In this document: positions 1 through 48,156 of the stretch, piece by piece | How the letters are laid out: each line of letters starts with the position of its first letter | Position numbering within the stretch: position 1 is the stretch's first letter | NCBI GenBank assembly: GCA_044352715.1 | Contig: JBILDG010000001.1 | Coordinates: forward strand, 1 to 48,156 | Length of the DNA: 48,156 bases | Origin: Chthoniobacterales bacterium | Lineage (GTDB): Bacteria; Verrucomicrobiota; Verrucomicrobiia; Chthoniobacterales; JACTMZ01 | Reading direction: 5' to 3' | Made by a program: the position numbers and the translations under genes | Notes under the pieces: model-generated | What the model saw: the letters and a program-made list of their open reading frames with translations, nothing else | What the model was told of the DNA's origin: nothing | Database searches by the model: none

Positions 1-481
1 GGCTCAGCTCGGGATCCATATCGAAATAGTTGTCGTGCGAGAGCGATTCATCGAAGCCCATGCGGTTCGGGCTGACCGGCGATTCCTTCTTCACCGCACC
101 GATGTGCCATTTGCCGAAATGGCCCGTGCGGTAGCCCGCTTGCTGCAGGATTTGCGGCAAAGTGATCTCCTGCGGCCGAGTGGAAAAGTTGAAGGCCAGC
201 ACGCCCGAGCGGTTGGCGTGGCGGCCGGTCATCACGCTGGCCCGCGTGGGCGAGCAAACCGCGGACCCCGCGTAGAAACGGTCCAAGCGCAGGCCGGTCC
301 GCGCCATTTCGTCGAGCACAGGCGTCTGCACATGCGGGTGCCCATTGTAACCCGTCTCACCCCAGCCATGGTCATCCGCCATCAAAAGAATGACATTCGG
401 CCGTTCCGCGGGATCCGGCCGGGCAAGGGTCGCAACGGCGGAGGCGAAAAACAAAAATAGCAGCCTGCAGACAACGGTCAT
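1..481 (-). CDS. S1-family sulfatase, N-terminal 160 aa (partial; the rest lies beyond the window start)
   Basis: Not in the ORF track because there is no stop in the window. My translation from ATG 481..479 reads MTVVCRLLFLFFASAVATLARPDPAERPNVILLMADDHGWGETGYNGHPHVQTPVLDEMARTGLRLDRFYAGSAVCSPTRASVMTGR. It has a signal peptide, a DDHG metal block and a CSPTR formylglycine motif. Confidence 0.85.
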   Translation of the reverse strand, partial: MTVVCRLLFLFFASAVATLARPDPAERPNVILLMADDHGWGETGYNGHPHVQTPVLDEMARTGLRLDRFYAGSAVCSPTRASVMTGRHANRSGVLAFNFSTRPQEITLPQILQQAGYRTGHFGKWHIGAVKKESPVSPNRMGFDESLSHDNYFDMDPELS

Positions 482-592
482 CGATAAGATTCAAACCCCG
501 CTACTGGCGGAGAGTTGCGATCCGACAGTCGGTTTTTCGGCCGCCGATAAAATACCATCATGGAAATGTAGGCCCTCCTATCGCCACGGCGC

Positions 593-626
593 GGACGATC
601 CCGCCAAAAATCGGCACGTTTCGGCC
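593..626 (-). promoter_or_regulatory. Bipartite direct-repeat element, copy a
   Basis: The minus strand reads GGCCGAAACGTGC-CGATTTTT-GGCGGGATCGTCC, two 13-nt repeats with a 21-nt offset. After 22 nt comes TACATT (570..565). It lies between the GH78 stop (688) and the sulfatase ATG (481). Confidence 0.6.
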
Positions 627-687
627 ACGGTCGACCTTCTCGGGCCATGCTCAATTTCACCTGCAGATTCGTGCTTGGTGCGGATTT

Positions 688-2946
688 TCATGATGCTTTG
701 ACGCGGGCTGTAAAACTGTGACGACCGGGCGGAAGTTTCTTGGTGCGCTGGCCCGGAAGCCGCAGCTCTGCGGTCGTGCCCGGCGGGACCGTGGCTTCGC
801 CGCGCAGGGTTTTCCCGCGCACTTGCCAGCGGCATTCGGCGCGGCCTTGCGGGGTGTCGAGTTCGCAGCGCGCGGAGGTGAGTCCGCCGCCGGGTTCGGG
901 GGCGAAGAGAATCTTCTTATAACCGGGGGACTGCAAACGAATGCCGCCGATGACGCTATACATCCAATCGCCGACGGCGCCGTAGGCGTAGTGATTGAAA
1001 GAATTCATGCCGACATCGCCGAAGCCATGCTCTTTGGTGTAGCTGTTCCAGCGCTCCCACATGGTCGTCGCGCCGTTGCGCACGGTGTAGAGCCACGACG
1101 GATAGTCTTCCTGCAACAGGATCTTGTAAGCCAGATCGGTGCGGCCGAAGCGCGTGAGAACCGGCAGCAGCAGCGGTGTGCCGACGAAGCCGGTGGTGAG
1201 GTGGCAGCCCCTCGCCTCGATGAGCTCGACGAGATGGGCGAAGGCTTTGGGACGCAGCTTGGCCGGCAACAGGTCAAAGGCCAGCGCCAGAAGATACGCC
1301 GTTTGACAATGTCCGACCACGCGGCCATCGGGAGTGACGTAAGCGTTGCGGAACGCGTCCACGATCTGCGCGTGCAGTTTGCGGAACCTGGGCGCGTCGT
1401 CTTTTTTCCCGAGAACACCGGCAATCTTCGCCATGAGGTCGGTGGTGTGAGCGAAGTAGGCCGTGCCGACCAGGTCGCAGGGCACAGGCGCGTTCTGGGC
1501 GGTGACTGCGTCGATGGCCAGCCAATCGCCATACATGGTGCGCGGGCGGATGAGGTTCTTCGAGGTCCGCTCTTGGTAGGCGATCCAGCGCTTCATGGCG
1601 TCGTAGTTCTCCGCGAGGACTTCCTTGTCGCCGTAGTGACGGTAGATCTGCCACGGGCAGATGACGCCGGCGTCGGCCCAGGCGGCGTTGCCGAAATGGA
1701 GCGGGCTGTGTTTGCCCAGGACATCGGGTGCCACGTCGGGATAGGCGCCGTCGGTCCGTTGGCCGTCGCGCAGATCCTGCAGCCATTTGCGGAAGAAATC
1801 GCGGACATCGTAATGGAAGGCGGCCGTGCCGATGAAGACCTGCGCGTCGCCGGTCCAGCCGAGACGTTCGTCGCGTTGGGGGCAGTCGGTCGGGACATCG
1901 AGGAAGTTGCCCCGCAAGCCCCAACTGATATTGCGGTCGAGACGGTTGAGCAGCGGGTTCGAGCAGCGGAACTTTCCGGTCGGACGCATGTCCGTGTGCA
2001 AGACGAGCGCGGTGAGAAGATCGGACGACGGCTTCTTGTCCAAACCCGTGACCTCCACATAGCGGAAACCATGGAAGGTGAAGCGCGGCGTCCACTCTTC
2101 GATTCCCCCACCCCGGCAGATGTAGGTGTCGGTCGCGCGGGCCAGGCGGAGGTTCTCGCGGTAGACCGCGCCGTCCGCGTTGAGCATCTCGGCGAACTTG
2201 AGTGTGATCTTCTGTCCGCGCCGCCCGCGGATTTTCAGCCGGCAGACGCCGGCGACGTTTTGTCCGAAGTCGAAAACATAGGCTCCTTTGGCCGGTTCCG
2301 TGATCTTCCGCGGCTTGATCGACTGCGTGACGCGCACCGGTTCATTGACTTTGGGGACAAGTTCCCCGCGGTAAGCCGGGAAAAGATCCGCCGGTCGCCA
2401 GCCGGCTGTCGGGGCATTCGACACGCACCAGTCCCCGAGTTCTTTCCGCGCATCGTAACTTTCGCCATGGTAGATGTCCGCCGCGACAATCGGTCCGTTG
2501 CGCATTTCCCATCCGCGCCCCGTGGTCACGCTGACCTTACGCCCGTTGTGCAACTCGATGTCCAACCACGCCAGCAACTGCGGGTGCGTGCCGTAGTGGT
2601 TGCGGTCGTTCTTCCACAGGAGCGTGCCGGTATACCAACCATCACCGAGGATCGCGCCGAGCGTGTTCTCCCCTGCTTGCAACATCTTGGTCACGTCCAC
2701 CCCTATGACTTGCGCCCGCTGGCGGAAATCCGACCAGCCCGGCATGAGAAACTCGTCCGCTACCTTCTCCCCGTTGAGAAACAGGTCAGCTACGCCGAGC
2801 GCGGTCCAGTGCAGGGTGGCACGGCGCACCGGTCCGTTCAGCGCGAACGAATGCCGCAGATACGGACAAGGTGGCTCGCCTTTGATGGCACGACGGCCGT
2901 CGCCGATCCATCGGGCGCCAGCGGGAAGTGAGTTCTTTTTTTGCAT
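688..2946 (-). CDS. Alpha-L-rhamnosidase, GH78 (no signal peptide)
   Basis: 752-aa ORF. The hallmark GH78 block is DVPTDCPQRDERLGWTGDAQVF. N-terminal and six-hairpin regions are typical of bacterial rhamnosidases (LFLNGEKV, HGFRYVEV, TTMWERWNSY). Confidence 0.9.
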   Translation of the reverse strand: MQKKNSLPAGARWIGDGRRAIKGEPPCPYLRHSFALNGPVRRATLHWTALGVADLFLNGEKVADEFLMPGWSDFRQRAQVIGVDVTKMLQAGENTLGAILGDGWYTGTLLWKNDRNHYGTHPQLLAWLDIELHNGRKVSVTTGRGWEMRNGPIVAADIYHGESYDARKELGDWCVSNAPTAGWRPADLFPAYRGELVPKVNEPVRVTQSIKPRKITEPAKGAYVFDFGQNVAGVCRLKIRGRRGQKITLKFAEMLNADGAVYRENLRLARATDTYICRGGGIEEWTPRFTFHGFRYVEVTGLDKKPSSDLLTALVLHTDMRPTGKFRCSNPLLNRLDRNISWGLRGNFLDVPTDCPQRDERLGWTGDAQVFIGTAAFHYDVRDFFRKWLQDLRDGQRTDGAYPDVAPDVLGKHSPLHFGNAAWADAGVICPWQIYRHYGDKEVLAENYDAMKRWIAYQERTSKNLIRPRTMYGDWLAIDAVTAQNAPVPCDLVGTAYFAHTTDLMAKIAGVLGKKDDAPRFRKLHAQIVDAFRNAYVTPDGRVVGHCQTAYLLALAFDLLPAKLRPKAFAHLVELIEARGCHLTTGFVGTPLLLPVLTRFGRTDLAYKILLQEDYPSWLYTVRNGATTMWERWNSYTKEHGFGDVGMNSFNHYAYGAVGDWMYSVIGGIRLQSPGYKKILFAPEPGGGLTSARCELDTPQGRAECRWQVRGKTLRGEATVPPGTTAELRLPGQRTKKLPPGRHSFTARVKAS

Positions 2947-2952
2947 GGTAAA

Positions 2953-4419
2953 TCAGTGAGCTATCTCGCGCAGTTTGCGCTGCGTTTCTTCGGCACGTTG
3001 GCGCGTGATGGGGTAAAGCCACATGATGGCGATGGCCAGCAGTAGGCCCGCGCATTGGAAGCCGACCAGTGCAGCTTTCATTTTCCACGCCGTGTTCTCG
3101 TCGAGCCCGGCGCGTTCGACGATTTGCGGGTCGTAGCCGGCGGCGGTGGCCATGTAGCCACCGATGCCGAAGGTCAGCCCCTGCGCAGCCTTTAGCGCGA
3201 AGCTCTTCACCGCACTGAACATCCCCTCGCGGCGACGTCCGGTGCGCAGTTCGTCGTCGTCACACACGTCGGCGGTCATCGAGTCGACCATCAGCCAGCA
3301 ACCCTGAAGCCCGAGAAAAGCGAGGAAACTGCTCAGAAAAAGCATCCACGGCCAACGCGGATCCATCGCGACGAAACTCAGAGCCGTGCCGGCGAAAGCG
3401 AGGACCAGCCCGCTGACCATGGCCGTGCGCTTGCTCGTGCGCATGGAGATCCAGCTGATGAGGAAGATGCTGATATAAGAAAGCGCCACCGCCATGGTCA
3501 TAAGCGCGCCTTGGAAATTTCCCAACTTGATGGCATCCCCGCCGAAAACATAGTGATGCATAATCAGCGGCGCGATGCTCTGCGCGGAGAACAGGGCGAC
3601 GATGATGGTCAGGTAGGCAACAAAAAGGATGACAAACGGACGGTTGGTCATGGTGTAGCGCACGGCCTCGAGAAAACGGATCGGCTCCTGCTTCTCGATG
3701 AAGAGTTCCTCCTTGCACCCGAACACAGGGATCATGCCTGCCACCAGCACGATGGCCGCGACGCCCACCGAGACCCAGAAAGCCCCCGCCCCGAGGCTCG
3801 GCCAATATTCGTCGGCCGCCAAACGGAAGAGCCAACCGGCGGCCAGCGAGCCAAAGAGGCCGATATACATCCGCCAGCGCACCACCCGCGTGCGCTCGTC
3901 GTAGTCCGGCGTCAGCTCGAAGCCCAAGGCAGTGTAAGGCACGACGAAAAATGTGTAGGCCAGGGCGAGCAGGCTACCCACCACCACAATGTAAAGGAAC
4001 GGGACATTGCTATACCACGGGTTGGCGGCCGTTTCCGTCATGGGCAACGTCCAGAGCAGCGGCAGGAGCAAGACGCAGCCGAGCACACCGACGAACATGA
4101 ACGGACGGCGCCTGCCGAAGCGCGACTTCGAGTTGTCCGAGAGGTTGCCGATCAGCGGATCGGTGATCGCGTCGAAAATCCGCGGCAAGCCGAGCGCCAA
4201 TCCGGCCAGCGCGGGCGAGAGTTTGAAGTGGTTCACGTAAACTAGCGTCCCCAACGCGGCCAAGGTGTTGAACATGAAGTTGTCGGCCAGCCCGCCGAAA
4301 CCCCACATCACTTTGGTGCGCAACGGCACGTGCTTGCGACCGGGAACGGCTGGAATGTGCGAGGGATTGGACATATTAAAACTCGGCTCGGTCAGGACGG
4401 GGTTTGTCACGCGGGACAT
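2953..4419 (-). CDS. MFS transporter, glycoside-pentoside-hexuronide (GPH) cation symporter family
   Basis: 488 aa and polytopic. GPH signature DAITDPLIGNLSDNSKSRFGRRRPFMFVG. It lies 6 nt upstream of the GH78 gene, so they probably share an operon. Confidence 0.85.
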   Translation of the reverse strand: MSRVTNPVLTEPSFNMSNPSHIPAVPGRKHVPLRTKVMWGFGGLADNFMFNTLAALGTLVYVNHFKLSPALAGLALGLPRIFDAITDPLIGNLSDNSKSRFGRRRPFMFVGVLGCVLLLPLLWTLPMTETAANPWYSNVPFLYIVVVGSLLALAYTFFVVPYTALGFELTPDYDERTRVVRWRMYIGLFGSLAAGWLFRLAADEYWPSLGAGAFWVSVGVAAIVLVAGMIPVFGCKEELFIEKQEPIRFLEAVRYTMTNRPFVILFVAYLTIIVALFSAQSIAPLIMHHYVFGGDAIKLGNFQGALMTMAVALSYISIFLISWISMRTSKRTAMVSGLVLAFAGTALSFVAMDPRWPWMLFLSSFLAFLGLQGCWLMVDSMTADVCDDDELRTGRRREGMFSAVKSFALKAAQGLTFGIGGYMATAAGYDPQIVERAGLDENTAWKMKAALVGFQCAGLLLAIAIMWLYPITRQRAEETQRKLREIAH

Positions 4420-4557
4420 GGGGCGCCAGTCGCATAGTCATGGCGTAATACGGGTGGCGACCAGGCTTGCGGTGGCGTGACCCTCGATGGCCAAGAGCGC
4501 CTCGGCCCTCTTGCCGAAGGCTTGCTTATCGAGAACGCGAGGGAGCATGCACGCGTA

Positions 4558-5244
4558 TTACTCCAATCTGCGGATGCGAAAATCATCAAGCAACGTCACC
4601 TCGCTTCCATCCGCTTGGCCTTTGGAAATCCCGGGAATGGAGTGGGCAAGGTGAAGCTGCATGACCGGGGAAGTCGCACGAAATTTCACCGAGCACTTCA
4701 CCCACTCACCCTTTGTTTCGACGCGGTTCATATTGGCGATGCGGCTGCCGGGCTTTTCTGGGTCGGTGATAATGGTTGTGACCGCGCCCATACCACCCTG
4801 CAGCATGCTTCCGGTCTGGACCCATTCGATTTCATATTCGGCTCCTGCCTCAAGTCCCCTCAGCTTGGCGCCAAACACACCCGAGGGCGCCCCTCGACCC
4901 GAGGTTTCCGGACTCGCGGAAACTCCTTTGAGGAAGGCGACTTGGGAGCCCTCCGCGGCCTCAACGCCCTCGGCATACGAACCACCAGCCCGGCAGATTC
5001 CTGCATCAAGTCCGAAGATCCAACCTTCCTCGGGGGCGTGCGTGTCTACCCCGGTCGCCACCTGCAGGTTTTTTGCCTCCAACGAGGGCTCTTCAAAGCC
5101 CGGATTGGCGATTTCCTGAGCCGGCACCGCGGTCAACGACACCGCCAAGGCCATGGCAGCTAATGCACAGGTTGGTCCGGATCCGCATCGCAGGCGGTGG
5201 CAGGACGCACGTGGCAGGAACGATGGATGTTTTGTTTTCATCAT
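4558..5244 (-). CDS. Small secreted protein, galactose-binding/DUF642-like jelly-roll (family guess)
   Basis: Start trimmed to the internal MMKTKH (ATG 5244..5242), because the ORF-track extension would overlap the upstream sulfatase. A signal peptide is followed by IANPGFEEP...GW...AEGSQVAFL...LEAGAEYEIEW, a pattern typical of CBM-like beta-sandwiches. Confidence 0.6.
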   Translation of the reverse strand: MMKTKHPSFLPRASCHRLRCGSGPTCALAAMALAVSLTAVPAQEIANPGFEEPSLEAKNLQVATGVDTHAPEEGWIFGLDAGICRAGGSYAEGVEAAEGSQVAFLKGVSASPETSGRGAPSGVFGAKLRGLEAGAEYEIEWVQTGSMLQGGMGAVTTIITDPEKPGSRIANMNRVETKGEWVKCSVKFRATSPVMQLHLAHSIPGISKGQADGSEVTLLDDFRIRRLE

Positions 5245-5284
5245 TTTGAAGAAGACCTCCGGTCGGGAATACGGCGCAGTCGTT

Positions 5285-6748
5285 TCATCGTGCGGAAGGC
5301 TCGCTGACGCCAAAATAGTGGCGATACCACTCAGACTCCTGCTCGTTGAGGGGCCCCCGGGGAAGCCCGCTGGGATCGAGCTGGGTCGTCCATTCGGTGA
5401 GCTTCTTTTGCAGGTCGTCGGCGATCTCGGGATAAACGGCGAAGAGGTTGCGCTTCTCCTCCCGATCGTCCTTGAGATTGAAAAGAAGGGGTTTCCCACG
5501 GCCCGCCTGAAGGAGTTTCCAATCGCCCGAGCGCACCGCGGCCTGACGCCAAAACCGCCAGAACAGTTCCCGCTGTGGAATCTCCCCGCCGGACTCGGTG
5601 AGAAAAGGAAGCAGATCCACGCCGTCAAGCAGGGGATCCGGCGGAAGCCCGGCGGCCGCGTTGATGGTGGCCGTCAGGTCCAGCGTGATGACCGGTTGAG
5701 TCACAACCCTCCCCTGCGGCAGACGCGAGGGCCAAGCCAGCAGAAACGGCACCCGAATACCCCCTTCGGCCAACATGCCCTTTTCGCCCGTCAGCGGCGC
5801 GTTGATCGATCCGTCCCATGCGGGGCCGGCCTTGCCCACCGGCAAAACGTCGGCCATGGGTTCTCCTTGGTGAGATCCAAGCGGAGCTCCATTGTCGCTG
5901 GCGAAGATAAACAGCGTGTTGTCTCGCAGCCCTTTCTCCTCGAGCAAATCCATCATGCGCCCGACCCCGTCGTCGACCGCGGCCATCATGGCCAGTGCCG
6001 TTCGTCTCCGCTCCGGCATGTCCCCGGGAAAGCGATCGAGGTACGCTTGCGTTGCCGCGAGCGGAACGTGCGGGGCATAGTAACCCAAGTAGAGGAAAAA
6101 CGGCTGGTCAGCACGAAGGCGCATGAAAGCCAAGGCAGCCCGCGTCTGCTCCTCGATGCGGTCATCGCTCGTGCGATGCGCCTCCCCCTCGGCATTGAGA
6201 GACCTGCCCTCCAGATCAAAATTTCGCCAATAACTTTCCGTCTCACCCGTGTAGAAATCGTCAAAACCCCGCGCTTTCGGCGAATATTTCTGCTCGAGTT
6301 CGTGGGGGACCTTGACCTCGCGGCCCTCGACGATCTCGGGGTGCTCGCGCCGCGCCCAGCGCAGGCAAGCAACGTTCGGATCCAAGTGCCATTTGCCCAC
6401 CATGCCGGTGGCATAACCGGCGCCCCGCAAACGATCGGCGATCGTTTTTTCCTCCAGAGGCAACGGCCCGTCCACAATCGAGTCAAAGCCGAACCGCTGC
6501 TGATACCGTCCGGTGATCAAGCCGGCACGCGACGGAGAACATTGCGGGGCTGTGACATAACCATCGGTGAAAAGCACACCCTCGCGGGCCAGACGGTCGA
6601 GATGAGGCGTTTTGATGTCCGGGCACAGTCCATGCACGCCCAGATCGGCATAGCCTTGATCATCCGTGAAGATGAGGACGATGTTCGGAGGCCGCTCAGC
6701 ATGGAGCATGGCAACCGGGAGAAAACAGAGGAGGAGAAGAACCTTCAC
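5285..6748 (-). CDS. S1-family sulfatase (secreted)
   Basis: Core PPNIVLIFTDDQGYADLG and motif APQCSPSRAGLITGRY. Start placed at the in-frame GTG 6748..6746, giving the signal peptide (M)KVLLLLCFLPVAMLHA. The ORF-track start at 7141 would add about 130 non-sulfatase aa and overlap the neighbouring gene. The start is uncertain. Confidence 0.85.
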   Translation of the reverse strand: MKVLLLLCFLPVAMLHAERPPNIVLIFTDDQGYADLGVHGLCPDIKTPHLDRLAREGVLFTDGYVTAPQCSPSRAGLITGRYQQRFGFDSIVDGPLPLEEKTIADRLRGAGYATGMVGKWHLDPNVACLRWARREHPEIVEGREVKVPHELEQKYSPKARGFDDFYTGETESYWRNFDLEGRSLNAEGEAHRTSDDRIEEQTRAALAFMRLRADQPFFLYLGYYAPHVPLAATQAYLDRFPGDMPERRRTALAMMAAVDDGVGRMMDLLEEKGLRDNTLFIFASDNGAPLGSHQGEPMADVLPVGKAGPAWDGSINAPLTGEKGMLAEGGIRVPFLLAWPSRLPQGRVVTQPVITLDLTATINAAAGLPPDPLLDGVDLLPFLTESGGEIPQRELFWRFWRQAAVRSGDWKLLQAGRGKPLLFNLKDDREEKRNLFAVYPEIADDLQKKLTEWTTQLDPSGLPRGPLNEQESEWYRHYFGVSEPSAR

Positions 6749-7128
6749 GGACGGAGAAAGGTTGGAAAACACGCCGGACGCAAAGGCCCGATCCTGACCA
6801 GCGCCCCCGTGCCGTGGGTCAGACGATCGGGATCCCCACACCTTTTTTTTCCGAGGTATCGGGCCGCGCGGACAGAGGAACGCAGATTGAGGGCGGAGGA
6901 TTCCATCGCGGCAGATGATGAGCTGTCTGCACACTACATTAGGTAAGCTTTCCTTCCAGAGTTTTTTCAGCGGAAAGATGGCTGCTGCGGCGACCGACCG
7001 AATGCCCCCATCAGCAAAACAGCGGCCCGCTGGCCTCCGGCTCGTTGAGCTTACGGCTCGGAGAGGCCGGCGGGCCCTACCACAACAACGTCTCGGAAAG
7101 TCCAAGACCTTTTCAGGTTTTTGTAGCA

Positions 7129-7977
7129 CTATTTTTGCCATTCGAAATCGCTGGTTTGCAAGGATTCCGGGATTTCGGTGCTGACGCGCCCATCAAGCCA
7201 GAGCACGTTGAAGCTTCCCTTCGGCGGGTTTCCATCCGCAGCCAGACCGTTGCCATCAATGGGAGTGGTCGACCAACGGTAGAACTTGGAATTTTCGCCT
7301 GATTTCCATTTGCCTCGACTGTCTCGATTCCAGGCGTTGCTCATGTCACCCCCAATGCCATCGACCAGAGCCACCGTCCGCGAGGGGTTGCTGTAGACCA
7401 AGAGTTTTTTGGAATTCAAACCGCGCTGGAGGAAAGACATCAAATTTGGTCCGTGCGGGAAAGCAACCGAGGGATCGTTTCCCCCGTTGATCCAGTAGCC
7501 AATACGTAGAGGTTTTTCCGTGGCGGGATCGACGGCCCTGGGGTCGCTCCAAGTGGTCTTCAGGCCCGGCCGATCGAATATTTTGGTGTTGCCGCCGGTG
7601 TAGGGAAGAAGGTGTGCCGCCCACAAATACTGCGGGGGCTGCCCGTTGGCGTCCTTCATCATCCCGAGGGGCGGCGGCAGGTAACCATCGTTGTCCGCCA
7701 CGTGGGCCATCATGGCCGCGCCGATCTGACGCAGGTTCGAGGCGCTGGCCGCTTTTTGGCCTTTCAAGATCATCCCCCGCCCCACCGGAAACGCGAGCGC
7801 GGCAAGAATAGCGATGATGGCCAACACCACCAAGATTTCGACAAGGGAAAAAGCCGCGCGGCCGAGGTGTTTGCGGGGAAAGGGGCTGGTCGGCACCTGG
7901 TGGGTCGCGAGCGCAATGGTTTGTCCCGGGTTCGGAATCCAACTCGCACCACCCACAATTTTGGTCGGGTTACGCAT
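7129..7977 (-). CDS. Prepilin-type N-terminal cleavage/methylation domain protein (type II pseudopilin-like, DUF1559/H-X9-DG-like)
   Basis: AAFSLVEILVVLAIIAILAALAFPV is a classic prepilin hydrophobic helix. The C-terminal NVLWLDGRV resembles the H-X9-DG family tail, here with P in place of H. Start at ATG 7977 (MRNPTK). Confidence 0.8.
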   Translation of the reverse strand: MRNPTKIVGGASWIPNPGQTIALATHQVPTSPFPRKHLGRAAFSLVEILVVLAIIAILAALAFPVGRGMILKGQKAASASNLRQIGAAMMAHVADNDGYLPPPLGMMKDANGQPPQYLWAAHLLPYTGGNTKIFDRPGLKTTWSDPRAVDPATEKPLRIGYWINGGNDPSVAFPHGPNLMSFLQRGLNSKKLLVYSNPSRTVALVDGIGGDMSNAWNRDSRGKWKSGENSKFYRWSTTPIDGNGLAADGNPPKGSFNVLWLDGRVSTEIPESLQTSDFEWQK

Positions 7978-8204
7978 AAAAAGTTCAGTGCGCCGCGTCG
8001 CGCAGCTCGCATGGCGTATCTTCGGTGCGTTGGTGCGTGATCGAGTCAGGCAACATGACGGCGAGGAGGAAGCCTGTGCGGCGTAAGTCGTGCACGCAGG
8101 CTGAGGAAGCATCATCTAGGTAAGTCATAATGATGGCGACAGGCGCACTCGTGACAGGAAATCAGTGCAACCCGGCGCCAGTTCTCTGGCCAGCAGCAAG
8201 CGCC

Positions 8205-10598
8205 TCAGCTCCGCCGCCGACGGCGGCGCACGACGTGCGCAGCCAGACCCGCAGCCGAAAGCACCAGCAACGCGTAGGTCGAGGGCTCGGGAACGGCCGT
8301 GTAATTCAAGTAAATGTCATTGCCGTCTTGATAAAGAGAGAAACTTGCCCCGCTGCGTGCTGTGCTAAGCACATTGGATTGGCTGTCAATCCAGTCGATG
8401 TTAGCCAGACTCAGATTGGTAAAGTTGGTGATATTGCCACCTCCGGTCAGGCTATAAACAAGCCATCCACTGGTTCCAAGATAGTCGGTAGACCAGAGAT
8501 TATTCGACCAAGTAACCCCAGTGCTGAAGTTAAGTGTCATCGTCACCGGCCCGCCGAAAGACAGGTTTCCTCCTGTGATATTGACACCGTCAAAAGATTC
8601 ACCGCGGTCATCTGGATTAACCGTGTTCGCAGCCAACTCCCAAATAAACTGGGCACCTCCATTGTAAGTGAGTCCATTGGTGAATGTCTGGATACCCGGA
8701 CTGTTGCCGGGGCTGTGCGTGCCGCTGATGGTGGTGGCGCCACCAATCGTGCCGGAGCCGCCCAAGGTCGCGTTGGCCGCCACGGTGAGCAGGCCGGTCG
8801 CACCCGATTGGTTGCCATTGACGATGAGGGAGCCGGCGCTGACCGTGGTCGTGCCGCTGTAGGTGTTCGCACCGGAAAGAACCCACGTGCCGGCGTTCGT
8901 CTTGGCTAAGCTGATGGTCTTGAGGTTGCTGCCCGATCCGGTGTTGGCGATCACGCCGGAGATGGTGTTGGCTCCCGTGTTGGTTCCGCCCAGCGTCAGA
9001 GTGCGGGCGTTGGTTGCACTACCGGCGGTGCCGCTGACATTGAAGGTCGCATTGTCGAACACCAAGGCGCCCGAACCATTGTTGAGGATGGTCGAGCCGC
9101 CGCCGCCGTCACCGTTGCCGATGTTGATCTGCAGGTCGCTGGTGTCACCCGTGCCCGTGTATTCCAGCGTGCCGGTGGTGACTGTCTGGCCAAGCCGCAT
9201 CACCGAGTTGCTGTTCCGCGTGCCCACCGAACTGTTCTCGCCCACATTGGCCAACTTGGTCACTTGCACCGTGCCCGAGTTGATACCGAAGCCCCCGGAG
9301 AACGTGTTGGCCGTATTCGCCATCACCAATGTTCCGGTCCCGGACTTGAAAAGAGCCCCGCTGGAACCGTCCACCAGGCCGGAGATCGTCGCCAGCCGGT
9401 TGACCAAAAGAGTACGATTGGTGGCGCCCGTCGTGGTCACCGGGCCGCTCAAGGTCAGATCACCGGTGCCGATCGTGCTTTCCGTCAAAGTCACCTGAGC
9501 TACCCCGGACAACGTCACCGCATTGGTGAGGGTGCGCGCCGTTGCGTCGTCGGAGGCCAGCGTGCCGCCCGACAACGTCAACGTGCCGGTGCCGAAGGCG
9601 TTGTTGTGGCCCGCCCGCAGCACGCCATTGATCAGGGTCGTGCCGCCGGTGTAGGCGTTCGATGAAGAAAGGATCCACGTGCCGGCTTCCTGCTTGACCA
9701 CGCTGATGGTCTTGAGGTTGATGCCCGATCCGGTGTTGGCGATCGCGCCCGAAATGGTGTTGGCCCCCGTGTTGGTTCCGCCCAGCGTGAGATTGCGGGC
9801 ATTGACGGCGCTGCCGGTGGCCCCGCTGACATTGAAGGTCGCGTTGTTGAACACCAAGGCTCCCGAGCCGTTGTTGAGGATCGTCGAGCCCCCATTGCCA
9901 TCACCGTTGCCGATGTTGATCTGCCGGTCGCTGGTGTCACCCGTGCCCACATATTCCAGCGTGCCGGTGTTGCCGAGCTGCCCCAGGCGCACCGCCCCCG
10001 TGCCGGCGCCAATCGAGCTGTTCTGGTTGGTATTGGCCAGCTTGGTCACCCGCACCGTGCCTTGGTCGATGAGCATCTGGCCAGTGAACGTGTTGGCCGT
10101 GTTGGACAAGACCAATGTGCCCGCCCCGGTCTTCAACAGATTGCGGGCCGTGGCGCCGTCTTGTCCGATCACGCCCGTCAGGATCAGCGTCGATGTATTA
10201 AGGTTGGTGATGGTGCGCTGGGCGTTGAGCGTGAGATCCATCGCCATGGTCTGCGTCGCCGTGCCCGCCGTGACAATATTGTTACTCAGTGTGATGCGGT
10301 TGCCCGTGAGAAAAAAATTGCCAGCGTTGGTTGCGAAATTGATCAAACCAAAGGCCGTGCCCGCGGCGAAATTGTTGGTGTTGGTCAGACGCGTGCTGCC
10401 GTCGAAGGTCAGCGCGCTGTTGGCCGCAGGCAAGGCGCTCCAGTTGCCCGCAGTCTGCCAATTGCCGTCAGCCCCGCCACCGTTCCACGTCGATTGCGCC
10501 GGCAGATCGAACGACAACGATATGAGAAACGTGATCAACACGGCTGGGCGGCGCATCACGGGGACAAGGAAACGCAGATGAGGGACGGGGGATTTCAT
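8205..10598 (-). CDS. Autotransporter-associated beta-strand (PATR) repeat protein with C-terminal PEP-CTERM sorting signal
   Basis: Repeated G(A/T)GTLVL.N.N.(Y/F)(T/S)G.T.I..G.L units. The C-terminus is VPEPSTYALLVLSAAGLAAHVVRRRRRRS (PEP plus TM plus Arg-rich). Start taken at ATG 10598, because the TTG at 10622 lies only 2 nt from a TATAAT box. The start is uncertain. Confidence 0.85.
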   Translation of the reverse strand: MKSPVPHLRFLVPVMRRPAVLITFLISLSFDLPAQSTWNGGGADGNWQTAGNWSALPAANSALTFDGSTRLTNTNNFAAGTAFGLINFATNAGNFFLTGNRITLSNNIVTAGTATQTMAMDLTLNAQRTITNLNTSTLILTGVIGQDGATARNLLKTGAGTLVLSNTANTFTGQMLIDQGTVRVTKLANTNQNSSIGAGTGAVRLGQLGNTGTLEYVGTGDTSDRQINIGNGDGNGGSTILNNGSGALVFNNATFNVSGATGSAVNARNLTLGGTNTGANTISGAIANTGSGINLKTISVVKQEAGTWILSSSNAYTGGTTLINGVLRAGHNNAFGTGTLTLSGGTLASDDATARTLTNAVTLSGVAQVTLTESTIGTGDLTLSGPVTTTGATNRTLLVNRLATISGLVDGSSGALFKSGTGTLVMANTANTFSGGFGINSGTVQVTKLANVGENSSVGTRNSNSVMRLGQTVTTGTLEYTGTGDTSDLQINIGNGDGGGGSTILNNGSGALVFDNATFNVSGTAGSATNARTLTLGGTNTGANTISGVIANTGSGSNLKTISLAKTNAGTWVLSGANTYSGTTTVSAGSLIVNGNQSGATGLLTVAANATLGGSGTIGGATTISGTHSPGNSPGIQTFTNGLTYNGGAQFIWELAANTVNPDDRGESFDGVNITGGNLSFGGPVTMTLNFSTGVTWSNNLWSTDYLGTSGWLVYSLTGGGNITNFTNLSLANIDWIDSQSNVLSTARSGASFSLYQDGNDIYLNYTAVPEPSTYALLVLSAAGLAAHVVRRRRRRS
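8858..9350 (-). repeat. Intragenic tandem duplication, copy 2 (C-proximal) of the PATR gene
   Basis: ctgatggtcttgaggttg occurs at 8911 and again at 9703 (offset 792 nt, or 264 codons). gaacgtgttgg occurs at 9300 and at 10086 (offset 786 nt). Long near-identical stretches lie between them. Boundaries are approximate. Confidence 0.8.
9650..10140 (-). repeat. Intragenic tandem duplication, copy 1 (N-proximal) of the PATR gene
   Basis: Partner of 8858..9350. At protein level, LVLSNTANTFTGQ...TLEYVGTGDTSDRQINIGNGDGNGGSTILNNGSGALVFNNATFNVSG pairs with LVMANTANTFSGG...TLEYTGTGDTSDLQINIGNGDGGGGSTILNNGSGALVFDNATFNVSG. Confidence 0.8.
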
Positions 10599-10624
10599 GG
10601 CTGGGAGTAGATGTCTACCCAAAA

Positions 10625-10630
10625 ATTATA
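10625..10630 (-). promoter_or_regulatory. Candidate -10 box (TATAAT) for the PATR/PEP-CTERM gene
   Basis: The plus strand reads attata, so the minus strand reads TATAAT. It lies 26 nt upstream of ATG 10598. No convincing -35 was found. Confidence 0.3.
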
Positions 10631-10759
10631 GGAAACCTTCCCTTACGCAAGTGTTTTTTCGCCTAAAAGATTTTCGGCCCTAGCCCCGCGAGAGTCACCG
10701 GACCCGGAAAAATGTTTGGACGGCGGCGGGCGAGAGAGCTAAAGGGAACATTCCCTGTA

Positions 10760-11503
10760 ATGAACCACCTGGTCTTTTCGTCTCGGTCTTGTCTTCCCCC
10801 GGCTGCAGCCGCTGTGATCCTGCTGTTCTGGGCACCGGAAGCTGCCGCGCAAGCCAACCTGATCCACCGTTACACGTTCGGCGGCAATACCGAGGATGCG
10901 GTTGGTGGCGCCGATTTGGTGGTCAACAACCCAAGTGGAATCGCTTACCGCGAGGAGCAGCCACCGGGTGCAGCGGAGAGCGCCCCCGCGCAGTCGCTAG
11001 TCTTCGGTGAGGGCCTCGCATCCAAAATCTGGGCCCATGCGGCCGCCGAGCCCGCGCCCACCGCAGCCCAGCGCGGAACGCTCGCTTTCTGGTTCAAACC
11101 CGACCGCTTTCGCGACGAGCCCGGCGAGCACGACTACGTGCTTTTCAGCGGCGGAATGCAAGTGCGGGTCACAGGGCCGGACGCCATTCGCACCAGCATC
11201 TCCGCACGGTCGGAAACCAACGCCGTGACCGACCTGACCGGGTGGCACTTCGCGGCCTTCGCTTGGGATGACGACGCGGGGCGGGGCACGATGTATTTCA
11301 ATGGCGAGGCGTTCGAGCGGAAGTGGAATCCCGGCGGGCTCAACCCGGAGGAGATGGCCTTCGGCGCGGCGCGGGGGCTGGGCCTGCGCAGCGCCTACGC
11401 CGGGGCGCTCTATGACGTGCAAGTCTATGACAGTCCGGCGGACACCGGGGAACTGGAAAGGCTGTTCAAAAACCCCGGCAGCACACTGGACGGCGCACCG
11501 TGA
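10760..11503 (+). CDS. Secreted LamG/concanavalin-A-like lectin domain protein
   Basis: Start at MNHLVF (ATG 10760) with a signal peptide ending AAAQA. The pattern LIHRYTFGGNTEDAVGG...GTLAFWFKP...WHFAAFAWDDDAGRGTMYFNGE...GALYDVQVYD is typical of Laminin_G_3-type domains. Confidence 0.7.
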   Translation: MNHLVFSSRSCLPPAAAAVILLFWAPEAAAQANLIHRYTFGGNTEDAVGGADLVVNNPSGIAYREEQPPGAAESAPAQSLVFGEGLASKIWAHAAAEPAPTAAQRGTLAFWFKPDRFRDEPGEHDYVLFSGGMQVRVTGPDAIRTSISARSETNAVTDLTGWHFAAFAWDDDAGRGTMYFNGEAFERKWNPGGLNPEEMAFGAARGLGLRSAYAGALYDVQVYDSPADTGELERLFKNPGSTLDGAP

Positions 11504-11777
11504 CGCGCCGCGCAAGGGGCCGCAGAGACCGCCATGCGTAGGTCTTCGAGGCACTGCTGTTCCGGCGAAAGCCGGTTGCGGGCCGGGACGTTTTGCGGGC
11601 GCGGAGCGAGCGGCGTGGTCCGCGGGACGATGAGGCCGAGTCCCGCCTGCGGGCGTGCCGGCGGCGGCGGATTTCGTCCGACCCGACGAGATAACTTGCG
11701 AGGACCAGAACAACCCAAAGCAGCAAAACAGCCACCCGGCCAAGCCGGAGAGCCTGCTTGATCATGACGAAAGACAT
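11466..11777 (-). CDS. Hypothetical small single-pass membrane protein (doubtful)
   Basis: The N-terminus MSFVMIKQALRLGRVAVLLLWVVLVLASYLV looks like a TM helix, but the rest is an Arg-rich, low-complexity tail. It overlaps the convergent LamG gene end by 38 nt. It is the only candidate in an otherwise 470-nt gap. Confidence 0.2.
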   Translation of the reverse strand: MSFVMIKQALRLGRVAVLLLWVVLVLASYLVGSDEIRRRRHARRRDSASSSRGPRRSLRARKTSRPATGFRRNSSASKTYAWRSLRPLARRVTVRRPVCCRGF

Positions 11778-11974
11778 ATTTTTACTTTGCGAGTGAAGCG
11801 GGTTGACAACGGAAGGATTTAAATTAAGAAAGAGAAGCTTTCCTAGTTAGGGCGAGATTTTATGCTGAAACTGGTTTTCTCCCACGAATTTCCGTCAGCC
11901 GCCGTGCGAGGCGGGTGGCATGGGAGGTCCTTTTGGGTCGCAGGTCTCTACCCCCCTACTCTGTATTGGTGCCG

Positions 11975-13450
11975 ATGAGAACATCCGGGGGATTCATCAC
12001 AAGCCTAGCTGCGCGGCTTGTGGCGGCAACCCTGCTTTGCGCGGTCGGTGCGGAGAGCCGTGCGGAGCAACCACCGGTGCGAAACGTAGTCATCATCCTC
12101 ATGGACGATCAGGGTGCGGATCTTTCGCTGCTGGGCACACCGGGGATCGCCACGCCAAATTTGGACCGCTTCGCAGCAAAGGGCGCTTATTTCCGTCAGG
12201 CCTATGCCTCGTGTTCCTCCTGCTCGCCGAGCCGAGCATCCATTTTGACCGGCATGTGGCCGCACAGCAACCGCCACTGGCGCAACACCCAGACGCCGAA
12301 TCTTGGCGATCCCGACATCGAGTTCACCCCGGAGGGCCGCAATCTCGACCGCGTGCGCATCGACGATTCGATCCCCACCCTGGTCGAGTTGCTCAAAGAT
12401 GAAGGATTCTTCACCGCTATCACCCACAAACTGCATCTCAGCCCGCCTTGGAAATACCCGTTCGAGGCGCGCCGCACGGTGCGGCACGACCCGGAGGAGT
12501 TCCGCCGGGTCATTCCCGAACTGATCGAAGCCGCGGGCGACCGCCCGTTTTTCTTCCTCGCCAATGTCGAACCGCCGCACCGCTCGTTCCGCAATACCCC
12601 GATGTTCCGGCGCATGCTCAAGCAAGGGCTCACCTCACCCGACCCCGCCGCCATCGCGGTGCCTGATTACCTGCCCGACGTGCCCGGTGTGCGGCAGGAT
12701 CTGCAGGAGTATTTCGCCTCGGTGCAAGTGGCCGACGCCTGCGCGGGCGCCATTCTCGAAGCCTTGGCCGCCTCGGGTCGCGGCGCCGAGACGCTGGTCT
12801 TTTACACCTCGGACAATGGCATGCCCGTCTTCCGTTCGAAAGGCTCGGGCTATCCGGCCGGCACGCATGTGCCGCTGGCCGCGGCGGGACCCGGCGTGCT
12901 CCCCGACCGGATGACCGCGCAACCAGTGTCGCTCCTCGACATCAAGCCGACCACGCTCGACGCGCTCGGCTTGCCCATTCCGGCGACGGTGCAAGGCGCG
13001 TCGCTGTGGCCGTGGCTGACCGGGCACGGCGAATTGCCCCCTCGCCCATTCGTTTTCACCGAGCACAATTCGCACGGACCCGATCCGCAGGAGGCCTACC
13101 CGCAGCGGGCGACGACCGACGGCAAATTTTACTACATCCTGAACCTCGATCCGGCCAAAAAGCAGTTGCTCTCCGATGACTTGCTGGGCGAAGGCCCGTG
13201 GCGCAATCCGGGCTACCCCGCGGTGGTGGCCGCGCGTGAAGAATTCCCCGACAAAGTGCGGTTCCTCGATGACATGACCGAAGGGCGGCGGCCGCCCGAG
13301 GAATTTTACGATTTGGAAAAGGACCGCTGGGGCACAGTCAACCTCGCCGACGATCCCGCCCACCGCGAAAGCTTGGAAAAAATGCGCGCCGCCGTGCATG
13401 AATGGCGCGACCGGACCAACGACATCAAAAAGAAGGTCAGTGAATTTTGA
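11975..13450 (+). CDS. S1-family sulfatase (secreted)
   Basis: Start at MRTSGG (ATG 11975) with a signal peptide. Core VRNVVIILMDDQGADLS and motif SCSSCSPSRASILTGMWPH. Confidence 0.88.
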   Translation: MRTSGGFITSLAARLVAATLLCAVGAESRAEQPPVRNVVIILMDDQGADLSLLGTPGIATPNLDRFAAKGAYFRQAYASCSSCSPSRASILTGMWPHSNRHWRNTQTPNLGDPDIEFTPEGRNLDRVRIDDSIPTLVELLKDEGFFTAITHKLHLSPPWKYPFEARRTVRHDPEEFRRVIPELIEAAGDRPFFFLANVEPPHRSFRNTPMFRRMLKQGLTSPDPAAIAVPDYLPDVPGVRQDLQEYFASVQVADACAGAILEALAASGRGAETLVFYTSDNGMPVFRSKGSGYPAGTHVPLAAAGPGVLPDRMTAQPVSLLDIKPTTLDALGLPIPATVQGASLWPWLTGHGELPPRPFVFTEHNSHGPDPQEAYPQRATTDGKFYYILNLDPAKKQLLSDDLLGEGPWRNPGYPAVVAAREEFPDKVRFLDDMTEGRRPPEEFYDLEKDRWGTVNLADDPAHRESLEKMRAAVHEWRDRTNDIKKKVSEF

Positions 13451-13466
13451 ACCGCTTCAGTCGAAG

Positions 13467-15665
13467 ATGAAAAAGCTCCTGTTCCGTCGCACACTGCCTG
13501 CCCTGCTGCTGGCGACCGCTGTCACCGGTTGGGGCAAAGGAGTCACGGGCGCGGATTTCACCACATTCGAATTCCCCGGAGATCCGGGTGCGGCCCGCTG
13601 GTATGACAATTTCACCCGTTCATTTTTCACCAACCGCATCAACCTCGAGCCAACCATCTTCCCACGTGAATACCTCGCCGTGGCCGACTGCTGGCTCAAC
13701 GATGCCCGGCGCGGGAAGCAGTCCATCCAGGAGTTTCACCGCGAACACCTGCTCGGAGACATGCTCGACCCCGAGGGTTATGTGCTCACCAGGCAACACG
13801 GCGCCTTCTCCCACGACCACGGCTGGCCGCTCGGCCATTGGAGCCAGGTGCCCGGCCCGGGCGGGTCGAAAGGCGTGACCGCCGGATGGCACTTCAGCAA
13901 AAGAAAACACAGCTGGGACGTGCACTACGAAGACGTGGCCCGGCGGATGCCCGAACGGGTTGCCGAGGGCGCCATCGCGGCGTGGAACTACGAAAATTTG
14001 CGACCGCTCGGCATCAACGCGGAGAAAAACGCGCTCGAGTTGAAAACCACAGGGGGCTTCCCGGCGATGACCAGCCCCGAGGGGGTGACCATCGACCCGT
14101 TCAACGCGCCCTACATGCAAATCCGTTGGAACACGGGCAGTCGGGCGCCCCTGCGGCCCTACATGGAATGGCAACGCGAAGGGGATAAGGACTGGAGTGA
14201 AAGTCGACGCATGTATTTCTACCCCGACTGGCTCACCGGCGACGGGCGCAGCGACACCACCGGCATGTTCCACTCCATCCTCCCGCTGCACCGGCATCCG
14301 GAGTGGAACGGGAAAATCACCCGCCTGCGCTTCCGCTTGGCCGCGGAGGAGCGACCGCCGGACATCTTCTTCGTCAATTCCATCTTCACCACTTGGGACA
14401 CGCGCCACCTTGTCAACAACGGCATCTACATCAAAGCGGCCTTTGAATATTTCCGCTGGACGGGTGACCTCGATTTCCTGCGCACCATGCTGCCGCGCCT
14501 GCGACAGGCCATGAACTACCTCATGGAGGAAGGCCACGGGCGGGAACTCAAACACATCCGCTGCACGTGGCCGGGACACGACGGGCGTCCGGGCTACACG
14601 ATCGGACCCGATGGCAAAAAAACTTTCCGCGTCGGCCGCGGCAAAGGCGGCAACTACTGGGACCTCCTGCCCTTCGGGTGGGACGACATGTATACCACCA
14701 CCCACTACTACGGCGCGCTGCTGGCCATGGCGCAGATGGAAGAAGCGGCGGCCAGCCATCCGGGTTGGGCGATGCCCGGGGGCTTCACCGCATTGTCGCC
14801 GGAAGAACTGCGCGCCCATGCCGCCGAGGTCAAACGCACGGTGAATGAGAAATTCTGGAACCCGCAAGCCGGGCGCTTCGTCGGCACCATCGACGCCGAC
14901 GGGGTGCCGCGCGACTACGGCTTCACCTTCGTCAATCTCGAGGCCGTCCACTACGGCCTGGCCGACGAGAAGAACGCGCGGGAGATCATGGCGTGGATCA
15001 ACGGAAGCCGGACCGTGGAAGGCGACACCTCCACCGGAGCCGACATCTACGCCTACCGCCTCGCGCCACGGGCCACAACCAAGCGCAACGTCGACTGGTA
15101 TGGGCACCTCTGGACCGGTCCGGAGACCCTCCCCTTCGGCGGCCAAGTGCAGGACGGCGGCGCGGTGCTGGGGTTTTCGTTTTATGACATCATGAGCCGC
15201 CTGCGCGTGCTCGGACCGGACGACGCGTGGGCGCGCTTGATGGCCATCCGTGCGTGGAACGAGGAGGTGCAGGCCCACGGCGGCTACCGCAAATATTACG
15301 CCGATGGAAAAGGCGGCACCACGCTGCAGGGTGGCGGCACAGCCGGCGGCATCGGCATCGATTTTGAATTCACCGAAAGCAGCATGCTGGCCGCCGTGGT
15401 GCCCGTCGGTTTCATGGGTCTGCGCCCGGACGGCAACACCCTGCACATCGAACCGCGTCTGCCCGCGGCCTGCCCGGAAATGACCGTGCGGAACATTCTG
15501 TATCAGGGCATCCCCCTGGACATCACCGTCTCGGCGGACGCCGTGAAAATCATCGCCCGGCAAAAACCGCCGGCCGGCCTGCCGGTTGAATTCCGCGGGC
15601 AGAAGATCACCATCGACGACGCGGGCTCTTTTGAAATGAGCGCCGCGACCGCCGATGCAACCTGA
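13467..15665 (+). CDS. Secreted glycoside-hydrolase-like protein with (alpha/alpha)6 six-hairpin-like C-terminal region; family not assigned
   Basis: Start at MKKLLFRRTLPALLLATAVTGWG (ATG 13467). The C-terminal half (GGNYWDLLPFGWDDMYTTTHYYGALLAMAQMEEA, FVNLEAVHYGLAD, LGFSFYDIMSRL) resembles GH63/GH78/GH15-type six-hairpin catalytic domains. The product call is weak. Confidence 0.55.
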   Translation: MKKLLFRRTLPALLLATAVTGWGKGVTGADFTTFEFPGDPGAARWYDNFTRSFFTNRINLEPTIFPREYLAVADCWLNDARRGKQSIQEFHREHLLGDMLDPEGYVLTRQHGAFSHDHGWPLGHWSQVPGPGGSKGVTAGWHFSKRKHSWDVHYEDVARRMPERVAEGAIAAWNYENLRPLGINAEKNALELKTTGGFPAMTSPEGVTIDPFNAPYMQIRWNTGSRAPLRPYMEWQREGDKDWSESRRMYFYPDWLTGDGRSDTTGMFHSILPLHRHPEWNGKITRLRFRLAAEERPPDIFFVNSIFTTWDTRHLVNNGIYIKAAFEYFRWTGDLDFLRTMLPRLRQAMNYLMEEGHGRELKHIRCTWPGHDGRPGYTIGPDGKKTFRVGRGKGGNYWDLLPFGWDDMYTTTHYYGALLAMAQMEEAAASHPGWAMPGGFTALSPEELRAHAAEVKRTVNEKFWNPQAGRFVGTIDADGVPRDYGFTFVNLEAVHYGLADEKNAREIMAWINGSRTVEGDTSTGADIYAYRLAPRATTKRNVDWYGHLWTGPETLPFGGQVQDGGAVLGFSFYDIMSRLRVLGPDDAWARLMAIRAWNEEVQAHGGYRKYYADGKGGTTLQGGGTAGGIGIDFEFTESSMLAAVVPVGFMGLRPDGNTLHIEPRLPAACPEMTVRNILYQGIPLDITVSADAVKIIARQKPPAGLPVEFRGQKITIDDAGSFEMSAATADAT

Positions 15666-15896
15666 ACAACCGAAAGCTCATCAGAACAACGACCCGCCAA
15701 TTCCTCACCTTGGCCGCCGAGGGGCTCCCGCCGAACGTCGTTTTCACGCCCAACTTGGGTGCCAGCAACCCGGTGGCCAACAACAGGTAAAATCCCGCTC
15801 GAAGGGCAAGTATTTAGGTCAAGCCACCACGGCGGATAAGGCAGACGCCGTCGGTTCACATCACGCGCCACTGGCGCCTCCCCGGACGGGACCCCT

Positions 15897-16772
15897 TCAT
15901 GGCGCCGTCGCCTCCGGCGGCTGCGCTTCAAGCTCGTGGAGGGCGGCGGCATAGCGACGACCGATTTCTTCGGCGGCCTCTGTGTCATAGTGCAACCGGT
16001 CGCCGATGTGACCGGTCAGATCCCGTGCATCCACCGTCGCCGTGCGGTCCCGCAAAGCGGGGAGTCCGAGCAGGATGTCATTGATCTGCCTCGTGTGGTC
16101 GAAGCGGGGATGGGGCTCGATGAAAGAACCGATCGTGCACGCGATAAATGGCAGCTGCGGGTCACCGAACTCCGCGCGAAAATCATCCACCAGACGGAGA
16201 AGATTCTCCTGGTAAACCGCCTGCCGGGCCGCCGTGCTGTCCGACTCGCCCTGTAGCCAGAGGATCCCCCGCAGACGCGGCTTCGGCTCGGTGGGCGCGG
16301 CCAAAGCCAACCGGACTTGGCGCACCGCCTCTTTGTAGAGGCCTTTCGGGTGACCGGGCCGCCAGAGCGCGATCCATGATCCGCCCACTGCGGCCGGCAC
16401 CAGCCCGATGACCGCCTGCGGGTTCTCCGCCAGCAAAGCACGGCCGAAACTCATGCCTGGTCCCACCCCGGCATTATCGGAACGATCAATCATGTCCTTT
16501 TGGCCCGCCGCGTGCAGTGGATCCCGGGCCGGCACCCACTGGTTCCCATGCGAAGGGAACATCCACAGACGGGGATCGGTCGCCGGAGTTTCGCTCAACT
16601 TTCCCCTCCCCTTCATGTTCGATTGCCCGATCAGCAGGAACACATCAAATGTCGCGGCATCCGGGGGAAAATCCGCCGCCCGGCACGGGAAAATTACCAC
16701 CCAGACAAAAACGGCCGCGATCATCCGCCAGCGAGCCACGATGATTTGGAGAGTACCAATGGCCATCGTCAC
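15897..16772 (-). CDS. SASA-family carbohydrate esterase (sialate O-acetylesterase-like, DUF303)
   Basis: FDVFLLIGQSNMKGRG (GQSNM motif), ILWLQGESDS and LHYDTEAAEEIGRRYA. The start may instead be the internal MIAAVFVWVVIFPCRA (16724). Confidence 0.8.
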   Translation of the reverse strand: MTMAIGTLQIIVARWRMIAAVFVWVVIFPCRAADFPPDAATFDVFLLIGQSNMKGRGKLSETPATDPRLWMFPSHGNQWVPARDPLHAAGQKDMIDRSDNAGVGPGMSFGRALLAENPQAVIGLVPAAVGGSWIALWRPGHPKGLYKEAVRQVRLALAAPTEPKPRLRGILWLQGESDSTAARQAVYQENLLRLVDDFRAEFGDPQLPFIACTIGSFIEPHPRFDHTRQINDILLGLPALRDRTATVDARDLTGHIGDRLHYDTEAAEEIGRRYAAALHELEAQPPEATAP

Positions 16773-16849
16773 GAAAAGCTAATCCATTTGCAGCGCATCA
16801 GAAAAACTTGGTTAGTTTACTTCATCAAGAGGCACGCAGGCCGAACCGC

Positions 16850-17902
16850 TCAGTTCGCGGAAGACGGTGCCGCGGTGGTTTCGCGAGAGACGAGAAAGGT
16901 GGGAAAAATCTGATGGGTGGCCGGTCCGCTGAGTTTTCCACTGATTCGCTCAAGGAGGGTACGGCTGGCGGAAGCACCCATCTGCGTAATGGGCTGCGCG
17001 ATGGTCGTGAGAGGCCGGGTCAGATAAGAGGCGAGCGGAATGTCGTCGAAGCCCACGACGGAAACATCATCCGGGACCGAAAGGCCCGCATCCAGCAGCC
17101 CGCGGATGGCCCCCAGCGCGGCGAGATCGTTCGTGCAAACAAAAGCCGTGGCCCGCTGGCCGCGCGGCATCTGCGAGGCCCATTGGCCCGCGGCAACCCG
17201 CACCTCGGCCACTTCGTGCCGGCAGCGCACCCAATTTTTTTCGTCAAGCACCAGCCCCAAAGTCTCCAGTTCCTCTTTGAAAATGGCCACCCGTTCGAGG
17301 TAGTCGCCGCGATCCGCCAAAGAATCCACGAAGCCGATGGAACGATGCCCGAGTTTTGACAAATGCTCGAGTGTCTTGCGCAAACCAACCCGCCAATCGG
17401 ACTGCAAAGTGTCGATACGGGTGTCCGGCATGGCCGACCCGAAGATGACGACCGGAAAGGTGCGCGCCAATTCCTCAAGCCGCGCCGCGTGCAACCGCGC
17501 ACCGCCGCAGAGGATGAGAATGACGCCGTCCGTATTGTGCGAGGCGACGTCGCCCAGAATCCTCTGTTCTCTCTCCGGATTTTCCTCGCTGTCTTCGATG
17601 AGCAGCTCGTAGCCAGCCTGCTCCATGGCCCGCTGGATAGACCGTGCGAGCAGGGCAAAAAAAGGGTTGGATAGATCAGGCACCACCAGCGTGGCGGCGT
17701 TGAAACGGTTCAACCGCAAAGCCCGCGCCATGCGATTCGGCTTGTAGTGCAGCGAGCGCGCCGCCGCGACCACGCGGTCCCGCGTCTCCTGCGAGGACCA
17801 GGAGTCGGGCCTGTTGTTAAGGATACTTGATACCGTGCTGACCGCCACGCCGGCCTGCTTAGCCACATCGTGGAGAGTCGGTCGTTTAAGGGAAGCTTGC
17901 AT
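16850..17902 (-). CDS. LacI-family transcriptional regulator
   Basis: Start at MQASLKRPTLHDVAKQAGVAVSTVSSILNN (HTH, ATG 17902). A periplasmic-binding-protein-like sugar domain follows (VPDLSNPFF, VVGFDDIP). Confidence 0.88.
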   Translation of the reverse strand: MQASLKRPTLHDVAKQAGVAVSTVSSILNNRPDSWSSQETRDRVVAAARSLHYKPNRMARALRLNRFNAATLVVPDLSNPFFALLARSIQRAMEQAGYELLIEDSEENPEREQRILGDVASHNTDGVILILCGGARLHAARLEELARTFPVVIFGSAMPDTRIDTLQSDWRVGLRKTLEHLSKLGHRSIGFVDSLADRGDYLERVAIFKEELETLGLVLDEKNWVRCRHEVAEVRVAAGQWASQMPRGQRATAFVCTNDLAALGAIRGLLDAGLSVPDDVSVVGFDDIPLASYLTRPLTTIAQPITQMGASASRTLLERISGKLSGPATHQIFPTFLVSRETTAAPSSAN

Positions 17903-18143
17903 TACTGGACGGCCGGACAAAGCTCCGCACCTGAAATAATCCATATAGGAAATTTCCTTTCTGGCAAGCGGTTAGCTTGGCCAACCCGGCTATTCCAAAA
18001 ACAGCCGCCGGCTACGCGAATCCGGAAAGAAGGACAGCACCGCGGACTGAGACCGCTGAATTTGTCACCATCGGGTTCATGGGACCAAAGAGCACGCATT
18101 CCCAGGCTTCGGAGTGACTGAACTCTCAGAAAGCCTAGGGCGC

Positions 18144-18177
18144 AGAGGATCGCGCTAAAAATCGGCACGTTCCCGCC
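18144..18177 (-). promoter_or_regulatory. Bipartite direct-repeat element, copy b (proximal repeat degenerate)
   Basis: The minus strand reads GGCGGGAACGTGC-CGATTTTT-AGCGCGATCCTCT. The distal half and T-tract match copy a at 19 of 21 positions. No TAnnnT follows at the expected distance. The next start codon (LacI) is at least 200 nt away. Confidence 0.3.
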
Positions 18178-18204
18178 AAGCACCCTCCGGAACCTGCGGA
18201 GCAA

Positions 18205-18621
18205 TCAGCGCTGTCGTGAAAGCCAAACAGCCGGCGTGGTGCCGGCGGCGCGCACGAGCAGTTCGCTGTCCCAGGTGATCAGCGTCGTTCCGGTCAAGGC
18301 CGCCGTGGCGGCATAGATGGCATCCGCGCCGCGGAGAAGGCACCGTGTCCCGCAATCGAGCGAGTCCGCGATGAGGCGCGAGTCCACTTCCACCAGTTGG
18401 AGCATGGGAACCGCCCGGAGAGCGCGGGCCACGGCCAGACCCTTCGAGCTTTCCTTATGTCTTCGGGCCAGAGCACAGGCTGTTTCCACGATGGCCAGAG
18501 AAGGTGAGCACATCTTGAGACGTCGCCGCTCGCACTCGCGGAGGAAGGTCACGCTTTCGGCGTGAAAAACATCCTTGGATTCGAAAAGCGAAACCCAAAC
18601 GCTGGCATCGATGGTGACCAT
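18205..18621 (-). CDS. vapC: PIN-domain ribonuclease toxin, VapC family
   Basis: 138 aa. The MVTIDASVWVSLF start carries the conserved acidic D. Size and helix pattern are PIN-like. Its start overlaps the upstream antitoxin stop (TAATG, 1 nt). Confidence 0.8.
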   Translation of the reverse strand: MVTIDASVWVSLFESKDVFHAESVTFLRECERRRLKMCSPSLAIVETACALARRHKESSKGLAVARALRAVPMLQLVEVDSRLIADSLDCGTRCLLRGADAIYAATAALTGTTLITWDSELLVRAAGTTPAVWLSRQR

Positions 18622-18884
18622 TACCGGGGATCAAGGCGACCCCGGTCCTGTTCGAGGACCTCCCGCGCCGTCGGCCCCGGCGCGGCGGCGGGGACAGCGT
18701 GCTTGAGCAGCGCGTCCACCCAACTCTCGGATTTTCCAGACTTTTTCTTGGCGCGCTTCTCCGGTTCTTGCAACCAGTTGCGGAACAGTTCGATGGTGAC
18801 CTCGCGCACCGCCCGACCTTCCAGCGCGGTCTTTGCTTTGACCCGGCGATAAAGATCATCCGGCACATCGATGGTTGCTTTCAT
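18621..18884 (-). CDS. vapB: VapB-type antitoxin
   Basis: 87 aa. MKATIDVPDDLYRRVKAKTALEGRAVREVTIELFRNWL is typical of small antitoxins encoded 5' of PIN toxins. It is translationally coupled to vapC. Confidence 0.7.
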   Translation of the reverse strand: MKATIDVPDDLYRRVKAKTALEGRAVREVTIELFRNWLQEPEKRAKKKSGKSESWVDALLKHAVPAAAPGPTAREVLEQDRGRLDPR

Positions 18885-18891
18885 GTTTTAC

Positions 18892-18919
18892 AGGTTACTG
18901 GTTCTTGGCGTGCTGTCAA
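18892..18919 (-). promoter_or_regulatory. Sigma70-type promoter of vapBC: TTGACA-N16-TAACCT, with the -10 hexamer ending 7 nt before the ATG
   Basis: The minus strand reads TTGACA (18919..18914), then GCACGCCAAGAACCAG, then TAACCT (18897..18892), then GTAAAAC, then ATG (18884). This implies a leaderless or near-leaderless mRNA. Confidence 0.55.
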
Positions 18920-19013
18920 TGGGAGCAGCCACAACCGTGCCGTGCGCGCCAGTTCCCATGACCCCACTTCAGAACCCTCGGCCGCGTTACCAGCAGGGAG
19001 AACCTAAGCAAAC

Positions 19014-19033
19014 ATAGTATCGTTCGATACTAT
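19014..19033. terminator. AT-rich perfect inverted repeat ATAGTATCG-TT-CGATACTAT; candidate terminator of the GH99-like gene, or an operator
   Basis: 9-bp arms with a 2-nt spacer. It lies 34 nt past the stop of the minus-strand gene at 19067 and is followed on the minus strand by GTTTGCTT. It is 130 nt upstream of vapB. Roughly 0.2 such palindromes are expected by chance in 48 kb. Confidence 0.35.
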
Positions 19034-19066
19034 TCATTGAGGGGGAATCACCCAACGAGTCAGCCG

Positions 19067-20272
19067 CTAAACGCAGACCGTGGCTCCCCGCTGCGCAGGG
19101 ACGAAGACGTCGCGCACGGCCTCAAGATAAGCCATGCCGTTGGTCGTGTCCGGCTCGAGGTAGCTGCCCTCGGTCCATTCGTTCCAACTGTTGATGTTGA
19201 GGATGCGGTGCGCGGCGGGTTCGCGGCGGAGACGTTCTTTGGTCAGCTCGAGCGCGCGGCGGAAACGATCCGGCGTGTTACCGGAAATGGTGTTGGTGAA
19301 AGGATAGCCGAAGTTGCCGAATTCATCCTCCTGATGCGCGCGGGGGCTGGAGTCCCAACCCATGGTGACGTTCGGATAATAGGGTTGGCGGAATTGCTCT
19401 TTGACCGTGTCCCAATGCGCAAAATAACTGTCGCGCGCCCGGTCGAAGTCGGTCTGCAAGTCGGGCAGGTCGATGTGGTGGATCCACACGTAGGAGGTCA
19501 CCGAATCGAAGCCGAGGCCGTCAATCAAACGTGGCACGTTGTCGATGACCACTTCGCCGGGCAGGACGGGTTTCCCCCAGACCACGGCGTTAAGATGCAG
19601 GTCGGGAAAACCGGCGCGGCGGGTTTTCTCGCGGAACTCATCCAGCGCCGCCCGCGTGCGAGCCGGCGAGTCGAAGCCGGCCAGCAACTGCGACAAATCG
19701 TAAAAGGAAAAATAAGGGCAACCCTCGAGCAGCCAATAAGACGGATGGGTAAAGTAGCGTTCGATGACCAGATCGCAGACTTTGTCGAAAGTCGCGGGCG
19801 TGACGGCGCCCGGATAGAGCAACTCGGCGGGGGCCCCGCGCTTGTAAGGATGGATGTCGACCCAGTCATGGTTGGCCCACATCAGGCCGAAGCGCAGGCG
19901 GTCGTTGTTGTCCGCCGCCATGAAACCCTCCTCGAGCGGACGTTCAAGAAAGAGGCCGTCGTTGTAATGATACCAATCGAAAATGAAGGCATCGATCCCG
20001 TGGTCGGCCGCGGCATCGATCTTGCGCGCCATGACCTTCGGGTCGGATTCGTCCTCGTAGCCCCAGAGTGGGACTTTGGGTTGCTCGTGCGCGGGGAAAC
20101 GGGGCCGGGCGGACTTGACCAGTTCCCACTCGGTCCACCCCGCGCCTCTCAGCGACTCGTTGCGGGGGTCGCTGGGGTGGTAATTGCCGAAGTAATAACA
20201 CGCGACGGTGATGTCATCCCCTTGGGCATCGGCGGACGAGAGCGGCGAAGTGGACGTGGCCTGATGCAACAT
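19067..20272 (-). CDS. GH99-like / WbsX-like domain protein (no signal peptide)
   Basis: VACYYFGNYHPSDPRNESLRGAGWTEWELVKSARPRFPAHEQPKVPLWGYEDESDPKVMARKIDAAADHGIDAFIFDWYHYN matches the characteristic WbsX (Glyco_tran_WbsX) N-terminal pattern. Confidence 0.75.
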   Translation of the reverse strand: MLHQATSTSPLSSADAQGDDITVACYYFGNYHPSDPRNESLRGAGWTEWELVKSARPRFPAHEQPKVPLWGYEDESDPKVMARKIDAAADHGIDAFIFDWYHYNDGLFLERPLEEGFMAADNNDRLRFGLMWANHDWVDIHPYKRGAPAELLYPGAVTPATFDKVCDLVIERYFTHPSYWLLEGCPYFSFYDLSQLLAGFDSPARTRAALDEFREKTRRAGFPDLHLNAVVWGKPVLPGEVVIDNVPRLIDGLGFDSVTSYVWIHHIDLPDLQTDFDRARDSYFAHWDTVKEQFRQPYYPNVTMGWDSSPRAHQEDEFGNFGYPFTNTISGNTPDRFRRALELTKERLRREPAAHRILNINSWNEWTEGSYLEPDTTNGMAYLEAVRDVFVPAQRGATVCV

Positions 20273-20306
20273 TTGATCACTGTAAACTCCTAGTGGCGGC
20301 TTTCTG

Positions 20307-20340
20307 TAACGATCCTGCCAAAACCCAGCACGATTGCGCC
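20307..20340 (-). promoter_or_regulatory. Bipartite direct-repeat element, copy e-minus (faces the GH99-like gene)
   Basis: The minus strand reads GGCGCAATCGTGC-TGGGTTTT-GGCAGGATCGTTA. After 22 nt comes TACAGT (20284..20279), then GATCAA, then ATG 20272. Confidence 0.6.
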
Positions 20341-20355
20341 GATTTTTGCCTCATT

Positions 20356-20389
20356 GGCGGAATCGTGCTGAGAAATGGCGCAAATGTTC
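20356..20389 (+). promoter_or_regulatory. Bipartite direct-repeat element, copy e-plus (faces the large GH-like gene)
   Basis: The plus strand reads GGCGGAATCGTGC-TGAGAAAT-GGCGCAAATGTTC. After 23 nt comes TACAAA (20413..20418), and 8 nt later an ATG at 20427 that opens a mini-ORF. The main ATG is at 20474. Confidence 0.45.
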
Positions 20390-20473
20390 CGGCGCCGCTT
20401 GGGCCCCCGTGTTACAAAGAGATCTCATGACCACACCCACCATTTTCACCGGCTGCATCCGGCACCCGAACCC

Positions 20474-23400
20474 ATGAGCCACCGGAAGCGCGGCGTCCTG
20501 TTTGCTTGGACAGAATGGCAGAACCCGTCCGCCGCTTACCGGGGCAAACCATTCTGGAGTTGGAACGGACACCTCGATCCCTCCGAGCTGATACGGCAGA
20601 TCGGCATTTTCCAGGAGATGGGCATGGGCGGATACTTTATGCACTCGCGCACCGGTCTGCAGACGCGCTACCTCGGCCCCGAGTGGTTCGATGCGATCAA
20701 TGCCTGCGCGGATGCCGGACAGGCGCGCGGTTTGGAATCCTGGCTCTATGACGAAGACCGCTGGCCGAGCGGCTCGGCGGGCGGGCTGGCCACGAAGGAA
20801 TTGCGGCATCGCATGAAATACCTGCGGCTGACCGTGCACGAGAGCGGCGAGACGCACAATTGGCCTGCGGCGGAACATTTCGTCGCCGCCTTCAGCGCCA
20901 AAGTGAGTGGCCTTGACCTCGGACCCTACCGCCGCGTCGAGTGTGGAGCCCGCGCTTTTCCCGGCGAGCAGCTGCTCGTTTTTGCGTGGGAATACATGCG
21001 CGAGCATTCTTTCTACAACGACACCGCTTACCTCGACACGATGGACCCCACGGCCACGGAGAATTTTCTGCGGGTGACGCATGATGCCTACCGCGAGGCC
21101 TGCGGCGAGCGGCTGGGGACGAGCATCCGCGGGATTTTCACGGACGAACCACATCGCGGGTTCGTTTTCTGTTCAAGCCACGGGCAACCCGGGGTGCCGG
21201 ATCCGGGTTGGACCACGCCTTGGACCCACGCCCTGCCGGAGGCGTTCGCGGCGGCATTCGGCCACGACCTCATCGACCGGCTGCCGGAATTGTTCCTGCG
21301 TTCGGACGGGCAACGCCTCTCGCCGGTCAAGTGGGCCTACATGGAAATCTGCCAGCGCCTCTTCCTCGAAAATTGGGCGCGGCCGATGCACGAGCGGTGC
21401 CGTGATCTCGGGCTCTTGCTGACGGGACACGTGCTGCACGAAAACAGCCTCGCCGCCCAGGCGGTGCCCTGCGGATCGATGATGCGCTACTACCCGTATC
21501 TCGATTACCCCGGCATCGACATCCTCGGCTCGCGCAACGAATGCCATTGGGTGATCAAACAACTCTCCTCGGTCGCGCGGCAGTTCGAACGTCCGTGGAT
21601 GCTCTCCGAGCTTTACGGTTGCACCGGATGGCAGACCGATTTCACGGACCACAAACGCATCGGCGACTGGCAGGCGCTCTTCGGCATCAATGTGCGTTGC
21701 CACCACTTGAGCTGGTATTCCATGGCGGGCGAAGCCAAGCGCGATTTCCCGGCCAGCATTTCTTTCCAGTCCGCGTGGTATCCGGAATACGCCGCGGTCG
21801 AGACCTACTTCAGCCGCCTGCATGTCGCCCTCACCGCAGGACGTCCGGTCTGCGATGTGCTGGTCATCAATCCGGTGGAAAGCACGTGGGCCCAGATCCA
21901 TGTCAACTGGGCAACGTGGTTGCAAGCGACCGACCCTGACGTGGAAGCGCTGGAGAAAACCTACGCGACCGTCTTCGCCGCGCTGGCCGGAGCCCAGATC
22001 GATTTCGACTACGGCGATGAGGCGCACCTCGCGGAACACGGTTCTGTCGATGCGACCAAAGCGACGCTACGGCTTGGAGCCATGCGCTACCGCGTCGTGG
22101 TCGTCGCCGGCGCGGAAACTCTCCGCGGATCCACCCTGCGATTGTTGCAGGAGTTTCGCCGGGCCGGGGGCATGGTAATCTTTGCCGGAGCGCCGCCGAC
22201 TCACTTGGATGCCCTGCCCTCGCCCGAGCCGGCGGAGTTCGCCATCAACGGTCCGACCGCACTGATCGATGGTCCGGCGCTGGCTGCCATGGTGCGAGAG
22301 CACAGCCCTGCCGCCCGCCAGCTCACGCTCGGCGAGGAAGGCGCGGGTCTTTTCTGTCAGATGCGGACCGACGGCAACACCTTCACCGCAGTGCTGCTCA
22401 ACTCATCGGACACACGTAACTATGACACCGTGACATTGCGCTGGCATCATTCCGGACCGGTGACCGAACTCGACGCACTGACCGGTCAGGCGGTCGCGGT
22501 TGAGACCATTCCCGAAGATGGCGGCATTTTGCGTTGGACGACTTCGTTCCGTCCTTTGCAGGAACGTATTTTCGTCTGCGGCGCGGCCGTGCCAGACGCC
22601 AAGCCCGCCGCCATGACTGCCATAGGACGAACCGAAGTTCTCGCGGGAGACTTTGCTTACACGCTCGACGAACCGAACATCGCGGTGCTCGACACGGCGG
22701 AGTTTTCCCTCGACGGCGGGGACTGGGAGGCAGCGCAGGAAATTCTCCGTGTGGAAAAATCTTTGAGCGAGCGCTTGGGAATTCCCCTGCGCGGTGGGCA
22801 GATGGTCCAACCATGGGCTCGGGAGGAATCCACGACCAACGGGGGAACCCAGTTGACTTTGCGCTTCCGCTTCGAGGTAGAGCATCTGCCAAAGTCGCCC
22901 GTCCAGCTGGCCCTCGAGCAACCCCATGAGTTCTCCATCACACTCAACGGCAAAAACATCCCGGCACCCTCGGGCGACGCATGGTTCATCGATCCATGTC
23001 TGTGCACCGTGACGCTGCCGCCCGACGCGCTGCAAACCGGGACCAACATTCTCGAGCTGCAATGCCGCTACCACGAAGGCATCGACCTCGAAGCCGTTTA
23101 TCTGCTGGGCTCGTTCGGTGTACGTCCGGGACCGGGCTCGCGCGTGACGCTGACGGAACTTCCGCCGCGACTCGGCGTGGGAGACTGGACGCGGTGCGGA
23201 TTGCCGTTTTATTCCGGGCGCATCCGCCTGCAACTGCCCGTTGGTTCAGCCCGAGGCCTCGCGTTGTCCCCGCAAGGTGCTGCCACGCTGGTGGCGCGGA
23301 ACCCCGCGAACGGGAAATCGCAAATCCTGCCGTGGGCACCATTCGCCTGCGATCTTGAAGGGTTGGTTGATGATCAGAGTATGGTCGAAGTCGAATGGGT

Positions 23401-23557
23401 CCTGACGCGACGCAATACCTTCGGCCCATTGCATCTCACGCCCATCGAACAACCGGCCATCGGTCCCACCCACTTCCGGAGCGAGGGCGACGAGTGGTCC
23501 GATGATTACCAACTCGTGCCTGTCGGACTCGAAAAATCCCCAATCCTCGAATCATGA
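20474..23557 (+). CDS. Large glycoside-hydrolase-like protein, about 1027 aa, no signal peptide (GH106-like is only a guess)
   Basis: Start at MSHRKRG (ATG 20474). The N-terminus reads YRGKPFWSWNGHLDPSELIRQIGIFQEMGMGGYFMHSRTGL...WLYDEDRWPSGSAGG...GIFTDEPH. It shares the motifs GGY, WL.D(D/E)..(W/Y)PSG.AGG and RG.(F/Y)..(D/N)EPH with the gene at 32921..35155. Confidence 0.6.
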   Translation: MSHRKRGVLFAWTEWQNPSAAYRGKPFWSWNGHLDPSELIRQIGIFQEMGMGGYFMHSRTGLQTRYLGPEWFDAINACADAGQARGLESWLYDEDRWPSGSAGGLATKELRHRMKYLRLTVHESGETHNWPAAEHFVAAFSAKVSGLDLGPYRRVECGARAFPGEQLLVFAWEYMREHSFYNDTAYLDTMDPTATENFLRVTHDAYREACGERLGTSIRGIFTDEPHRGFVFCSSHGQPGVPDPGWTTPWTHALPEAFAAAFGHDLIDRLPELFLRSDGQRLSPVKWAYMEICQRLFLENWARPMHERCRDLGLLLTGHVLHENSLAAQAVPCGSMMRYYPYLDYPGIDILGSRNECHWVIKQLSSVARQFERPWMLSELYGCTGWQTDFTDHKRIGDWQALFGINVRCHHLSWYSMAGEAKRDFPASISFQSAWYPEYAAVETYFSRLHVALTAGRPVCDVLVINPVESTWAQIHVNWATWLQATDPDVEALEKTYATVFAALAGAQIDFDYGDEAHLAEHGSVDATKATLRLGAMRYRVVVVAGAETLRGSTLRLLQEFRRAGGMVIFAGAPPTHLDALPSPEPAEFAINGPTALIDGPALAAMVREHSPAARQLTLGEEGAGLFCQMRTDGNTFTAVLLNSSDTRNYDTVTLRWHHSGPVTELDALTGQAVAVETIPEDGGILRWTTSFRPLQERIFVCGAAVPDAKPAAMTAIGRTEVLAGDFAYTLDEPNIAVLDTAEFSLDGGDWEAAQEILRVEKSLSERLGIPLRGGQMVQPWAREESTTNGGTQLTLRFRFEVEHLPKSPVQLALEQPHEFSITLNGKNIPAPSGDAWFIDPCLCTVTLPPDALQTGTNILELQCRYHEGIDLEAVYLLGSFGVRPGPGSRVTLTELPPRLGVGDWTRCGLPFYSGRIRLQLPVGSARGLALSPQGAATLVARNPANGKSQILPWAPFACDLEGLVDDQSMVEVEWVLTRRNTFGPLHLTPIEQPAIGPTHFRSEGDEWSDDYQLVPVGLEKSPILES

Positions 23558-24975
23558 AGCGTCACCCCAATATCCTTTTCATCAATCTCGACCAGATGCG
23601 CTACGACTGCCTGGGTTTCACGGGGCATCCGCTCGTCAAAACGCCGCACCTCGACGCCTTGGCGCGCTCGGGGATGCGCTTCGAGTCGGCCTACACCCCG
23701 TTCCCCGTCTGCGCACCGGCCCGGCAGACCTTGCTCACCGGCGTGATGCCCGAACAGCATGGCGGACTGTGGAACTTCGACCGCGGCGGCGGCCTGCCCA
23801 TCGGCGCTGCGGTGACCGCGGATCATTCGATCTGGGTGCAGCAATTGCGCGACGCCGGTTATCGCACGGCTTACCTCGGCAAATGGCATGTCCATCCCGA
23901 GGCCGATCCCACCGCCTACGGCTACGAAACCTACATCGAGCCGCCAACCAACGCCTACCGGCCGGAAAATCAGCAGCGTAAGTATGAGCTGGCCGATGAT
24001 CCATGGCCCGAGTTCCCCGTCGGGGCAGTCTCCACCCTCGATCTCGACCAAAGCGACACGCACACGTTGGCCGCCGAGTGTTGCCGCCTCATCGAGGAAT
24101 TCGGCAACGGCGGCGCGCCATGGCACATCCGGATCGATTACAACGAGCCGCATCTGCCGTGCCTGCCGAGCGAGCCTTTTGCCTCGATGTATCCGCCGGA
24201 ATCGATCCCAGCATGGGAAAATTTCGGCGACACCTTTGCCGGGAAACCCTTCATCCAGCAACAGCAACTCCGCAACTGGCGCATCGAAGCGTGGACATGG
24301 CGCGAATGGTCCATCTACCTCTCCGGATACTTCGGGATGATCAGCCAATTGGACGACGCCATTGGGCGGATCATCGAGGAACTGCGCTCCCGCGGGCTGA
24401 TCGACAACACCCTGATTATTTTCACCACGGACCACGGCGATGCGGCCGGCAGCCATCGCATGATGGACAAGCATTGCGTGATGTATGAGGAGGAGGTGCA
24501 CGTGCCGCTCGTCTGCTCGTGGCCCGGCGTCATTCCGGCCGGTGGCGTCTGCCGCGATTTCATCAGCCACTTTCTCGATCTGCCGGTGACCTTGCTCGAA
24601 CTGACCGGACTGTCCGTGCCCGCGCGTTATCAAGGACGCAGCTTCTTGCCGCAACTCGAGGGACGCGCCTCGGACGACCCGCGTCCCCTCGCCTTCAGTT
24701 CCTACAATGGTCAGCAGTTCGGCCTCTACTGCCAGCGCATGGTCCGCGACCGGAAATACAAATACGTGTGGAATGCCACGGACATCGACGAATGCTATGA
24801 CCTCGAGAACGACCCGCACGAGTTGGTCAATCTCGCCGCGGACGAACGCCACGAGGAGCTGTGCCGCCGCTACCGGCGAAAAGTCTACGACGTCTTCTCC
24901 GCCCTGAAAGATCCGCTCGTTTTGAGCCGCTGGAACGAGCGCTGGCTGCGCGACGGCACGACTTCCGCGAAATGA
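23554..24975 (+). CDS. S1-family sulfatase without signal peptide (predicted cytoplasmic)
   Basis: MKRHPNILFINLDQMRYDCLG starts directly in the sulfatase core. The motif is PVCAPARQTLLTG. An ATGA overlap joins it to the upstream gene stop (23554..23557). Confidence 0.85.
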   Translation: MKRHPNILFINLDQMRYDCLGFTGHPLVKTPHLDALARSGMRFESAYTPFPVCAPARQTLLTGVMPEQHGGLWNFDRGGGLPIGAAVTADHSIWVQQLRDAGYRTAYLGKWHVHPEADPTAYGYETYIEPPTNAYRPENQQRKYELADDPWPEFPVGAVSTLDLDQSDTHTLAAECCRLIEEFGNGGAPWHIRIDYNEPHLPCLPSEPFASMYPPESIPAWENFGDTFAGKPFIQQQQLRNWRIEAWTWREWSIYLSGYFGMISQLDDAIGRIIEELRSRGLIDNTLIIFTTDHGDAAGSHRMMDKHCVMYEEEVHVPLVCSWPGVIPAGGVCRDFISHFLDLPVTLLELTGLSVPARYQGRSFLPQLEGRASDDPRPLAFSSYNGQQFGLYCQRMVRDRKYKYVWNATDIDECYDLENDPHELVNLAADERHEELCRRYRRKVYDVFSALKDPLVLSRWNERWLRDGTTSAK

Positions 24976-26420
24976 AAACCATTCCCACCCTGCTCGCCGT
25001 CACCGGCGCACTGCTGACGACAGCCTTGGCCGCAACGAAGGACCGTCCGCCCAACATCGTTTTCATCCTCACCGACGATCTCGGCATTTCCGACCTCGGT
25101 ATCTACGGCAGCGATTACCACCTGACGCCTCGCTTGGATCGCCTCGCGGCGGAAGGAATGCGTTTCACCAACGCCTACGCGGCTTCGCCGGTGTGCTCGC
25201 CGACGCGGGCGTCCATCCTGACCGGACAGTATCCGCACCGCTTGCACCTGACCGACGCTTTGCCGTGGGACCGGTTGCCGGAAAACCCGCGGTTCGTCCC
25301 ACCCAACCACCTCAAGGAACTGCCCGCCTCCGACGCCACGTATGCGAAGTCCCTGCGCGAGGTCGGCTACCGCACCGCCCTTTTCGGCAAGTGGCACCTG
25401 GGCAACGAGCACGAGTTCTTTTCCGGCGGCCGCCATAGCGACTACGGCTTCGACGAGGCCTTCGACGCGGATTACCAAAAAATCAACAATGTGGACAAAG
25501 GCGTGGACACTCTCACGGAGCAAGCGCTCGGCTTCATCGAAAGCAATCGCGACCGCCCCTTTATGCTGGCCCTGCACCACCACACACCACACGTCCCGCT
25601 GGCCGTTCCCGCCGAATACCAGAGCCGCTATAACAACGTTCCGCCGGGCCAAAACCAGCAGGACAAGCAATATGCCGGCATGATATCCCATCTCGACGAT
25701 GCGGTGGGACGCCTGCTCGACAAACTCGACGAGCTGGATCTGACCAACAACACCATCATCATTTTCACCTCCGACAACGGTGGCCTGAGCGCAAAAACGA
25801 GCAATCTCCCTTACCGCGAAGGCAAAGCCACGCTCTATGAGGGTGGGATCCGTGTGCCGCTCCTCGTGCGTTGGCCCGCACAGATCAAACCCGGATCGGT
25901 GTGCGAGGGCGTCACAGTCAGCACCGATTTCTTCCCGACTTTTCTCGAGACGGCCGGGCTGCCATTACAACCGGACGCCCACCTGGACGGACAGAGCCTG
26001 ATCCCGTGGCTGCGCGGGGAAAAGCCCGATCCAACCCGCACGGTCTACTGGCACGTGCCCCACTACCGGCACAAAGGTCCGCAATCCGCCGTGCGCGACG
26101 GTGACTGGAAACTCATCCACAACATCGAGACGGACACGCATGAGCTCTACGATTTGGCCAACGATCCCGGCGAAGCGAACGACCTCGCGGCCGCGCAAGC
26201 CGAACGGACCAAGGAGCTGGCCGCCAAGCTCGAAAGCCATCTCGCCGAATCCAAAGTCCAACGCCTATGCCCGAATCCCAACTGGGACGCGAAGAAACCC
26301 CGCGGCCGCGTGTGGGAAATGGGCGTCTTCTATCCCAAGCAGGGTGGCGCCTTCCAACAGGTCAAAGACCGCGACTATCCCGCGTGGTTCCAGCACGCGG
26401 AGCCGGCGCGAAAACCCTAG
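24972..26420 (+). CDS. S1-family sulfatase (secreted)
   Basis: Start at MKTIPTLLAVTGALLTTALA (ATG 24972, ATGA overlap with the previous stop). Core PPNIVFILTDDLGISDLG and motif SPVCSPTRASILTGQYPH. Confidence 0.88.
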   Translation: MKTIPTLLAVTGALLTTALAATKDRPPNIVFILTDDLGISDLGIYGSDYHLTPRLDRLAAEGMRFTNAYAASPVCSPTRASILTGQYPHRLHLTDALPWDRLPENPRFVPPNHLKELPASDATYAKSLREVGYRTALFGKWHLGNEHEFFSGGRHSDYGFDEAFDADYQKINNVDKGVDTLTEQALGFIESNRDRPFMLALHHHTPHVPLAVPAEYQSRYNNVPPGQNQQDKQYAGMISHLDDAVGRLLDKLDELDLTNNTIIIFTSDNGGLSAKTSNLPYREGKATLYEGGIRVPLLVRWPAQIKPGSVCEGVTVSTDFFPTFLETAGLPLQPDAHLDGQSLIPWLRGEKPDPTRTVYWHVPHYRHKGPQSAVRDGDWKLIHNIETDTHELYDLANDPGEANDLAAAQAERTKELAAKLESHLAESKVQRLCPNPNWDAKKPRGRVWEMGVFYPKQGGAFQQVKDRDYPAWFQHAEPARKP

Positions 26421-26475
26421 CCGGTTTGGCCCTTCCGCCCTGCGCGCGTAGTTTCCTGCATCTGCTCGGCGGTCA

Positions 26476-28050
26476 TCATGGAGTGGATTCGCTGGCCGCG
26501 GCTTGCGGATTGATGAACATGAGCGCGTCGATATCGGGATCGGTGACGTAGTTGCGCGGGTCCTTGGCCTGGTCGTTCTCGTAAGGATCGAAGGTCCCCT
26601 TGCCGCGGTCGGACATCCAGTTTTTGCCGGGTTTGTGGTCGGGATTCGGCGCGGGCATTTGCGCGCCGATCGCCTTGAGGTGCGCGGCGAGCCACTCCTC
26701 CATTTGACGCACCTTCTCGGGATGTTGGGCGGCGAGGTCGCTTTTCTCGCCGGGGTCTTGCGCGAGGTCGAATAGTTCGGCGCCACCATCCTCGTAATGT
26801 TTCACGAGCTTCCAGTCGCCGTGACGGATCGCGCTGTGGGGCGGAAGCGTTTGGTAGTGCGGATAGTGCCAGTAGAGCGTGTCGCGCGGCAGGGTGTCGC
26901 CACCCGCGAGCAGCGGGGCGAGGCTGAGCCCGTCGAGATGTTGCTCCGGCCGGAGCGGCAGACCGGCCATGGCGAGGAAGGTCGGGTAAAGATCGTTGCT
27001 GATCACCGGCACGTCGCACACCGATCCGGGCCGGGTGACGCCCGGCCAGCGGATGATCAACGGCACGCGAATGCCGCCCTCGTAGCACTGGGATTTCCCC
27101 CCGCGGTAAGGCAGGTTGCTGGTGGCGGTCACGCGCTTGTTTGTTTTCTCGTCCTGCACCGCGTCCAACCCGCCGTTGTCGGAAAAGAAAACGACGGCGG
27201 TATTCTCCGCGAGCCCGAGGGCAGCAAGCTCATCGAGGACGCGTCCCACGGCCGCATCCATGCGGGCGACCATCGCCGCCATCACGGGGTTATCCTGGCC
27301 GTTCGGGCCGGGCGGTTTGTCTTGGAATCTCGCGATCCATTCCGGCTGCTCGTAGAGCGGCACATGCACTTGATCGAGCGACAAAACGGCGAGGAATCGG
27401 TCCTTCTTGTTCTTTTCGATGAACTGAAGAAAGGCGTCCGTGTATTCACCGATGGCTTGGGGGTCTTGGTAGTTCTTTTTCCAGACGTTCCGCCCCGGCT
27501 GCACCGTGCCGAACCCGTGCTGGCCGGGGTTTTCCCCGCCGGCGTATTCGCTGTCAACGTGCCACTTCCCCACATGGAAGGTGGCAAAGCCCGCGTCGGC
27601 CAGAGCCTCGGCATAGGTCGTTTCGCTGCGGCGGAGATACCTGATCCAATCATGCGGGCCGAGGAGCTTTGCCGTCGGGGGGGTGTTTCCCGGAATGTAA
27701 GAGCTCAGGTGGATGCGCGCTGGATAGCGTCCGGTGAGGATGCTGGCCCGCGTCGGCGAGCAGACCGGGTGCGCGGCGTAAGCTTGGGTGAATCGCGTGC
27801 CTTCCGCGGCCAAGCGGTCGAGATTCGGGGTCTCGTAATATTTGCTGCCGTAGCAACCGAGATCCATCACACCGAGGTCATCCGCGAGGATGAACACGGT
27901 ATTGCGCACGGGCTCGGGTGACTCCTCCGCAGCCAGGACCGGCGTCAGACCCGCGGCCAGCAACGCGTGCAGAAGTCGCAGGGGCCGCAGCCCGGCCGCG
28001 GGAATTTTCCCGTTGGGAGCGCGGCGCGCGAGAAAGCTGATCGCAGTCAT
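26476..28050 (-). CDS. S1-family sulfatase (secreted)
   Basis: Start at MTAISFLARR (ATG 28050, ATGA overlap with the MFS stop at 28047). Core VRNTVFILADDLGVMDLG and motif HPVCSPTRASILTGRYP. Confidence 0.88.
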   Translation of the reverse strand: MTAISFLARRAPNGKIPAAGLRPLRLLHALLAAGLTPVLAAEESPEPVRNTVFILADDLGVMDLGCYGSKYYETPNLDRLAAEGTRFTQAYAAHPVCSPTRASILTGRYPARIHLSSYIPGNTPPTAKLLGPHDWIRYLRRSETTYAEALADAGFATFHVGKWHVDSEYAGGENPGQHGFGTVQPGRNVWKKNYQDPQAIGEYTDAFLQFIEKNKKDRFLAVLSLDQVHVPLYEQPEWIARFQDKPPGPNGQDNPVMAAMVARMDAAVGRVLDELAALGLAENTAVVFFSDNGGLDAVQDEKTNKRVTATSNLPYRGGKSQCYEGGIRVPLIIRWPGVTRPGSVCDVPVISNDLYPTFLAMAGLPLRPEQHLDGLSLAPLLAGGDTLPRDTLYWHYPHYQTLPPHSAIRHGDWKLVKHYEDGGAELFDLAQDPGEKSDLAAQHPEKVRQMEEWLAAHLKAIGAQMPAPNPDHKPGKNWMSDRGKGTFDPYENDQAKDPRNYVTDPDIDALMFINPQAAASESTP

Positions 28051-29528
28051 GGCTTGGCCGCCCGCCGTTCGCGCAGGAGGGCTTGGATTTCCCTCACCCG
28101 TTCGCGGCTGAGACGGTAGCGGCTGAAAACGATCATGGCCGCGATGATGCAAGCGCTGGGGAAGAAGGCGATGAATAGACGCAGGCGGGTCAACGACTCC
28201 GGCGTCATCTTGTCGGCCCCGGCATCATAACCGATAAAGACCAGCGCGTAGCCGAGGGTGAAGGCGATGCCGGTGAACCCCAGCTTGACCACGAAGCCGA
28301 AGAAGGACGCAAAAATGCCCTCGCGACGGTAACCGTGCTGGAGTTCATCCTCGTCGCAGATATCGGCAAGGAAGGCACCGTTGAGCAGCCAGACGGCGGT
28401 CATGCCCCCGCCCATGAACACCGCGAGCACCAGCTGGAGCGCCGGCCAACCGGGGCGCAGCAGGAACCACGAACTCATGATGGCCAGCGCGGACAGCGCC
28501 ATGCCGGAGAGCAGAACCGTCTTTTTGTCGAAGCGACGCACGATCCGCGGGATAACGAACGTGGCAGCCAAAAGGGAGACAGCGGACGTGGTGCCGTAAA
28601 AACCGTTCCAGGTGGCACCGCTGCTTTTGTCGCCGCCGAAGATGTAAAAGATGTTGGCGTAGATGATCAGCGCCCCCATGAAATACACGCCGCAAATGAC
28701 GAAGAAGATCATCAGGCACAAGGTGCGGAACGAGCGGTTTTGCAGGGCCAGTTTGCCGGAGTGCAAAAGGTGGAGCTTGGCCTGGTCATGGACCTTCAGC
28801 CGTTCGCGGGCGAAGAGGGCGACAGGCAACGCGGTGACGGCTATAACAATTGCCAGCGCCCAAGCCAGGTAGCGGATACCCAGCACCTCGACTTTCACGT
28901 CGTCACTGGAGGCCATGTGCACGACCGGATGGAAGAGGAAGGAATACCAAGCGGTCTGGCCGGAAACGACAAACTCGCGGATGAATTCACCGGCACTCAG
29001 GCAAGCCTTGTAGAGCCACGGCAGGAGAAAAGCGGCCGCCGAGGCGAAGATCATGCGGTATTTCTGGACGTCAGCCCGCTCGTCGTAGTCCGAGGTCAAC
29101 TCCAGCCCCAGCGCGTAGTAGGGCACGGAAAAAACGGTATACATCAGATAGAAGAAGACGCAGGCCGTGACGGCATACGCGAAAAGGGCGGAATTTTCCC
29201 AGTAAGGCGACGCCATGTAGGAGACACCGAAGGCGAAGGCCATGAGCAATCCGCCGGCAAAAATGAACGGACGCCGCCGCCCGAACCGGCTGCGGCTGTT
29301 GTCCGAGATGTTCCCCATCACGGGATCGGAGATGGTGTCGAAAAACCGCGGGATAGCCACCGCCCACCCGACGAGGACGGAACTGAGGCCGAAGCCGATG
29401 TTGTAGATGGGGACAAAGAGAGTGTTCAGGCCGTTGGTCGCCATTTGCTCGCTGAAACCACCGAGGCCCCAGGCGATCTTTTCACGTCTCGGCAAGTGGG
29501 CGGCGCGGTCGTCGTGGGAGTGGGACAT
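28047..29528 (-). CDS. MFS transporter, GPH cation symporter family (paralog of 2953..4419)
   Basis: DTISDPVMGNISDNSRSRFGRRRPFIFAGG is the same signature as in the other GPH gene. The protein is polytopic, 493 aa. Confidence 0.85.
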   Translation of the reverse strand: MSHSHDDRAAHLPRREKIAWGLGGFSEQMATNGLNTLFVPIYNIGFGLSSVLVGWAVAIPRFFDTISDPVMGNISDNSRSRFGRRRPFIFAGGLLMAFAFGVSYMASPYWENSALFAYAVTACVFFYLMYTVFSVPYYALGLELTSDYDERADVQKYRMIFASAAAFLLPWLYKACLSAGEFIREFVVSGQTAWYSFLFHPVVHMASSDDVKVEVLGIRYLAWALAIVIAVTALPVALFARERLKVHDQAKLHLLHSGKLALQNRSFRTLCLMIFFVICGVYFMGALIIYANIFYIFGGDKSSGATWNGFYGTTSAVSLLAATFVIPRIVRRFDKKTVLLSGMALSALAIMSSWFLLRPGWPALQLVLAVFMGGGMTAVWLLNGAFLADICDEDELQHGYRREGIFASFFGFVVKLGFTGIAFTLGYALVFIGYDAGADKMTPESLTRLRLFIAFFPSACIIAAMIVFSRYRLSRERVREIQALLRERRAAKP

Positions 29529-29554
29529 AGATCAGGGCGCGGCGGGTGGTCTTT

Positions 29555-31387
29555 TCAGCGAAGGATCAATTCCACGGGATCCAAGGTCCAATCGTTGATC
29601 TCGCGAATGTTGCGGCCTCCGCTCCAGCCGAGAAGGATCTTCGCCTCGCCGGAACCTTTGGCGCGGTCCCAGCGGATTTCGACCGCACCATCCGGGGTCT
29701 TCGTGGCCTCGATCCACTCGTTGCCCGTCAGCACGACCGCGCTGGTCGCCACGGGCTCTCCTTTTTCATTCAGCAGTCGCACTTCACGCGTGCCGCGATC
29801 CTCATCCAAAGACAGGACCGCTTCTTCCAGTTTCAGCGCGGCTGGACGCGTCGGGGGCGCCTTGTCTCTCCGCGGGGTGCGCGGGGAGCCGGTGAAGTTT
29901 TCGTTGCGCAGAGGGATGAGGGCATCGGATTCGCGCAGGTGGTTTTCGATGAGAGCATCCAACGCGCGCACACGCTCGGGCCGATAGGCAGCCAGATTGA
30001 CCGCCTCGCCCGGATCGGCCGCCAAATCATAAAGCTCGTAATGGTGCGTGCCGGGTTCATCGCCGGCCCAGAAGAAGCGCAGAAGTTTCTCGTTCCCCAG
30101 CCGCACCGCGGACGAAGGTGCGCAGAGAATGCCGAAGCGGGAGGGAAAATCGAAAAAGAGCGGACGCTCCGGCAGGGAACCTCCGTCGAAAAGCGGACGC
30201 AAGCTCACACCGTCGACCGCTTGACCGGCGGGTAAAGGCACCCCGGCGTAATCGAGGATGGTCGGAAACAGGTCGGTCGACACCACGGGGACGTTGGAGA
30301 CCGTGCCGGGCTTGATGTGTCCGGGATATGCCACCACCCAAGGCACGCGCACCCCGCCCTCGTAGGTGTTGGCCTTGCCGCCGCGCAGCGGGCGGTTGGA
30401 GGTGACTTGTCGGCCGTTGATCTCGTCATGGATGACCCCGCCGTTGTCGGAGAGAAAGACAATCAGCGTGTTGTCGCGCAGAGCCTTGTTTTCCGGCTGG
30501 TCGAGGTAATCGAGCAAGACACCGACGCTCTGGTCCAGACTTTCCACCATCGTGCCCATGACGGGCGAATCGTGGAGGCCGCGCGGGTCTTTTTTGCCGC
30601 GGTATTTCTCGAGCAAGTCCTTGCGCGGGATGTAGGGCGAGTGCACCGCGTAAAGCCAGAGGTTGAGGAAGAACGGCCGATCCGAGTCCTTGACTTGGCC
30701 GATCCACTTCACCGCTTCCTCGACCAGGCGGTTGTCGAGATGCTCGCCCTCAGGACCCGCTTCTAGGCCGGGGATTTCGCTGCGGCGCTCTTGCTTGTTT
30801 TGCGGCCTGTTCGCATACGGGGAATAAAAATCCGGCGGACCCGGCGCATGGTTGCCGCCGATAACATAGTCGAACCCACGCGCTCCCGCATCGTAAGTCT
30901 CGGCGTTTTCCTCCACAGCATTGCCCGGGCGGCTGAGGTGCCACTTGCCGATGTGTGCCGTCTGGTAGCCGCTCTCCTTGAGCAGATCAGCCAGGGTACG
31001 CAGGTTGGCCGGCAGGTGATCGCGCGTCCGGATATCACCGACGTAACTCCCGTTCTCCGGAGGCAGCGCCGCGGGTTCGAAGACCTGACGCTTGGCCGTG
31101 ATGGCCTCGGTCAGGCGCAATCGCGCGGGCGATTGACCGACCATGATGCTGGCCCGCGTGGGTGAACAGAGCGGACTGGCCGCATAGCCGTCCGTGAAAC
31201 GCATTCCTTCATTGGCCAAACGCCGCAGGTTCGGCGTTTCATAATAGCCGGGCCCGTCCAGATCCGTGTCGGCCCAGCCGAGATCGTCGGCGAGGATAAG
31301 GATGATATTGGGGCGGTCCGCGGCGACCGCCGGGCAGACCAGAAAGAGAGCGGCGGCCAACGAAGACCAAATCAGGCGGGGAAACAT
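29555..31387 (-). CDS. S1-family sulfatase (secreted) with an extra C-terminal domain of about 117 aa
   Basis: Start at MFPRLIWSSLAAALFLVCPAVAA (ATG 31387). The ORF-track extension to 31960 overlaps the upstream gene. Core RPNIILILADDLGWAD and motif SPLCSPTRASIMVG. The tail follows a P/R-rich linker: ...LKLEEAVLSLDEDRGTREVRLLNEKGEPVATSAVVLTGNEWIEATKTPDGAVEIRW... Confidence 0.85.
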   Translation of the reverse strand: MFPRLIWSSLAAALFLVCPAVAADRPNIILILADDLGWADTDLDGPGYYETPNLRRLANEGMRFTDGYAASPLCSPTRASIMVGQSPARLRLTEAITAKRQVFEPAALPPENGSYVGDIRTRDHLPANLRTLADLLKESGYQTAHIGKWHLSRPGNAVEENAETYDAGARGFDYVIGGNHAPGPPDFYSPYANRPQNKQERRSEIPGLEAGPEGEHLDNRLVEEAVKWIGQVKDSDRPFFLNLWLYAVHSPYIPRKDLLEKYRGKKDPRGLHDSPVMGTMVESLDQSVGVLLDYLDQPENKALRDNTLIVFLSDNGGVIHDEINGRQVTSNRPLRGGKANTYEGGVRVPWVVAYPGHIKPGTVSNVPVVSTDLFPTILDYAGVPLPAGQAVDGVSLRPLFDGGSLPERPLFFDFPSRFGILCAPSSAVRLGNEKLLRFFWAGDEPGTHHYELYDLAADPGEAVNLAAYRPERVRALDALIENHLRESDALIPLRNENFTGSPRTPRRDKAPPTRPAALKLEEAVLSLDEDRGTREVRLLNEKGEPVATSAVVLTGNEWIEATKTPDGAVEIRWDRAKGSGEAKILLGWSGGRNIREINDWTLDPVELILR

Positions 31388-31425
31388 CAGGAGGCTACTA
31401 AAGCACAATCCACCCCACCCTTCCC

Positions 31426-31459
31426 GCACGATCCAGCCAAAAAGGAGCACGATTTCGCC
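31426..31459 (-). promoter_or_regulatory. Bipartite direct-repeat element, copy f
   Basis: The minus strand reads GGCGAAATCGTGC-TCCTTTTT-GGCTGGATCGTGC. After 23 nt comes TTTAGT (31402..31397), and 9 nt later ATG 31387. Confidence 0.6.
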
Positions 31460-31481
31460 AAGCAACCCCGGAAGGCGTGGA

Positions 31482-32924
31482 TCATGCTCGCGTTCTTCCG
31501 CCGACCAGATCGATCGGTCGCCCCGGAAATCCCGCTTCCCGCGTGTCCTCCGGCCGACGGCCGTCTGGCATGCGATAGCGCTCCGCCAGCGAATCCACAT
31601 CGACACCCCCCGGATCCCCGTAGTGGTCCATCCATTGCTGCGTGAGTTTTTCCATCCGCTCCTGCAAGGCGGTGTGCGCAGGGTCGCCGTAAAGATTGCG
31701 CAGTTGAAATGGATCCCCTTCCCGCGCGTAAAGCGCACGGACCGGAACCTTGCGCAACACCGCGCGGCCATTTTCGTCGCGCTGCCAGTGCGCCAACTCG
31801 CCGCGGCCGTAGCTGTGCTCGCGGGTGTAGACGCCATTCCAGGAAGGCTGGTGGAAAAAGAGGGGCACGGATTCCACGGCATCATCGTCGTGCTCGCGGA
31901 TGGCCCGTGAGAGATCGCGGCCCTCGCAGGTTGCCGGCACGGAGACCCCCAGCAAACCAAGCAGGGTGGGCATTAGATCCAGCGTCCCGACCAGCAGATC
32001 GCTCATCCGGCCGCGAGCTTCGCCCGGCAGATGCACGAGGAGCGGGACGCGCACGGAGGTGTCCTCGGGATGATCCTTCGAGATGGTGTAACCGTAGGAG
32101 TGTAAGTTGTCGCCGTGATCCGAAGTAAAGACAATGAGCGTATTGTCATAGTGACCGCGCGCCTTGAGTTGGTCGATGAGACGCCCGAAGGCGCGGTCGA
32201 TGCCGCTGCACATCGCGTAGTAGCCATGGTAGGCGCGTCGGATTTCCGGGGTATCCTCCGCGCTGGGACGCAGACGGATGGTCGCCGGATCATAGAGATC
32301 CATCAGATCCTGCTTCGTGCCGTAATCGAAGGTCATGGTTTCCGGGTCGAAGCCGACATCGTGCGGTGGATGCCACGAGACAAAGAGCGCGAAGGGTTCG
32401 TCCGCCCGGCAGGTATCGAGAAATTGCACCGCCTGCCGCGCCTGCCCGTCTACCTCCCATTCGTCGAAGAAAACTTTCAGTCCTTCCTTGTCCCAGTAGT
32501 AGCAATGCCCCGGACGGTAATCCATGTGGCAGTTGTTGCTCAGGAAGGTTTCGTCGAACCCGTGCCGTAGTGGACCCGGCGGCACCGGCCGGTCGCGGTT
32601 GCCGCCGAGCAGATGCCATTTGCCGACATAGGCGGTGCGGTAACCGGCCGCACCCAAGGCCTGCGCAAACGTCGTGCCGTTGTGGGCCAGCAGCGGAAGA
32701 TCATTGTGCAGCGCGCCGTGGCGGAGCGGATGCTGTCCGGTCAGCAGCATGCCGCGGTAAGGGGTGCAGACCGGACTGCTCGAAATGCAATGGTCGAACC
32801 GGATGCTCTCCGAGGCGAAGGCGTCGAGGCGCGGCGTTTTGATGTCCGCGTTGCCATAGCAACCGAGCATGTCCCGCGACTGCTGGTCGGTGAAAACGAA
32901 AAGAAGATTGGGACGCGCGTTCAC
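31482..32924 (-). CDS. S1-family sulfatase without signal peptide (predicted cytoplasmic)
   Basis: (GTG)NARPNLLFVFTDQQSRDMLG starts directly in the core. The motif is SPVCTPYRGMLLTGQHP. A GTGA overlap joins it to the upstream gene stop (32921..32924). Confidence 0.85.
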   Translation of the reverse strand: MNARPNLLFVFTDQQSRDMLGCYGNADIKTPRLDAFASESIRFDHCISSSPVCTPYRGMLLTGQHPLRHGALHNDLPLLAHNGTTFAQALGAAGYRTAYVGKWHLLGGNRDRPVPPGPLRHGFDETFLSNNCHMDYRPGHCYYWDKEGLKVFFDEWEVDGQARQAVQFLDTCRADEPFALFVSWHPPHDVGFDPETMTFDYGTKQDLMDLYDPATIRLRPSAEDTPEIRRAYHGYYAMCSGIDRAFGRLIDQLKARGHYDNTLIVFTSDHGDNLHSYGYTISKDHPEDTSVRVPLLVHLPGEARGRMSDLLVGTLDLMPTLLGLLGVSVPATCEGRDLSRAIREHDDDAVESVPLFFHQPSWNGVYTREHSYGRGELAHWQRDENGRAVLRKVPVRALYAREGDPFQLRNLYGDPAHTALQERMEKLTQQWMDHYGDPGGVDVDSLAERYRMPDGRRPEDTREAGFPGRPIDLVGGRTRA

Positions 32925-35155
32925 TGCTGCTGCAGCAGCATGCTGCGCAACGGGCCGATCTGCAACGGCAGCGGCGCGGTCGCTTCGCGGATTTCGCCCG
33001 TGGTCGGATCCATCACGGTGACCGGGCCGCTGCCGCCCACCTGCACGGCGAGGTCTTGTTCCTTCTTGTTCATGACGAAGTAGATTTTCTTCCCGTCGCG
33101 GTGGAAACGCGCCACGCCGAGTTCCGCTGTGCCGGGCGTGAAGGTCAGGTCGAACGCCGGACTGTATGCTTGCCCGATGAGCGCGGGAAGTTCACCGGCC
33201 GCCATGGGACGGGCGGCAGCCAGGGCTTGGCGGACCGCTTCATCATCGCGCGCGTAGAGGGCGGCCGAAGGAACCTCATCCACCCATATCACCTTTCCCC
33301 CGGCAGCTTCGAAAGCCTCGATCTTGCGGAGGACATCGAAGGGCAGCAGGTCCGTCGGCGGGATGACCAGCACGCGATAGGAACCGCGCCCGATGCGGAG
33401 GCGACCGTCTTCGATCGCCGCTTCGGCCACGGCCTGCGGGTGGACGACACTGAAGTCGATGTCGGCCGACGTGAGCGTTTCATCGATGGTTTTCCACGGC
33501 TTCTCGAAATCGGCGAATTCCTTTTGCAGTTTGCTCCAGTGCCGGTTGGTCGGACGATACAGGCCCTGGAAGCGGGAGATGGGATAATAGACGGCCACCT
33601 CGTTCTCCCGTCGCGCCCCGCGCAGGACCAGCGAGAGACGGCCGATGTATTCATTGAAAGCGCGGAATTCCTCCGGTGTGTAACCGGCGGCCTTGCGGCC
33701 GCGTCCTCCAGCGTCCGGGGTGTCGACCGGATCGAGCGGGAGGTAGGAGGAAAACGAATTCACGCCGTGGAAAAACAGCCAGTTGGCCGAGTTGAGCAGC
33801 AACGGAATCTCCGGGGAAAGTCGCTTCATGCCGCCGCCGGCGATGATTGGATCGAGCAGGACGATCACTTCGTCGCGGTCCTTCCATTCCGCGATGGAGC
33901 TGCAGAAACGGGCTTGCTCATAGTGGAAGGAATCGAAGCGGTCGCGGTTGGGGATACCGATGTCCATGGCCGGCACGTCGAACTCGGCCGCGAAGAGCAG
34001 CAGGTCCCCGTAACAGGGCACGTGCAGCGAGGGATACTCGTCGTGCAGGAAATGGCCGCTGGAGGAAACACCGCGCGCCTCGCACCATTTGTGGATTTGC
34101 TCGGCGAAGTTGGCGCGGAGCAATTCGGCGACCGTCTGGTGGAAATGCGTGCGCACCCGGCGCGACTCGAGATCGTCGCCCGCGAAGAGACGCGGCAACT
34201 GTGGCATCAGGTCGTAGCCGTGCATGGCCGCAAACTTGGCCGGGATCTCCGCGTTCCACGACACGCAGGCAAACGGGCCATCGGCCATGATCCAGTGCAA
34301 CTGCATGAGGTGCGGCTCGTTGGCGTAAAAGCCTCGCGCCTTCTCCTGCAGCGCGCCGGATTCGACGGAGATCGGCGTGTGCATGATCTCGAGGAAGCTC
34401 TTTACCGCGTCGGGATTGAGCAGGTCGGGATAGCGCCCGCTGTGTTTGAATTGGGCCATGGTGCTCTGCGCTTGGACATCGCGGTCGCGAATGACGGTGA
34501 AGAAGGCGTGCAGTTCCCACGGTCCATCCACTCCTTCGGCGGTGACTTTCCCGTTCTCCACGTTGACCGTGGCTCCCTCCGCCGGTTGCAAGCCATCGGG
34601 AGTCACGCGATAAAGCGCGGCCGAGACGAAGCGCTCCGCGCCTGGGGGCAGGTCGATGTTCGCCGGGACAATGCCCTCCCCTTTTTGGCTAACCGTGGCC
34701 AGACCCCGCACTTCGTATTCCGGATTTTTTTCCACGACCTTGCCGCCCGCCATGCCGCTCGGGTAGCCGAAGTCATCGGCCAGCCAGACCGGGGCGTCCT
34801 GCTCCTGCGCTCGGGCCAGGAGAGGCCCGATGTTCTTTCGCCCATCGGGCCCCGATTGATAGAGTTCACCGTGGAAAAACGCCATGTAGCCGCCGATGCC
34901 GTATTCGGGATATTGCTTTAGCGTTTTGTCTTTCAGCCCGTATTTGATGAGCCGGTAGTTGTTGGGCGGATCGGCGAATTCTTTGGCGAAAGTCTCCTCT
35001 GCAGTGACAGGCGTAGCCGCTGCCGCGGGCGTCGCGTCTGCCACCGGTTCCTCGGATGAAGCGAGAGACTCGGCGGGAGGACGGGAACAAGCGGTCACCA
35101 TGCCCAAGGCCAGCGCCGCGAAAAGAATTCGTCCGGTGAAGAGAAGGAGATGCAT
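32921..35155 (-). CDS. Large glycoside-hydrolase-like lipoprotein, paralog of 20474..23557 (family unassigned; GH106-like is a guess)
   Basis: Start at MHLLLFTGRILFAALALGMVTAC (ATG 35155, lipobox-like). The TTG at 35206 lies inside regulatory element c. Shared motifs are GIGGYMAFFHG, WLADDFGYPSGMAGG and RGFYANEPH. Confidence 0.6.
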   Translation of the reverse strand: MHLLLFTGRILFAALALGMVTACSRPPAESLASSEEPVADATPAAAATPVTAEETFAKEFADPPNNYRLIKYGLKDKTLKQYPEYGIGGYMAFFHGELYQSGPDGRKNIGPLLARAQEQDAPVWLADDFGYPSGMAGGKVVEKNPEYEVRGLATVSQKGEGIVPANIDLPPGAERFVSAALYRVTPDGLQPAEGATVNVENGKVTAEGVDGPWELHAFFTVIRDRDVQAQSTMAQFKHSGRYPDLLNPDAVKSFLEIMHTPISVESGALQEKARGFYANEPHLMQLHWIMADGPFACVSWNAEIPAKFAAMHGYDLMPQLPRLFAGDDLESRRVRTHFHQTVAELLRANFAEQIHKWCEARGVSSSGHFLHDEYPSLHVPCYGDLLLFAAEFDVPAMDIGIPNRDRFDSFHYEQARFCSSIAEWKDRDEVIVLLDPIIAGGGMKRLSPEIPLLLNSANWLFFHGVNSFSSYLPLDPVDTPDAGGRGRKAAGYTPEEFRAFNEYIGRLSLVLRGARRENEVAVYYPISRFQGLYRPTNRHWSKLQKEFADFEKPWKTIDETLTSADIDFSVVHPQAVAEAAIEDGRLRIGRGSYRVLVIPPTDLLPFDVLRKIEAFEAAGGKVIWVDEVPSAALYARDDEAVRQALAAARPMAAGELPALIGQAYSPAFDLTFTPGTAELGVARFHRDGKKIYFVMNKKEQDLAVQVGGSGPVTVMDPTTGEIREATAPLPLQIGPLRSMLLQQQ

Positions 35156-35191
35156 CGGGTAAAAGTAGACGACCGGCAACTCAACCCGCCA

Positions 35192-35239
35192 TGACGATTC
35201 CGCCAATTTTCAGCACGATTCGGCACCAACGATTCCGCC
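35192..35239 (-). promoter_or_regulatory. Bipartite direct-repeat element, copy c, plus an extra upstream repeat
   Basis: The minus strand at 35225..35192 reads TGCCGAATCGTGC-TGAAAATT-GGCGGAATCGTCA. A third repeat, GGCGGAATCGTTGG, lies at 35239..35226. After 24 nt comes TACTTT, then TACCCG, then ATG 35155. Confidence 0.6.
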
Positions 35240-35265
35240 GTGAAAAATGACGGCAGTGCCGCGCC

Positions 35266-35838
35266 TTAAGACGAAGGCGTGACTTCGATGGTGACGTTGC
35301 CGATGCCGGGGTATCCCTTGACCGCCCAAAACTGGATGGTCACCCACGTGCCGGCCGGCACCTTGGTCGCCACCAGGCGCTGGGCGCCGGCGGCTTGGAA
35401 GCTCTGCTTGGCCAGAACGGGATCCCCCCCGTTCGCGCGGGCGTTGACGATCGCCGCTCCCATCCAGAACTCCTCCTCCCCGAAGCCAACAGTGTCAAAG
35501 GTCAGCGTGACATCCGACATCTCGGCCAAAACGCCGAGTTCCTGCTTGAAGGCGTAGAACTCCGGCTTGAGCCGACTTAGCACGCGCAGGTTGGCTGCGA
35601 TACCGGCCGCCCCCATCTTGCGCACGGTGTAAAAGTCACTGTCTTGATCCTGCGGCGGGGCTGCCGTCCAGCCTGTCGGAACACCAGAGTACCAACCCGG
35701 ATGCTGGAGGGGGGACAAACCATCCATGTTGCTGAAGTCACCGTTGATCACGGCCAGCGCGTCGTCCTCTGCCGCGGTGGCAGAGACTAACGCAAGAACA
35801 CCAAGAGCAGGGACAAGGAGGAGGGAACGAATGCTCAT
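35266..35838 (-). CDS. Small secreted protein, CBM/DUF642-like jelly-roll (family guess)
   Basis: 190 aa. The signal peptide is MSIRSLLLVPALGVLALVSATAA. It is followed by VINGDFSNMDG...GW...VTLTFDTVGFG...WVTIQFWAV...NVTIEV. Confidence 0.6.
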   Translation of the reverse strand: MSIRSLLLVPALGVLALVSATAAEDDALAVINGDFSNMDGLSPLQHPGWYSGVPTGWTAAPPQDQDSDFYTVRKMGAAGIAANLRVLSRLKPEFYAFKQELGVLAEMSDVTLTFDTVGFGEEEFWMGAAIVNARANGGDPVLAKQSFQAAGAQRLVATKVPAGTWVTIQFWAVKGYPGIGNVTIEVTPSS

Positions 35839-35876
35839 AGTGATTCAATCTACAGCCCGTGATGTGGCGACCGCGC

Positions 35877-35910
35877 GCACGATTCCGCCAAAATCCCGCA
35901 CGTTACCGCC
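35877..35910 (-). promoter_or_regulatory. Bipartite direct-repeat element, copy d (best match to the consensus)
   Basis: The minus strand reads GGCGGTAACGTGC-GGGATTTT-GGCGGAATCGTGC. After 24 nt comes TAGATT (35852..35847), and 8 nt later ATG 35838. It begins 10 nt downstream of the AraC gene stop. Confidence 0.6.
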
Positions 35911-35920
35911 TGACCCCCCC

Positions 35921-36889
35921 CTATCCGTTGTCCCGCATCCGCCCGCCGGCCTGGAACTGACGCGGCGAGACACCCAGAACACGGCGGAATTGCCGGGCGA
36001 AGTAGCTGCTGTCATTGAAGCCGCACTCGAAAGCCGCCTCAGTCACACTCATGTCGCTGGACTGAAGTAGCTTCGCCCCTTTGGCGATGCGCAACCTCTG
36101 AAGATAAGACAGCGGGCTTTCGTTCTTCACCTGACTGAAAAAGCGGTAGAAATTGCGGTCGGACATTCCCACCATTTTCGCCAACTCGGGCAATTTGAGA
36201 TCCTCCGCAAAATGGCTCTCCATGTAGGCAATGGCACGCCCGATTTTCATGATGCGCTCGGATTCAACGGTCGGCTGGGTGTTGTAGGCGCGGGAGAGCA
36301 AGCCGACCATGGCCATGAAATGCGCCACGGCCATAAAACGATGCCCCGTAGCATCTTTGCGCAGCGCTTGGCTGGTGAGGGTTCGGTGGCGCTCCTCGAA
36401 AGCAACCGGACGGACCCGTGGGGCATCCCCGTAGAGTTCTTTTTCCATGGCCTCGGCCAACTCCCTGGCACGAGCCAAGTCGCGGATTCCAAGCGTCAAG
36501 TGTCTCTCAAATTGACCCTCACGTCGCATAGCCGGCTCGACGACAAAGAGCGATTGGTAACCCGGCAACCCTGCAACATCGAAACGCACTTTCTGCAATA
36601 GCGATGGCTCGTAGATAATATTGATCAGCCCGAGTTCCACCGTGTCTCGGTAGCCATGGGGACGCCCCCCGTGATGCACGAAGACGTCACCCGCTTTGAG
36701 CGGAAACTCCTCTTTGCCGACCACATTGACACCGCGCCCGTGCGAGATGATGACGATCTCCGAAAAATCGTGGACGTGCTGCGGATAGTTCGGGTGGTTG
36801 TCGAGAACGTAGACAGCCAAAGGGAAGTTGCGGTCGGCAAAAACCAGTTCCCTTTCGAATTTGACCGGCTTGGGCGAGCGACGAGGCAT
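35921..36889 (-). CDS. AraC/XylS-family transcriptional regulator with N-terminal cupin domain
   Basis: The cupin block is HVHDFSEIVIISHGRGVNVVGKEEFPLKAGDVFVHHGG. The C-terminal double HTH is SVTEAAFECGFNDSSYFARQFRRVLGVSPRQF. Start taken at MPRRSPKP (ATG 36889), because 36890..36973 is AT-rich. The ORF-track start at 36973 remains possible. Confidence 0.85.
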   Translation of the reverse strand: MPRRSPKPVKFERELVFADRNFPLAVYVLDNHPNYPQHVHDFSEIVIISHGRGVNVVGKEEFPLKAGDVFVHHGGRPHGYRDTVELGLINIIYEPSLLQKVRFDVAGLPGYQSLFVVEPAMRREGQFERHLTLGIRDLARARELAEAMEKELYGDAPRVRPVAFEERHRTLTSQALRKDATGHRFMAVAHFMAMVGLLSRAYNTQPTVESERIMKIGRAIAYMESHFAEDLKLPELAKMVGMSDRNFYRFFSQVKNESPLSYLQRLRIAKGAKLLQSSDMSVTEAAFECGFNDSSYFARQFRRVLGVSPRQFQAGGRMRDNG

Positions 36890-37012
36890 GAAACCACTTA
36901 CGATTTCATCGCAGGACTGCAAGTCTCGATTGCTTTTTGCTGTATGGCGCAAGTAATTAGCCGCAGCCTGCACAAACTCTTTTTTGACATCATTTACGTA
37001 AAGATACGCAAC

Positions 37013-37714
37013 TTACCTGCTAACTATATCTTCCAAACGCTTGAAGGAGGATTGCAGGTGATTATTGAGAGCTTTACGCGCTTGCTTGGCATCACCTCGG
37101 TCAAGAGCCGCGCAAATTGCTCTGTGCTCTTCCAATACACGTCGAACAAAATGGCTGTCGATATAAGTTTCGCGTGCGTATTTTAAACCCACCCCCAGTA
37201 AAAGACCGCGCATAATCGACGCGTAAAGCTTGTGACCAGACTCTTGCACTAAAGTAAGGTGAAAAGAGAGATCAGCTTTACCAAAAGAAGCCAAATTGGA
37301 TTTTTTGCTATCCATAGCAGCCATTTTTTTTCTCAACTTAATCCGTGATGCTGACTTGTTTGCAGATGCCAAAACAGCGACGCACTCCGACTCAATAAAC
37401 TGACGCAGGTCCATCAACTGCCGGTATGTGCCATGGTCACGCCGGAGTGACGCATAAACACCGATGGATGCGGAAAGGGCCGATGATCCCTCATCCTCAG
37501 CGACGTAGCTACCGCTTCCCCTTCGGCTTGCAACCAACCCTCGTGACTTGAGCGCTTCCAGCGCCTCACGGACGGCTGCCCTGCTCAGACCGTGGACTGC
37601 CGCCAGAGTTTTTTCACCAGGCAGCTTAGTGCCCGGCGCCAACTTTCCCGAAAGAATCGAGCGCTCTAAATGCGCAATGAGTGGGCGGCATATCTTGGAA
37701 CACTTTTTGTTCAC
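37013..37714 (-). CDS. GntR-family (FadR/FCD-type) transcriptional regulator
   Basis: The winged HTH is LPGEKTLAAVHGLSRAAVREALEALKSRGLVASRRGSGSYV. An all-helical FCD-like C-terminus follows. The start is GTG. The gene is markedly less GC-rich than its neighbours. Confidence 0.85.
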   Translation of the reverse strand: MNKKCSKICRPLIAHLERSILSGKLAPGTKLPGEKTLAAVHGLSRAAVREALEALKSRGLVASRRGSGSYVAEDEGSSALSASIGVYASLRRDHGTYRQLMDLRQFIESECVAVLASANKSASRIKLRKKMAAMDSKKSNLASFGKADLSFHLTLVQESGHKLYASIMRGLLLGVGLKYARETYIDSHFVRRVLEEHRAICAALDRGDAKQARKALNNHLQSSFKRLEDIVSR

Positions 37715-37754
37715 AGAAGACCAATTAAAGCAAAATGATTTGATTGACTACCGC

Positions 37755-37773
37755 AAAGTTGTCAGACAACTTT
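37755..37773. promoter_or_regulatory. Candidate GntR operator: perfect 19-bp palindrome AAAGTTGTC-A-GACAACTTT
   Basis: It lies in the 90-nt divergent region between the GntR gene (start 37714) and the SDR gene (ATG 37805). The GT-N-AC core fits the general GntR/FadR operator architecture. Roughly 0.2 such palindromes are expected by chance in 48 kb. Confidence 0.6.
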
Positions 37774-37804
37774 TATTCTAATTACTCCCCTCATCGAAAA
37801 CGCC

Positions 37805-38566
37805 ATGCTTCTGCAAAACAAAGTCATTTTTCTCACGGGTGGATCGGCTGGGATCGGCCTTGAATGCGCCAAGGCTTACGCCGCAGAAGGGGCCCATGTC
37901 GTTATCGCCGCACTCGATAGTGAAGCCTCGATCCGAGAGGCAGCCAAACTTCCCGGGAAGCACCTCGGGATAGGTTGCGATGTTTCGCAAGGTGTCGAGG
38001 TGGAGAAAGCCATCGCTTTTGCTTTGGCAAAGTTCGGCAAGTTGGACGCCATCCATAACAACGCCGGCGTTGCATCCCCTTCTAAGCCACTGCATGAGAC
38101 GACGGAAGAAGAGTGGAACACGCTAATGGACACGAATCTCAAGAGTGTTTATTGGACCACACGCTACGGCGTGGCCGCGCTTCGGGAAAGCAAGGGCAGC
38201 ATTCTCAACACGAGCAGCCTGGTGGGCGTCATCGGCCAAAGCATCCATGCCGCGTACACTGCCACCAAAGGCGGGATGAACGTATTGACCAAATCCATGG
38301 CGCTGGATTACGCCGCCGATGGCATCCGGGTGAACGCAGTCTGCCCGGCCGGTGTCTGGACTCCAATGCTGCGGCAGTGGGCTGCGGAGCAACCGGACAC
38401 CACAGCCATCGAGACATATCTCGACGATATCCACCCGCTCGGCTACTGCCCAGAGGGCGATGTCATTGCCGATGCCTGCGTGTTTCTGCTTTCCAACAAA
38501 GCCCGTTTTATCACCGGCCATATCATGCATGTGAGTGGCGGTGCGGAAATCGGCTATCGCCGCTGA
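37805..38566 (+). CDS. Short-chain dehydrogenase/reductase (candidate L-fucose or 2-keto-3-deoxy-L-fuconate dehydrogenase)
   Basis: The Rossmann motif is FLTGGSAGIGLECAK and the catalytic motif is YTATKGG (Y-x-x-x-K). It lies 5 nt upstream of fucD. The substrate assignment comes from context only. Confidence 0.8.
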   Translation: MLLQNKVIFLTGGSAGIGLECAKAYAAEGAHVVIAALDSEASIREAAKLPGKHLGIGCDVSQGVEVEKAIAFALAKFGKLDAIHNNAGVASPSKPLHETTEEEWNTLMDTNLKSVYWTTRYGVAALRESKGSILNTSSLVGVIGQSIHAAYTATKGGMNVLTKSMALDYAADGIRVNAVCPAGVWTPMLRQWAAEQPDTTAIETYLDDIHPLGYCPEGDVIADACVFLLSNKARFITGHIMHVSGGAEIGYRR

Positions 38567-38571
38567 TTCTC

Positions 38572-39810
38572 ATGACCATTACCGCAGTCAAGATTCACGA
38601 CCTTCGTTTTCCCTTGGGTCCGAGCGCCGGCAGCGACGCCATCCACCGCGACCCGGTGTATTCCTACGCGGTGACCGAGCTGATCACCTCCGACGGACTC
38701 TCGGGCAACGGTTTTGCTTTCACTTTGGGAGAAGGCAACGACTTGGTTTGCCAGGCCGCGGAATTCCTCGCTTCCAGTCTTATCGGAAAACCCATCGATG
38801 AAATCATGGCCGACTTCGGACAATGGCAATGCCACGCGTCGAATGAGCAGCAATTCCGCTGGCTCGGCCCCCACAAGGGCGTTGTGCATCTTGCTTTGGC
38901 GTCTGTCACCAATGCTTGCTGGGATCTCTGGGCGCGCCGCAAAGGCCTGCCCCTCTGGAAACTTCTGTTGGAGCTTTCTTCCGACGACCTGCTGGCGACA
39001 TTGGATTTTTCCTATGTCGATGACGTATTGACCCGACAGCCGGCCACAGAACTTCTGGCAATGGAATATCCATCGCGCAGCCAGCGCATGGGAATCACCC
39101 AATCGGGCTATCCGGGCTACGACACCTCGATCGGTTGGTTCAACTACACCGACGAGCAAGTCGCAGCCAATGTGGCGAAATCCGCCGACGCGGGCTTTAC
39201 CGCCATGAAGCTCAAAGTCGGATCCCCCGACTTGGAGCGCGACATCCGCCGAACCCGACTGGTTCGCAACGCGGCCGGTCCGTCTGCCCGCATCATGGTG
39301 GATGCCAACCAGCAATGGACGATTGCCCAGACATTGGAGTTCGCGCGTGCAACCGAAGATCTCGACTTGTTTTGGATCGAGGAGCCCACCCACCCCGATG
39401 ACGTTCTTGGTCACCAAGCCATTGCCAAGGAGATTGCCCCCGTGAAAGTCGCGGCCGGCGAGCATGTACCCAACCGCGTGGTTTTTAAAAACTATCTTCA
39501 AGCGAACGCCATGGCTATCTGCCAAGTAGACGCCGTGCGGGTGGCCGGGGTCAGCGAATTTCTCGTTGTGAGCCTTCTGGCCCGAAAGTTTGGCGTTCCT
39601 GTCATTCCACACGTTGGTGATATGGGCCAACTTCACCAGCACCTTGTAATCTTCAACCATATCGCCCTGAATCACGAGGCGATCTTCTTGGAACACATCC
39701 CACACCTCAAAGACCGATTCCACGAGCCGGCAATGGTCTCCAGAGGGTTTTACCAGACTCCGAATTTGCCCGGCTCGTCTTGCACCTTGATTGCTGCAAC
39801 TAAGAAATAA
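38572..39810 (+). CDS. fucD: L-fuconate dehydratase (enolase superfamily, ENOSF1/FucD type)
   Basis: Start at MTITAVKIHDLRFPLG (ATG 38572). The ORF-track extension overlaps the SDR gene in another frame. LGPHKGVVHLALASVTNACWDLWARRKGLPLWKLLLELSSDDLLATLDFSYVDDVLT closely parallels the conserved FucD/ENOSF1 block. MVDANQQW and FWIEEP are enolase-superfamily metal-ligand motifs. Confidence 0.85.
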   Translation: MTITAVKIHDLRFPLGPSAGSDAIHRDPVYSYAVTELITSDGLSGNGFAFTLGEGNDLVCQAAEFLASSLIGKPIDEIMADFGQWQCHASNEQQFRWLGPHKGVVHLALASVTNACWDLWARRKGLPLWKLLLELSSDDLLATLDFSYVDDVLTRQPATELLAMEYPSRSQRMGITQSGYPGYDTSIGWFNYTDEQVAANVAKSADAGFTAMKLKVGSPDLERDIRRTRLVRNAAGPSARIMVDANQQWTIAQTLEFARATEDLDLFWIEEPTHPDDVLGHQAIAKEIAPVKVAAGEHVPNRVVFKNYLQANAMAICQVDAVRVAGVSEFLVVSLLARKFGVPVIPHVGDMGQLHQHLVIFNHIALNHEAIFLEHIPHLKDRFHEPAMVSRGFYQTPNLPGSSCTLIAATKK

Positions 39811-39909
39811 GTTGGCTCTTAGAAGCCCGCGATCTCAGCTGTAGCAATCTTTCAATGAGAGGAAACGGGGCTAAACAAGGCGAGTACAACGCCAAGCCGA
39901 TCATTTTTA

Positions 39910-40638
39910 CTACTTTGATTCATTTGCATCCCCGCCCTTGATGAGTCCGATGGCCGCCTCCGCGAGCCTCTGGCCAAAAATGCGGTAGCCTTCCGCAGTG
40001 AAGTGAAGATCGTTGACCATCTTCTCGCCCTTCCTACCCACGCCGTCGTTGAGGTCATCGGTCTCAACCAATGCACTGCGCGGTGTTTCCTCGACAAATT
40101 TTGTTTGGATTTCACGGATCATGGTCCAATGAGGACACTTCACGTTGGTCAGGTCGTGGTCGCTGAGCCGACCGATGACAATGTTGATGTCCTGTCGTCC
40201 CATATCGACCGAAAGTTGGGCGATCAGGCCTCGCAAACTTTCGCCATAGACCTCCCCATGGCCCTCGCGGGCATCTCGCTCGCCCTGCATCCAGAGGAAA
40301 GTAAACGTTTCGAGCTTGGTGTCACCGGCAGCCTCACGAATTTTGTCGAGCAAGACGTCGTAGAGATCACCATTACCAGCCGGGCGCTCTCCTTTCTTGG
40401 GCTGCCAGTTTTTGTACCAGCGACGGATGGGTTGTCCGCCTTGCGCATTTCGAACGACGATGACGTTTCCGGCACCAAATTCCTTTTCCAAAGTCGGCGT
40501 GAACGACTCATCCGGACGTACACCGGCCATGTTTGATTGTCCGGAAAGGATAAACAGGTGTTTGCCGGTCTCTGCTGCGGAGGTCCAGGGGAGCGCAAGG
40601 AAGCTGATGGCATTGATTAGGCAGGCAATTTTATTCAT
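39910..40638 (-). CDS. SASA-family carbohydrate esterase (secreted)
   Basis: The signal peptide is MNKIACLINAISFLALPWTSAA. Motifs are LFILSGQSNMAG, FLWMQGERDA and LHFTAEGYRIFGQRLA. Confidence 0.8.
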   Translation of the reverse strand: MNKIACLINAISFLALPWTSAAETGKHLFILSGQSNMAGVRPDESFTPTLEKEFGAGNVIVVRNAQGGQPIRRWYKNWQPKKGERPAGNGDLYDVLLDKIREAAGDTKLETFTFLWMQGERDAREGHGEVYGESLRGLIAQLSVDMGRQDINIVIGRLSDHDLTNVKCPHWTMIREIQTKFVEETPRSALVETDDLNDGVGRKGEKMVNDLHFTAEGYRIFGQRLAEAAIGLIKGGDANESK

Positions 40639-40666
40639 TTTCGGGCATTTTTTTCGTGGCTGGCTT

Positions 40667-41869
40667 TCAGTTCAGCAAAAGCTGGAAAATATAAAGTGCT
40701 GTTCCCTTGCTTTTGGGGTTGTGCTCCTTGGCCAGACGCACTCGGACGACGTGGCGGCCGGGCTGAAGACTTTCCGCAAGGATTACAGCCCATGGAAGAT
40801 AAAGCTCCCGGCTCCACTTGGTGAAGGTGTCTATTTGTGTGAAAGGACTTCCGTCACACGAGACTTCCAGCATTCCGCTGTCAGGCCCAGAGCCGATGAG
40901 CAAACCGGCCGCCGTGCCGTTGAATGCAAATTCGAATTCCGCACCGGGCTGCGTTGCGACAAGAGCTGGCACATCGACAAAACCCGGTCGCGTTTTGGCG
41001 CGAATCTCGGGGGTCCATTGACGCACAAAACGAAATCCCTCGATGAGCCTTGCATCCTCCAAGTTGCCGAATCTGCCGCGATCGTAGCTTGCGGCATCCA
41101 AGTGAGATGCGGGCATTGTGTGCGGCGCGGGGTTGACAACCGGACCGCTCCAAGCGGATTCCAGCATGTGCTGGATACTTCGGGCGTAAAGCTCGTGTCC
41201 GAAAGGTGACGGGTGCAGGTCGCGGAAGTCATCTTCCCACGTGAATTCGCCGGCCTTGATCCGATCAGTGACTTCCTTGGAAAGGTTCAGTGAAGGATTG
41301 CCGTAGAACTGCGCCACCCTCTCGTGCATGGCAATGGATACGGGAACGCGCCCCTCGCTGTAGTCCGCCATGTGCTCGGGCATGACGAAGTGCATCTGGA
41401 CGATATCCGTGGAGGGATTCACCGAGCGGGCGTGGCGAACCACACCCTCCATGCCACGAAGTATGCGCTCCGGGTATTCCGAGGTGTTGCTGGTGTCGTT
41501 GACGGCGGCTTCCACGAAAAGCAAATCGACCGGACCTTTCGAGAGAACATCACGCTCCAAGCGAAAAGCGTGGGGAACAGACCCGAGCGAGCCGATGCCC
41601 GCACTGATGAATTCAAACTTGGTATCCGGAAATTTCTTTCGCAGATAGTCCATGACGAGATCCCGCCAACCCGAGCTTTGCGTGATCGAACCGCCTAAAA
41701 AAGCGACACGCCCGAATTTCTCCCGCTCGAATTTGGCGCGGGAGTTGGCCAACCCATTGCGCAACTCAAAGTAACCGTCCTGGCTTGGCAACGGAGGCTG
41801 GAGATTTTCGGCGCAAACTATCCGAGCGAGACAAGCAAGATGACTCATGGTGATGAGGAGGAGTTTCAT
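40667..41869 (-). CDS. SGNH/GDSL-type hydrolase with C-terminal beta-sandwich-like extension (secreted)
   Basis: Block I is VAFLGGSITQ, block II is SAGIGSLGS and block III is FVEAAVNDT. A signal peptide is present. Confidence 0.75.
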   Translation of the reverse strand: MKLLLITMSHLACLARIVCAENLQPPLPSQDGYFELRNGLANSRAKFEREKFGRVAFLGGSITQSSGWRDLVMDYLRKKFPDTKFEFISAGIGSLGSVPHAFRLERDVLSKGPVDLLFVEAAVNDTSNTSEYPERILRGMEGVVRHARSVNPSTDIVQMHFVMPEHMADYSEGRVPVSIAMHERVAQFYGNPSLNLSKEVTDRIKAGEFTWEDDFRDLHPSPFGHELYARSIQHMLESAWSGPVVNPAPHTMPASHLDAASYDRGRFGNLEDARLIEGFRFVRQWTPEIRAKTRPGFVDVPALVATQPGAEFEFAFNGTAAGLLIGSGPDSGMLEVSCDGSPFTQIDTFTKWSRELYLPWAVILAESLQPGRHVVRVRLAKEHNPKSKGTALYIFQLLLN

Positions 41870-41872
41870 TTT

Positions 41873-43351
41873 TTACTCGAGCGAAAGCAGCTCCCCCTCC
41901 AGCAATATCGCGCCGAGATATGCCTCATTGCGCTGATACTTGCCGGGATCATCCGCGAAATCGGATGCCGCGGACTTGTCCGGTGGATTCTCATCGAGGG
42001 TCAATTTGACCGAGTGAATTCCTTCCTCCATGCGGGGCAGCAAGAAATACTGGTGACGCAGCCCGCTGCTGTATTTCTGGAAGCGGCTGACGTTAAAAGG
42101 ATCGCCTCCGTCGACCGAGACCTTCACTTGGCCGGCAAAGGGACCACCGACATCGAAGAACCCGAGCACACTCCCTCTAAACCGGACTGTGAGGGAAGAG
42201 CCGGGCGTTTTTGTTCCTAGCAAGCGCGGGAAGTGCAGCTTGATTCTTTCGAGGTTGCGCCCCTGCTCGGGAAAGTCTGCACTGTAGCCTTCGGCATCGG
42301 GATCCATCTCATACCACTGCCAGTCCCCTTCGGTCTTCATTTTGACATCCTTCAGGTCGACAAGTTTGGCGTTCTCCCAATTTTCCGGATCGACCGGCAC
42401 CGGAAGCTCTTTCGGCTCGGGAGGCGCCGCAGCAGCCTCCATCTTCAGCAAAGCTCGGACAACCGCTCCGGCATTGAGCTGGGCACCGTCGTTGTTTGGG
42501 TGCACGCCATCGGAGGAAAAGACGACTTTTCCAGCCACCGGCTGGGCGGACTTGAACGCCAACCGCTCCTGCTTGAGCAGCACGGCAATCTGGCAACCGA
42601 GGTTAATGGTCGGAATCTGGTAGCGGTCGGCCAGCTTTTCCTTTGTCACAACATGGGAAGAAAGCACGGGAGGCTCGGCAAGGAGCCCCTGCAGATGCCA
42701 GTCCGCAACCGTGTAAACAAAGCAGATATCAGTGGTCGGATTCGCCTTGAGGGTCTTGCGGATGATTCCCTCAACCCCTTTGAGGTAGCCATCTTTGTGG
42801 CCGCCATCACCACCGTTGACCACAAACTCCACAAAAAGCAGGTCGGGCCTGTAGGCGAGCACATCTTTCTCCAACCGCGCCACGCCAAGGTCGGCCCCGG
42901 TGCCGCTGAGGCCGGCATTGATCTCCTTGATCACCGCCTTGGGATAACGGCGGCGCAGCCAGTCGGTGGTTCGCGAACGCCAGCCACCCTCGGCCTGGGT
43001 GATGCTGCCGCCGAGATAAGCGACTGCAACCGGTTCGCCGGCGTGCAGTTTGGCCATCGTGTTGTTGATGCCACCGCGAACTTTGCATTCGTGCGGATGC
43101 GCGAAATCGAGTTGGTAATCATTGTCCCTGAGCGATCGCTCTTGTTTCTCGTCATCAGGCAAGACGGTAAAATCCATACCGGCTTTGGACTGCGGCTCGG
43201 CTCCTCGTTCGCCCGCGGAAGGCACTGGCGATGACGCCACCGCATCGGCCATCGTCACTGACGCACAGAGGGTCAGCGTAGCGAGCAAGCCTCTGCGTAA
43301 CTTACGATCAAAAACGGTCGGACTTTTAATTCTCGGCAGGATTGACGGCAT
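41873..43351 (-). CDS. SGNH/GDSL-type hydrolase, tandem paralog of 40667..41869 (secreted)
   Basis: Motifs are [25 protein letters not shown] and [11 protein letters not shown]. Start chosen at MPSILPRIK...[14 protein letters not shown] (ATG 43351), which overlaps the sulfatase 3' end by 26 nt. The start is uncertain. Confidence 0.75.
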
Positions 43352-44753
43352 TCTCAGGATTGATTTTGGGCGGAAGTTGTCCGCGAAACTTCTCCAGTTT
43401 CTCACGCATGCGATCCGCAATCTCGGGGTGTTTGGACGTCAGATCCGTGGCTTCGCCAACGTCTTCCGCCAAATTGGTCAGCCACTGTTGTTTGCGGTAA
43501 GTTCGCAACTTCCAGTCCCCTTCACGGATGGCAGCATGATCATTGAGCACCCAGTAAAGGGTGCGCGGCGCGCCCCCATTCTTTTTCTCGCCGATCTGGG
43601 GCAGAAGATTCACCCCATCGAGGACAGTTCCTTTGGGAGCCTCGGCTCCGGCCGCAGCACAGAGCGTCGGATAAAGATCCAACGTGCTCACGGGCTGCCG
43701 GTAAAACCGGCCGGTCGGCCACCGGGCCGGCCATGTCATTGTCAAAGGAACCCGAATACCGCCCTCCAGCAACGTGGATTTACGGCCGCTCAGCGGACCG
43801 GTGCTGCCGAGCATTTCCTTGGGCCACTCATCCGGCCACCCAGCGTTGAATGCAAAGGTCGGGCCGTTGTCGCTGGTGAAAACAACAAGCGTGTTCTCCT
43901 TGATACCGTTTCTTTCCAATGCCGCCAGCACGCGACCGACATTCTCGTCAAGTGCGAGAACCATCGCTCCGTAAAAACGCAAAGCCTCGCTGGGCAGATG
44001 CTCTACGTCCTTTTGGTGTGTCTTCTTGGCCTCCAGCGGACTGTGGGGCGCATTGAAGGCCAGATAGAGGAAAAAGGGTTTGTCCGCATGGCGTTCGATA
44101 AACTCCGCAGCCTGCCGCCCCAGACGGTCGGTCAAATATTCATCGCCGGCTTTCTTTGGTCCCCAAGCCGGTGCTTGTTTGCTGTTGGAAACAGCCTTTA
44201 GCTCATCCACCCCGACATAACGCCCTGTCTCATCGGGCCAATAGTCAGCTCCGAAATGCATGACGGACATGGACTCGTCGAAAGTTGTTTTGGGATAGCC
44301 GGGCAGATTGTATTTGCCGACAATTCCCGTGACATAGCCAGCCGAACCCAAAGTCTGGTTGAGCAACTTTTGTGAAGGCGGGATACGCTTGTCTCCTCCG
44401 GCAATCTCCGACCAACAGTCGCGATTATCATGCACACCAAGTCGTTGCTGGTACATTCCGGTGAGCAGTCCGTAGCGACTCGGACCGCACATGGGGGCCG
44501 TCACGTAAGCATCGGTAAAAGCAATCCCCTCGGCCGCAAGGCGATCGATGTTAGGCGTGGGTACCAGCGGCTTGGCTCCATCGTAGTAGCCGACGTCCCC
44601 ATAACCCAAGTCATCGGCAATGATGAGAACGATGTTGGGTGTGCCCGCTTCCGAGGAGGTTGACGATGGCTGGTCGGACCGCGCCGGCAACAGTGACAGC
44701 GAAAATGCGATACCAAGCAGAAAGACCGGGCGCTTTATGGTTTTCATGTTCAT
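43326..44753 (-). CDS. S1-family sulfatase (secreted)
   Basis: Start at [26 protein letters not shown] (ATG 44753 or 44747). Core [18 protein letters not shown] and motif [16 protein letters not shown]. Confidence 0.88.
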
Positions 44754-44772
44754 AAAAAGAAACTCAGGTCGC

Positions 44773-46866
44773 TTATTTGACCGCATCGGGTAACCGTGAT
44801 GTCACCATCTTGGCCGTAGCCACCCTCGGATTTCCCGCGCGAAGGTCGGCGGGATCGAAGATCACCTGCAGCTCGTTCGTTGGCTGGAGCAACGCTGGGT
44901 CCAAGGAAATTTCGACGGGGCGGTGGAAGTCCTTGATACCTTGCGAAAAAGTCACGTCGACACCCGGCAACTGCTGGCCGTTCAGCTTGACGACCGGGTT
45001 CTTGGTGAACCCTCCGTCGCGCGCCAGAGAGAGCCAAAGTTTCGCGTGAACCAACTTCCCATCCCGCGACGGTAGTTCGACCGTCATGGTGCAAGCACCA
45101 TCCGCATCGGGTTCCAGCAGGGTCTCGATAGCGTAATCGATTGATTCATTCACAGTCCGCTGCACCGGTGCCGCCGAAAGCCGCAAGCGCACCAGCGCAG
45201 TTTCTTCACCCGCCAATTCGATGGGTCCAAGGGGGTTGATATCACGATAACTGGCGTCAATGCGCAAGGCGCCCTCCAAATCCGGCGAGGCATGATCCGT
45301 CGGCACCGGTCCCTCCCAGAGCAAACGCTTGATCTCGGCTTGTCTGATCGTGATTTCGTTCCCTTTCGTATCTTTGCCAGTCGCGATGTCGAGTTTTACG
45401 GCTTGGTTCCCCCCGGGATACCCGTTCCCGTTGTGGAGAAGGATGTACAGCGTGCTTCCATCCAAGAAAGCGCGGGAACTGATATCGCGGGCGCCGTCAT
45501 CCCCCCGATCGGTCCACTGCGCTCGTACCCTCACCCCTTCCAGATCCCGGAAGAACTGGTAAAACTCGCGGAATCTTGTGGGTTGCACGCCGGTGTCCTC
45601 CGGGGCCGAGGGCCGGTTGTAAACCGCTTGCCCGCGCTTGGCCCCGTAATCGCGGCACGATTCCCCAGTGATGAAAGGAACCGCCAGTTCGACTTCAGGA
45701 CGTTCCATAAACGTCATCCAAAGCCGTGTCACCGTGGTCATGTAGAGCCATGGCTTGAAGTCGTTCTGCCAAGGTCCCAGCTGCGGCTCGATGCCCTGGC
45801 GGCCGAACTCCGAGATAATCATCGGTTTTGGATCTTCGTTCCAAACTCTCCGATGATGCGCAGCGAACAGATCGAGCAGTCCATCGGCCCGGCCGTAGTC
45901 CCAGACCGTGCCGACACCAGTGCGCTGGGTGGCATGCAAACTGGGGTTGTCTTGCTTCTTGTAAAGCGGATCGCCCATGAGCCGCTCGTCCGTGTAAGCC
46001 CAGTAACCCTTGCTGTAGAGATGCAGATCGTAGGCACCGACATCTTGGCCGGCCTTCTCGATAAAGGGACGCTCAAAAGAGTCCCATCGCTTCCAATCGC
46101 CCAGCGGGTAAGGCCAGGCACTGCACGGCCCTGCCACTTTGATCTCCGGATGCGCGGCCGCCATGGCTTTGGCCATGACACTGCTGTATTCGGCAAATTC
46201 CTCACCACCCCAGTCAGCTCCGGGCTCATTGAGCGTGGTAAACCATGTCGGAATGGAAGCTCCCGCCGATTTCAATTCGCCGAAAAAATTTACCACCAGC
46301 GCGGAAAACTCGGCATATCTGTCCTGAGCCAGAATCCCTCTCTTTCCATCGCGGCGCATGGCTTCCGGAAATGCCGCGTTCAACGCCAACGCATGCTTGA
46401 GGCCGGGAAACCGGGCAGCGGCTTGTTGATAGACAGCGGACCACTTTGAGGTTTCGTGTTTCACCAAGCTCTGGAAATCGTTGCCTGAAAAATCCGACCG
46501 TTCCGGGCGCTCTTGATTACCTCCCGATCTCCCGCTCTGCCCTCCCACCGGATCGTCGTAAGTGTGGCGCTTGTCATATGACAGGTATAAACCCGTGCCC
46601 CGTCCCGGCCTTGCGCCGATGGAAGCAAGGTCGCGATCACGCTCCTCGCTGAACAACCCGGGCATGTGATAGCTGCGGAAGTAGCGGTCACGATCCAGCT
46701 CCCCGATATTAAAAGGCCCCAGGTTGATCTCCCGCCGCACCCCCGGCTCGACCAAAAGTTTGTGCACCGTATTGTCTGCCGCCGCCCGGCCCGATGTCGC
46801 CGTCCACGGACAACACGTCAAAAAAAGTAAAACAACGGCTTGGGAGAACGAGACACCGAACTTCAT
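44773..46866 (-). CDS. Secreted clan GH-A (beta/alpha)8 glycoside hydrolase; family unassigned
   Basis: A signal peptide is present. [12 protein letters not shown] is an NEP acid/base-type motif, and [11 protein letters not shown] is a nucleophile-type motif at the appropriate spacing. The gene is 697 aa. Confidence 0.65.
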
Positions 46867-47882
46867 TTCAACGGAACCCGCAGATTGAAAGACTTCGCGT
46901 TGTTGCCCTCGTAGGCCGAAAGTTGCAAAGCTACCGGGCGCCCCTCGTCGAAAATCATCCTCGGCATCTCCAGCCTCTCATAGTGGCAGCGCCGACCATC
47001 TTCCCAGTCCAGATAGAACGGAGTGACCAGGGGATCCGCGGCGAGGTGCCACGCAAGGCCGTCGTTCGACTCCAACATTAGGAGCGCGGGAACAATCGAC
47101 GTCAGACCTTCGCCGTGATCTTTGACAATAGCGTAGTATTTGCCATCCATCGTCCACATGCAGTAGTCGTCGAGCGGAAAATCGGTCTTTGTTCCGGTGA
47201 GCAACGATTCGGCCAGCTTTGCAAAGGGGCCTTGGGGATTATCGGAGACAAAAGTGTGATGCTCCACCCGTCCACCACGCGGCGGCACGCCCCGCCGAGC
47301 GGTTTTTACGACCACTTGCCAGCGCCCGTCGAGGCGCCGGAAAATGAACGGAGTCGTGGTCATGAGATAATCCGCCTCCGGCTCGAAGAGCGGAGTCGGT
47401 CGCACCGTCCATTCGCCCAGCGGATCCCTTGTGTGCGCCAACCAAACCCTTTGGTTGTTGCGATGCACCCACCATTTCTCGTTCGACATGGAAATCTCGT
47501 CCAACCCGGGAGGGTGACTTTCCGACCATGGCCCGTTGTTTCCCATGAAGAGCAGCCAATAATCAGCGCCATCGCGGACCATCATCGGGTTGTGCTGGAC
47601 CGGAGGTGCGCCCTCGCCTCCAATGAAAAGCATTTTGACCGGCCGGTATGGACCGAAGCATGTCTCGGAAACAGCCAGTCCGATTCTCGAGTGTGTCGTC
47701 CACGCATCGAATCCGCAGGCCAATGGCCAGCAGGAATAAATGAGAAACCATCTTCCGTCCGGCAGCTTTTCAATCGTGCCACACCACACATAGTGGTCGG
47801 ACAACGAAAACACACAGTTCTCAAACGGCACGCCAAGGCTTTGCTTAATGCTGGCACCGGACATTTTGGTAGGACTACTCAT
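46863..47882 (-). CDS. Beta-propeller glycoside-hydrolase-like protein (GH43/GH117/GH130-like guess), no signal peptide
   Basis: Start at MSSPTKMSG (ATG 47882). ATGA overlaps occur at both ends (47879..47882 and 46863..46866). Repeated W/G/D-rich blade-like segments occur (DGRWFLIYSCW, DGADYWLLFMGNNGPW, DGRWQVVVK, DGKYYAIVKDHG). The product call is weak. Confidence 0.5.
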   Translation of the reverse strand: MSSPTKMSGASIKQSLGVPFENCVFSLSDHYVWCGTIEKLPDGRWFLIYSCWPLACGFDAWTTHSRIGLAVSETCFGPYRPVKMLFIGGEGAPPVQHNPMMVRDGADYWLLFMGNNGPWSESHPPGLDEISMSNEKWWVHRNNQRVWLAHTRDPLGEWTVRPTPLFEPEADYLMTTTPFIFRRLDGRWQVVVKTARRGVPPRGGRVEHHTFVSDNPQGPFAKLAESLLTGTKTDFPLDDYCMWTMDGKYYAIVKDHGEGLTSIVPALLMLESNDGLAWHLAADPLVTPFYLDWEDGRRCHYERLEMPRMIFDEGRPVALQLSAYEGNNAKSFNLRVPLK

Positions 47883-48156
47883 AAAATTTCCTCGGACTCC
47901 ACTTCCCAGACGGCGGACGTAAGACGGCCACCATCCGGCAGGGCCACGCGGACCCCGCCCGACAAAGCCTCGGGGGGGATTTCGACATCGAGGCATCCGT
48001 GGTAATCAGTGACACTTACCGAAAAAGGATGAGCCACGCTCTGCGAAGGACGACCGCCCAAAGCGAGCGAAATGCCGTCTGGAAATCCGCCATCCCGCGC
48101 TAACCCGAGACGTAAACGCACGTTTGCACCGGCAGGAACGTCACGCGGAGGGGCAA
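47879..48156 (-). CDS. C-terminal fragment of an unidentified protein (partial; continues beyond the window end)
   Basis: The frame is open from the window edge: ...APPRDVPAGANVRLRLGLARDGGFPDGISLALGGRPSQSVAHPFSVSVTDYHGCLDVEIPPEALSGGVRVALPDGGRLTSAVWEVESEEIL*. Its stop overlaps the next ATG (ATGA). The GTG at 48121 in the ORF track is probably an internal Val. Confidence 0.5.
   Translation of the reverse strand, partial: APPRDVPAGANVRLRLGLARDGGFPDGISLALGGRPSQSVAHPFSVSVTDYHGCLDVEIPPEALSGGVRVALPDGGRLTSAVWEVESEEIL

Follow-up and report, generated by a model that had tools for sequence, protein, structure and literature searches.

A 34-nt direct-repeat element as the probable operator of a RhaS/RhaR-like regulator in a sulfatase-rich locus of a Chthoniobacterales bacterium

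The window, as the whole 48,156-nt stretch of DNA analysed here is called, contains seven copies of a 34-nt element. All seven copies reported in the initial annotation were recovered at the same positions, on the same strands and with the same sequences. An independent repeat finder places six of them in a single family (D2: 588-627, 18139-18178, 20302-20341, 31421-31460, 35187-35226, and 35872-35911), while the seventh (copy e+) was picked up as an inverted pair (I11) with copy c as its partner. Site a (593..626, minus strand; GGCCGAAACGTGC cgattttt GGCGGGATCGTCC) lies upstream of a sulfatase gene (ATG 481), with a -10-like TACATT at 565-570. Site b (18144..18177, minus), the weakest copy, is degenerate in its proximal repeat and is followed after 199 nt by a LacI-family regulator gene (16850-17944, minus) and then by a SASA esterase gene (15897-16772, minus); neither a -10-like element nor an ATG is present at the canonical distance from this site. 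Sites e- (20307..20340, minus) and e+ (20356..20389, plus) are divergent, with 15 nt separating their distal repeats. The former precedes a WbsX-like (PF14307) gene (19067-20272, minus; TACAGT at 20279-20284, ATG 20272, 34 nt past the repeat), and the latter a GH106-like gene (20474-23557) and two sulfatase genes (23554-24975 and 24861-26420), with TACAAA at 20413-20418. Site f (31426..31459, minus) precedes genes for a sulfatase (29555-31387), an MFS_2 transporter (28047-29528), and a second sulfatase (26476-28152), and site c (35192..35225, minus) precedes a GH106-like gene (32921-35155; TACTTT at 35162-35167, ATG 35155, 36 nt past the repeat) and a sulfatase gene (31482-32924), all on the minus strand. 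Site d (35877..35910, minus) starts 11 nt past the stop codon of an AraC-family regulator gene, which lies directly upstream of it, and points at the gene for a 190-aa secreted protein (35266-35838, minus; TAGATT at 35847-35852, ATG 35838). Sites f, c, and d are all in place in the related locus L118, whose three sites stand ahead of a sulfatase gene, a GH106-like gene, and the gene for a 191-aa protein. An additional single half-site (GGCGGAATCGTTG; 35227..35239, minus), 1 nt upstream of site c, is of doubtful significance since it is not conserved in L118. A probable eighth site (48131..48156, plus; GGCAGGAACGTCA cgcggagg GGCAA) is cut by the window end and points rightward out of the window; it is unconfirmed because its proximal repeat is incomplete.

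Each of the seven copies consists of two direct repeats of about 13 nt with a period of exactly 21 nt, as the initial annotation had described. A position weight matrix (PWM) of the half-site finds seven pairs at this spacing and zero or one pair at each other spacing from 13 to 34; no additional pair appears when the threshold is lowered to 12 bits, and 100 shuffles of the window yield no pairs. A degenerate pair pattern is matched seven times, compared with 0.015 matches expected by chance and a maximum of one in 200 first-order Markov shuffles. The 21-nt spacing is identical in 26 of 26 aligned sites (those of the window and of 19 other loci), and the information content is 1.0-1.4 bits inside the element versus 0.14 bits in the upstream and 0.23 bits in the downstream flank. 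Within each repeat, the conserved blocks GGC and ATCGTGC are separated by about one helical turn. The 8-nt joint between the repeats, previously described as a T/A tract, is not merely A/T-rich, as its first base (T) and its last two bases (TT) are conserved across the 26 sites. A structured RNA family was also considered and dropped, with no matches to Rfam covariance models at the gathering score on either strand of the whole window.

Every copy is oriented toward its downstream gene, with a strict bias in both position and orientation. The accompanying claim that all copies are intergenic holds under plausible ATG starts, and fails for copies c, e+, and f if the longest mechanical open reading frames are taken at face value (starts at TTG 35206, ATG 20375, and TTG 31960, respectively). 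The ATGs at 35155, 20474, and 31387 are far more plausible starts for these genes, as signal peptides or conserved N-termini follow them. Under the gene map used, about 7% of the window is intergenic, and the probability that all seven sites would fall there by chance is ~1e-8. Measured downstream from the proximal repeat, 15 of 22 sites have a -10-like TAnnnT at 22-24 nt, and six of the seven window sites have an ATG at 34-38 nt (P ~2e-7). The hexamer immediately following the proximal repeat is GC-rich and not TTGACA-like (e.g., gcgccg, tggcgg, gcgcgg). At two sites, the canonical ATG opens a short reading frame whose TGA overlaps the start of the next gene (ATGA): a 26-codon frame (478..558, minus) that begins 34 nt past site a and overlaps the sulfatase ATG, and a 16-codon frame (20427..20477, plus) that begins 37 nt past site e+ and overlaps the GH106-like ATG 20474. 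With these distances, the repeats would span roughly -69 to -36 in promoters that appear leaderless, a layout that, given the predicted transcription starts, corresponds to the classic class II arrangement of AraC-type activators. The apparent leaderless geometry is of secondary interest for gene expression in the phylum.

The regulator gene beside site d (35921..36889, minus; the reading frame extends to GTG 36973) is predicted to encode a protein with an AraC_binding/cupin N-terminal domain and a C-terminal HTH_18 domain (Pfam matches within 35921-36973: AraC_binding, Cupin_2, HTH_18, and HTH_AraC). Among named proteins, RhaS and RhaR are its closest relatives. The best NCBIfam match is RhaS (8e-37, nearly full length), at a score of 127 bits versus an equivalog cut-off of 288, and the RhaR models score 77-89 bits versus cut-offs of 363-525; by the NCBIfam equivalog criterion, the predicted protein is a relative of E. 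coli RhaS/RhaR and not an ortholog. The NCBIfam AraC model matches the DNA-binding domain only (1e-17), and the N-terminal domain matches that of E. coli RhaR (5u93, 2e-11). This N-terminal similarity, together with the gene context, suggests L-rhamnose as the effector.

Comparison with related loci or contigs (labeled here with L-numbers) links the element to this regulator family. Regulator homologues that are 63-87% identical are accompanied by the same motif at syntenic promoters of their contigs, and motif and regulator co-occur in L118, L120-L131, L132, L135, L138, L142, and L209-L211, with L207 and L208 as exceptions. The best-conserved position is the one ahead of the WbsX-like gene, with a site between this gene and the regulator gene in L120, L121-126, L127 (weak), L128/L209, and L130. 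In pairwise alignments with L118, the 34 nt stand out as an island of conservation with indels of 17 nt and 24 nt on its flanks, and the intergenic DNA around the element has otherwise diverged in related genomes. A recognizable version of the motif is found beside regulators that are 35-38% identical (L131, L132, L135, L138, and L142) and in the cultured Kiritimatiellales Tichowtungia aerotolerans (L210) and Pontiella sulfatireligans (L211). The distant versions point at rhaA-led operons in L135 (which includes aldolase and kinase genes), L210 (with rhaM, Fe-ADH, and aldolase genes downstream of rhaA), and L211, and at a sulfatase gene followed by rhaA in L131. In ~0.84 Mb of loci around AraC homologues, there are only six hits at threshold, five of them right beside the regulator gene, and, with the threshold unchanged, a single weak stray hit comes from ~0.7 Mb of control loci chosen around AraC genes that are not orthologous, so the scattered hits that the initial annotation had named as counter-evidence were not seen. 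Of the regulator families, only AraC is found consistently across the related loci. No clear motif is found with this PWM beside the 47-48% identical regulators of Pelagicoccus (L207) and Luteolibacter (L208), indicating either that the regulator-motif link is not universal or that the motif has drifted there; overall identity of the DNA-binding domain does not separate motif-bearing from motif-lacking distant loci. The earlier suggestion of a locus-wide regulon is supported by the positional and orientation bias, the conserved island in diverged intergenic DNA, and the co-travel with one regulator family, and can be made more specific. The regulon is not truly locus-wide, as no copy of the element accompanies the genes at 688-15665 or those at 37013 and beyond.

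The element is thus interpreted, with considerable confidence, as the operator for a dimer of the RhaS/RhaR-like AraC/XylS-family regulator encoded at 35921-36889 (minus), acting by class II activation. Most likely, this regulator would switch on the sulfatase and rhamnosidase genes of a verrucomicrobial polysaccharide-degradation locus. One monomer would occupy each direct repeat (~13-17 bp), the GGC and ATCGTGC blocks, one helical turn apart, would fit the two helix-turn-helices (HTHs) of a single AraC-type domain, and the 21-bp spacing would place both monomers on one face of the DNA. The proximal repeat would end ~35-37 nt upstream of the transcription start, and the lack of a recognizable -35 hexamer, together with the TAnnnT 22-24 nt further on, points to class II activation, in which the regulator would recruit sigma-70 RNA polymerase. 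The majority of target transcripts would be leaderless, with the ATG 6-8 nt past the -10 element and no Shine-Dalgarno sequence. The likely inducer would be L-rhamnose or a rhamnose-containing breakdown product. The predicted regulon in the window comprises seven promoters driving genes for sulfatases, GH106-like rhamnosidase-like enzymes, the WbsX-like enzyme, the MFS_2 transporter, the small secreted protein, and the LacI-family regulator, a set that looks like the sulfated, rhamnose-rich polysaccharide utilization system of a verrucomicrobium.

The proposed switch is a textbook AraC-type design, and therefore extends known biology rather than changing it. Known AraC/XylS systems combine a cupin-like sensor domain and a double HTH with a 21-bp half-site period, and the predicted domain order here (N-terminal cupin-like sensor/dimerization domain, C-terminal double HTH) is the same. 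As with AraC at araI1-araI2 (E. coli pBAD) and XylS at Pm, there are two direct-repeat half-sites spaced 21 bp center to center, and, as in the class II systems of this family, the promoter-proximal half-site would abut or overlap the -35 region. By comparison with pBAD and Pm, the half-sites are unrelated in sequence, the regulator is only distantly related to AraC, no distal O2-like looping site was identified, and the target transcripts appear leaderless. E. coli RhaS/RhaR are activators that respond to rhamnose and have sites reaching the -35 region, whereas the predicted targets in the window are mainly extracellular or periplasmic glycan-processing genes; in the E. coli operator, 17-bp half-sites form an inverted repeat around a 16-17-bp spacer (PMC3870299), in contrast to the direct repeats of the window. 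Direct repeats with a 21-bp period have already been described for AraC-family rhamnose regulators of other phyla by Rodionova et al. (2013; PMC3870299), who reconstructed the L-rhamnose regulators (RhaR) of Bacteroides, Bacillales, and Enterococcus, each group with its own unique motif. Those regulons can include rhamnosidases and oligosaccharide utilization genes, but unlike them the window regulon is dominated by sulfatases, and Verrucomicrobiota, Kiritimatiellota, and Planctomycetota are not among the groups in that study (PMC3870299).

Binding by a different regulator is an unlikely alternative, the candidates being the LacI-family protein (16850-17944), a GntR/FCD protein (37013-37714), and unlinked OmpR/PhoB- or LytTR-type response regulators. 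Genes for the first two lie in the window, and site b precedes that of the LacI-family protein. However, LacI and GntR/FadR-type proteins bind palindromes rather than direct repeats, and related loci retain the motif and the AraC-family gene without either gene nearby (none within the 11-21 kb examined in L118, L121, and L124). OmpR/PhoB- and LytTR-type regulators do use direct repeats, and LytTR sites (9-bp repeats with a 12-bp spacer) have the same 21-bp period, but no response-regulator or LytTR gene is found among the Pfam-scanned window proteins or listed in the related loci. The LacI-family rhamnose regulators described elsewhere also bind palindromes (PMC3870299). That the AraC-family protein itself binds the element mainly as a repressor, or by looping (e.g., across e- and e+), seems comparably improbable. 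AraC is capable of both repression by looping and activation, the head-to-head e-/e+ pair is compatible with looping, and the distal repeat of Kiritimatiellales-type loci directly adjoins the start codon of the regulator gene, which suggests autorepression there. Against this, the window sites would extend only to about -36, ahead of the -10 element instead of covering it, and the -35 position lacks a TTGACA-like hexamer, as is typical of activator-dependent promoters.

It is very unlikely that the element is a promoter for an alternative (ECF-type) sigma factor, with GGAAT as the -35 and CGT as the -10 motif, even though these parts of the half-site resemble the GGAAC and CGT of ECF promoters and the fixed distance to the ATGs could also fit a short leader. 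ECF motifs are typically 16-17 nt apart, whereas the distal GGAAT and the proximal CGT are separated by 21 nt; the entire 13-mer is duplicated, which a sigma factor would not need; and a separate TAnnnT is conserved downstream. Moreover, no sigma-factor domain is found in the Pfam-scanned window proteins, and the presence of the motif co-varies with the AraC-family gene. Least probable of all, to the point of being barely credible, is a small mobile or recombinogenic intergenic repeat (MITE/REP-like) with no regulatory role. The existence of several intergenic copies, two of which (a and b) are 85% identical across 40 nt, is what such a repeat would produce. The repeated unit, however, is at most ~40 nt long, and the longer repeat body, terminal inverted repeats, and target-site duplications that the initial annotation had proposed looking for are all absent, as are conserved flanks. 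Direct repeats are not expected to form a hairpin, and the strict orientation and distance to start codons also argue against mobility, as do the retention of copies at syntenic positions despite divergence to 85% regulator identity and the recognizable version in another phylum-level lineage.

For the class II operator, the connection to rhamnose comes from the genes that it is predicted to control, which include rhaA in distant loci and the two GH106-like genes in the window. The sole NCBIfam hit of both GH106-like genes is the alpha-L-rhamnosidase BT4145 model, with weak matches (1e-8 and 2e-14) far below the cut-off. No site accompanies the GH78 rhamnosidase gene (688-2946) or the putative rhamnose/fucose oxidative catabolic genes (37805-39810), so that the link to rhamnose in this genome is carried by the GH106-like genes and the distant relatives. 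Among the major degraders of sulfated algal and cyanobacterial polysaccharides rich in fucose and rhamnose are the Verrucomicrobiota and Kiritimatiellota. The rhamnosidase genes of these groups sit among sulfatase genes (PMC8857213); nothing on the regulation of their polysaccharide loci was found in the searchable literature. Tentatively, and with somewhat less than even confidence, the element may represent an ancient "rha box" across PVC bacteria (Terrimicrobiaceae-like Verrucomicrobiota and Kiritimatiellales, with regulators only ~35% identical) tied to a fixed-geometry leaderless module (ATG 34-38 nt downstream or, for genes that begin further along, an ATGA-coupled short reading frame at the canonical position), with a regulon that expanded from rhamnose catabolism to a sulfatase-rich glycan-degradation locus in the Terrimicrobiaceae-like bacteria. 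The effector in the latter could be a (sulfated) rhamno-oligosaccharide instead of free rhamnose. If true, this reading would make the "rha box" the first regulatory code that can be used to delimit regulons for sulfated methyl-pentose glycans in PVC bacteria, which are largely uncultured. A defined operator with a candidate regulator would allow the regulon to be delimited from sequence alone in genomes and metagenome-assembled genomes, and would place genes whose function is not known (those for the WbsX-like enzyme, the small secreted proteins, and the GH106-like proteins) in a rhamnose-glycan pathway. The cultured relatives Tichowtungia and Pontiella would offer a testable inducible promoter/regulator pair.

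All seven 34-nt sequences reported in the initial annotation (copies a, b, c, d, e-, e+ and f, lying between positions 593 and 35910 of the window) were recovered exactly in position and strand, and each contains two direct repeats of about 13 nt whose starts are 21 nt apart, as had been described. With a half-site PWM (14 half-sites), a spacing of 21 nt yields seven pairs in the window and any other spacing from 13 to 34 nt yields none or one; no further pairs appear when the threshold for a pair is relaxed to 12 bits. First-order Markov shuffles give an expectation of 0.015 matches to a degenerate pair pattern versus seven observed, and PWM pairs appeared in 0 of 100 shuffled sequences. An independent repeat finder placed six of the copies in one 40-nt family (D2) and paired the seventh with copy c in inverted orientation. 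The positional claims are likewise upheld: all seven copies fall within the ~7% of the window that is intergenic by the gene map (P ~1e-8), and each is oriented toward the gene immediately downstream. For copies c, e+ and f, overlap is confined to the longest mechanical ORFs and is absent from ORFs opened at the plausible ATG starts (35155, 20474 and 31387, respectively). Copy b is atypical (degenerate proximal repeat, no -10-like element, 199 nt from the start of a LacI-family gene) and may be weak, decaying, or different in its mode of action. A probable eighth copy (GGCAGGAACGTCA cgcggagg GGCAA; 48131-48156, + strand) is interrupted by the window end, and a weaker inverted half-site adjoins it at 48118-48130 (- strand). 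A third half-site (GGCGGAATCGTTG; 35227-35239, - strand), positioned 1 nt upstream of site c, shows no conservation in L118, a close relative.

The consensus of 26 aligned sites, GGCgggATCGTGC-Tg.a.tTT-GgC.GgATcgTc(A), contains two conserved blocks per half-site (GGC and ATCGTGC) that are about one helical turn apart. Blocks of this kind would be contacted by the two helix-turn-helix (HTH) motifs of an AraC-type domain, as in the MarA, Rob and AraC complexes, and by analogy GGC and ATCGTGC may represent the contacts of the two HTH motifs of one such domain. A TAnnnT hexamer occurs 22-24 nt past the proximal repeat (the one nearer the downstream gene) at 15 of the 22 sites examined, and the six bases right after the repeat, in the -35 position, are GC-rich and unlike TTGACA. 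All but one of the seven window sites have an ATG 34-38 nt past the repeat and 6-8 nt past the TAnnnT (P ~2e-7), with no Shine-Dalgarno sequence before it. At sites c, d, e- and f the gene itself starts with this ATG (35153-35155, 35836-35838, 20270-20272 and 31385-31387, respectively). At site a it opens, 34 nt past the repeat, an ORF of 26 codons (478-558, - strand), and at site e+, 37 nt past the repeat, one of 16 codons (20427-20477, + strand); the TGA of each overlaps the ATG of the following sulfatase or GH106-like gene (ATGA), which suggests that both short ORFs are leaderless and translationally coupled to these genes. The same TAnnnT-to-ATG geometry, also without a Shine-Dalgarno sequence, recurs in six related loci (L118, L120, L121, L124, L127 and L130). 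The simplest reading is that the transcripts are leaderless and start at these ATGs, in which case the repeats would be located at about -69 to -57 and -48 to -36. AraC at araI1-I2 and XylS at Pm have the same placement relative to the promoter, and on this basis a dimeric class II activator is proposed, in which a regulator dimer would occupy the two direct repeats and the sign of regulation would presumably be activation of the downstream promoter.

The candidate regulator is the AraC-family gene at 35921-36889 (- strand; ORF extended to a GTG at 36973), which encodes AraC_binding/cupin and HTH_18 domains (Pfam) and has copy d 11 nt past its stop codon. Its closest database relatives are metagenomic (88% identical), and its named relatives come from Terrimicrobiaceae (78%), Opitutaceae, Pelagicoccus, Coraliomargarita and Luteolibacter. 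On this evidence the DNA very probably comes from a verrucomicrobium, presumably a Terrimicrobiaceae-like one. A metagenome search with the regulator alignment returned four close relatives among the matches listed. When contigs encoding graded homologues of the regulator were compared, L118, whose regulator is ~85% identical, was found to keep the gene order (regulator, small secreted protein, GH106-like, sulfatase, sulfatase, MFS) and to carry the motif at the three promoters that have copies d, c and f in the window, the 34 nt forming a conserved island beside indels of 17 nt and 24 nt in the pairwise alignment. Loci with regulators 63-75% identical (L120, L121-123, L124-126, L127, where the motif is degenerate, L128/L209 and L130) have the motif between the regulator stop codon and a WbsX-like gene; in L124 the upstream neighbours are unrelated housekeeping genes, and two more copies each precede a small secreted protein paralogue. 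No LacI or GntR genes were present in the DNA fetched for L118, L121 and L124, and the AraC-family gene is the sole regulator that travels with the motif. The ~70 distant AraC loci from the metagenome search served as negative controls, and a scan of ~0.84 Mb around 80 metagenomic AraC homologues (among the matches listed), at the threshold used for the related loci, gave six motif matches, five of them right beside the regulator gene. No convincing motif was found with this PWM in Pelagicoccus mobilis, which has a gene set very similar to that of the window, or in Luteolibacter flavescens (regulators 47-48% identical); a possible diverged version before the Pelagicoccus WbsX-like gene (TGCAGCGAAATGC taaaagat GGCACTGTAGTGA agg) is a match by eye. 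Motif presence did not separate cleanly with the identity of the DNA-binding domain or of the recognition helices, so covariation of recognition-helix residues with motif variants was not demonstrable and is not claimed.

Some of the five regulator-adjacent control matches (L131, L132 and L135), whose regulators share only 35-38% identity with the window protein, have one layout in common with two further loci (L138 and L142), in which the element lies between the divergent regulator gene and an operon and the distal repeat abuts the regulator start codon (CAT-GGC...; L131 9013-9046, L135 5328-5361, L138 ~9964-9997, L142 ~447-480, and just upstream of 10001 in Tichowtungia aerotolerans). This arrangement implies that the promoter or leaderless start of the regulator itself overlaps the operator in loci of the Kiritimatiellales type, making autoregulation possible. 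The L131 operon begins with a sulfatase followed by rhaA, and that of L135, whose regulator family belongs to Kiritimatiellales, has rhaA as its first gene and then genes resembling rhaD and rhaB, for a class II aldolase and an FGGY kinase, respectively. The complete genome of T. aerotolerans contains CAT-GTCGTGATCGTGC-tagaagtt-GTCTGCATCGTCA-agg between the regulator gene and an operon of rhaA, sulfatase, rhaM, Fe-alcohol dehydrogenase and aldolase genes, and in Pontiella sulfatireligans one copy is directed at rhaA, with GH106 and GH78 genes after the regulator gene. The best NCBIfam match of the window regulator is RhaS (8e-37, nearly full length; 127 bits versus a cut-off of 288), and its N-terminal domain matches the crystallized sensor domain of E. 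coli RhaR (2e-11). Given the rhaA-type operons and the RhaS/RhaR matches, a rhamnose-related effector appears to be the most economical interpretation.

Other explanations for the element fare poorly. A mobile element of the MITE or REP type would place the copies inside a longer repeat with inverted ends, as the initial annotation had considered, and the repeat finder revealed no such repeat; there are no inverted arms, and this reading is ruled out by flanks that are nearly devoid of information (per position, 0.14 bits on the upstream side and 0.23 bits on the downstream side, versus 1.0-1.4 bits inside the element). An ECF-type promoter does not fit the spacing, since 21 nt separate GGAAT from CGT where 16-17 would be expected; Pfam detected no sigma-factor domain among the scanned window proteins. 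Rfam contained no family matching the element, and apart from primers and unrelated matches, literature searches for its core sequence gave nothing. When the exact pattern GGCNNNAWCGTGCNNNNNNNNGGCNNRATCGT was compared with genome contigs, the matches listed were mostly single occurrences in unrelated GC-rich genomes, which are taken to be chance. Several matches each were seen in MAG contigs labelled Rhizomicrobium, Bradymonadales and Phycisphaeraceae (L083 3749-3845, L096 5781-5835 and L106 4883-4937), where they form tandem arrays of 21-nt units with GGCTCGATCGTGC-like cores that are probably unrelated to the operator.

Judging from sequence comparisons, the element is quite likely the operator through which a RhaS/RhaR-like activator of the AraC family controls a rhamnose/sulfated-glycan regulon. 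Rhamnose regulons have been reconstructed in ten taxonomic groups, none of which are PVC bacteria (Rodionova et al., PMC3870299). The design of the element is like that of the AraC-type RhaR operators of Bacteroides, Bacillales and Enterococcus in that study, a likeness drawn from their published description. In contrast, E. coli RhaS and RhaR use inverted 17-bp half-sites (PMC3870299), whereas the element consists of direct repeats, and the window regulator scores below the equivalog-family cut-off. Literature searches combining Verrucomicrobia, AraC, rhamnose and sulfatase found nothing relevant, and neither AraC regulators nor operators are discussed in two key papers on the degradation of sulfated methyl-pentose glycans by Verrucomicrobiota and Planctomycetota. 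The element would work like a textbook AraC-type operator, a mechanism that holds no surprise for the specialist; its use lies in annotating glycan-degradation loci of PVC bacteria, and the proposed leaderless geometry is neat.

Pfam scans of 30 ORFs identify the window as a glycan-utilisation locus, with nine sulfatase genes among the scanned ORFs in addition to a GH78 alpha-L-rhamnosidase, two GH106-like proteins, a WbsX-like protein (PF14307), two MFS_2 transporters, and SASA and GDSL esterases. The scans also revealed two proteins of kinds typical of Verrucomicrobiota, namely a PATR/PEP-CTERM surface protein and an N_methyl protein resembling prepilins, together with three regulators (LacI family, 16850-17944; GntR/FCD, 37013-37714; AraC family, 35921-36973). 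The predicted units are a sulfatase (ATG at 481, continuing beyond the window) for site a, the LacI-family regulator and SASA esterase for b, the WbsX-like enzyme for e-, a GH106-like protein and two sulfatases for e+, a sulfatase, MFS_2 transporter and sulfatase for f, a GH106-like protein and sulfatase for c, and a 190-aa secreted protein for d. Sites are absent from GH78, the MFS_2 gene at 2953-4419, the sulfatase at 5285-7141, the N_methyl and PATR/PEP-CTERM genes, the block 10712-15665, the GntR/SDR/dehydratase cluster and everything past 37 kb. Of the proposed locus-wide regulon, the regulon is thus supported by position, orientation and co-occurrence with the AraC gene, but "locus-wide" is overstated since many genes lack a site.

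At 37013-39810, adjoining the AraC-family gene, the GntR/FCD gene is divergent from SDR dehydrogenase and enolase-superfamily dehydratase genes, which may constitute an oxidative deoxy-sugar (rhamnose/fucose) pathway; as this region has no motif copy, a second regulatory layer seems likely. Small secreted proteins that match nothing in Pfam or NCBIfam and share a conserved N-terminal '(V/T)NGDFS' motif recur as regulon members, each behind its own copy of the 34-nt element (window 35266-35838, - strand; L118 2358-2933; L124 ~17988-19355 and 19457-20065). The gene at 4558-5244, considered as a possible paralogue of the 190-aa secreted protein, showed no BLASTP similarity to it. Genes for a PIN-domain toxin and ParD-like antitoxin (18205-18884, - strand), between promoters b and e-, have the appearance of having been inserted into the glycan locus. 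The PATR/PEP-CTERM gene (8205-10622, - strand) contains an internal 300-nt direct duplication (8853-9152 and 9645-9944) with 85% identity and a 792-nt period.

Follow-up and report, generated by a model that had tools for sequence, protein, structure and literature searches.

What fixes the start of transcription and translation at the genes of this locus? We analysed a 48,156-nt stretch of verrucomicrobial DNA (the window) in which an initial annotation had described a repeated element, a TAnnnT hexamer and a start codon in fixed geometry, and from these had proposed activator-dependent promoters making leaderless or near-leaderless mRNAs. A neighbouring AraC/RhaS-like activator most likely binds this element, and transcription is predicted to start on the start codon or a few bases ahead of it. 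The window contains seven copies of this element, 33 nt in length, of the form GGCGGAATCGTG-N9-GGCGGAATCGTG, that is, two 12-nt direct half-sites 21 bp apart:

594..626, minus strand: element copy a, found as a matrix hit and absent from the list of the initial annotation
18145..18177, minus strand: element copy b, the weakest, past the vapC stop and upstream of a LacI-family gene
20308..20340, minus strand: element copy e-minus, back to back with e+, with 15 bp between them
20356..20388, plus strand: element copy e+, from matrix and sequence
31427..31459, minus strand: element copy f, 22 nt past the stop of the upstream sulfatase gene
35193..35225, minus strand: element copy c, from matrix and sequence
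35878..35910, minus strand: element copy d, GGCGGTAACGTG-N9-GGCGGAATCGTG, starting 10 nt past the stop of an AraC-like gene

A matrix built from five copies and scanned across the window also recovers copies a and b. The seven copies score 25–42, whereas none of 100 Markov resamples exceeds 22.4, and the element is thus far beyond chance. All seven are intergenic, each oriented toward a gene. Because the element is defined here as 33 nt rather than the earlier 34 nt, all element-to-hexamer spacings are longer by 1 nt. The seven copies of the window share the motif GGC-N5-CGTGC-N8-GGC-N5-CGTG with more than 30 others found elsewhere; the GGC and CGTGC blocks of the half-site are both conserved, with about one helical turn between them and a periodicity of 21 bp. 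The strict pattern found 42 loci in metagenome_contigs, about two thirds of them genuine, and the comparisons below use 39 non-redundant elements, drawn from the window together with related metagenome contigs. A looser pattern (18 specified bases) in genome_contigs gave, among the matches listed, mostly chance matches in unrelated phyla and a single genuine-looking element, in an Akkermansiaceae genome bin (L075). Copy c has an extra third half-site at 35228-35239, out of phase; we rejected it as an additional operator, as it is missing in four orthologues and is probably a local duplication. We also rejected a mobile repeat (REP- or MITE-like), given that the copies are all intergenic, gene-directed, at a fixed distance and travel with the regulator gene.

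The proposed cognate activator of the element is encoded next to copy d:

35921..36889, minus strand: RhaS/RhaR-like AraC-family regulator, 322 aa, with an N-terminal cupin and two HTH motifs

Pfam assigns AraC_binding and HTH_18 to 35921-36973, and the gene ends 10 nt from the element. Orthologues with 63–89% identity are located directly upstream of the element in nine independent loci (L118, L120, L121, L124, L128, L131, L149, L161 and L167), and in L124 there is no second regulator within 10 kb. In L165, a good element adjoins an AraC-family gene of only 34% identity, which makes the assignment of regulator to element strong, not exclusive. The best full-length match of the regulator is RhaS, with 127 bits against an NCBIfam equivalog cut-off of 288, and the RhaR models give 77–89 bits against cut-offs of 363–525; by these curated thresholds the protein ranks as an equivalog of neither. 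Its effector (cupin) domain is nevertheless related to that of RhaR: residues 24-114 match the N-terminal domain of RhaR (PDB 5u93) with E = 2.4e-11.

Downstream of each copy lies a hexamer that can be read as a -10 box:

565..570, minus strand: TACATT, predicted -10 of promoter a, from spacing
18117-18122, minus strand: TTCAGT, hexamer of copy b, 17 nt before a 65-codon ORF
20279..20284, minus strand: TACAGT, predicted -10 of promoter e-minus, then 6 nt and ATG 20272
20413..20418, plus strand: TACAAA, predicted -10 of promoter e+ (alternative, TTACAA 20412-20417)
31397..31402, minus strand: TTTAGT, predicted -10 of promoter f, then 9 nt (AGCCTCCTG) and ATG 31387
35162..35167, minus strand: TACTTT, predicted -10 of promoter c, then 6 nt and ATG 35155, its A at the canonical +1
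35847..35852, minus strand: TAGATT, predicted -10 of promoter d, then 8 nt and ATG 35838

Re-reading the sequence confirmed the near-constant spacing of element, hexamer and ATG that had been noted for c, d, e-minus and f. The hexamers of f and b are without A at position 2. Of the 39 elements, 25 are followed by a TAnnnT that starts at offset +23 to +25, where the background is about 0.3 per offset, and ATG peaks at +35 to +39 (17 copies); measured against background, these offsets are beyond chance. In copies whose ATG lies 13–67 nt further off, the distance from element to hexamer is unchanged, which indicates that the hexamer is part of the promoter rather than of the translation start region. 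Above the element, the sequence shows no conservation across genomes. In the -35 slot, the first 6 nt past the element, we find CGCGCG, ATGGCG, ACAGAA or CCGGCG, as poor as the initial annotation had held. With the hexamer taken as the -10, the element lies at about -68 to -36, the classic position of AraC/XylS activators; the proximal half-site, measured against the predicted -10, ends at about -35/-36, next to a poor -35, as is usual for such sites.

The 21-bp direct repeat, the position-locked TAnnnT, the lack of a usable -35 and the adjoining RhaS/RhaR-like gene together support activator dependence well. A dimer of the regulator would occupy both half-sites of the direct repeat, each bipartite (GGC-N5-CGTGC) and 21 bp from the other, probably in response to L-rhamnose or a rhamnose-containing oligosaccharide. 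With the site at about -68 to -36, the proximal monomer should meet the sigma subunit of RNA polymerase at the usual place of the -35 box, and would thus bring polymerase to promoters with a TAnnnT hexamer at -10 as their sole box. The predicted regulon includes rhamnosidases, sulfatases, MFS sugar transporters, secreted proteins and a LacI-family regulator. The locus would thus offer a ready-made regulon (operator motif, regulator and about seven promoters within 48 kb) that serves the degradation of sulfated, rhamnose-rich polysaccharide in an abundant uncultured lineage of freshwater Verrucomicrobia.

No individual mechanism in this proposal is new, and the locus is a clean new example of known ones. 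AraC at araBAD (I1-I2), XylS at Pm and MtlR at PmtlE likewise use a bipartite direct repeat with 21–22 bp periodicity (PMC4514859), exemplified by the XylS site TGCA-N6-GGNTA-N6-TGCA-N6-GGNTA and, for MtlR, by blocks at -72 to -58 and -50 to -36 (PMC4514859). Their sites also extend from about -70 to about -36 next to a weak -35, and the regulators also combine a cupin or ligand domain with two C-terminal HTH motifs and are encoded beside their targets. The present system differs from them in its recognition sequence, GGC-N5-CGTGC, in its host, an uncultured freshwater Verrucomicrobium that appears to be related to Terrimicrobiaceae, in its density of at least seven sites within 48 kb, and in promoters predicted to lie so near the coding sequence as to leave no leader. 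E. coli RhaS and RhaR, of which RhaS is the best full-length match despite falling below the cut-off, also have a regulon with rhamnosidases and sugar transporters. Their sites are inverted 17-bp half-sites, 16–17 bp apart, at -32 to -81, whereas the half-sites described here are direct repeats.

To place the predicted transcription starts relative to the coding sequences, the start codons of c, d, e-minus and f have to be known:

19067..20272, minus strand: gene e-minus, WbsX-family (GH99-like), 401 aa, with the Pfam domain from residue 24
29555..31387, minus strand: gene f, sulfatase, 610 aa, with a signal peptide from M1
32921..35155, minus strand: gene c, GH106-like alpha-L-rhamnosidase lipoprotein, 744 aa; the public gene call has the identical start
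35266..35838, minus strand: gene d, secreted protein, 190 aa, with a signal peptide from M1; the public gene call has the identical start

Genes c, d and f each encode a signal peptide from M1 on, a TGA in frame lies two codons ahead of ATG 35838 of gene d, and the position of the WbsX domain means that e-minus cannot start further downstream; by these sequence features all four start codons are secured. The product of gene d has no Pfam hit. The hexamers end 6–9 nt before the ATG, so that the transcripts should begin on or near the start codon. We therefore predict leaderless translation of c, d, e-minus and f from transcripts whose 5' end falls on the start codon or at most about 3 nt away. 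The same prediction applies to one promoter that is independent of the element:

18882..18919, minus strand: promoter of a vapB-like antitoxin gene, TTGACA-N16-TAACCT-N7-ATG (TTGACA 18914-18919, TAACCT 18892-18897, ATG 18884)

This promoter had been called textbook. Its TTGACA is perfect, and the N16 and N7 spacings are as described, but TAACCT matches TATAAT at only three of six positions. A sigma-70 consensus scanner called neither the vapB promoter nor any of the element-linked promoters, the former because of its -10 and the latter because the -35 is absent.

In the leaderless mRNAs of Actinobacteria, Deinococcus and Akkermansia, TAnnnT ends about 6–7 nt before the start codon. The genes described here likewise have no Shine-Dalgarno sequence, a preference for AUG and a gap of 6–9 nt; what sets them apart is that the predicted leaderless geometry is bound to the regulon of one activator. 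In Akkermansia, 10% of transcription starts are leaderless, and promoters have a TATAAT-type -10 (PMC4782308). For c, d, e-minus, f and vapB, leaderlessness is the best reading of the positions, but only about half of the promoters across genomes fit it. The hexamer-to-start gap is at most 9 nt in about 19 of 39 element-linked promoters, 13–14 nt in four, 16–29 nt in eleven and at least 35 nt in three, and promoters outside the first class imply 5'UTRs of about 6–60 nt. Leaderlessness thus appears to be frequent, not a rule of the regulon. Gene f can, moreover, be reached by read-through from the c promoter. Orthologues hold a gap of 5–9 nt while their N-terminal sequences diverge, and some have GTG, TTG or even ATA at the homologous start position, codons that are poorer leaderless starts than ATG in model bacteria. 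When TAnnnT-to-ATG gaps were counted for all long ORFs of the window and six related loci, the excess at 5–9 nt was weak (about 2-fold), in a count blurred by spurious ORFs in GC-rich DNA.

The strongest alternative, which we consider unlikely, accepts activator-dependent promoters but lets translation begin independently of a Shine-Dalgarno sequence on unstructured, G-poor leaders of any length. A start codon adjacent to the -10 would then be the short end of an unconstrained range of 5'UTR lengths, and the real transcription starts would lie a few nucleotides upstream. The initial annotation had stressed that no Shine-Dalgarno sequence precedes the ATGs of c, d, e-minus and f. This is correct, but it carries no weight for leaderless mRNA: only five of 56 called starts in this lineage have GGAG, GAGG or AGGA at -18 to -4, so that the absence in the other 51 makes it undiagnostic, and the scarcity speaks for the alternative. 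Akkermansia species and the verrucomicrobial strain IMCC26134 are also listed as Shine-Dalgarno-scarce (PMC10783764). The alternative is further favoured by the continuous range of hexamer-to-start gaps, from 3 to 67 nt, and by the orthologues of d, in which the gap alternates between 8 nt and 13–14 nt. Against it stands the clear ATG mode 6–9 nt past the hexamer, with 17 of 39 copies in a 5-nt window. Such a mode is the reported signature of leaderless genes elsewhere.

The alternative also fits poorly with short ORFs that run from a hexamer-proximal start to the main start at promoters a, e+ and b. These ORFs, like the regulator gene and copies a and b, go beyond the initial annotation, which had also left out the e+ promoter:

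478..561, minus strand: upstream ORF at a, 27 codons, beginning ATGATG 3 and 6 nt past the -10; its TGA (480-478) overlaps the sulfatase ATG 481-479
17902..18099, minus strand: upstream ORF at b, 65 codons, 17 nt past TTCAGT; its TAA overlaps the probable LacI start ATG 17902 (TAATG)
20427..20477, plus strand: upstream ORF at e+, 16 codons (MTTPTIFTGCIRHPNP, then stop), starting 8 nt past the -10; its TGA overlaps the main ATG 20474 (ATGA)
20474..23557, plus strand: main e+ gene, GH106-like, 1027 aa

The start of the main e+ gene fits the closest public protein, which is 99% identical over its full length and also has 1027 aa; ATG 20427 opens the 16-codon ORF, not the enzyme gene. The gaps of 3 and 6 nt at a, and of 8 nt at e+, also agree with leaderless spacing. 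Coupled upstream ORFs also occur in relatives. Among ten promoter-proximal short ORFs, nine have an end that overlaps the start of a long ORF or lies 1 nt from it, with a conservative null of 0.01–0.33 each, and the e+ arrangement is kept in four genomes with unrelated peptides. In L139 and L172 (element at 1250), what looks like an upstream ORF is left over from a WbsX gene that has lost a part, and these cases were not counted as clean evidence. It is difficult to account for the coupled short ORFs if the 5'-proximal codon is not itself in use. With the enzyme or regulator ORF 50–200 nt further on, the stop-start overlaps suggest that ribosomes load at the 5' end and are passed on by termination-reinitiation. 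Mycobacterial leaderless short ORFs are reported as first cistrons of polycistronic mRNAs with stop-start (ATGA) coupling (bioRxiv 10.1101/834739, PMC12548453). The arrangement is shared (a short ORF at the predicted 5' end, a main gene with overlapping stop and start), and the differences are the verrucomicrobial host, peptides that are not conserved and have no obvious amino-acid-sensing content, and a proposed role in ribosome delivery instead of attenuation.

Taken as a whole, regulator-operator activation with leaderless transcripts at c, d, e-minus, f and vapB and coupled short ORFs at a, e+ and b is, in our judgement, probable. A bolder version is possible but rather doubtful: in Shine-Dalgarno-scarce Verrucomicrobia the promoter would set the start codon regulon-wide, with leaderless 'starter' ORFs of arbitrary sequence feeding the main starts through ATGA or TAATG. 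If true, this would be a regulon-wide design rule that ties transcription-factor geometry to translation initiation, the activator fixing the transcription start on the AUG.

A second alternative places the element within a longer 5'UTR, as an operator or RNA element downstream of the real promoters; TAnnnT would then not be a -10, and either the regulator would act as a repressor or roadblock, or the repeat would act at the RNA level. Copies d and f directly follow co-oriented genes, so that read-through transcripts must contain both, and some AraC-family proteins are repressors as well. We nevertheless consider this very unlikely, given that TAnnnT is position-locked across genomes while the sequence above the element is not conserved. 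The divergent intergenic region between e-minus and e+ (20273-20473) is filled by two elements and two hexamers, leaving no room for any other promoter, and a terminator-like hairpin parts d from c. An Rfam scan of the window gave no matches, which indicates that the element and leaders are not a known RNA family, and a 21-bp direct repeat ending at about -36 occupies the standard activator position (PMC4514859).

Finally, an alternative-sigma promoter is scarcely credible: the half-site TGGCGGAATCGTGC superficially resembles the sigma-54 consensus TGGCAC-N5-TTGC (-24 GG / -12 GC) and contains GGAAT and CGT, as would suit an ECF sigma factor (GGAAC / CGT), but we rejected both readings on spacing (GG to GC is 1 nt too short, and GGAAT to CGT between half-sites is 21 nt, not 16–17), the half-sites always occur as two copies in phase, the conserved TAnnnT at +23 would be left unexplained, and the window contains no gene for a sigma-54 enhancer-binding protein or an ECF sigma factor.

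The locus could serve as a concrete test system for start-codon choice without a Shine-Dalgarno sequence, by a 5'-terminal AUG or by a 5'-terminal short ORF with stop-start coupling. The motif can also be used to annotate start codons miscalled by gene callers, such as those at 3126 and 6817 in L118 and at 18075 in L124.

The window encodes a polysaccharide-degradation locus with many sulfatases, GH78 and GH106-like alpha-L-rhamnosidases, a WbsX/GH99-like protein, SASA/GDSL esterases and MFS_2 sugar transporters. Also present are regulators of the LacI, GntR and AraC families, a vapBC-like toxin-antitoxin pair, and PEP-CTERM, PATR and N-methyl-motif proteins of kinds typical of Verrucomicrobia. 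An exact protein match puts the window within a freshwater metagenome contig of 120 kb (JGI 3300036399 Ga0334993_0000043). The GC content is ~62%, dropping to ~53-58% beyond 36 kb. Adjacent operon genes frequently overlap by 4 nt (ATGA), for example at 23554-23557 and 32921-32924.

The repeat reported in the initial annotation as a 34-nt element is real, and is best described as 33 nt long. Read in gene orientation it is GGCGGAATCGTG-N9-GGCGGAATCGTG, a direct repeat of two half-sites with 21-bp periodicity. Scanning with a matrix made from the five originally reported copies recovered two more in the window, a (594-626, minus strand) and b (18145-18177, minus strand). The seven copies, lettered like the genes behind them, score 25-42, as against 16.9 for the best of the remaining sites and at most 22.4 in 100 Markov resamples. 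All seven are intergenic and each is aimed at a downstream gene. A third half-site, GGCGGAATCGTT, is located upstream of element c (35228-35239), 14 bp out of phase; it is missing in four orthologous promoters. An 8-G run in gene orientation (35911-35920) fills the gap between the stop codon of an AraC-like gene (35921-35923) and element d; at the matching place an orthologous contig, L171, stops in a stretch of 11 or more G. Either a homopolymer of variable length or a break in the assembly may lie behind this. In the Bacteroidota contigs L078 (Marinilabiliales; 1154-1270) and L141 (3869-3985), 21-bp units, GGCAAAATCGTGCTCAATGTT, closely similar to the half-site, are arrayed in tandem four or more times; a related regulator, of the AraC or hybrid two-component type, may bind them.

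Between the element and the start codon lies a hexamer, TAnnnT, the predicted -10 box. The originally reported spacings from hexamer to ATG are all correct on re-reading the sequence:

c: TACTTT, 6 nt, ATG 35155
d: TAGATT, 8 nt, ATG 35838
e-minus: TACAGT, 6 nt, ATG 20272
f: TTTAGT, 9 nt (AGCCTCCTG), ATG 31387
vapB: TTGACA-N16-TAACCT-N7-ATG 18884

The vapB arrangement had been called textbook and is indeed present, but its -10 box matches TATAAT at only three of six positions. The start codons in the window are secure: signal peptides start at M1 of c, d and f, an in-frame TGA precedes the ATG of d by two codons, the Pfam domain of e-minus starts at residue 24, and public gene calls for c (744 aa) and d (190 aa) use the same starts.

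The window, the orthologous loci and metagenome contigs scanned with a strict pattern together yielded 39 non-redundant high-scoring elements. TAnnnT begins 23-25 nt past the element in 25 of the 39, and at exactly +23 in 17, against a background of ~0.3 per offset. Taking TAnnnT as the -10 box (-12 to -7) would place the element at -68 to -36. Nothing like TTGACA is found in the -35 slot, which has CGCGCG, ATGGCG or similar, and a consensus sigma-70 scan called no promoter anywhere in these regions. Comparison of orthologues shows that the element, CGCGCG and the hexamer are conserved, but not the sequence upstream of the element. The architecture is that of AraC/XylS-family sugar activators; the XylS site is TGCA-N6-GGNTA-N6-TGCA-N6-GGNTA, and MtlR has blocks at -72 to -58 and -50 to -36 (PMC4514859).

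The candidate activator is encoded next to copy d, its stop codon being 10 nt away:

35921-36889, minus strand: AraC-family gene with an N-terminal cupin/AraC_binding domain and two C-terminal HTH motifs

Among NCBIfam models it matches RhaS best over the full length (127 bits, below the equivalog cut-off of 288), and the N-terminal domain matches the solved effector domain of RhaR (5u93, E = 2e-11). Other metagenomes yielded orthologues with 63-89% identity together with their flanking sequence, and the few homologues with a named source include Terrimicrobiaceae and other Verrucomicrobiota. The element is directly downstream of the regulator gene in the related loci L118, L120, L121, L124, L128, L131, L149, L161 and L167, the last three of which were fetched by DNA pattern. 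In orthologous loci it is also found upstream of further WbsX, GH106, sulfatase, PEP-CTERM and N-methyl genes; L124, with its three elements, lacks any other regulator within 10 kb. The initial proposal of activator-dependent promoters is well supported, and has gained a candidate regulator and a motif shared across genomes. In L165, a high-scoring element (2076-2108) adjoins a divergently oriented AraC-family gene (2140-2997) only 34% identical to the window regulator; either this is a paralogue with the same DNA specificity, or the true regulator is elsewhere. GC content is lower past the AraC-like gene, over 36000-48156. L176 is nearly identical to L175 apart from the genes upstream of the regulator, where GntR, SDR and enolase are replaced by GFO_IDH_MocA and SBP. 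The gene swap and GC drop point to a recombination breakpoint at the 5' side of the regulator gene.

ATG codons peak at +35 to +39 past the element (17/39), 6-9 nt past the hexamer, and a 6-nt gap sets the A of the ATG on the canonical +1. Gaps of 5-9 nt are kept in orthologues despite diverged N-terminal residues. Over the 39 promoters the gap is at most 9 nt in only ~19, 13-14 nt in four, 16-29 nt in eleven and at least 35 nt in three, with two ambiguous cases. Judging from sequence, leaderlessness is probably common across element-linked promoters, but not a rule. At the cited loci the leaderless mRNAs initially proposed are the best available reading, but they are predicted and not universal. 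In another Verrucomicrobium, Akkermansia, Cappable-seq revealed TATAAT-type -10 boxes and 10% leaderless transcription starts (PMC4782308).

The main alternative is Shine-Dalgarno-independent initiation on short leaders of any length, as opposed to true leaderlessness, to which we give perhaps a minor chance. The lack of Shine-Dalgarno sequences, previously used as an argument, is correct but has no evidential value, as GGAG, GAGG or AGGA at -18 to -4 is present at just 5 of the 56 starts called in related loci. Leaders of these loci are C/A-rich and G-poor. Shine-Dalgarno-scarce Verrucomicrobia have been reported (PMC10783764), and the counts in the window's relatives agree. Regions upstream of starts, window-wide and in L118-L131, are nearly devoid of Shine-Dalgarno sequences and often C-rich and G-poor, e.g. 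cctcccccctcccatcccccacactccccctcccATG upstream of L124 6557. Non-AUG codons occur at the homologous leaderless start: the c orthologue of L149 has ATA (~2555-2560) where others have ATG, and one of the L124 paralogues at 17988 and 19457 has TTG (TTGAATACAAAA vs ATGAATACAAAA), its public call starting elsewhere.

That the element is instead an operator or RNA element within a longer leader is unlikely. The hexamer is position-locked to the element, at a distance that does not change where the start codon lies 13-67 nt further off, which makes it part of the promoter and not a translation signal. Space is constrained, too: the 201-nt intergenic region between e-minus and e+ is wholly occupied (ATG-6-TACAGT-23-element-15-element-24-TACAAA-8-ATG), leaving no room for another promoter. 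A terminator-like hairpin and T-run between gene d and element c (35250-35262, minus strand) suggests that d and c are separate transcription units, and the window scan gave no Rfam match. Sigma-54 and ECF promoter readings of the element were rejected because the spacing is wrong.

For copies a, e+ and b, the ATG nearest the hexamer (the predicted 5' end of the transcript) begins a short ORF in place of the main gene:

478-561, minus strand: upstream ORF a, 27 codons from ATGATG at 561/558; TGA overlaps the sulfatase ATG at 481 (ATGA)
20427-20477, plus strand: upstream ORF e+, 16 codons; TGA overlaps the GH106-like ATG at 20474
17902-18099, minus strand: upstream ORF b, 65 codons; TAA overlaps the probable LacI start at 17902 (TAATG)

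The closest public protein to the main e+ product is 99% identical over its full length and also has 1027 aa, which fits the start at 20474. Nine of ten hexamer-proximal short ORFs in the window and its relatives end overlapping, or 1 nt from, the start of a long ORF, where 0.01-0.33 per case is expected under a conservative shuffle null. The overlaps are ATGA, TAATG or TGATG, conserved in position while the peptides are not. The e+ arrangement recurs in four genomes (window, ATG, 16 codons; L172, GTG, 16; L165, ATG, 16; L181, GTG, 21), again with no peptide conservation; the homologous GTG of L166 and L179 simply shares the enzyme's reading frame. Among relatives, the short ORFs with such stop-start overlaps include those of L120 (1156-1185), L128 (4516-4582), L181 (~2435-2503) and L165.

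The frame stays open all the way from the predicted transcript 5' end to the main start irrespective of peptide sequence, and the best explanation is 5'-proximal initiation followed by reinitiation: ribosomes would start at the first codon of the short ORF and reinitiate on the main gene at the overlap. Each component is a known mechanism. The arrangement resembles mycobacterial leaderless first-cistron short ORFs and ATGA coupling (bioRxiv 10.1101/834739 and PMC12548453). The most interesting lead from this analysis is the presence of such coupled short 5'-terminal ORFs in a phylum where Shine-Dalgarno sequences are scarce. In the L139 3052 and L172 1250 regions, a partly deleted WbsX remnant follows an intact element and promoter. 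In L139 the stop of the remnant ORF overlaps the start of a response-regulator gene (ATGA); that gene would thereby now be under the element's control.

Follow-up and report, generated by a model that had tools for sequence, protein, structure and literature searches.

Two glycosidase-sulfatase pairs of a Chthoniobacterales genome probably head operons of one co-regulated pathway for a sulfated rhamnose-rich glycan

The window analysed here, a stretch of 48,156 nucleotides from a Chthoniobacterales bacterium, carries on opposite strands two genes for glycoside hydrolase-like proteins (GH1 and GH2), each overlapping a gene for a sulfatase without an export signal (S1 and S2). The initial annotation took these pairs for a duplicated two-gene module. 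We consider it probable, at roughly 0.6, that the region instead forms the central part of a single co-regulated gene cluster through which a sulfated rhamnose-rich glycan, which is probably acetylated, is used, and that the two pairs each head an operon of the same pathway and did not arise as copies of one unit. The gene structures, the homologies, the absence of signals, the recurring neighbourhoods, and a repeat with its genomic specificity were observed directly; the substrate, the order of reactions, the compartments, and the link between regulator and operator are the parts that we infer.

Outside the cytoplasm, GH2 and the signal-bearing sulfatases (S_B, S_C, S_D and others), together with SASA and GDSL esterases and other glycosidases, would cut the polymer down, and sulfated rhamno-oligosaccharides would be imported by MFS_2 symporters. 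In the cytoplasm, S1 and S2 would remove sulfate from the non-reducing-end sugar, probably each at a different position, and rhamnose would then be released by GH1 and a GH78 enzyme that lacks a signal. An AraC-family regulator would switch on five promoters through two repeats of the GGCGGAATCGT type, 21 bp apart. The glycan would be rhamnan-like, and we assume that lake water, from which this bacterium comes, supplies sulfated rhamnans. A characterised precedent exists for desulfation followed by rhamnosidase action: in ulvan degradation, as described in the review PMC8360166, a multimodular enzyme combining GH78 and S1_25 desulfates non-reducing Rha3S and then removes rhamnose. In addition, PMC8857213 describes Puniceicoccaceae MAGs in which rhamnosidases are surrounded by sulfatases. 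The coupled exo-acting step on one linkage that had been proposed for the pairs thus has a precedent, but a joint step of GH2 and S2 is unlikely, because GH2 is predicted to be exported and S2 to be cytoplasmic.

Both GH-like genes are preceded by a shared upstream element, as had been noted. Exact copies of GGCGGAATCGT number six in the 2.0-Mb genome, and four of these lie at three intergenic sites of the window. Five promoters carry a direct-repeat pair with 21-bp spacing, each pair facing its gene. In front of GH1 (20356..20387, plus strand), GGCGGAATCGT is followed 21 bp on by GGCGCAAATGT. The pair facing the divergent gene for a WbsX-family (PF14307) protein without signal peptide (19067..20272, minus strand) consists of GGCGCAATCGT and, 21 bp on, GGCAGGATCGT (20309..20340, minus strand), and lies 36 nt before the WbsX ATG. 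Three repeat copies make up the operator facing GH2 (35194..35239, minus strand), with the proximal pair (35225-35194) spaced at 21 bp and located 38 nt before the ATG. Another pair, GGCGGTAACGT and then GGCGGAATCGT 21 bp on (35879..35910, minus strand), faces a gene for a secreted hypothetical protein (35266..35838, minus strand; 190 aa, with a signal peptide), for which no Pfam or NCBIfam family was found. The fifth lies between the S2 stop and the S_C start (31428..31459, minus strand) and consists of GGCGAAATCGT and, 21 bp on, GGCTGGATCGT. The repeat pair is kept in front of GH2 orthologues of 80-99% identity, where its flanks diverge. The AraC-family regulator encoded at 35921..36973 (minus strand), with a cupin sensor and HTH_18, is a candidate binder of the repeats, and we infer that it acts on the five promoters through them.

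GH1 (20474..23557, plus strand; 1027 aa, without signal peptide) is best read, from its sequence, as an alpha-L-rhamnosidase that acts inside the cell and belongs to the Ram106B type of GH106. Its reading frame has possible starts at 20375 and 20474 and ends at 23557; the start at 20474 fits the homologue length (1027 aa; P0005, 99% identical), and no hydrophobic N-terminus was found when the protein was read by eye, as were the N-termini behind all signal peptides reported here. The match to the Pfam GH106 family (PF17132) is weak, its 23.6 bits lying below the gathering score of 29. The protein carries YDEDRWPSGSAGG, THDAYREACG...GIFTDEPH, LTGHVLHE, KQLSSVARQFERPWMLSELYG and GDWQA, which match the Ram106B motifs EDKWPSGF(A/G)GG, THE.Y..CG...GIFTDEP, TGH.MAE, KQ.SS.A.Q...VL(C/S)E(T/L)(F/Y)G and DWQA of PMC6828813, a comparison confined to motif blocks taken from the supplement of that paper. 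The alignment in that supplement covers four characterised intracellular metal-dependent rhamnosidases of 116-121 kDa without signal peptide. The Glu of its fourth motif is given there as the counterpart of the BT_0986 base E593, and the SELYG Glu of GH1 matches this proposed catalytic base. The Ram106B-matching residues of GH1 are invariant in 17 GH1-family sequences, one of which has a signal-like N-terminus by eye.

S1 (23554..24975, plus strand) and S2 (31482..32924, minus strand) are complete Cys-type formylglycine sulfatases. Their active-site contexts, VCAPAR and VCTPYR, had been described as atypical; both are present, but they fit the canonical formylglycine motif, C-x-P-x-R-x3-L-T-G, and so are not unusual at the positions that define it. 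Both enzymes look functional, since they score 141.9 bits (S1) and 175.5 bits (S2) against PF00884, carry CAPAR and CTPYR, respectively, together with GKWH and DHGD, and have carbohydrate exo-sulfatases as their top PDB matches. That they lack an export signal was confirmed, as each ORF starts at the first ATG, GTG or TTG after a stop. The open frame of S1 extends just 16 codons upstream (489 versus 473), and that of S2 extends 89 codons, inside the conserved C-terminus of GH2, with no start codon found in them; upstream starts adding a signal peptide are not possible in either frame. Three of the 29 near-full-length sulfatase ORFs of the genome start directly at the core, namely S1, S2 and one at 7142..8641 of contig C299. 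The lack of a signal is in itself unsurprising, because many sulfatases of related bacteria have none: PMC5148204 gives signals on only 35% of the sulfatases of Kiritimatiella glycovorans. For sulfatase maturation, the genome holds an FGE gene (292 bits), whose product looks exported, and an anSME fragment of just 123 positions that lies at the end of a contig.

Both of the reported gene overlaps are in the sequence, ATGA at the GH1/S1 junction (...gaatcATGAagcg at 23554-23557) and GTGA at the GH2/S2 junction (...cagcaGTGAacgc at 32924-32921), and the former is spanned by independent lake-metagenome contigs with 0-1 differences. However, 4-nt overlaps occur at four junctions of the region, S1/S_B and MFS_b/S_D being the others, and they are therefore ordinary operon packing, not specific to GH-sulfatase pairs. 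S_B (24972..26420, plus strand; signal MKTIPTLLAVTGALLTTALAA) is an exported sulfatase whose gene has an ATGA overlap with the S1 stop. Two further exported sulfatases, S_C (29555..31387, minus strand; 610 aa, signal MFPRLIWSSLAAALFLVCPAVAA) and S_D (26476..28050, minus strand), flank MFS_b (28047..29528, minus strand), an MFS_2 sugar symporter of the glycoside-pentoside-hexuronide type, with an ATGA overlap between S_D and the MFS_b stop. A second MFS_2 gene, MFS_a (2953..4419, minus strand), is followed by the GH78 alpha-L-rhamnosidase without signal peptide (688..2946, minus strand). Other genes of the window encode a GH65C-like/GH95-like enzyme and the catabolism of deoxy-sugar acids.

GH2 (32921..35155, minus strand; 744 aa) is a distant relative of GH1, a divergent GH106-like glycosidase from an exported family, and is predicted to be anchored as a lipoprotein. 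Its frame has possible starts at 35206 and 35155 and ends at 32921. The start at 35155 fits the homologue length (743 aa; P0125, 96% identical) and is supported by the operator-to-ATG distance, which is 36-40 nt at four promoters. Judged by eye, the N-terminus MHLLLFTGRILFAALALGMVTAC is a lipobox-like signal, and 16 of 18 GH2-family members have signal-like or lipobox N-termini. GH2 scores 36.6 bits against PF17132 and matches the PDB profiles 6q2f (E 4e-6) and 5mqm (2e-3). The alignment column that holds the GH106 base is occupied in GH2 by L450 in place of Glu, and an invariant D452 follows two residues further.

The pairing of an intracellular GH1-type enzyme with sulfatases of the S1 and S2 clades recurs in other bacteria. 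The S1 clade (99*) comprises the window, L014 and L022 (Verrucomicrobiota), and L020 and L032 (Paenibacillus), and its genes lie directly downstream of a GH1-type gene in L014 and L022 and directly upstream in L020 and L032. In the S2 clade (99*; window, L014, L016, L022, L020), the genes are directly upstream of a GH1-type gene in L014, L016 and L022, and 1.5 kb downstream in L020. Genome G096 (locus L228) has the same gene order as L022 and is colinear as GH2 - S_C - S_C - MFS_2 - S2-like - GH1 - S1 - WbsX; L020 reads GH78 - solute-binding protein - S1-like - GH1-type - AraC - S2-like - solute-binding protein - sulfatase. WbsX homologues (59-60%) adjoin S1 orthologues in G096 and G203, and the 65% S1 orthologue of G203 comes after the WbsX gene, not a GH1-type gene. 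Conserved pairing, as the initial annotation expected it, thus holds for GH1 but not for GH2-S2, a pair met again in a single near relative, L101 (GH2 85%, S2 94%); among the loci in the tree, no S1- or S2-clade gene lies beside a GH2-type gene in other genomes. GH2-type genes elsewhere most often adjoin sulfatases that resemble S_C, S_E or S_B of the window, all signal-bearing, S_C orthologues being the commonest. S_B orthologues at 52-58% occur in GH2-type loci, and MFS_2 genes in 11 of the 68 such loci.

It is possible, if rather unlikely, that these genes are co-regulated neighbours only, wherein a sulfatase follows each GH gene by an accident of gene order, the enzymes serve different bonds or stages, and there is no specific GH-sulfatase step. 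This would be consistent with the presence of 9 of the 34 sulfatase-like ORFs of the genome on the 48-kb contig, with the overlaps at S1/S_B and MFS_b/S_D, and with a sulfatase type beside GH2-type genes that differs between loci. Moreover, sulfatases are absent at most GH1-type loci (70 of 80 have no sulfatase ORF within flanks up to 5 kb), and no gene of GH1 or GH2 type lies within 1.5 kb of most S1- and S2-like genes of other Verrucomicrobiota. Such a neighbour was present at 1 of 17 non-own S1-like and 1 of 29 non-own S2-like loci of the phylum sample, both from G096, and at none of the closest S2 orthologues (45-50%). Nevertheless, two signal-less sulfatase clades adjoin GH1-type genes in two phyla and in different gene orders, and inherited synteny alone does not account for an S1-clade gene that follows the GH1-type gene in Verrucomicrobiota but precedes it in Paenibacillus. 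Furthermore, each of the genome's three signal-less sulfatases adjoins either a gene of rhamnosidase type or one for an importer of the MFS_2 family.

More doubtful is the alternative that the same pathway logic serves other chemistry, with GH1 and/or GH2 removing, for example, sulfated fucose, or S1 and S2 cleaving a non-sulfate ester. Some formylglycine enzymes hydrolyse non-sulfate esters, and phosphonate monoester hydrolases are among the PDB structures that S1 and S2 match (E 1e-25 to 1e-32). GH2 is only remotely GH106-like, without the base Glu at its column, and the GH65C-like/GH95-like enzyme and deoxy-sugar acid genes would serve fucose too. According to PMC8857213, sulfatases that target fucose are frequent in related MAGs. 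However, GH1 has the Ram106B motifs in common with enzymes that, according to PMC6828813, showed activity on the alpha-L-rhamnoside and on none of the other pNP substrates tested. Genes for GH78 enzymes occur with GH1-type genes both in the window and elsewhere (6 loci in each of two neighbour clusters, among 80 GH1-type loci), and true GH106 genes are found in 4 of the 68 GH2-type loci.

The GH-like partners are indeed homologous (BLASTP 25% over 675 aa, E 6e-30; profile-profile probability 99.9, E 8e-36), the motifs quoted as common to them are found in both, and the asymmetry between a cytoplasmic GH1 and a lipoprotein GH2 is present in their N-termini, judged by eye. They are 24-25% identical and belong to two old families that a 100* branch separates, with further subfamilies lying in between, and each protein has orthologues at 45-50% in other phyla. 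S1 and S2 are 29% identical, each matches some other paralogue in the genome at least as well, and their 99* clades are not sisters. The sulfatase tree does not parallel the tree of the GH-like partners, and the remaining S2-clade members flank GH1-type genes; neither a duplicated module nor co-duplication was borne out. A duplicated GH-sulfatase module, each copy performing a coupled exo step on one linkage type, would accommodate the homology of GH1 and GH2, the signal-less sulfatase overlapping each by 4 nt, the same operator before both units, and the placement of S1 and S2 within one wider 17-row group (SH-aLRT 91), but it is very improbable given these divergent phylogenies, the mainly S_C, S_E and S_B types that flank GH2-type genes elsewhere, and the predicted export of GH2 but not of S2.

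A possible 16-codon leader ORF (20427..20477, plus strand) begins 40 nt past the operator, and its ATGA end overlaps the start codon of GH1. Related strains have a different sequence at about 20397 to 20505, covering this candidate leader.

We propose that enzymes encoded in the window act in sequence on a sulfated, acetylated, rhamnose-rich glycan. The glycan would be trimmed by the glycosidase-like protein GH2 (predicted to be exported), the window sulfatases S_B, S_C and S_D, and others, and the resulting sulfated oligosaccharides would be imported by MFS_2 carriers. In the cytoplasm, S1 and S2, the sulfatases encoded beside the glycosidase-like genes GH1 and GH2, would remove sulfate at the non-reducing end, and rhamnose would then be released by GH1 and a GH78 enzyme. 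The pathway as a whole reaches beyond gene content, homology and neighbourhood, and we put its probability at about 0.6. A characterised precedent for the order of steps is the GH78 and S1_25 enzyme of ulvan degradation, as presented in the available text of PMC8360166. In this Formosa agariphila protein (6hr5), the same logic applies, since an exo-sulfatase frees the non-reducing-end rhamnose before a rhamnosidase acts. However, the two activities are fused there and the glycosidase domain is GH78 (PMC8360166), whereas here the genes are separate, the glycosidase is of GH106 type and the enzymes are predicted to be cytoplasmic.

All four genes of the two pairs are present as open reading frames. 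GH1 (20474..23557) and S1 (23554..24975) lie on the forward strand and overlap by ATGA, and GH2 (35155..32921) and S2 (32924..31482) lie on the reverse strand and overlap by GTGA. The 48-kb contig belongs to a 2.0-Mb genome in 299 contigs (83% complete), and its DNA is also present in many lake-water metagenomes. Contigs from three other lake metagenomes span the GH1/S1 junction with 0-1 differences. At the GH2/S2 overlap, some of the contigs in each of several lake runs (four in all) differ by a 3-nt deletion at window position 32924; in some strains there is an indel in the CAG run that codes for the C-terminal QQQ of GH2. RNA contigs from lake metatranscriptome run X24 cover parts of S1, the importer gene MFS_b, S2 and GH2 with 90-99% likeness, but because they derive from relatives and the library may contain DNA, they are no proof of transcription or of operon structure.

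The longest reading frames extend upstream to 20375 for GH1 and 35206 for GH2, and the start codons of the initial annotation agree with the lengths of homologues (one that is 99% identical to GH1 has 1027 aa, and one that is 96% identical to GH2 has 743 aa). A GH1 start at 20375 was rejected, both for its position inside an operator repeat and for the 1027-aa length of the homologues. For GH2, the ESM Atlas record begins at residue 38, read as M. Such a start at V38 (window 35044), which would take away the lipoprotein signal, is less likely than 35155 because orthologues retain the signal and lipobox and because the distance from operator to ATG agrees with the upstream codon.

The similar layout of the two pairs had suggested a single two-gene module that was duplicated. 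GH1 and GH2 are indeed homologues, though distant ones: they share 25% identity by BLASTP (E 6e-30), and profile-profile comparison gives a probability of 99.9 with 24% identity over 640 columns, leaving approximately 350 additional C-terminal residues in GH1. In a quick IQ-TREE analysis of 51 glycosidase-like sequences (LG+G4, long branches flagged), the GH1 family (17 rows) and the GH2 family (18 rows) each fall on one side of a branch with support 100, and other Verrucomicrobiota subfamilies are placed between them. A third paralogue from the same genome (contig C89) lies outside the GH1 family and is closer to GH1 than GH2 is. The glycosidase partners are thus not each other's closest relatives.

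The sulfatase partners do not mirror this tree. Among 78 rows, comprising sulfatases of this genome and those around GH1-type and GH2-type genes, and so biased toward glycosidase neighbourhoods, S1 and S2 fall in different clades, each with support 99. The S1 clade contains four further sulfatases, all directly adjoining a GH1-type gene, either downstream of it (loci L014 and L022) or, in Paenibacillus (L020 and L032), upstream. The four further members of the S2 clade (from L014, L016, L022 and L020) likewise have GH1-type genes as neighbours. Rather than being sisters, the two clades join only in an unresolved group of 17 rows that includes other paralogues from this genome. By both trees and the gene neighbourhoods, the two pairs are not a duplicated module.

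Because of the biased sampling, a reverse search was run, and it found a GH1- or GH2-type gene within 1.5 kb for 1 of the 29 best S2-like genes (from 29 other genomes of the phylum) and for 1 of 17 S1-like genes, both positives being in genome G096. Downstream of GH2-type genes, a sulfatase starts on the same strand within 200 nt at 13 of the 43 loci with enough downstream DNA. By nearest window paralogue these are of the types S_E (4), S_C (3), S_B-like (2), S2 (2), S1-like (1) and other (1), where S_E is a further window sulfatase and the metagenome loci are not mutually independent. Upstream, a sulfatase is found in 14 of 60 loci, 8 of these 14 being of S_C type. This survey indicates that the usual companions of GH2 are signal-bearing sulfatases, which the window encodes as well. 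The two S2 cases are the near-identical relative L101 and a 36% fragment, and the pairing of GH2 with S2 is confined to this lineage. Hence, the expectation that glycosidase-sulfatase adjacency recurs elsewhere was borne out for GH1-type genes with both sulfatase clades, in two phyla, but for GH2 with S2 it extends to that near relative and the fragment alone.

GH1 is a predicted intracellular GH106 glycosidase of the Ram106B type, for which rhamnosidase activity is predicted from its motifs. Its score against PF17132 (GH106) is 23.6 bits, below the Pfam gathering threshold of 29, although most homologues of GH1, and of GH2, have a precomputed match to this family. Scores against the NCBIfam BT4145 equivalog are 33.5 bits for GH1 and 52.5 bits for GH2, against a cut-off of 1300. 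The four Ram106B alpha-L-rhamnosidases are described in the available parts of PMC6828813 as intracellular, metal-dependent enzymes of 116-121 kDa without a signal peptide. The supplementary alignment of that report contains the blocks EDKWPSGF(A/G)GG, THE.Y..CG...GIFTDEP, TGH.MAE, KQ.SS.A.Q...VL(C/S)E(T/L)(F/Y)G, DWQA and PHLS; the Glu of the fourth is taken there to correspond to E593, the catalytic base of BT_0986, and D458-S459 of BT_0986 becomes D-E within GIFTDEP in the Ram106B subgroup (PMC6828813). All of these blocks are found in GH1 and are invariant within its family. The fourth appears as MLSELYG, in which E412 (ORF numbering) does not vary among the 17 family sequences and, by motif comparison, is the counterpart of E593 (Tm E335, Ts E386). 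The Asp-Glu pair is likewise recognisable in GIFTDEPH, and YDEDRWPSGSAGG matches the EDKWPSG block, in both cases by motif comparison only, against the printed alignment rows. By eye, the N-terminus MSHRKRGVLFAWTEWQNP has no hydrophobic stretch, and a signal-like N-terminus is seen in 1 of 17 family members.

GH1 thus shares every readable motif block with the Ram106B enzymes of Thermotoga maritima and T. neapolitana, Caldicellulosiruptor bescii and Thermoclostridium stercorarium (PMC6828813), a likeness of motif blocks in a printed alignment. The proteins are also alike in lacking a signal peptide and in size (1027 aa for GH1). In contrast, the sources of the characterised enzymes are thermophilic Firmicutes and Thermotogae, where they adjoin ABC transporters, and the available portion of PMC6828813 does not mention a sulfatase partner. 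More than 4000 proteins match the GH1 type, in Verrucomicrobiota, Paenibacillus, Clostridia, Armatimonadota and others. An ESM Atlas search returned GH106-labelled clusters only, and GH1 alone as the query in a PDB sequence search retrieved nothing relevant.

GH2 scores 36.6 bits against PF17132, above the gathering threshold. The best solved relatives of its family profile are the GH106 enzymes RHA-P (6q2f, E 4e-6) and BT_0986 (5mqm, E 2e-3; also 5mwk), with which three collinear stretches align. GH2 retains the D-D-x-x-P-S-G and N-E-P-H blocks, and its FFHG-type segment resembles the BT4145-type row of the printed alignment. However, it is approximately 350-400 aa shorter than BT_0986 and RHA-P, and the column of the catalytic-base Glu holds a Leu (L450, opposite E412 of GH1), in a part of the alignment that may be shifted; two residues beyond it, an inserted segment contains D452, which is invariant in the GH2 family. 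Signal-like N-termini are seen by eye in 16 of 18 GH2-family members, several with a lipobox Cys. The difference in compartment first noticed between the two glycosidase-like proteins is therefore a property of their families (1 of 17 against 16 of 18 with signals, by eye). Proteins of the GH2 type occur mainly in Verrucomicrobiota, Kiritimatiellota and Lentisphaerota, and a sample of 400 genomes of the phylum yielded a close match in only 2 genomes other than this one. One 1249-aa homologue, P0157, was considered as a possible glycosidase-sulfatase fusion and rejected, since its extra part is an N-terminal PATR-like region.

S1 and S2 are, by their sequences, ordinary in catalytic make-up, and the unusual part is the N-terminus. 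Sulfatases that depend on formylglycine carry the consensus C/S-x-P-x-R, together with metal- and sulfate-binding residues. Both proteins score far above the PF00884 cut-off of 25 (141.9 bits for S1, 175.5 bits for S2), and their motifs CAPARQTLLTG and CTPYRGMLLTG fit this consensus and are accompanied by GKWH and by TDHGD or SDHGD, so that the active-site contexts noted at first as atypical are not so at the defining positions. The leading PDB matches are 7oz8 and 6pt4 for S1 and 2qzu, 8di0 and 6j66 for S2; 6hr5 covers the full length of S1 (E 6e-37) and is the top match of neither. As previously noted, both proteins begin at the catalytic core, and no in-frame start codon lies upstream of either gene that could reveal a hidden signal peptide. 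Signal peptides are clear in the neighbouring S_B and S_C, and S_D has a signal-like N-terminal extension before the sulfatase core. Such an extension is absent in 3 of the 29 near-full-length sulfatase reading frames of this genome: S1, S2 and one on contig C299. In related bacteria, sulfatases without a signal are common according to the available text of PMC5148204.

The C299 gene (7142..8641, in region 7142-10176 of L227) directly follows an MFS_2 importer gene and adjoins a GH78-like gene, an arrangement with the same logic as that of the window. Cytoplasmic sulfatases of the Cys type would need a cytoplasmic maturation enzyme. The FGE gene of this genome (contig C229, L174 920-2002) encodes a lipoprotein-like N-terminus, KKLLLPLLALSGGC, and its product looks exported, and the sole anSME-like match is fragmentary and lies where a contig ends (C130 4-375).

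Parts of the proposed pathway are found together in other genomes. In G096 (L228) the order, in one direction, is GH2 (47%), S_C, S_C, MFS_2 (54%), S2-like (35%), GH1 (43%), S1 (65%) and WbsX (59%), that is, an importer followed by three signal-less enzymes. Because gene order and the compared percent identities (S1, S2-like and S_C orthologues) match those of L022, the two were counted once. In G203, GH2 and S_C lie in one place and, 16 kb on, S_B, S2-like, sulfatase, AraC, WbsX and S1 genes follow each other, a stretch with no GH1-type gene. Paenibacillus hemerocallicola (L020) has GH78, solute-binding protein, S1-like, GH1-type, AraC, S2-like, solute-binding protein and sulfatase genes in this order, and P. 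cymbidii (L032) has S1-like, GH1-type and GH78-like genes. The most frequent neighbour clusters at 80 GH1-type loci, by number of loci, are sulfatases (9 by clustering, 10 by HMM), two GH78 clusters (6 each), ABC permeases (7) and AraC (6), and those at 68 GH2-type loci are sulfatases (27), MFS_2 (11), N-methyl proteins (5), true GH106 (4), SASA esterases (4) and WbsX (4). The window has equivalent parts, with a GH78 gene without signal peptide behind the second MFS_2 gene and a WbsX gene without signal, and it also encodes SASA and GDSL esterases and SDR and enolase-superfamily genes that fit deoxy-sugar acid catabolism. A signal-less WbsX (PF14307) accompanies the S1 orthologue in 3 of 3 genomes (window 19067-20272, L228 201-1319, L230 4719-5834), and in G203 it stands directly upstream of S1, in the place of GH1; WbsX may be another cytoplasmic enzyme of the pathway.

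The bipartite element reported upstream of both pairs is real and consists of paired GGCGGAATCGT-like direct repeats with 21-bp spacing. The pair occurs five times in the window, each time facing its downstream gene: before GH1 (20356-20387, forward strand) and, on the reverse strand, before WbsX (20340-20309), GH2 (35225-35194, with a third copy at 35239), a secreted hypothetical gene (35910-35879) and S_C (31459-31428). When up to one mismatch is allowed, the window holds 10 copies where 2.1 are expected, and 4 of the 6 exact copies in the genome are in these sites. GH2 orthologues of 80-99% identity retain the pair upstream, within flanks that diverge, and it was absent upstream of orthologues of at most 53% identity. 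AraC/XylS-type activators bind direct repeats two helical turns apart, as at araI1-araI2, and in the window, likewise, two 11-bp direct repeats 21 bp apart lie just upstream of each regulated gene. An AraC-family gene (35921..36973) ends 10 nt before one repeat site, and its product is a candidate binder of the repeat, which at fixed spacing precedes several units as in an AraC-type regulon. What differs from the known systems is that both the repeat sequence and the regulon are confined to this lineage.

From the proximal repeat to the start codon there are 36-40 nt at WbsX, GH2, the hypothetical gene and S_C, which supports the signal-bearing start of GH2. At GH1, a 16-codon reading frame (MTTPTIFTGCIRHPNP, window 20427-20477) starts 40 nt past the operator, the same spacing as the true starts at the other four promoters, and ends in ATGA on the GH1 start. 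Because related strains differ in sequence there (approximately 20397-20505), this remains a bare observation. The genes are probably transcribed as the units WbsX; GH1-S1-S_B; the hypothetical gene; GH2-S2; and S_C-MFS_b-S_D. Overlaps of the ATGA type occur at GH1/S1, S1/S_B (24972-24975), GH2/S2 and MFS_b/S_D (28047-28050), and overlap is thus a trait of these operons, not of glycosidase-sulfatase pairs. Through the overlaps of S1 with exported S_B and of MFS_2 with S_D, genes for different compartments would be translationally linked.

Rhamnosidase genes amid sulfatases in Verrucomicrobiota MAGs, and signal-less sulfatases in related bacteria, are already known. For example, MAGs in PMC8857213 and, from freshwater, PMC5615132 have GH78 and GH106 among sulfatases with fucose and rhamnose catabolism, as here, but the available text of these papers does not mention the split between exported and intracellular GH106-like proteins, the two signal-less sulfatase clades or the operator. 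In the open-access literature we found no report of a Ram106B-type GH106 with two signal-less sulfatase clades recurring in two phyla, nor of an exported GH2 family as a separate group, nor of the operator at five promoters. Searches of that literature did not meet the phrase "cytoplasmic sulfatase" among the matches listed, the name Ram106B turned up in a single paper, and no title or abstract paired sulfated rhamnose, sulfatase, cytoplasm and rhamnosidase.

A broader reading, which we regard as doubtful when all its parts are taken jointly, is that an importer, the two signal-less sulfatase clades, a Ram106B-type GH106 and GH78 constitute a cytoplasmic desulfation route shared across phyla; that the clades are probably for different sulfate positions on rhamnose, sulfate being released inside the cell and not in the periplasm; that GH2 represents a new exported, GH106-derived family with an Asp base; and that the mRNAs may be leaderless or near-leaderless, given the fixed 36-40 nt from operator to ATG, with a coupled 16-codon leader reading frame before GH1. 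Sulfated deoxy-sugar polymers are degraded slowly, and the assignment of sulfatases to sulfates is mostly unknown. If the pathway proposed at the outset is right, part of desulfation would be cytoplasmic and follow import in both Gram-negative and Gram-positive bacteria, and there would be two concrete sulfatase clades that can be expressed and whose glycosidase partner is defined (GH106 of Ram106B type), with cultured organisms for testing in Thalassobacterium sedimentorum, Pelagicoccus mobilis and Paenibacillus hemerocallicola. It would also suggest a natural substrate class for Ram106B rhamnosidases, whose natural substrate is still to be found according to the available text of PMC6828813. 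The operator provides a simple handle on the regulon.

Several features of the surrounding DNA are recorded here. Between a LacI-family regulator gene and WbsX, a PIN-domain gene with a small upstream reading frame (18205-18621) resembles a VapBC-like toxin-antitoxin pair, placed within the sugar-use cluster. Past the AraC gene, G+C falls from approximately 0.62 to 0.53-0.58 (36001-48156), in a region with GntR, SDR and enolase-superfamily genes, esterases and a sulfatase, and with two large proteins that have no Pfam family assigned (44773-46866 and 46863-47996). Finally, N-terminal-methylation (pseudopilin-like) and PEP-CTERM/PATR proteins flank GH106-like and sulfatase genes at window 7129-10622 and on contig C89 (1-588 and 4125-4805), and the same flanking is seen in 5 of 68 GH2-type loci.

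Follow-up and report, generated by a model that had tools for sequence, protein, structure and literature searches.

A predicted regulator-operator pair in a sulfatase-rich glycan locus of freshwater Chthoniobacterales: an AraC/XylS-family protein and a 34-bp direct-repeat element

AraC binds direct repeats with a gap of 4 bp between them and some overlap with the -35 box, and at araI1-araI2 these repeats lie 21 bp centre to centre (17 bp plus the 4-bp gap), with the proximal one reaching the -35 region (PMC11983282). A XylS site is built similarly from a pair of 15-bp direct repeats; in each, a 4-nt box A is followed about 6 bp on by a box B, and two recognition helices read these boxes (PMC5481539). 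The sites of RhaS and RhaR in E. coli are inverted 17-bp half-sites 16-17 bp apart (PMC11983282, PMC3870299). In Bacteroides, Enterococcus and Bacillales, AraC-family regulators of rhamnose genes have also been predicted to use direct repeats with 21-bp periodicity, and the B. thetaiotaomicron regulator among them is supported by experiment (PMC3870299). The first-pass annotation of the locus described here had invoked the AraC and XylS site geometry, and what it cited agrees with this literature (PMC11983282, PMC5481539).

The window, by which we mean the whole stretch of 48,156 nucleotides that was analysed, is a sulfatase-rich glycan locus from a metagenome-assembled genome of a freshwater member of the Chthoniobacterales (Verrucomicrobiota), a habitat indicated by lake-water runs. 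Verrucomicrobiota are major degraders of the sulfated glycans of lakes and oceans. To our knowledge, their glycan loci do without the SusCD/hybrid-sensor logic of Bacteroidota, and next to no information exists on what turns them on. By Pfam and NCBIfam the locus carries GH78 and GH106-like rhamnosidase-type genes, one WbsX-like gene and MFS_2 transporters, along with SASA and GDSL esterases and PEP-CTERM and N_methyl proteins. The assembly (G000; 2.0 Mb, 83% complete) consists of the window's contig and 298 others, and three regulators are encoded in the window:

35921-36889, minus strand: AraC/XylS-family regulator of 322 aa, with its ATG at 36889, a start that agrees with the ortholog alignment, and its stop codon at 35921-35923
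16850-17944: LacI-family regulator
37013-37714: GntR/FCD-family regulator

The comparisons below make it likely, in our judgement, that the first of these proteins is the cognate factor of a 34-bp element that recurs in front of genes of the locus. Its family assignment, proposed in the first-pass annotation, is confirmed by Pfam matches to HTH_18 (1.4e-24, residues 236-313) and HTH_AraC (9e-20, in two stretches) and, at the N-terminus, to AraC_binding (4.9e-10, residues 33-150) and Cupin_2; the protein combines the C-terminal double HTH of the AraC/XylS family with the N-terminal cupin of its sugar-responsive subgroup. That it is the sole AraC-family gene of the window also stands. A six-frame search of the assembly with PF12833 returned 15 AraC-family HTH matches, of which the window's contig has one, and no second such gene came up when the other ORFs of the window were scanned with Pfam.

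Among named families, the full-length protein is most similar to RhaS, with 127.1 bits over residues 17-315 against an NCBIfam cut-off of 288, while the RhaR models give 76.6-89 bits (cut-offs 363-525) and the AraC model 63.9 bits (cut-off 208). The sensor domain matches the RhaR N-terminal domain in the PDB (5u93, E 2.4e-11, residues 24-114), and residues 215-319 match the DNA-binding domains of AdpA, AraC, RamA, SoxS and Rob. With AraC the protein shares the arrangement of a cupin sensor and dimerisation domain and a double-HTH domain, but clear similarity is limited to the DNA-binding part. With RhaS and RhaR it shares a sensor domain and a set of predicted targets that includes rhamnosidase-type enzymes, but it scores far under their equivalog cut-offs (288 to 525 bits), and the element proposed as its site is a direct rather than an inverted repeat. 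Judged by these scores and by the type of site, it is not a RhaS or RhaR ortholog. The inverted repeats of RhaS and RhaR, its closest characterised relatives, count against reading it as the cognate factor.

The element consists of two 14-bp half-sites, T-GGC-nnR-A-W-CGTGC, in direct repeat with a 21-bp period. When read toward the downstream gene, 44 distinct copies from this genome and seven related ones align without gaps to GGCGGAATCGTGCTGAAnTTTGGCGGGATCGTCC, and their information, about 42 bits in total, lies at positions 0-13 and 21-34. TGGC occupies positions 0-3 and 21-24 of the alignment and A-CGT positions 7-11 and 28-32, so that each half-site presents a pair of conserved boxes, spaced by about one helical turn and separated by positions of low information. 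Between TGGC and CGTGC there are 5 bp, an arrangement that resembles the box A and box B of each XylS repeat at Pm, although the box sequences differ, as does the sensor (a sugar-type cupin here, a benzoate sensor in XylS) and the regulon, which here comprises glycan-degrading genes. The half-site also differs in sequence from that of AraC (TAGC-N7-TCCATA), and no distal O2-type site or looping arrangement is seen.

The 21-bp periodicity claimed in the first-pass annotation holds up: the two-half-site pattern has four matches in the window at up to three mismatches, against 0.00 expected from 100 shuffles, and a weight matrix, a mismatch scan and a profile each find seven copies. The same three methods yielded no convincing copy in the other 298 contigs (the remaining 1.96 Mb). 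Genome searches used R1, a 40-position sequence-only profile of the element; it replaced a looser scan for ACGWTNNNGCC-N10-ACGWTNNNGCC (up to one mismatch, 41 genomes) whose output was, for most of them, dominated by in-frame matches within coding sequence. All seven window copies face the next gene:

593-626, minus strand: copy a, with the top profile score; predicted targets a mini-ORF (ATG ATG at 561-556) and then a sulfatase gene (ATG at 481); candidate -10 TACATT at 570-565
18144-18177, minus strand: copy b, the weakest (33 bits), without a clear TAnnnT; 200 nt upstream of the LacI-family gene at 16850-17944
20307-20340, minus strand: copy e-minus; predicted target the WbsX-like gene (ATG at 20272); candidate -10 TACAGT at 20284-20279
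20356-20389, plus strand: copy e-plus; predicted targets a mini-ORF (ATG at 20427), the GH106-like gene at 20474-23557 and two sulfatases; candidate -10 TACAAA at 20413-20418
31426-31459, minus strand: copy f; predicted targets a sulfatase (ATG at 31387), an MFS transporter and a second sulfatase; candidate -10 TTTAGT at 31402-31397
35192-35225, minus strand: copy c; predicted targets a GH106-like gene (ATG at 35155) and the sulfatase at 31482-32924; candidate -10 TACTTT at 35167-35162
35877-35910, minus strand: copy d, GCACGATTCCGCC-N8-GCACGTTACCGCC; predicted target the gene for a 190-aa secreted protein (ATG at 35838); candidate -10 TAGATT at 35852-35847

Copies e-minus and e-plus stand back to back, 15 nt apart. 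Copy c, which has a third half-site-like sequence beside it (CAACGATTCCGCC at 35227-35239), keeps its counterparts at orthologous positions in G005, G017 and L066. Copy d had drawn attention as lying 10 nt from the regulator gene, and the coordinates bear this out, since the gap between the copy and the stop codon is 35911-35920. It had also been called the copy closest to the consensus, and here the claim fails: copy a is closer, with three mismatches to the 34-nt consensus against seven and a profile score of 39.0 against 34.6 bits. What sets copy d apart is that its two half-sites are the most alike of any pair (11/13), with zero mismatches to GCACGWTWCCGCC. Upstream of the regulator's own gene in this genome (36890-37012) there is no element, just half a half-site beside the ATG, a point against the proposed pairing.

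The position of the element relative to the predicted -10 hexamers, a further point of the first-pass annotation, is supported across the eight genomes. A TAnnnT hexamer starts 22-24 nt past the element in 27 of 43 copies and occurs zero or one time at any other offset up to 80 nt. If this hexamer is set as -12 to -7, the half-sites would fall at about -69 to -56 and -48 to -35 and the element would end at about -35 to -37 of the predicted starts; on that setting the proximal site would reach the -35 region or abut the polymerase site, as at araI1-araI2 and Pm. Past the element there is no -35 consensus, but 42 of 44 copies share a G three nt on (about -33). When orthologous promoters are aligned, the columns that never vary are those of the element and the -10 region, and the upstream flanks are unalignable. 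The layout, as far as promoter sequences can indicate, is that of an activator-dependent promoter. Several of the predicted target promoters seem leaderless or nearly so, a difference from araBAD of E. coli. Starts predicted to lie 6-8 nt past the TAnnnT would leave the mRNAs of copies c, d and e-minus leaderless. The one metatranscriptome run found to share sequence words with the region gave only short fragments at 90-95% likeness from relatives and no usable 5' ends.

This geometry bears on whether the element could be an alternative-sigma promoter element or a REP/MITE-like repeat dispersed through intergenic DNA, as a 34-nt sequence repeated in intergenic regions might at first suggest. 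The usual distance of a -35 element from the -10 is 16-19 nt, whereas here 22-24 nt separate the end of the proximal repeat from the -10-like hexamer, too far for a -35 box. The element is moreover a direct repeat of a two-box unit, always oriented toward the gene at a fixed distance, stable at orthologous positions between diverging flanks, missing from the remainder of the genome and devoid of inverted terminal structure. We give this explanation very little credence, and both the sigma -35 box and the dispersed repeat were set aside on spacing, orientation and distribution.

If the AraC/XylS-family protein binds the element, the two should travel together among related genomes. This test, suggested in the first-pass annotation, was run on all 31 species genomes of the family (a single genus), which were searched with R1 and for orthologs of the regulator, with the following result:

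G000: seven motif matches; full regulator (the window's own gene)
G001: nine motif matches; full ortholog
G004: eight motif matches; ortholog not detected, contig break
G005: eight motif matches; full ortholog
G012: three motif matches; full ortholog
G014: two motif matches; N-terminal fragments only
G017: six motif matches; full ortholog
G022: three motif matches; full ortholog
The other 23 genomes: zero motif matches; no ortholog

The motif is thus present in eight of the 31 genomes and the full regulator in six of these eight, with orthologs 69-91% identical to the window protein. Motif and regulator occur together, and the two apparent exceptions are contig breaks. In G014 two N-terminal fragments, 88% and 85% identical, lie at contig ends. 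In G004, the first sequence on contig C87 is the final 61 codons of the GH106-like gene adjoining the regulator in G000 and G017, and the remainder of that gene is likewise absent from the assembly (78% complete); because the contig breaks inside the regulator's neighbour gene, we read the motif without a regulator in G004 as an assembly gap. A Fisher test on the 7/1/0/23 table gives about 3e-6, a figure that overstates independence, given the kinship of the genomes and the single island that houses both motif and gene. Few independent gains or losses may lie behind the eight positive genomes, and part of the co-occurrence of motif and regulator is simply that of the whole genomic island in which both sit.

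Adjacency adds a second line of evidence. A scan of public loci, with one genome per species, found orthologs of at least 69% identity at seven loci, two of them outside the 31-genome set (78% and 77%), and at every one of the seven the regulator's stop codon is followed 25-140 nt on by a motif copy aimed at the next gene. That next gene is not always the same: it encodes the 190-aa protein in G000 and G017, a GH106-like enzyme in G005, G001, L066 and L067, and a WbsX-like protein in G012 and G022. At 73 loci with homologs of at most 40% identity (about 1.2 Mb) the motif was not found. G012 and G022 have an extra copy upstream of the N_methyl gene, the p190-like gene and the regulator, an arrangement suggesting that in these two genomes the regulator may activate its own operon.

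The recognition-helix segments of the regulator, SDRNFYRFF and DSSYFARQF, are the same in every aligned ortholog that is at least 77% identical and almost the same at 70%; both differ in a 42% homolog, and the locus of that homolog has no motif. Between the helix changes of the 70% orthologs (SDRN to SERN, NDSS to SDGS) and motif variants we saw no clear base-specific correlation, with three to four sites per genome.

A different possibility is that the element is the operator of some other regulator encoded outside the window, either an AraC paralog or a response regulator that binds direct repeats, and that the neighbouring AraC-family gene controls something else. Room for such a factor exists: 14 of the 15 AraC-family HTH matches of the assembly lie outside the window, the genome is 83% complete, and in G004 eight motif matches stand without a detected ortholog. 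Regulators of the OmpR/PhoB and DeoR types use direct repeats as well, the latter with a period of 10-11 bp (PMC3870299). However, the motif is confined to the island that carries the AraC-family gene, and the 23 genomes without the motif are also without the ortholog; a genus-wide factor would be expected to have sites beyond the island, and none were found. The motif stands beside the ortholog in 7/7 loci despite rearranged neighbours, the G004 exception coincides with a contig break, and no paralog in the genome is similar to the regulator at E <= 1e-20. Among the genes that lack a homolog in the window on the long contigs with the motif in G005 (37 kb) and G001 (29 kb), none is for another transcription factor; they encode efflux components, DUF1800/DUF1501, PATR, restriction-modification and Piwi proteins. 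On balance we think an outside regulator unlikely. It is nevertheless where most of the confidence not placed in the AraC/XylS-family protein falls, as a regulator encoded elsewhere in an incomplete genome.

The two other regulators of the window fare far worse on the same test. Both the LacI-family protein (16850-17944) and the GntR/FCD-family protein (37013-37714) are encoded in the same window as the element, and copy b lies upstream of the LacI gene itself. Their orthologs, however, are missing from all seven other motif-bearing genomes, and the nearest relative of the GntR protein (60%) is in G007, which has no motif. Regulators of these families typically bind palindromes, such as the 20-bp palindromes of LacI-family rhamnose regulators (PMC3870299), and each of the two has a candidate site of this kind of its own: AAAGTTGTC-n-GACAACTTT at 37755-37773, in the divergent region of the GntR gene, and an imperfect 24-bp palindrome at 17941-17964 over the LacI start codon. 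That either binds the element is extremely improbable, and as cognate factors both are ruled out by phyletic pattern and by their own palindromes.

The link drawn in the first-pass annotation between the AraC/XylS-family protein and the element is therefore supported by the co-occurrence in 31 genomes, by adjacency despite changed neighbours and by the failure of the LacI and GntR proteins on the same test. Taking that protein as the cognate factor, we envisage that it is a sugar-responsive activator and the 34-bp element its operator. It would dimerise through its cupin domain, and each monomer would place its C-terminal double-HTH domain on one 14-bp half-site, with one helix on TGGC and the other on CGTGC, about one turn away. 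A direct repeat at 21 bp would bring both monomers onto a single face of the DNA, at about -69 to -56 and -48 to -35. The promoter-proximal monomer, abutting the polymerase site, would recruit RNA polymerase in class II activation as at araBAD and Pm, and the presence of a TAnnnT -10 without a -35 consensus implies promoters that depend on the bound activator. Where the copies stand back to back, at 20307-20389, two dimers would serve two divergent promoters. As with AraC, the genes controlled would be sugar-utilisation genes beside the regulator's own gene, here the local sulfatase, GH106-like, WbsX-like and MFS genes together with the gene for the 190-aa secreted protein.

A sugar in the cupin domain would control activation. 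Our guess, drawn from the resemblance of the sensor domain to RhaS/RhaR and from the rhamnosidase-type targets, is that this effector is probably L-rhamnose or a breakdown product that contains rhamnose. We infer binding, activation rather than repression, the identity of the effector and the transcription starts from these genomic patterns. The fuller scheme is accordingly put forward more tentatively than the assignment of the cognate factor itself, and we would place it somewhat below an even chance: a RhaS/RhaR-like sensor combined with AraC/XylS-type direct-repeat geometry would switch on the whole sulfatase/GH106 regulon through one 34-bp operator at activator-dependent promoters, giving several leaderless or mini-ORF-led mRNAs, with self-activation in some species.

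The mechanism is textbook AraC-type activation, and its general biological surprise is small. The case is of the same kind as the earlier predicted rhamnose regulators with 21-bp direct repeats, in a different and uncultured lineage. Those of Rodionova et al. 2013 (PMC3870299) are likewise lineage-specific, rhamnose-related members of the AraC family inferred by the same kind of genome comparison, but they are not orthologous to the window's regulator, their motif has another sequence, and they control a monosaccharide catabolic pathway, whereas the genes here are sulfatase-rich glycan genes of uncultured freshwater Chthoniobacterales. A full-text literature search on AraC-family and sulfatase promoter motifs in Verrucomicrobia found no description of such a regulator-operator pair.

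What the analysis provides is a handle on the regulation of glycan loci in freshwater Verrucomicrobiota, in the form of a candidate regulator-operator pair that can be tested cheaply with one 322-aa protein, a 34-bp site and seven promoters. In related genomes the R1 profile singles out the regulon, without a false match in 23 genomes, and together with the pair it offers a route to the co-regulated enzymes and the inducing sugar in organisms that have not yet been grown. Should the fuller scheme hold, it would give Chthoniobacterales their first glycan locus with a defined regulator-operator pair, and the motif could be used to delimit regulons for sulfated rhamnan, or related glycans, directly in lake metagenomes.

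What lies just past the -10-like hexamer of the 34-bp element's promoters depends on the copy. For four copies (c, d, e-minus and f), the ATG of the main gene lies 6-9 nt past the hexamer, so the mRNAs predicted from them would be leaderless or nearly so. At copies a and e-plus, short ORFs start a few nucleotides past the hexamer, and their ends overlap the start of the main gene:

Window 556-478: short ORF at copy a.
Window 20427-20477: short ORF at copy e-plus.

Near copy c there is also a third half-site-like sequence, CAACGATTCCGCC (35227-35239), which lies 14 nt past the distal half-site and is not in the 21-bp register.

Two further regulators in the window have potential operators of their own:

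Window 17941-17964: imperfect 24-bp palindrome, CCAGAAAGGAAA/TTTCCTATATGG, overlapping the LacI-family start codon.
Window 37755-37773: AAAGTTGTC-n-GACAACTTT, a perfect palindrome located where the GntR/FCD gene diverges from the SDR and MR_MLE genes.

Through the first, LacI may control its own gene. A further 200 nt upstream comes element copy b, and this position suggests that the AraC-type factor may additionally drive the LacI-family repressor. The second palindrome, independent of the 34-bp element, is a likely GntR operator, and the MR_MLE gene across from GntR/FCD resembles fuconate or rhamnonate dehydratases. The stretch that follows the AraC gene on the right (window 37000-48156) contains no copies of the element and may be a module that was acquired or is regulated separately. 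Third-position G+C there is clearly lower, at 0.50-0.68 versus 0.72-0.81 to the left. In the related genome G001, type I restriction-modification genes adjoin the motif-bearing island (L046, contig C43, 10540-19155), with HsdM and HsdR on either side of a gene for a 766-aa Piwi-domain (prokaryotic Argonaute-like) protein.

The gene at copy d and two loci with 70%-identical AraC orthologs bear on the regulon and its regulator:

Window 35266-35838: 190-aa signal-peptide protein (p190), at copy d.
G012, contig C5, 14326-17170: ortholog locus L051.
G022, contig C95, 3630-7125: ortholog locus L052.

p190 has no match in Pfam or NCBIfam. At least 3 paralogs are grouped around the regulator in G012 and G022. 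The protein is a conserved part of the predicted regulon, with copy d as its putative driver. Both ortholog loci have the order motif, N_methyl (prepilin-like), p190-like, AraC, motif, WbsX-like. Because a motif precedes the N_methyl, p190-like and AraC genes, the regulator appears to lie within a motif-driven operon in these two genomes, an arrangement that differs from that of the window's regulator, and positive autoregulation is possible there.
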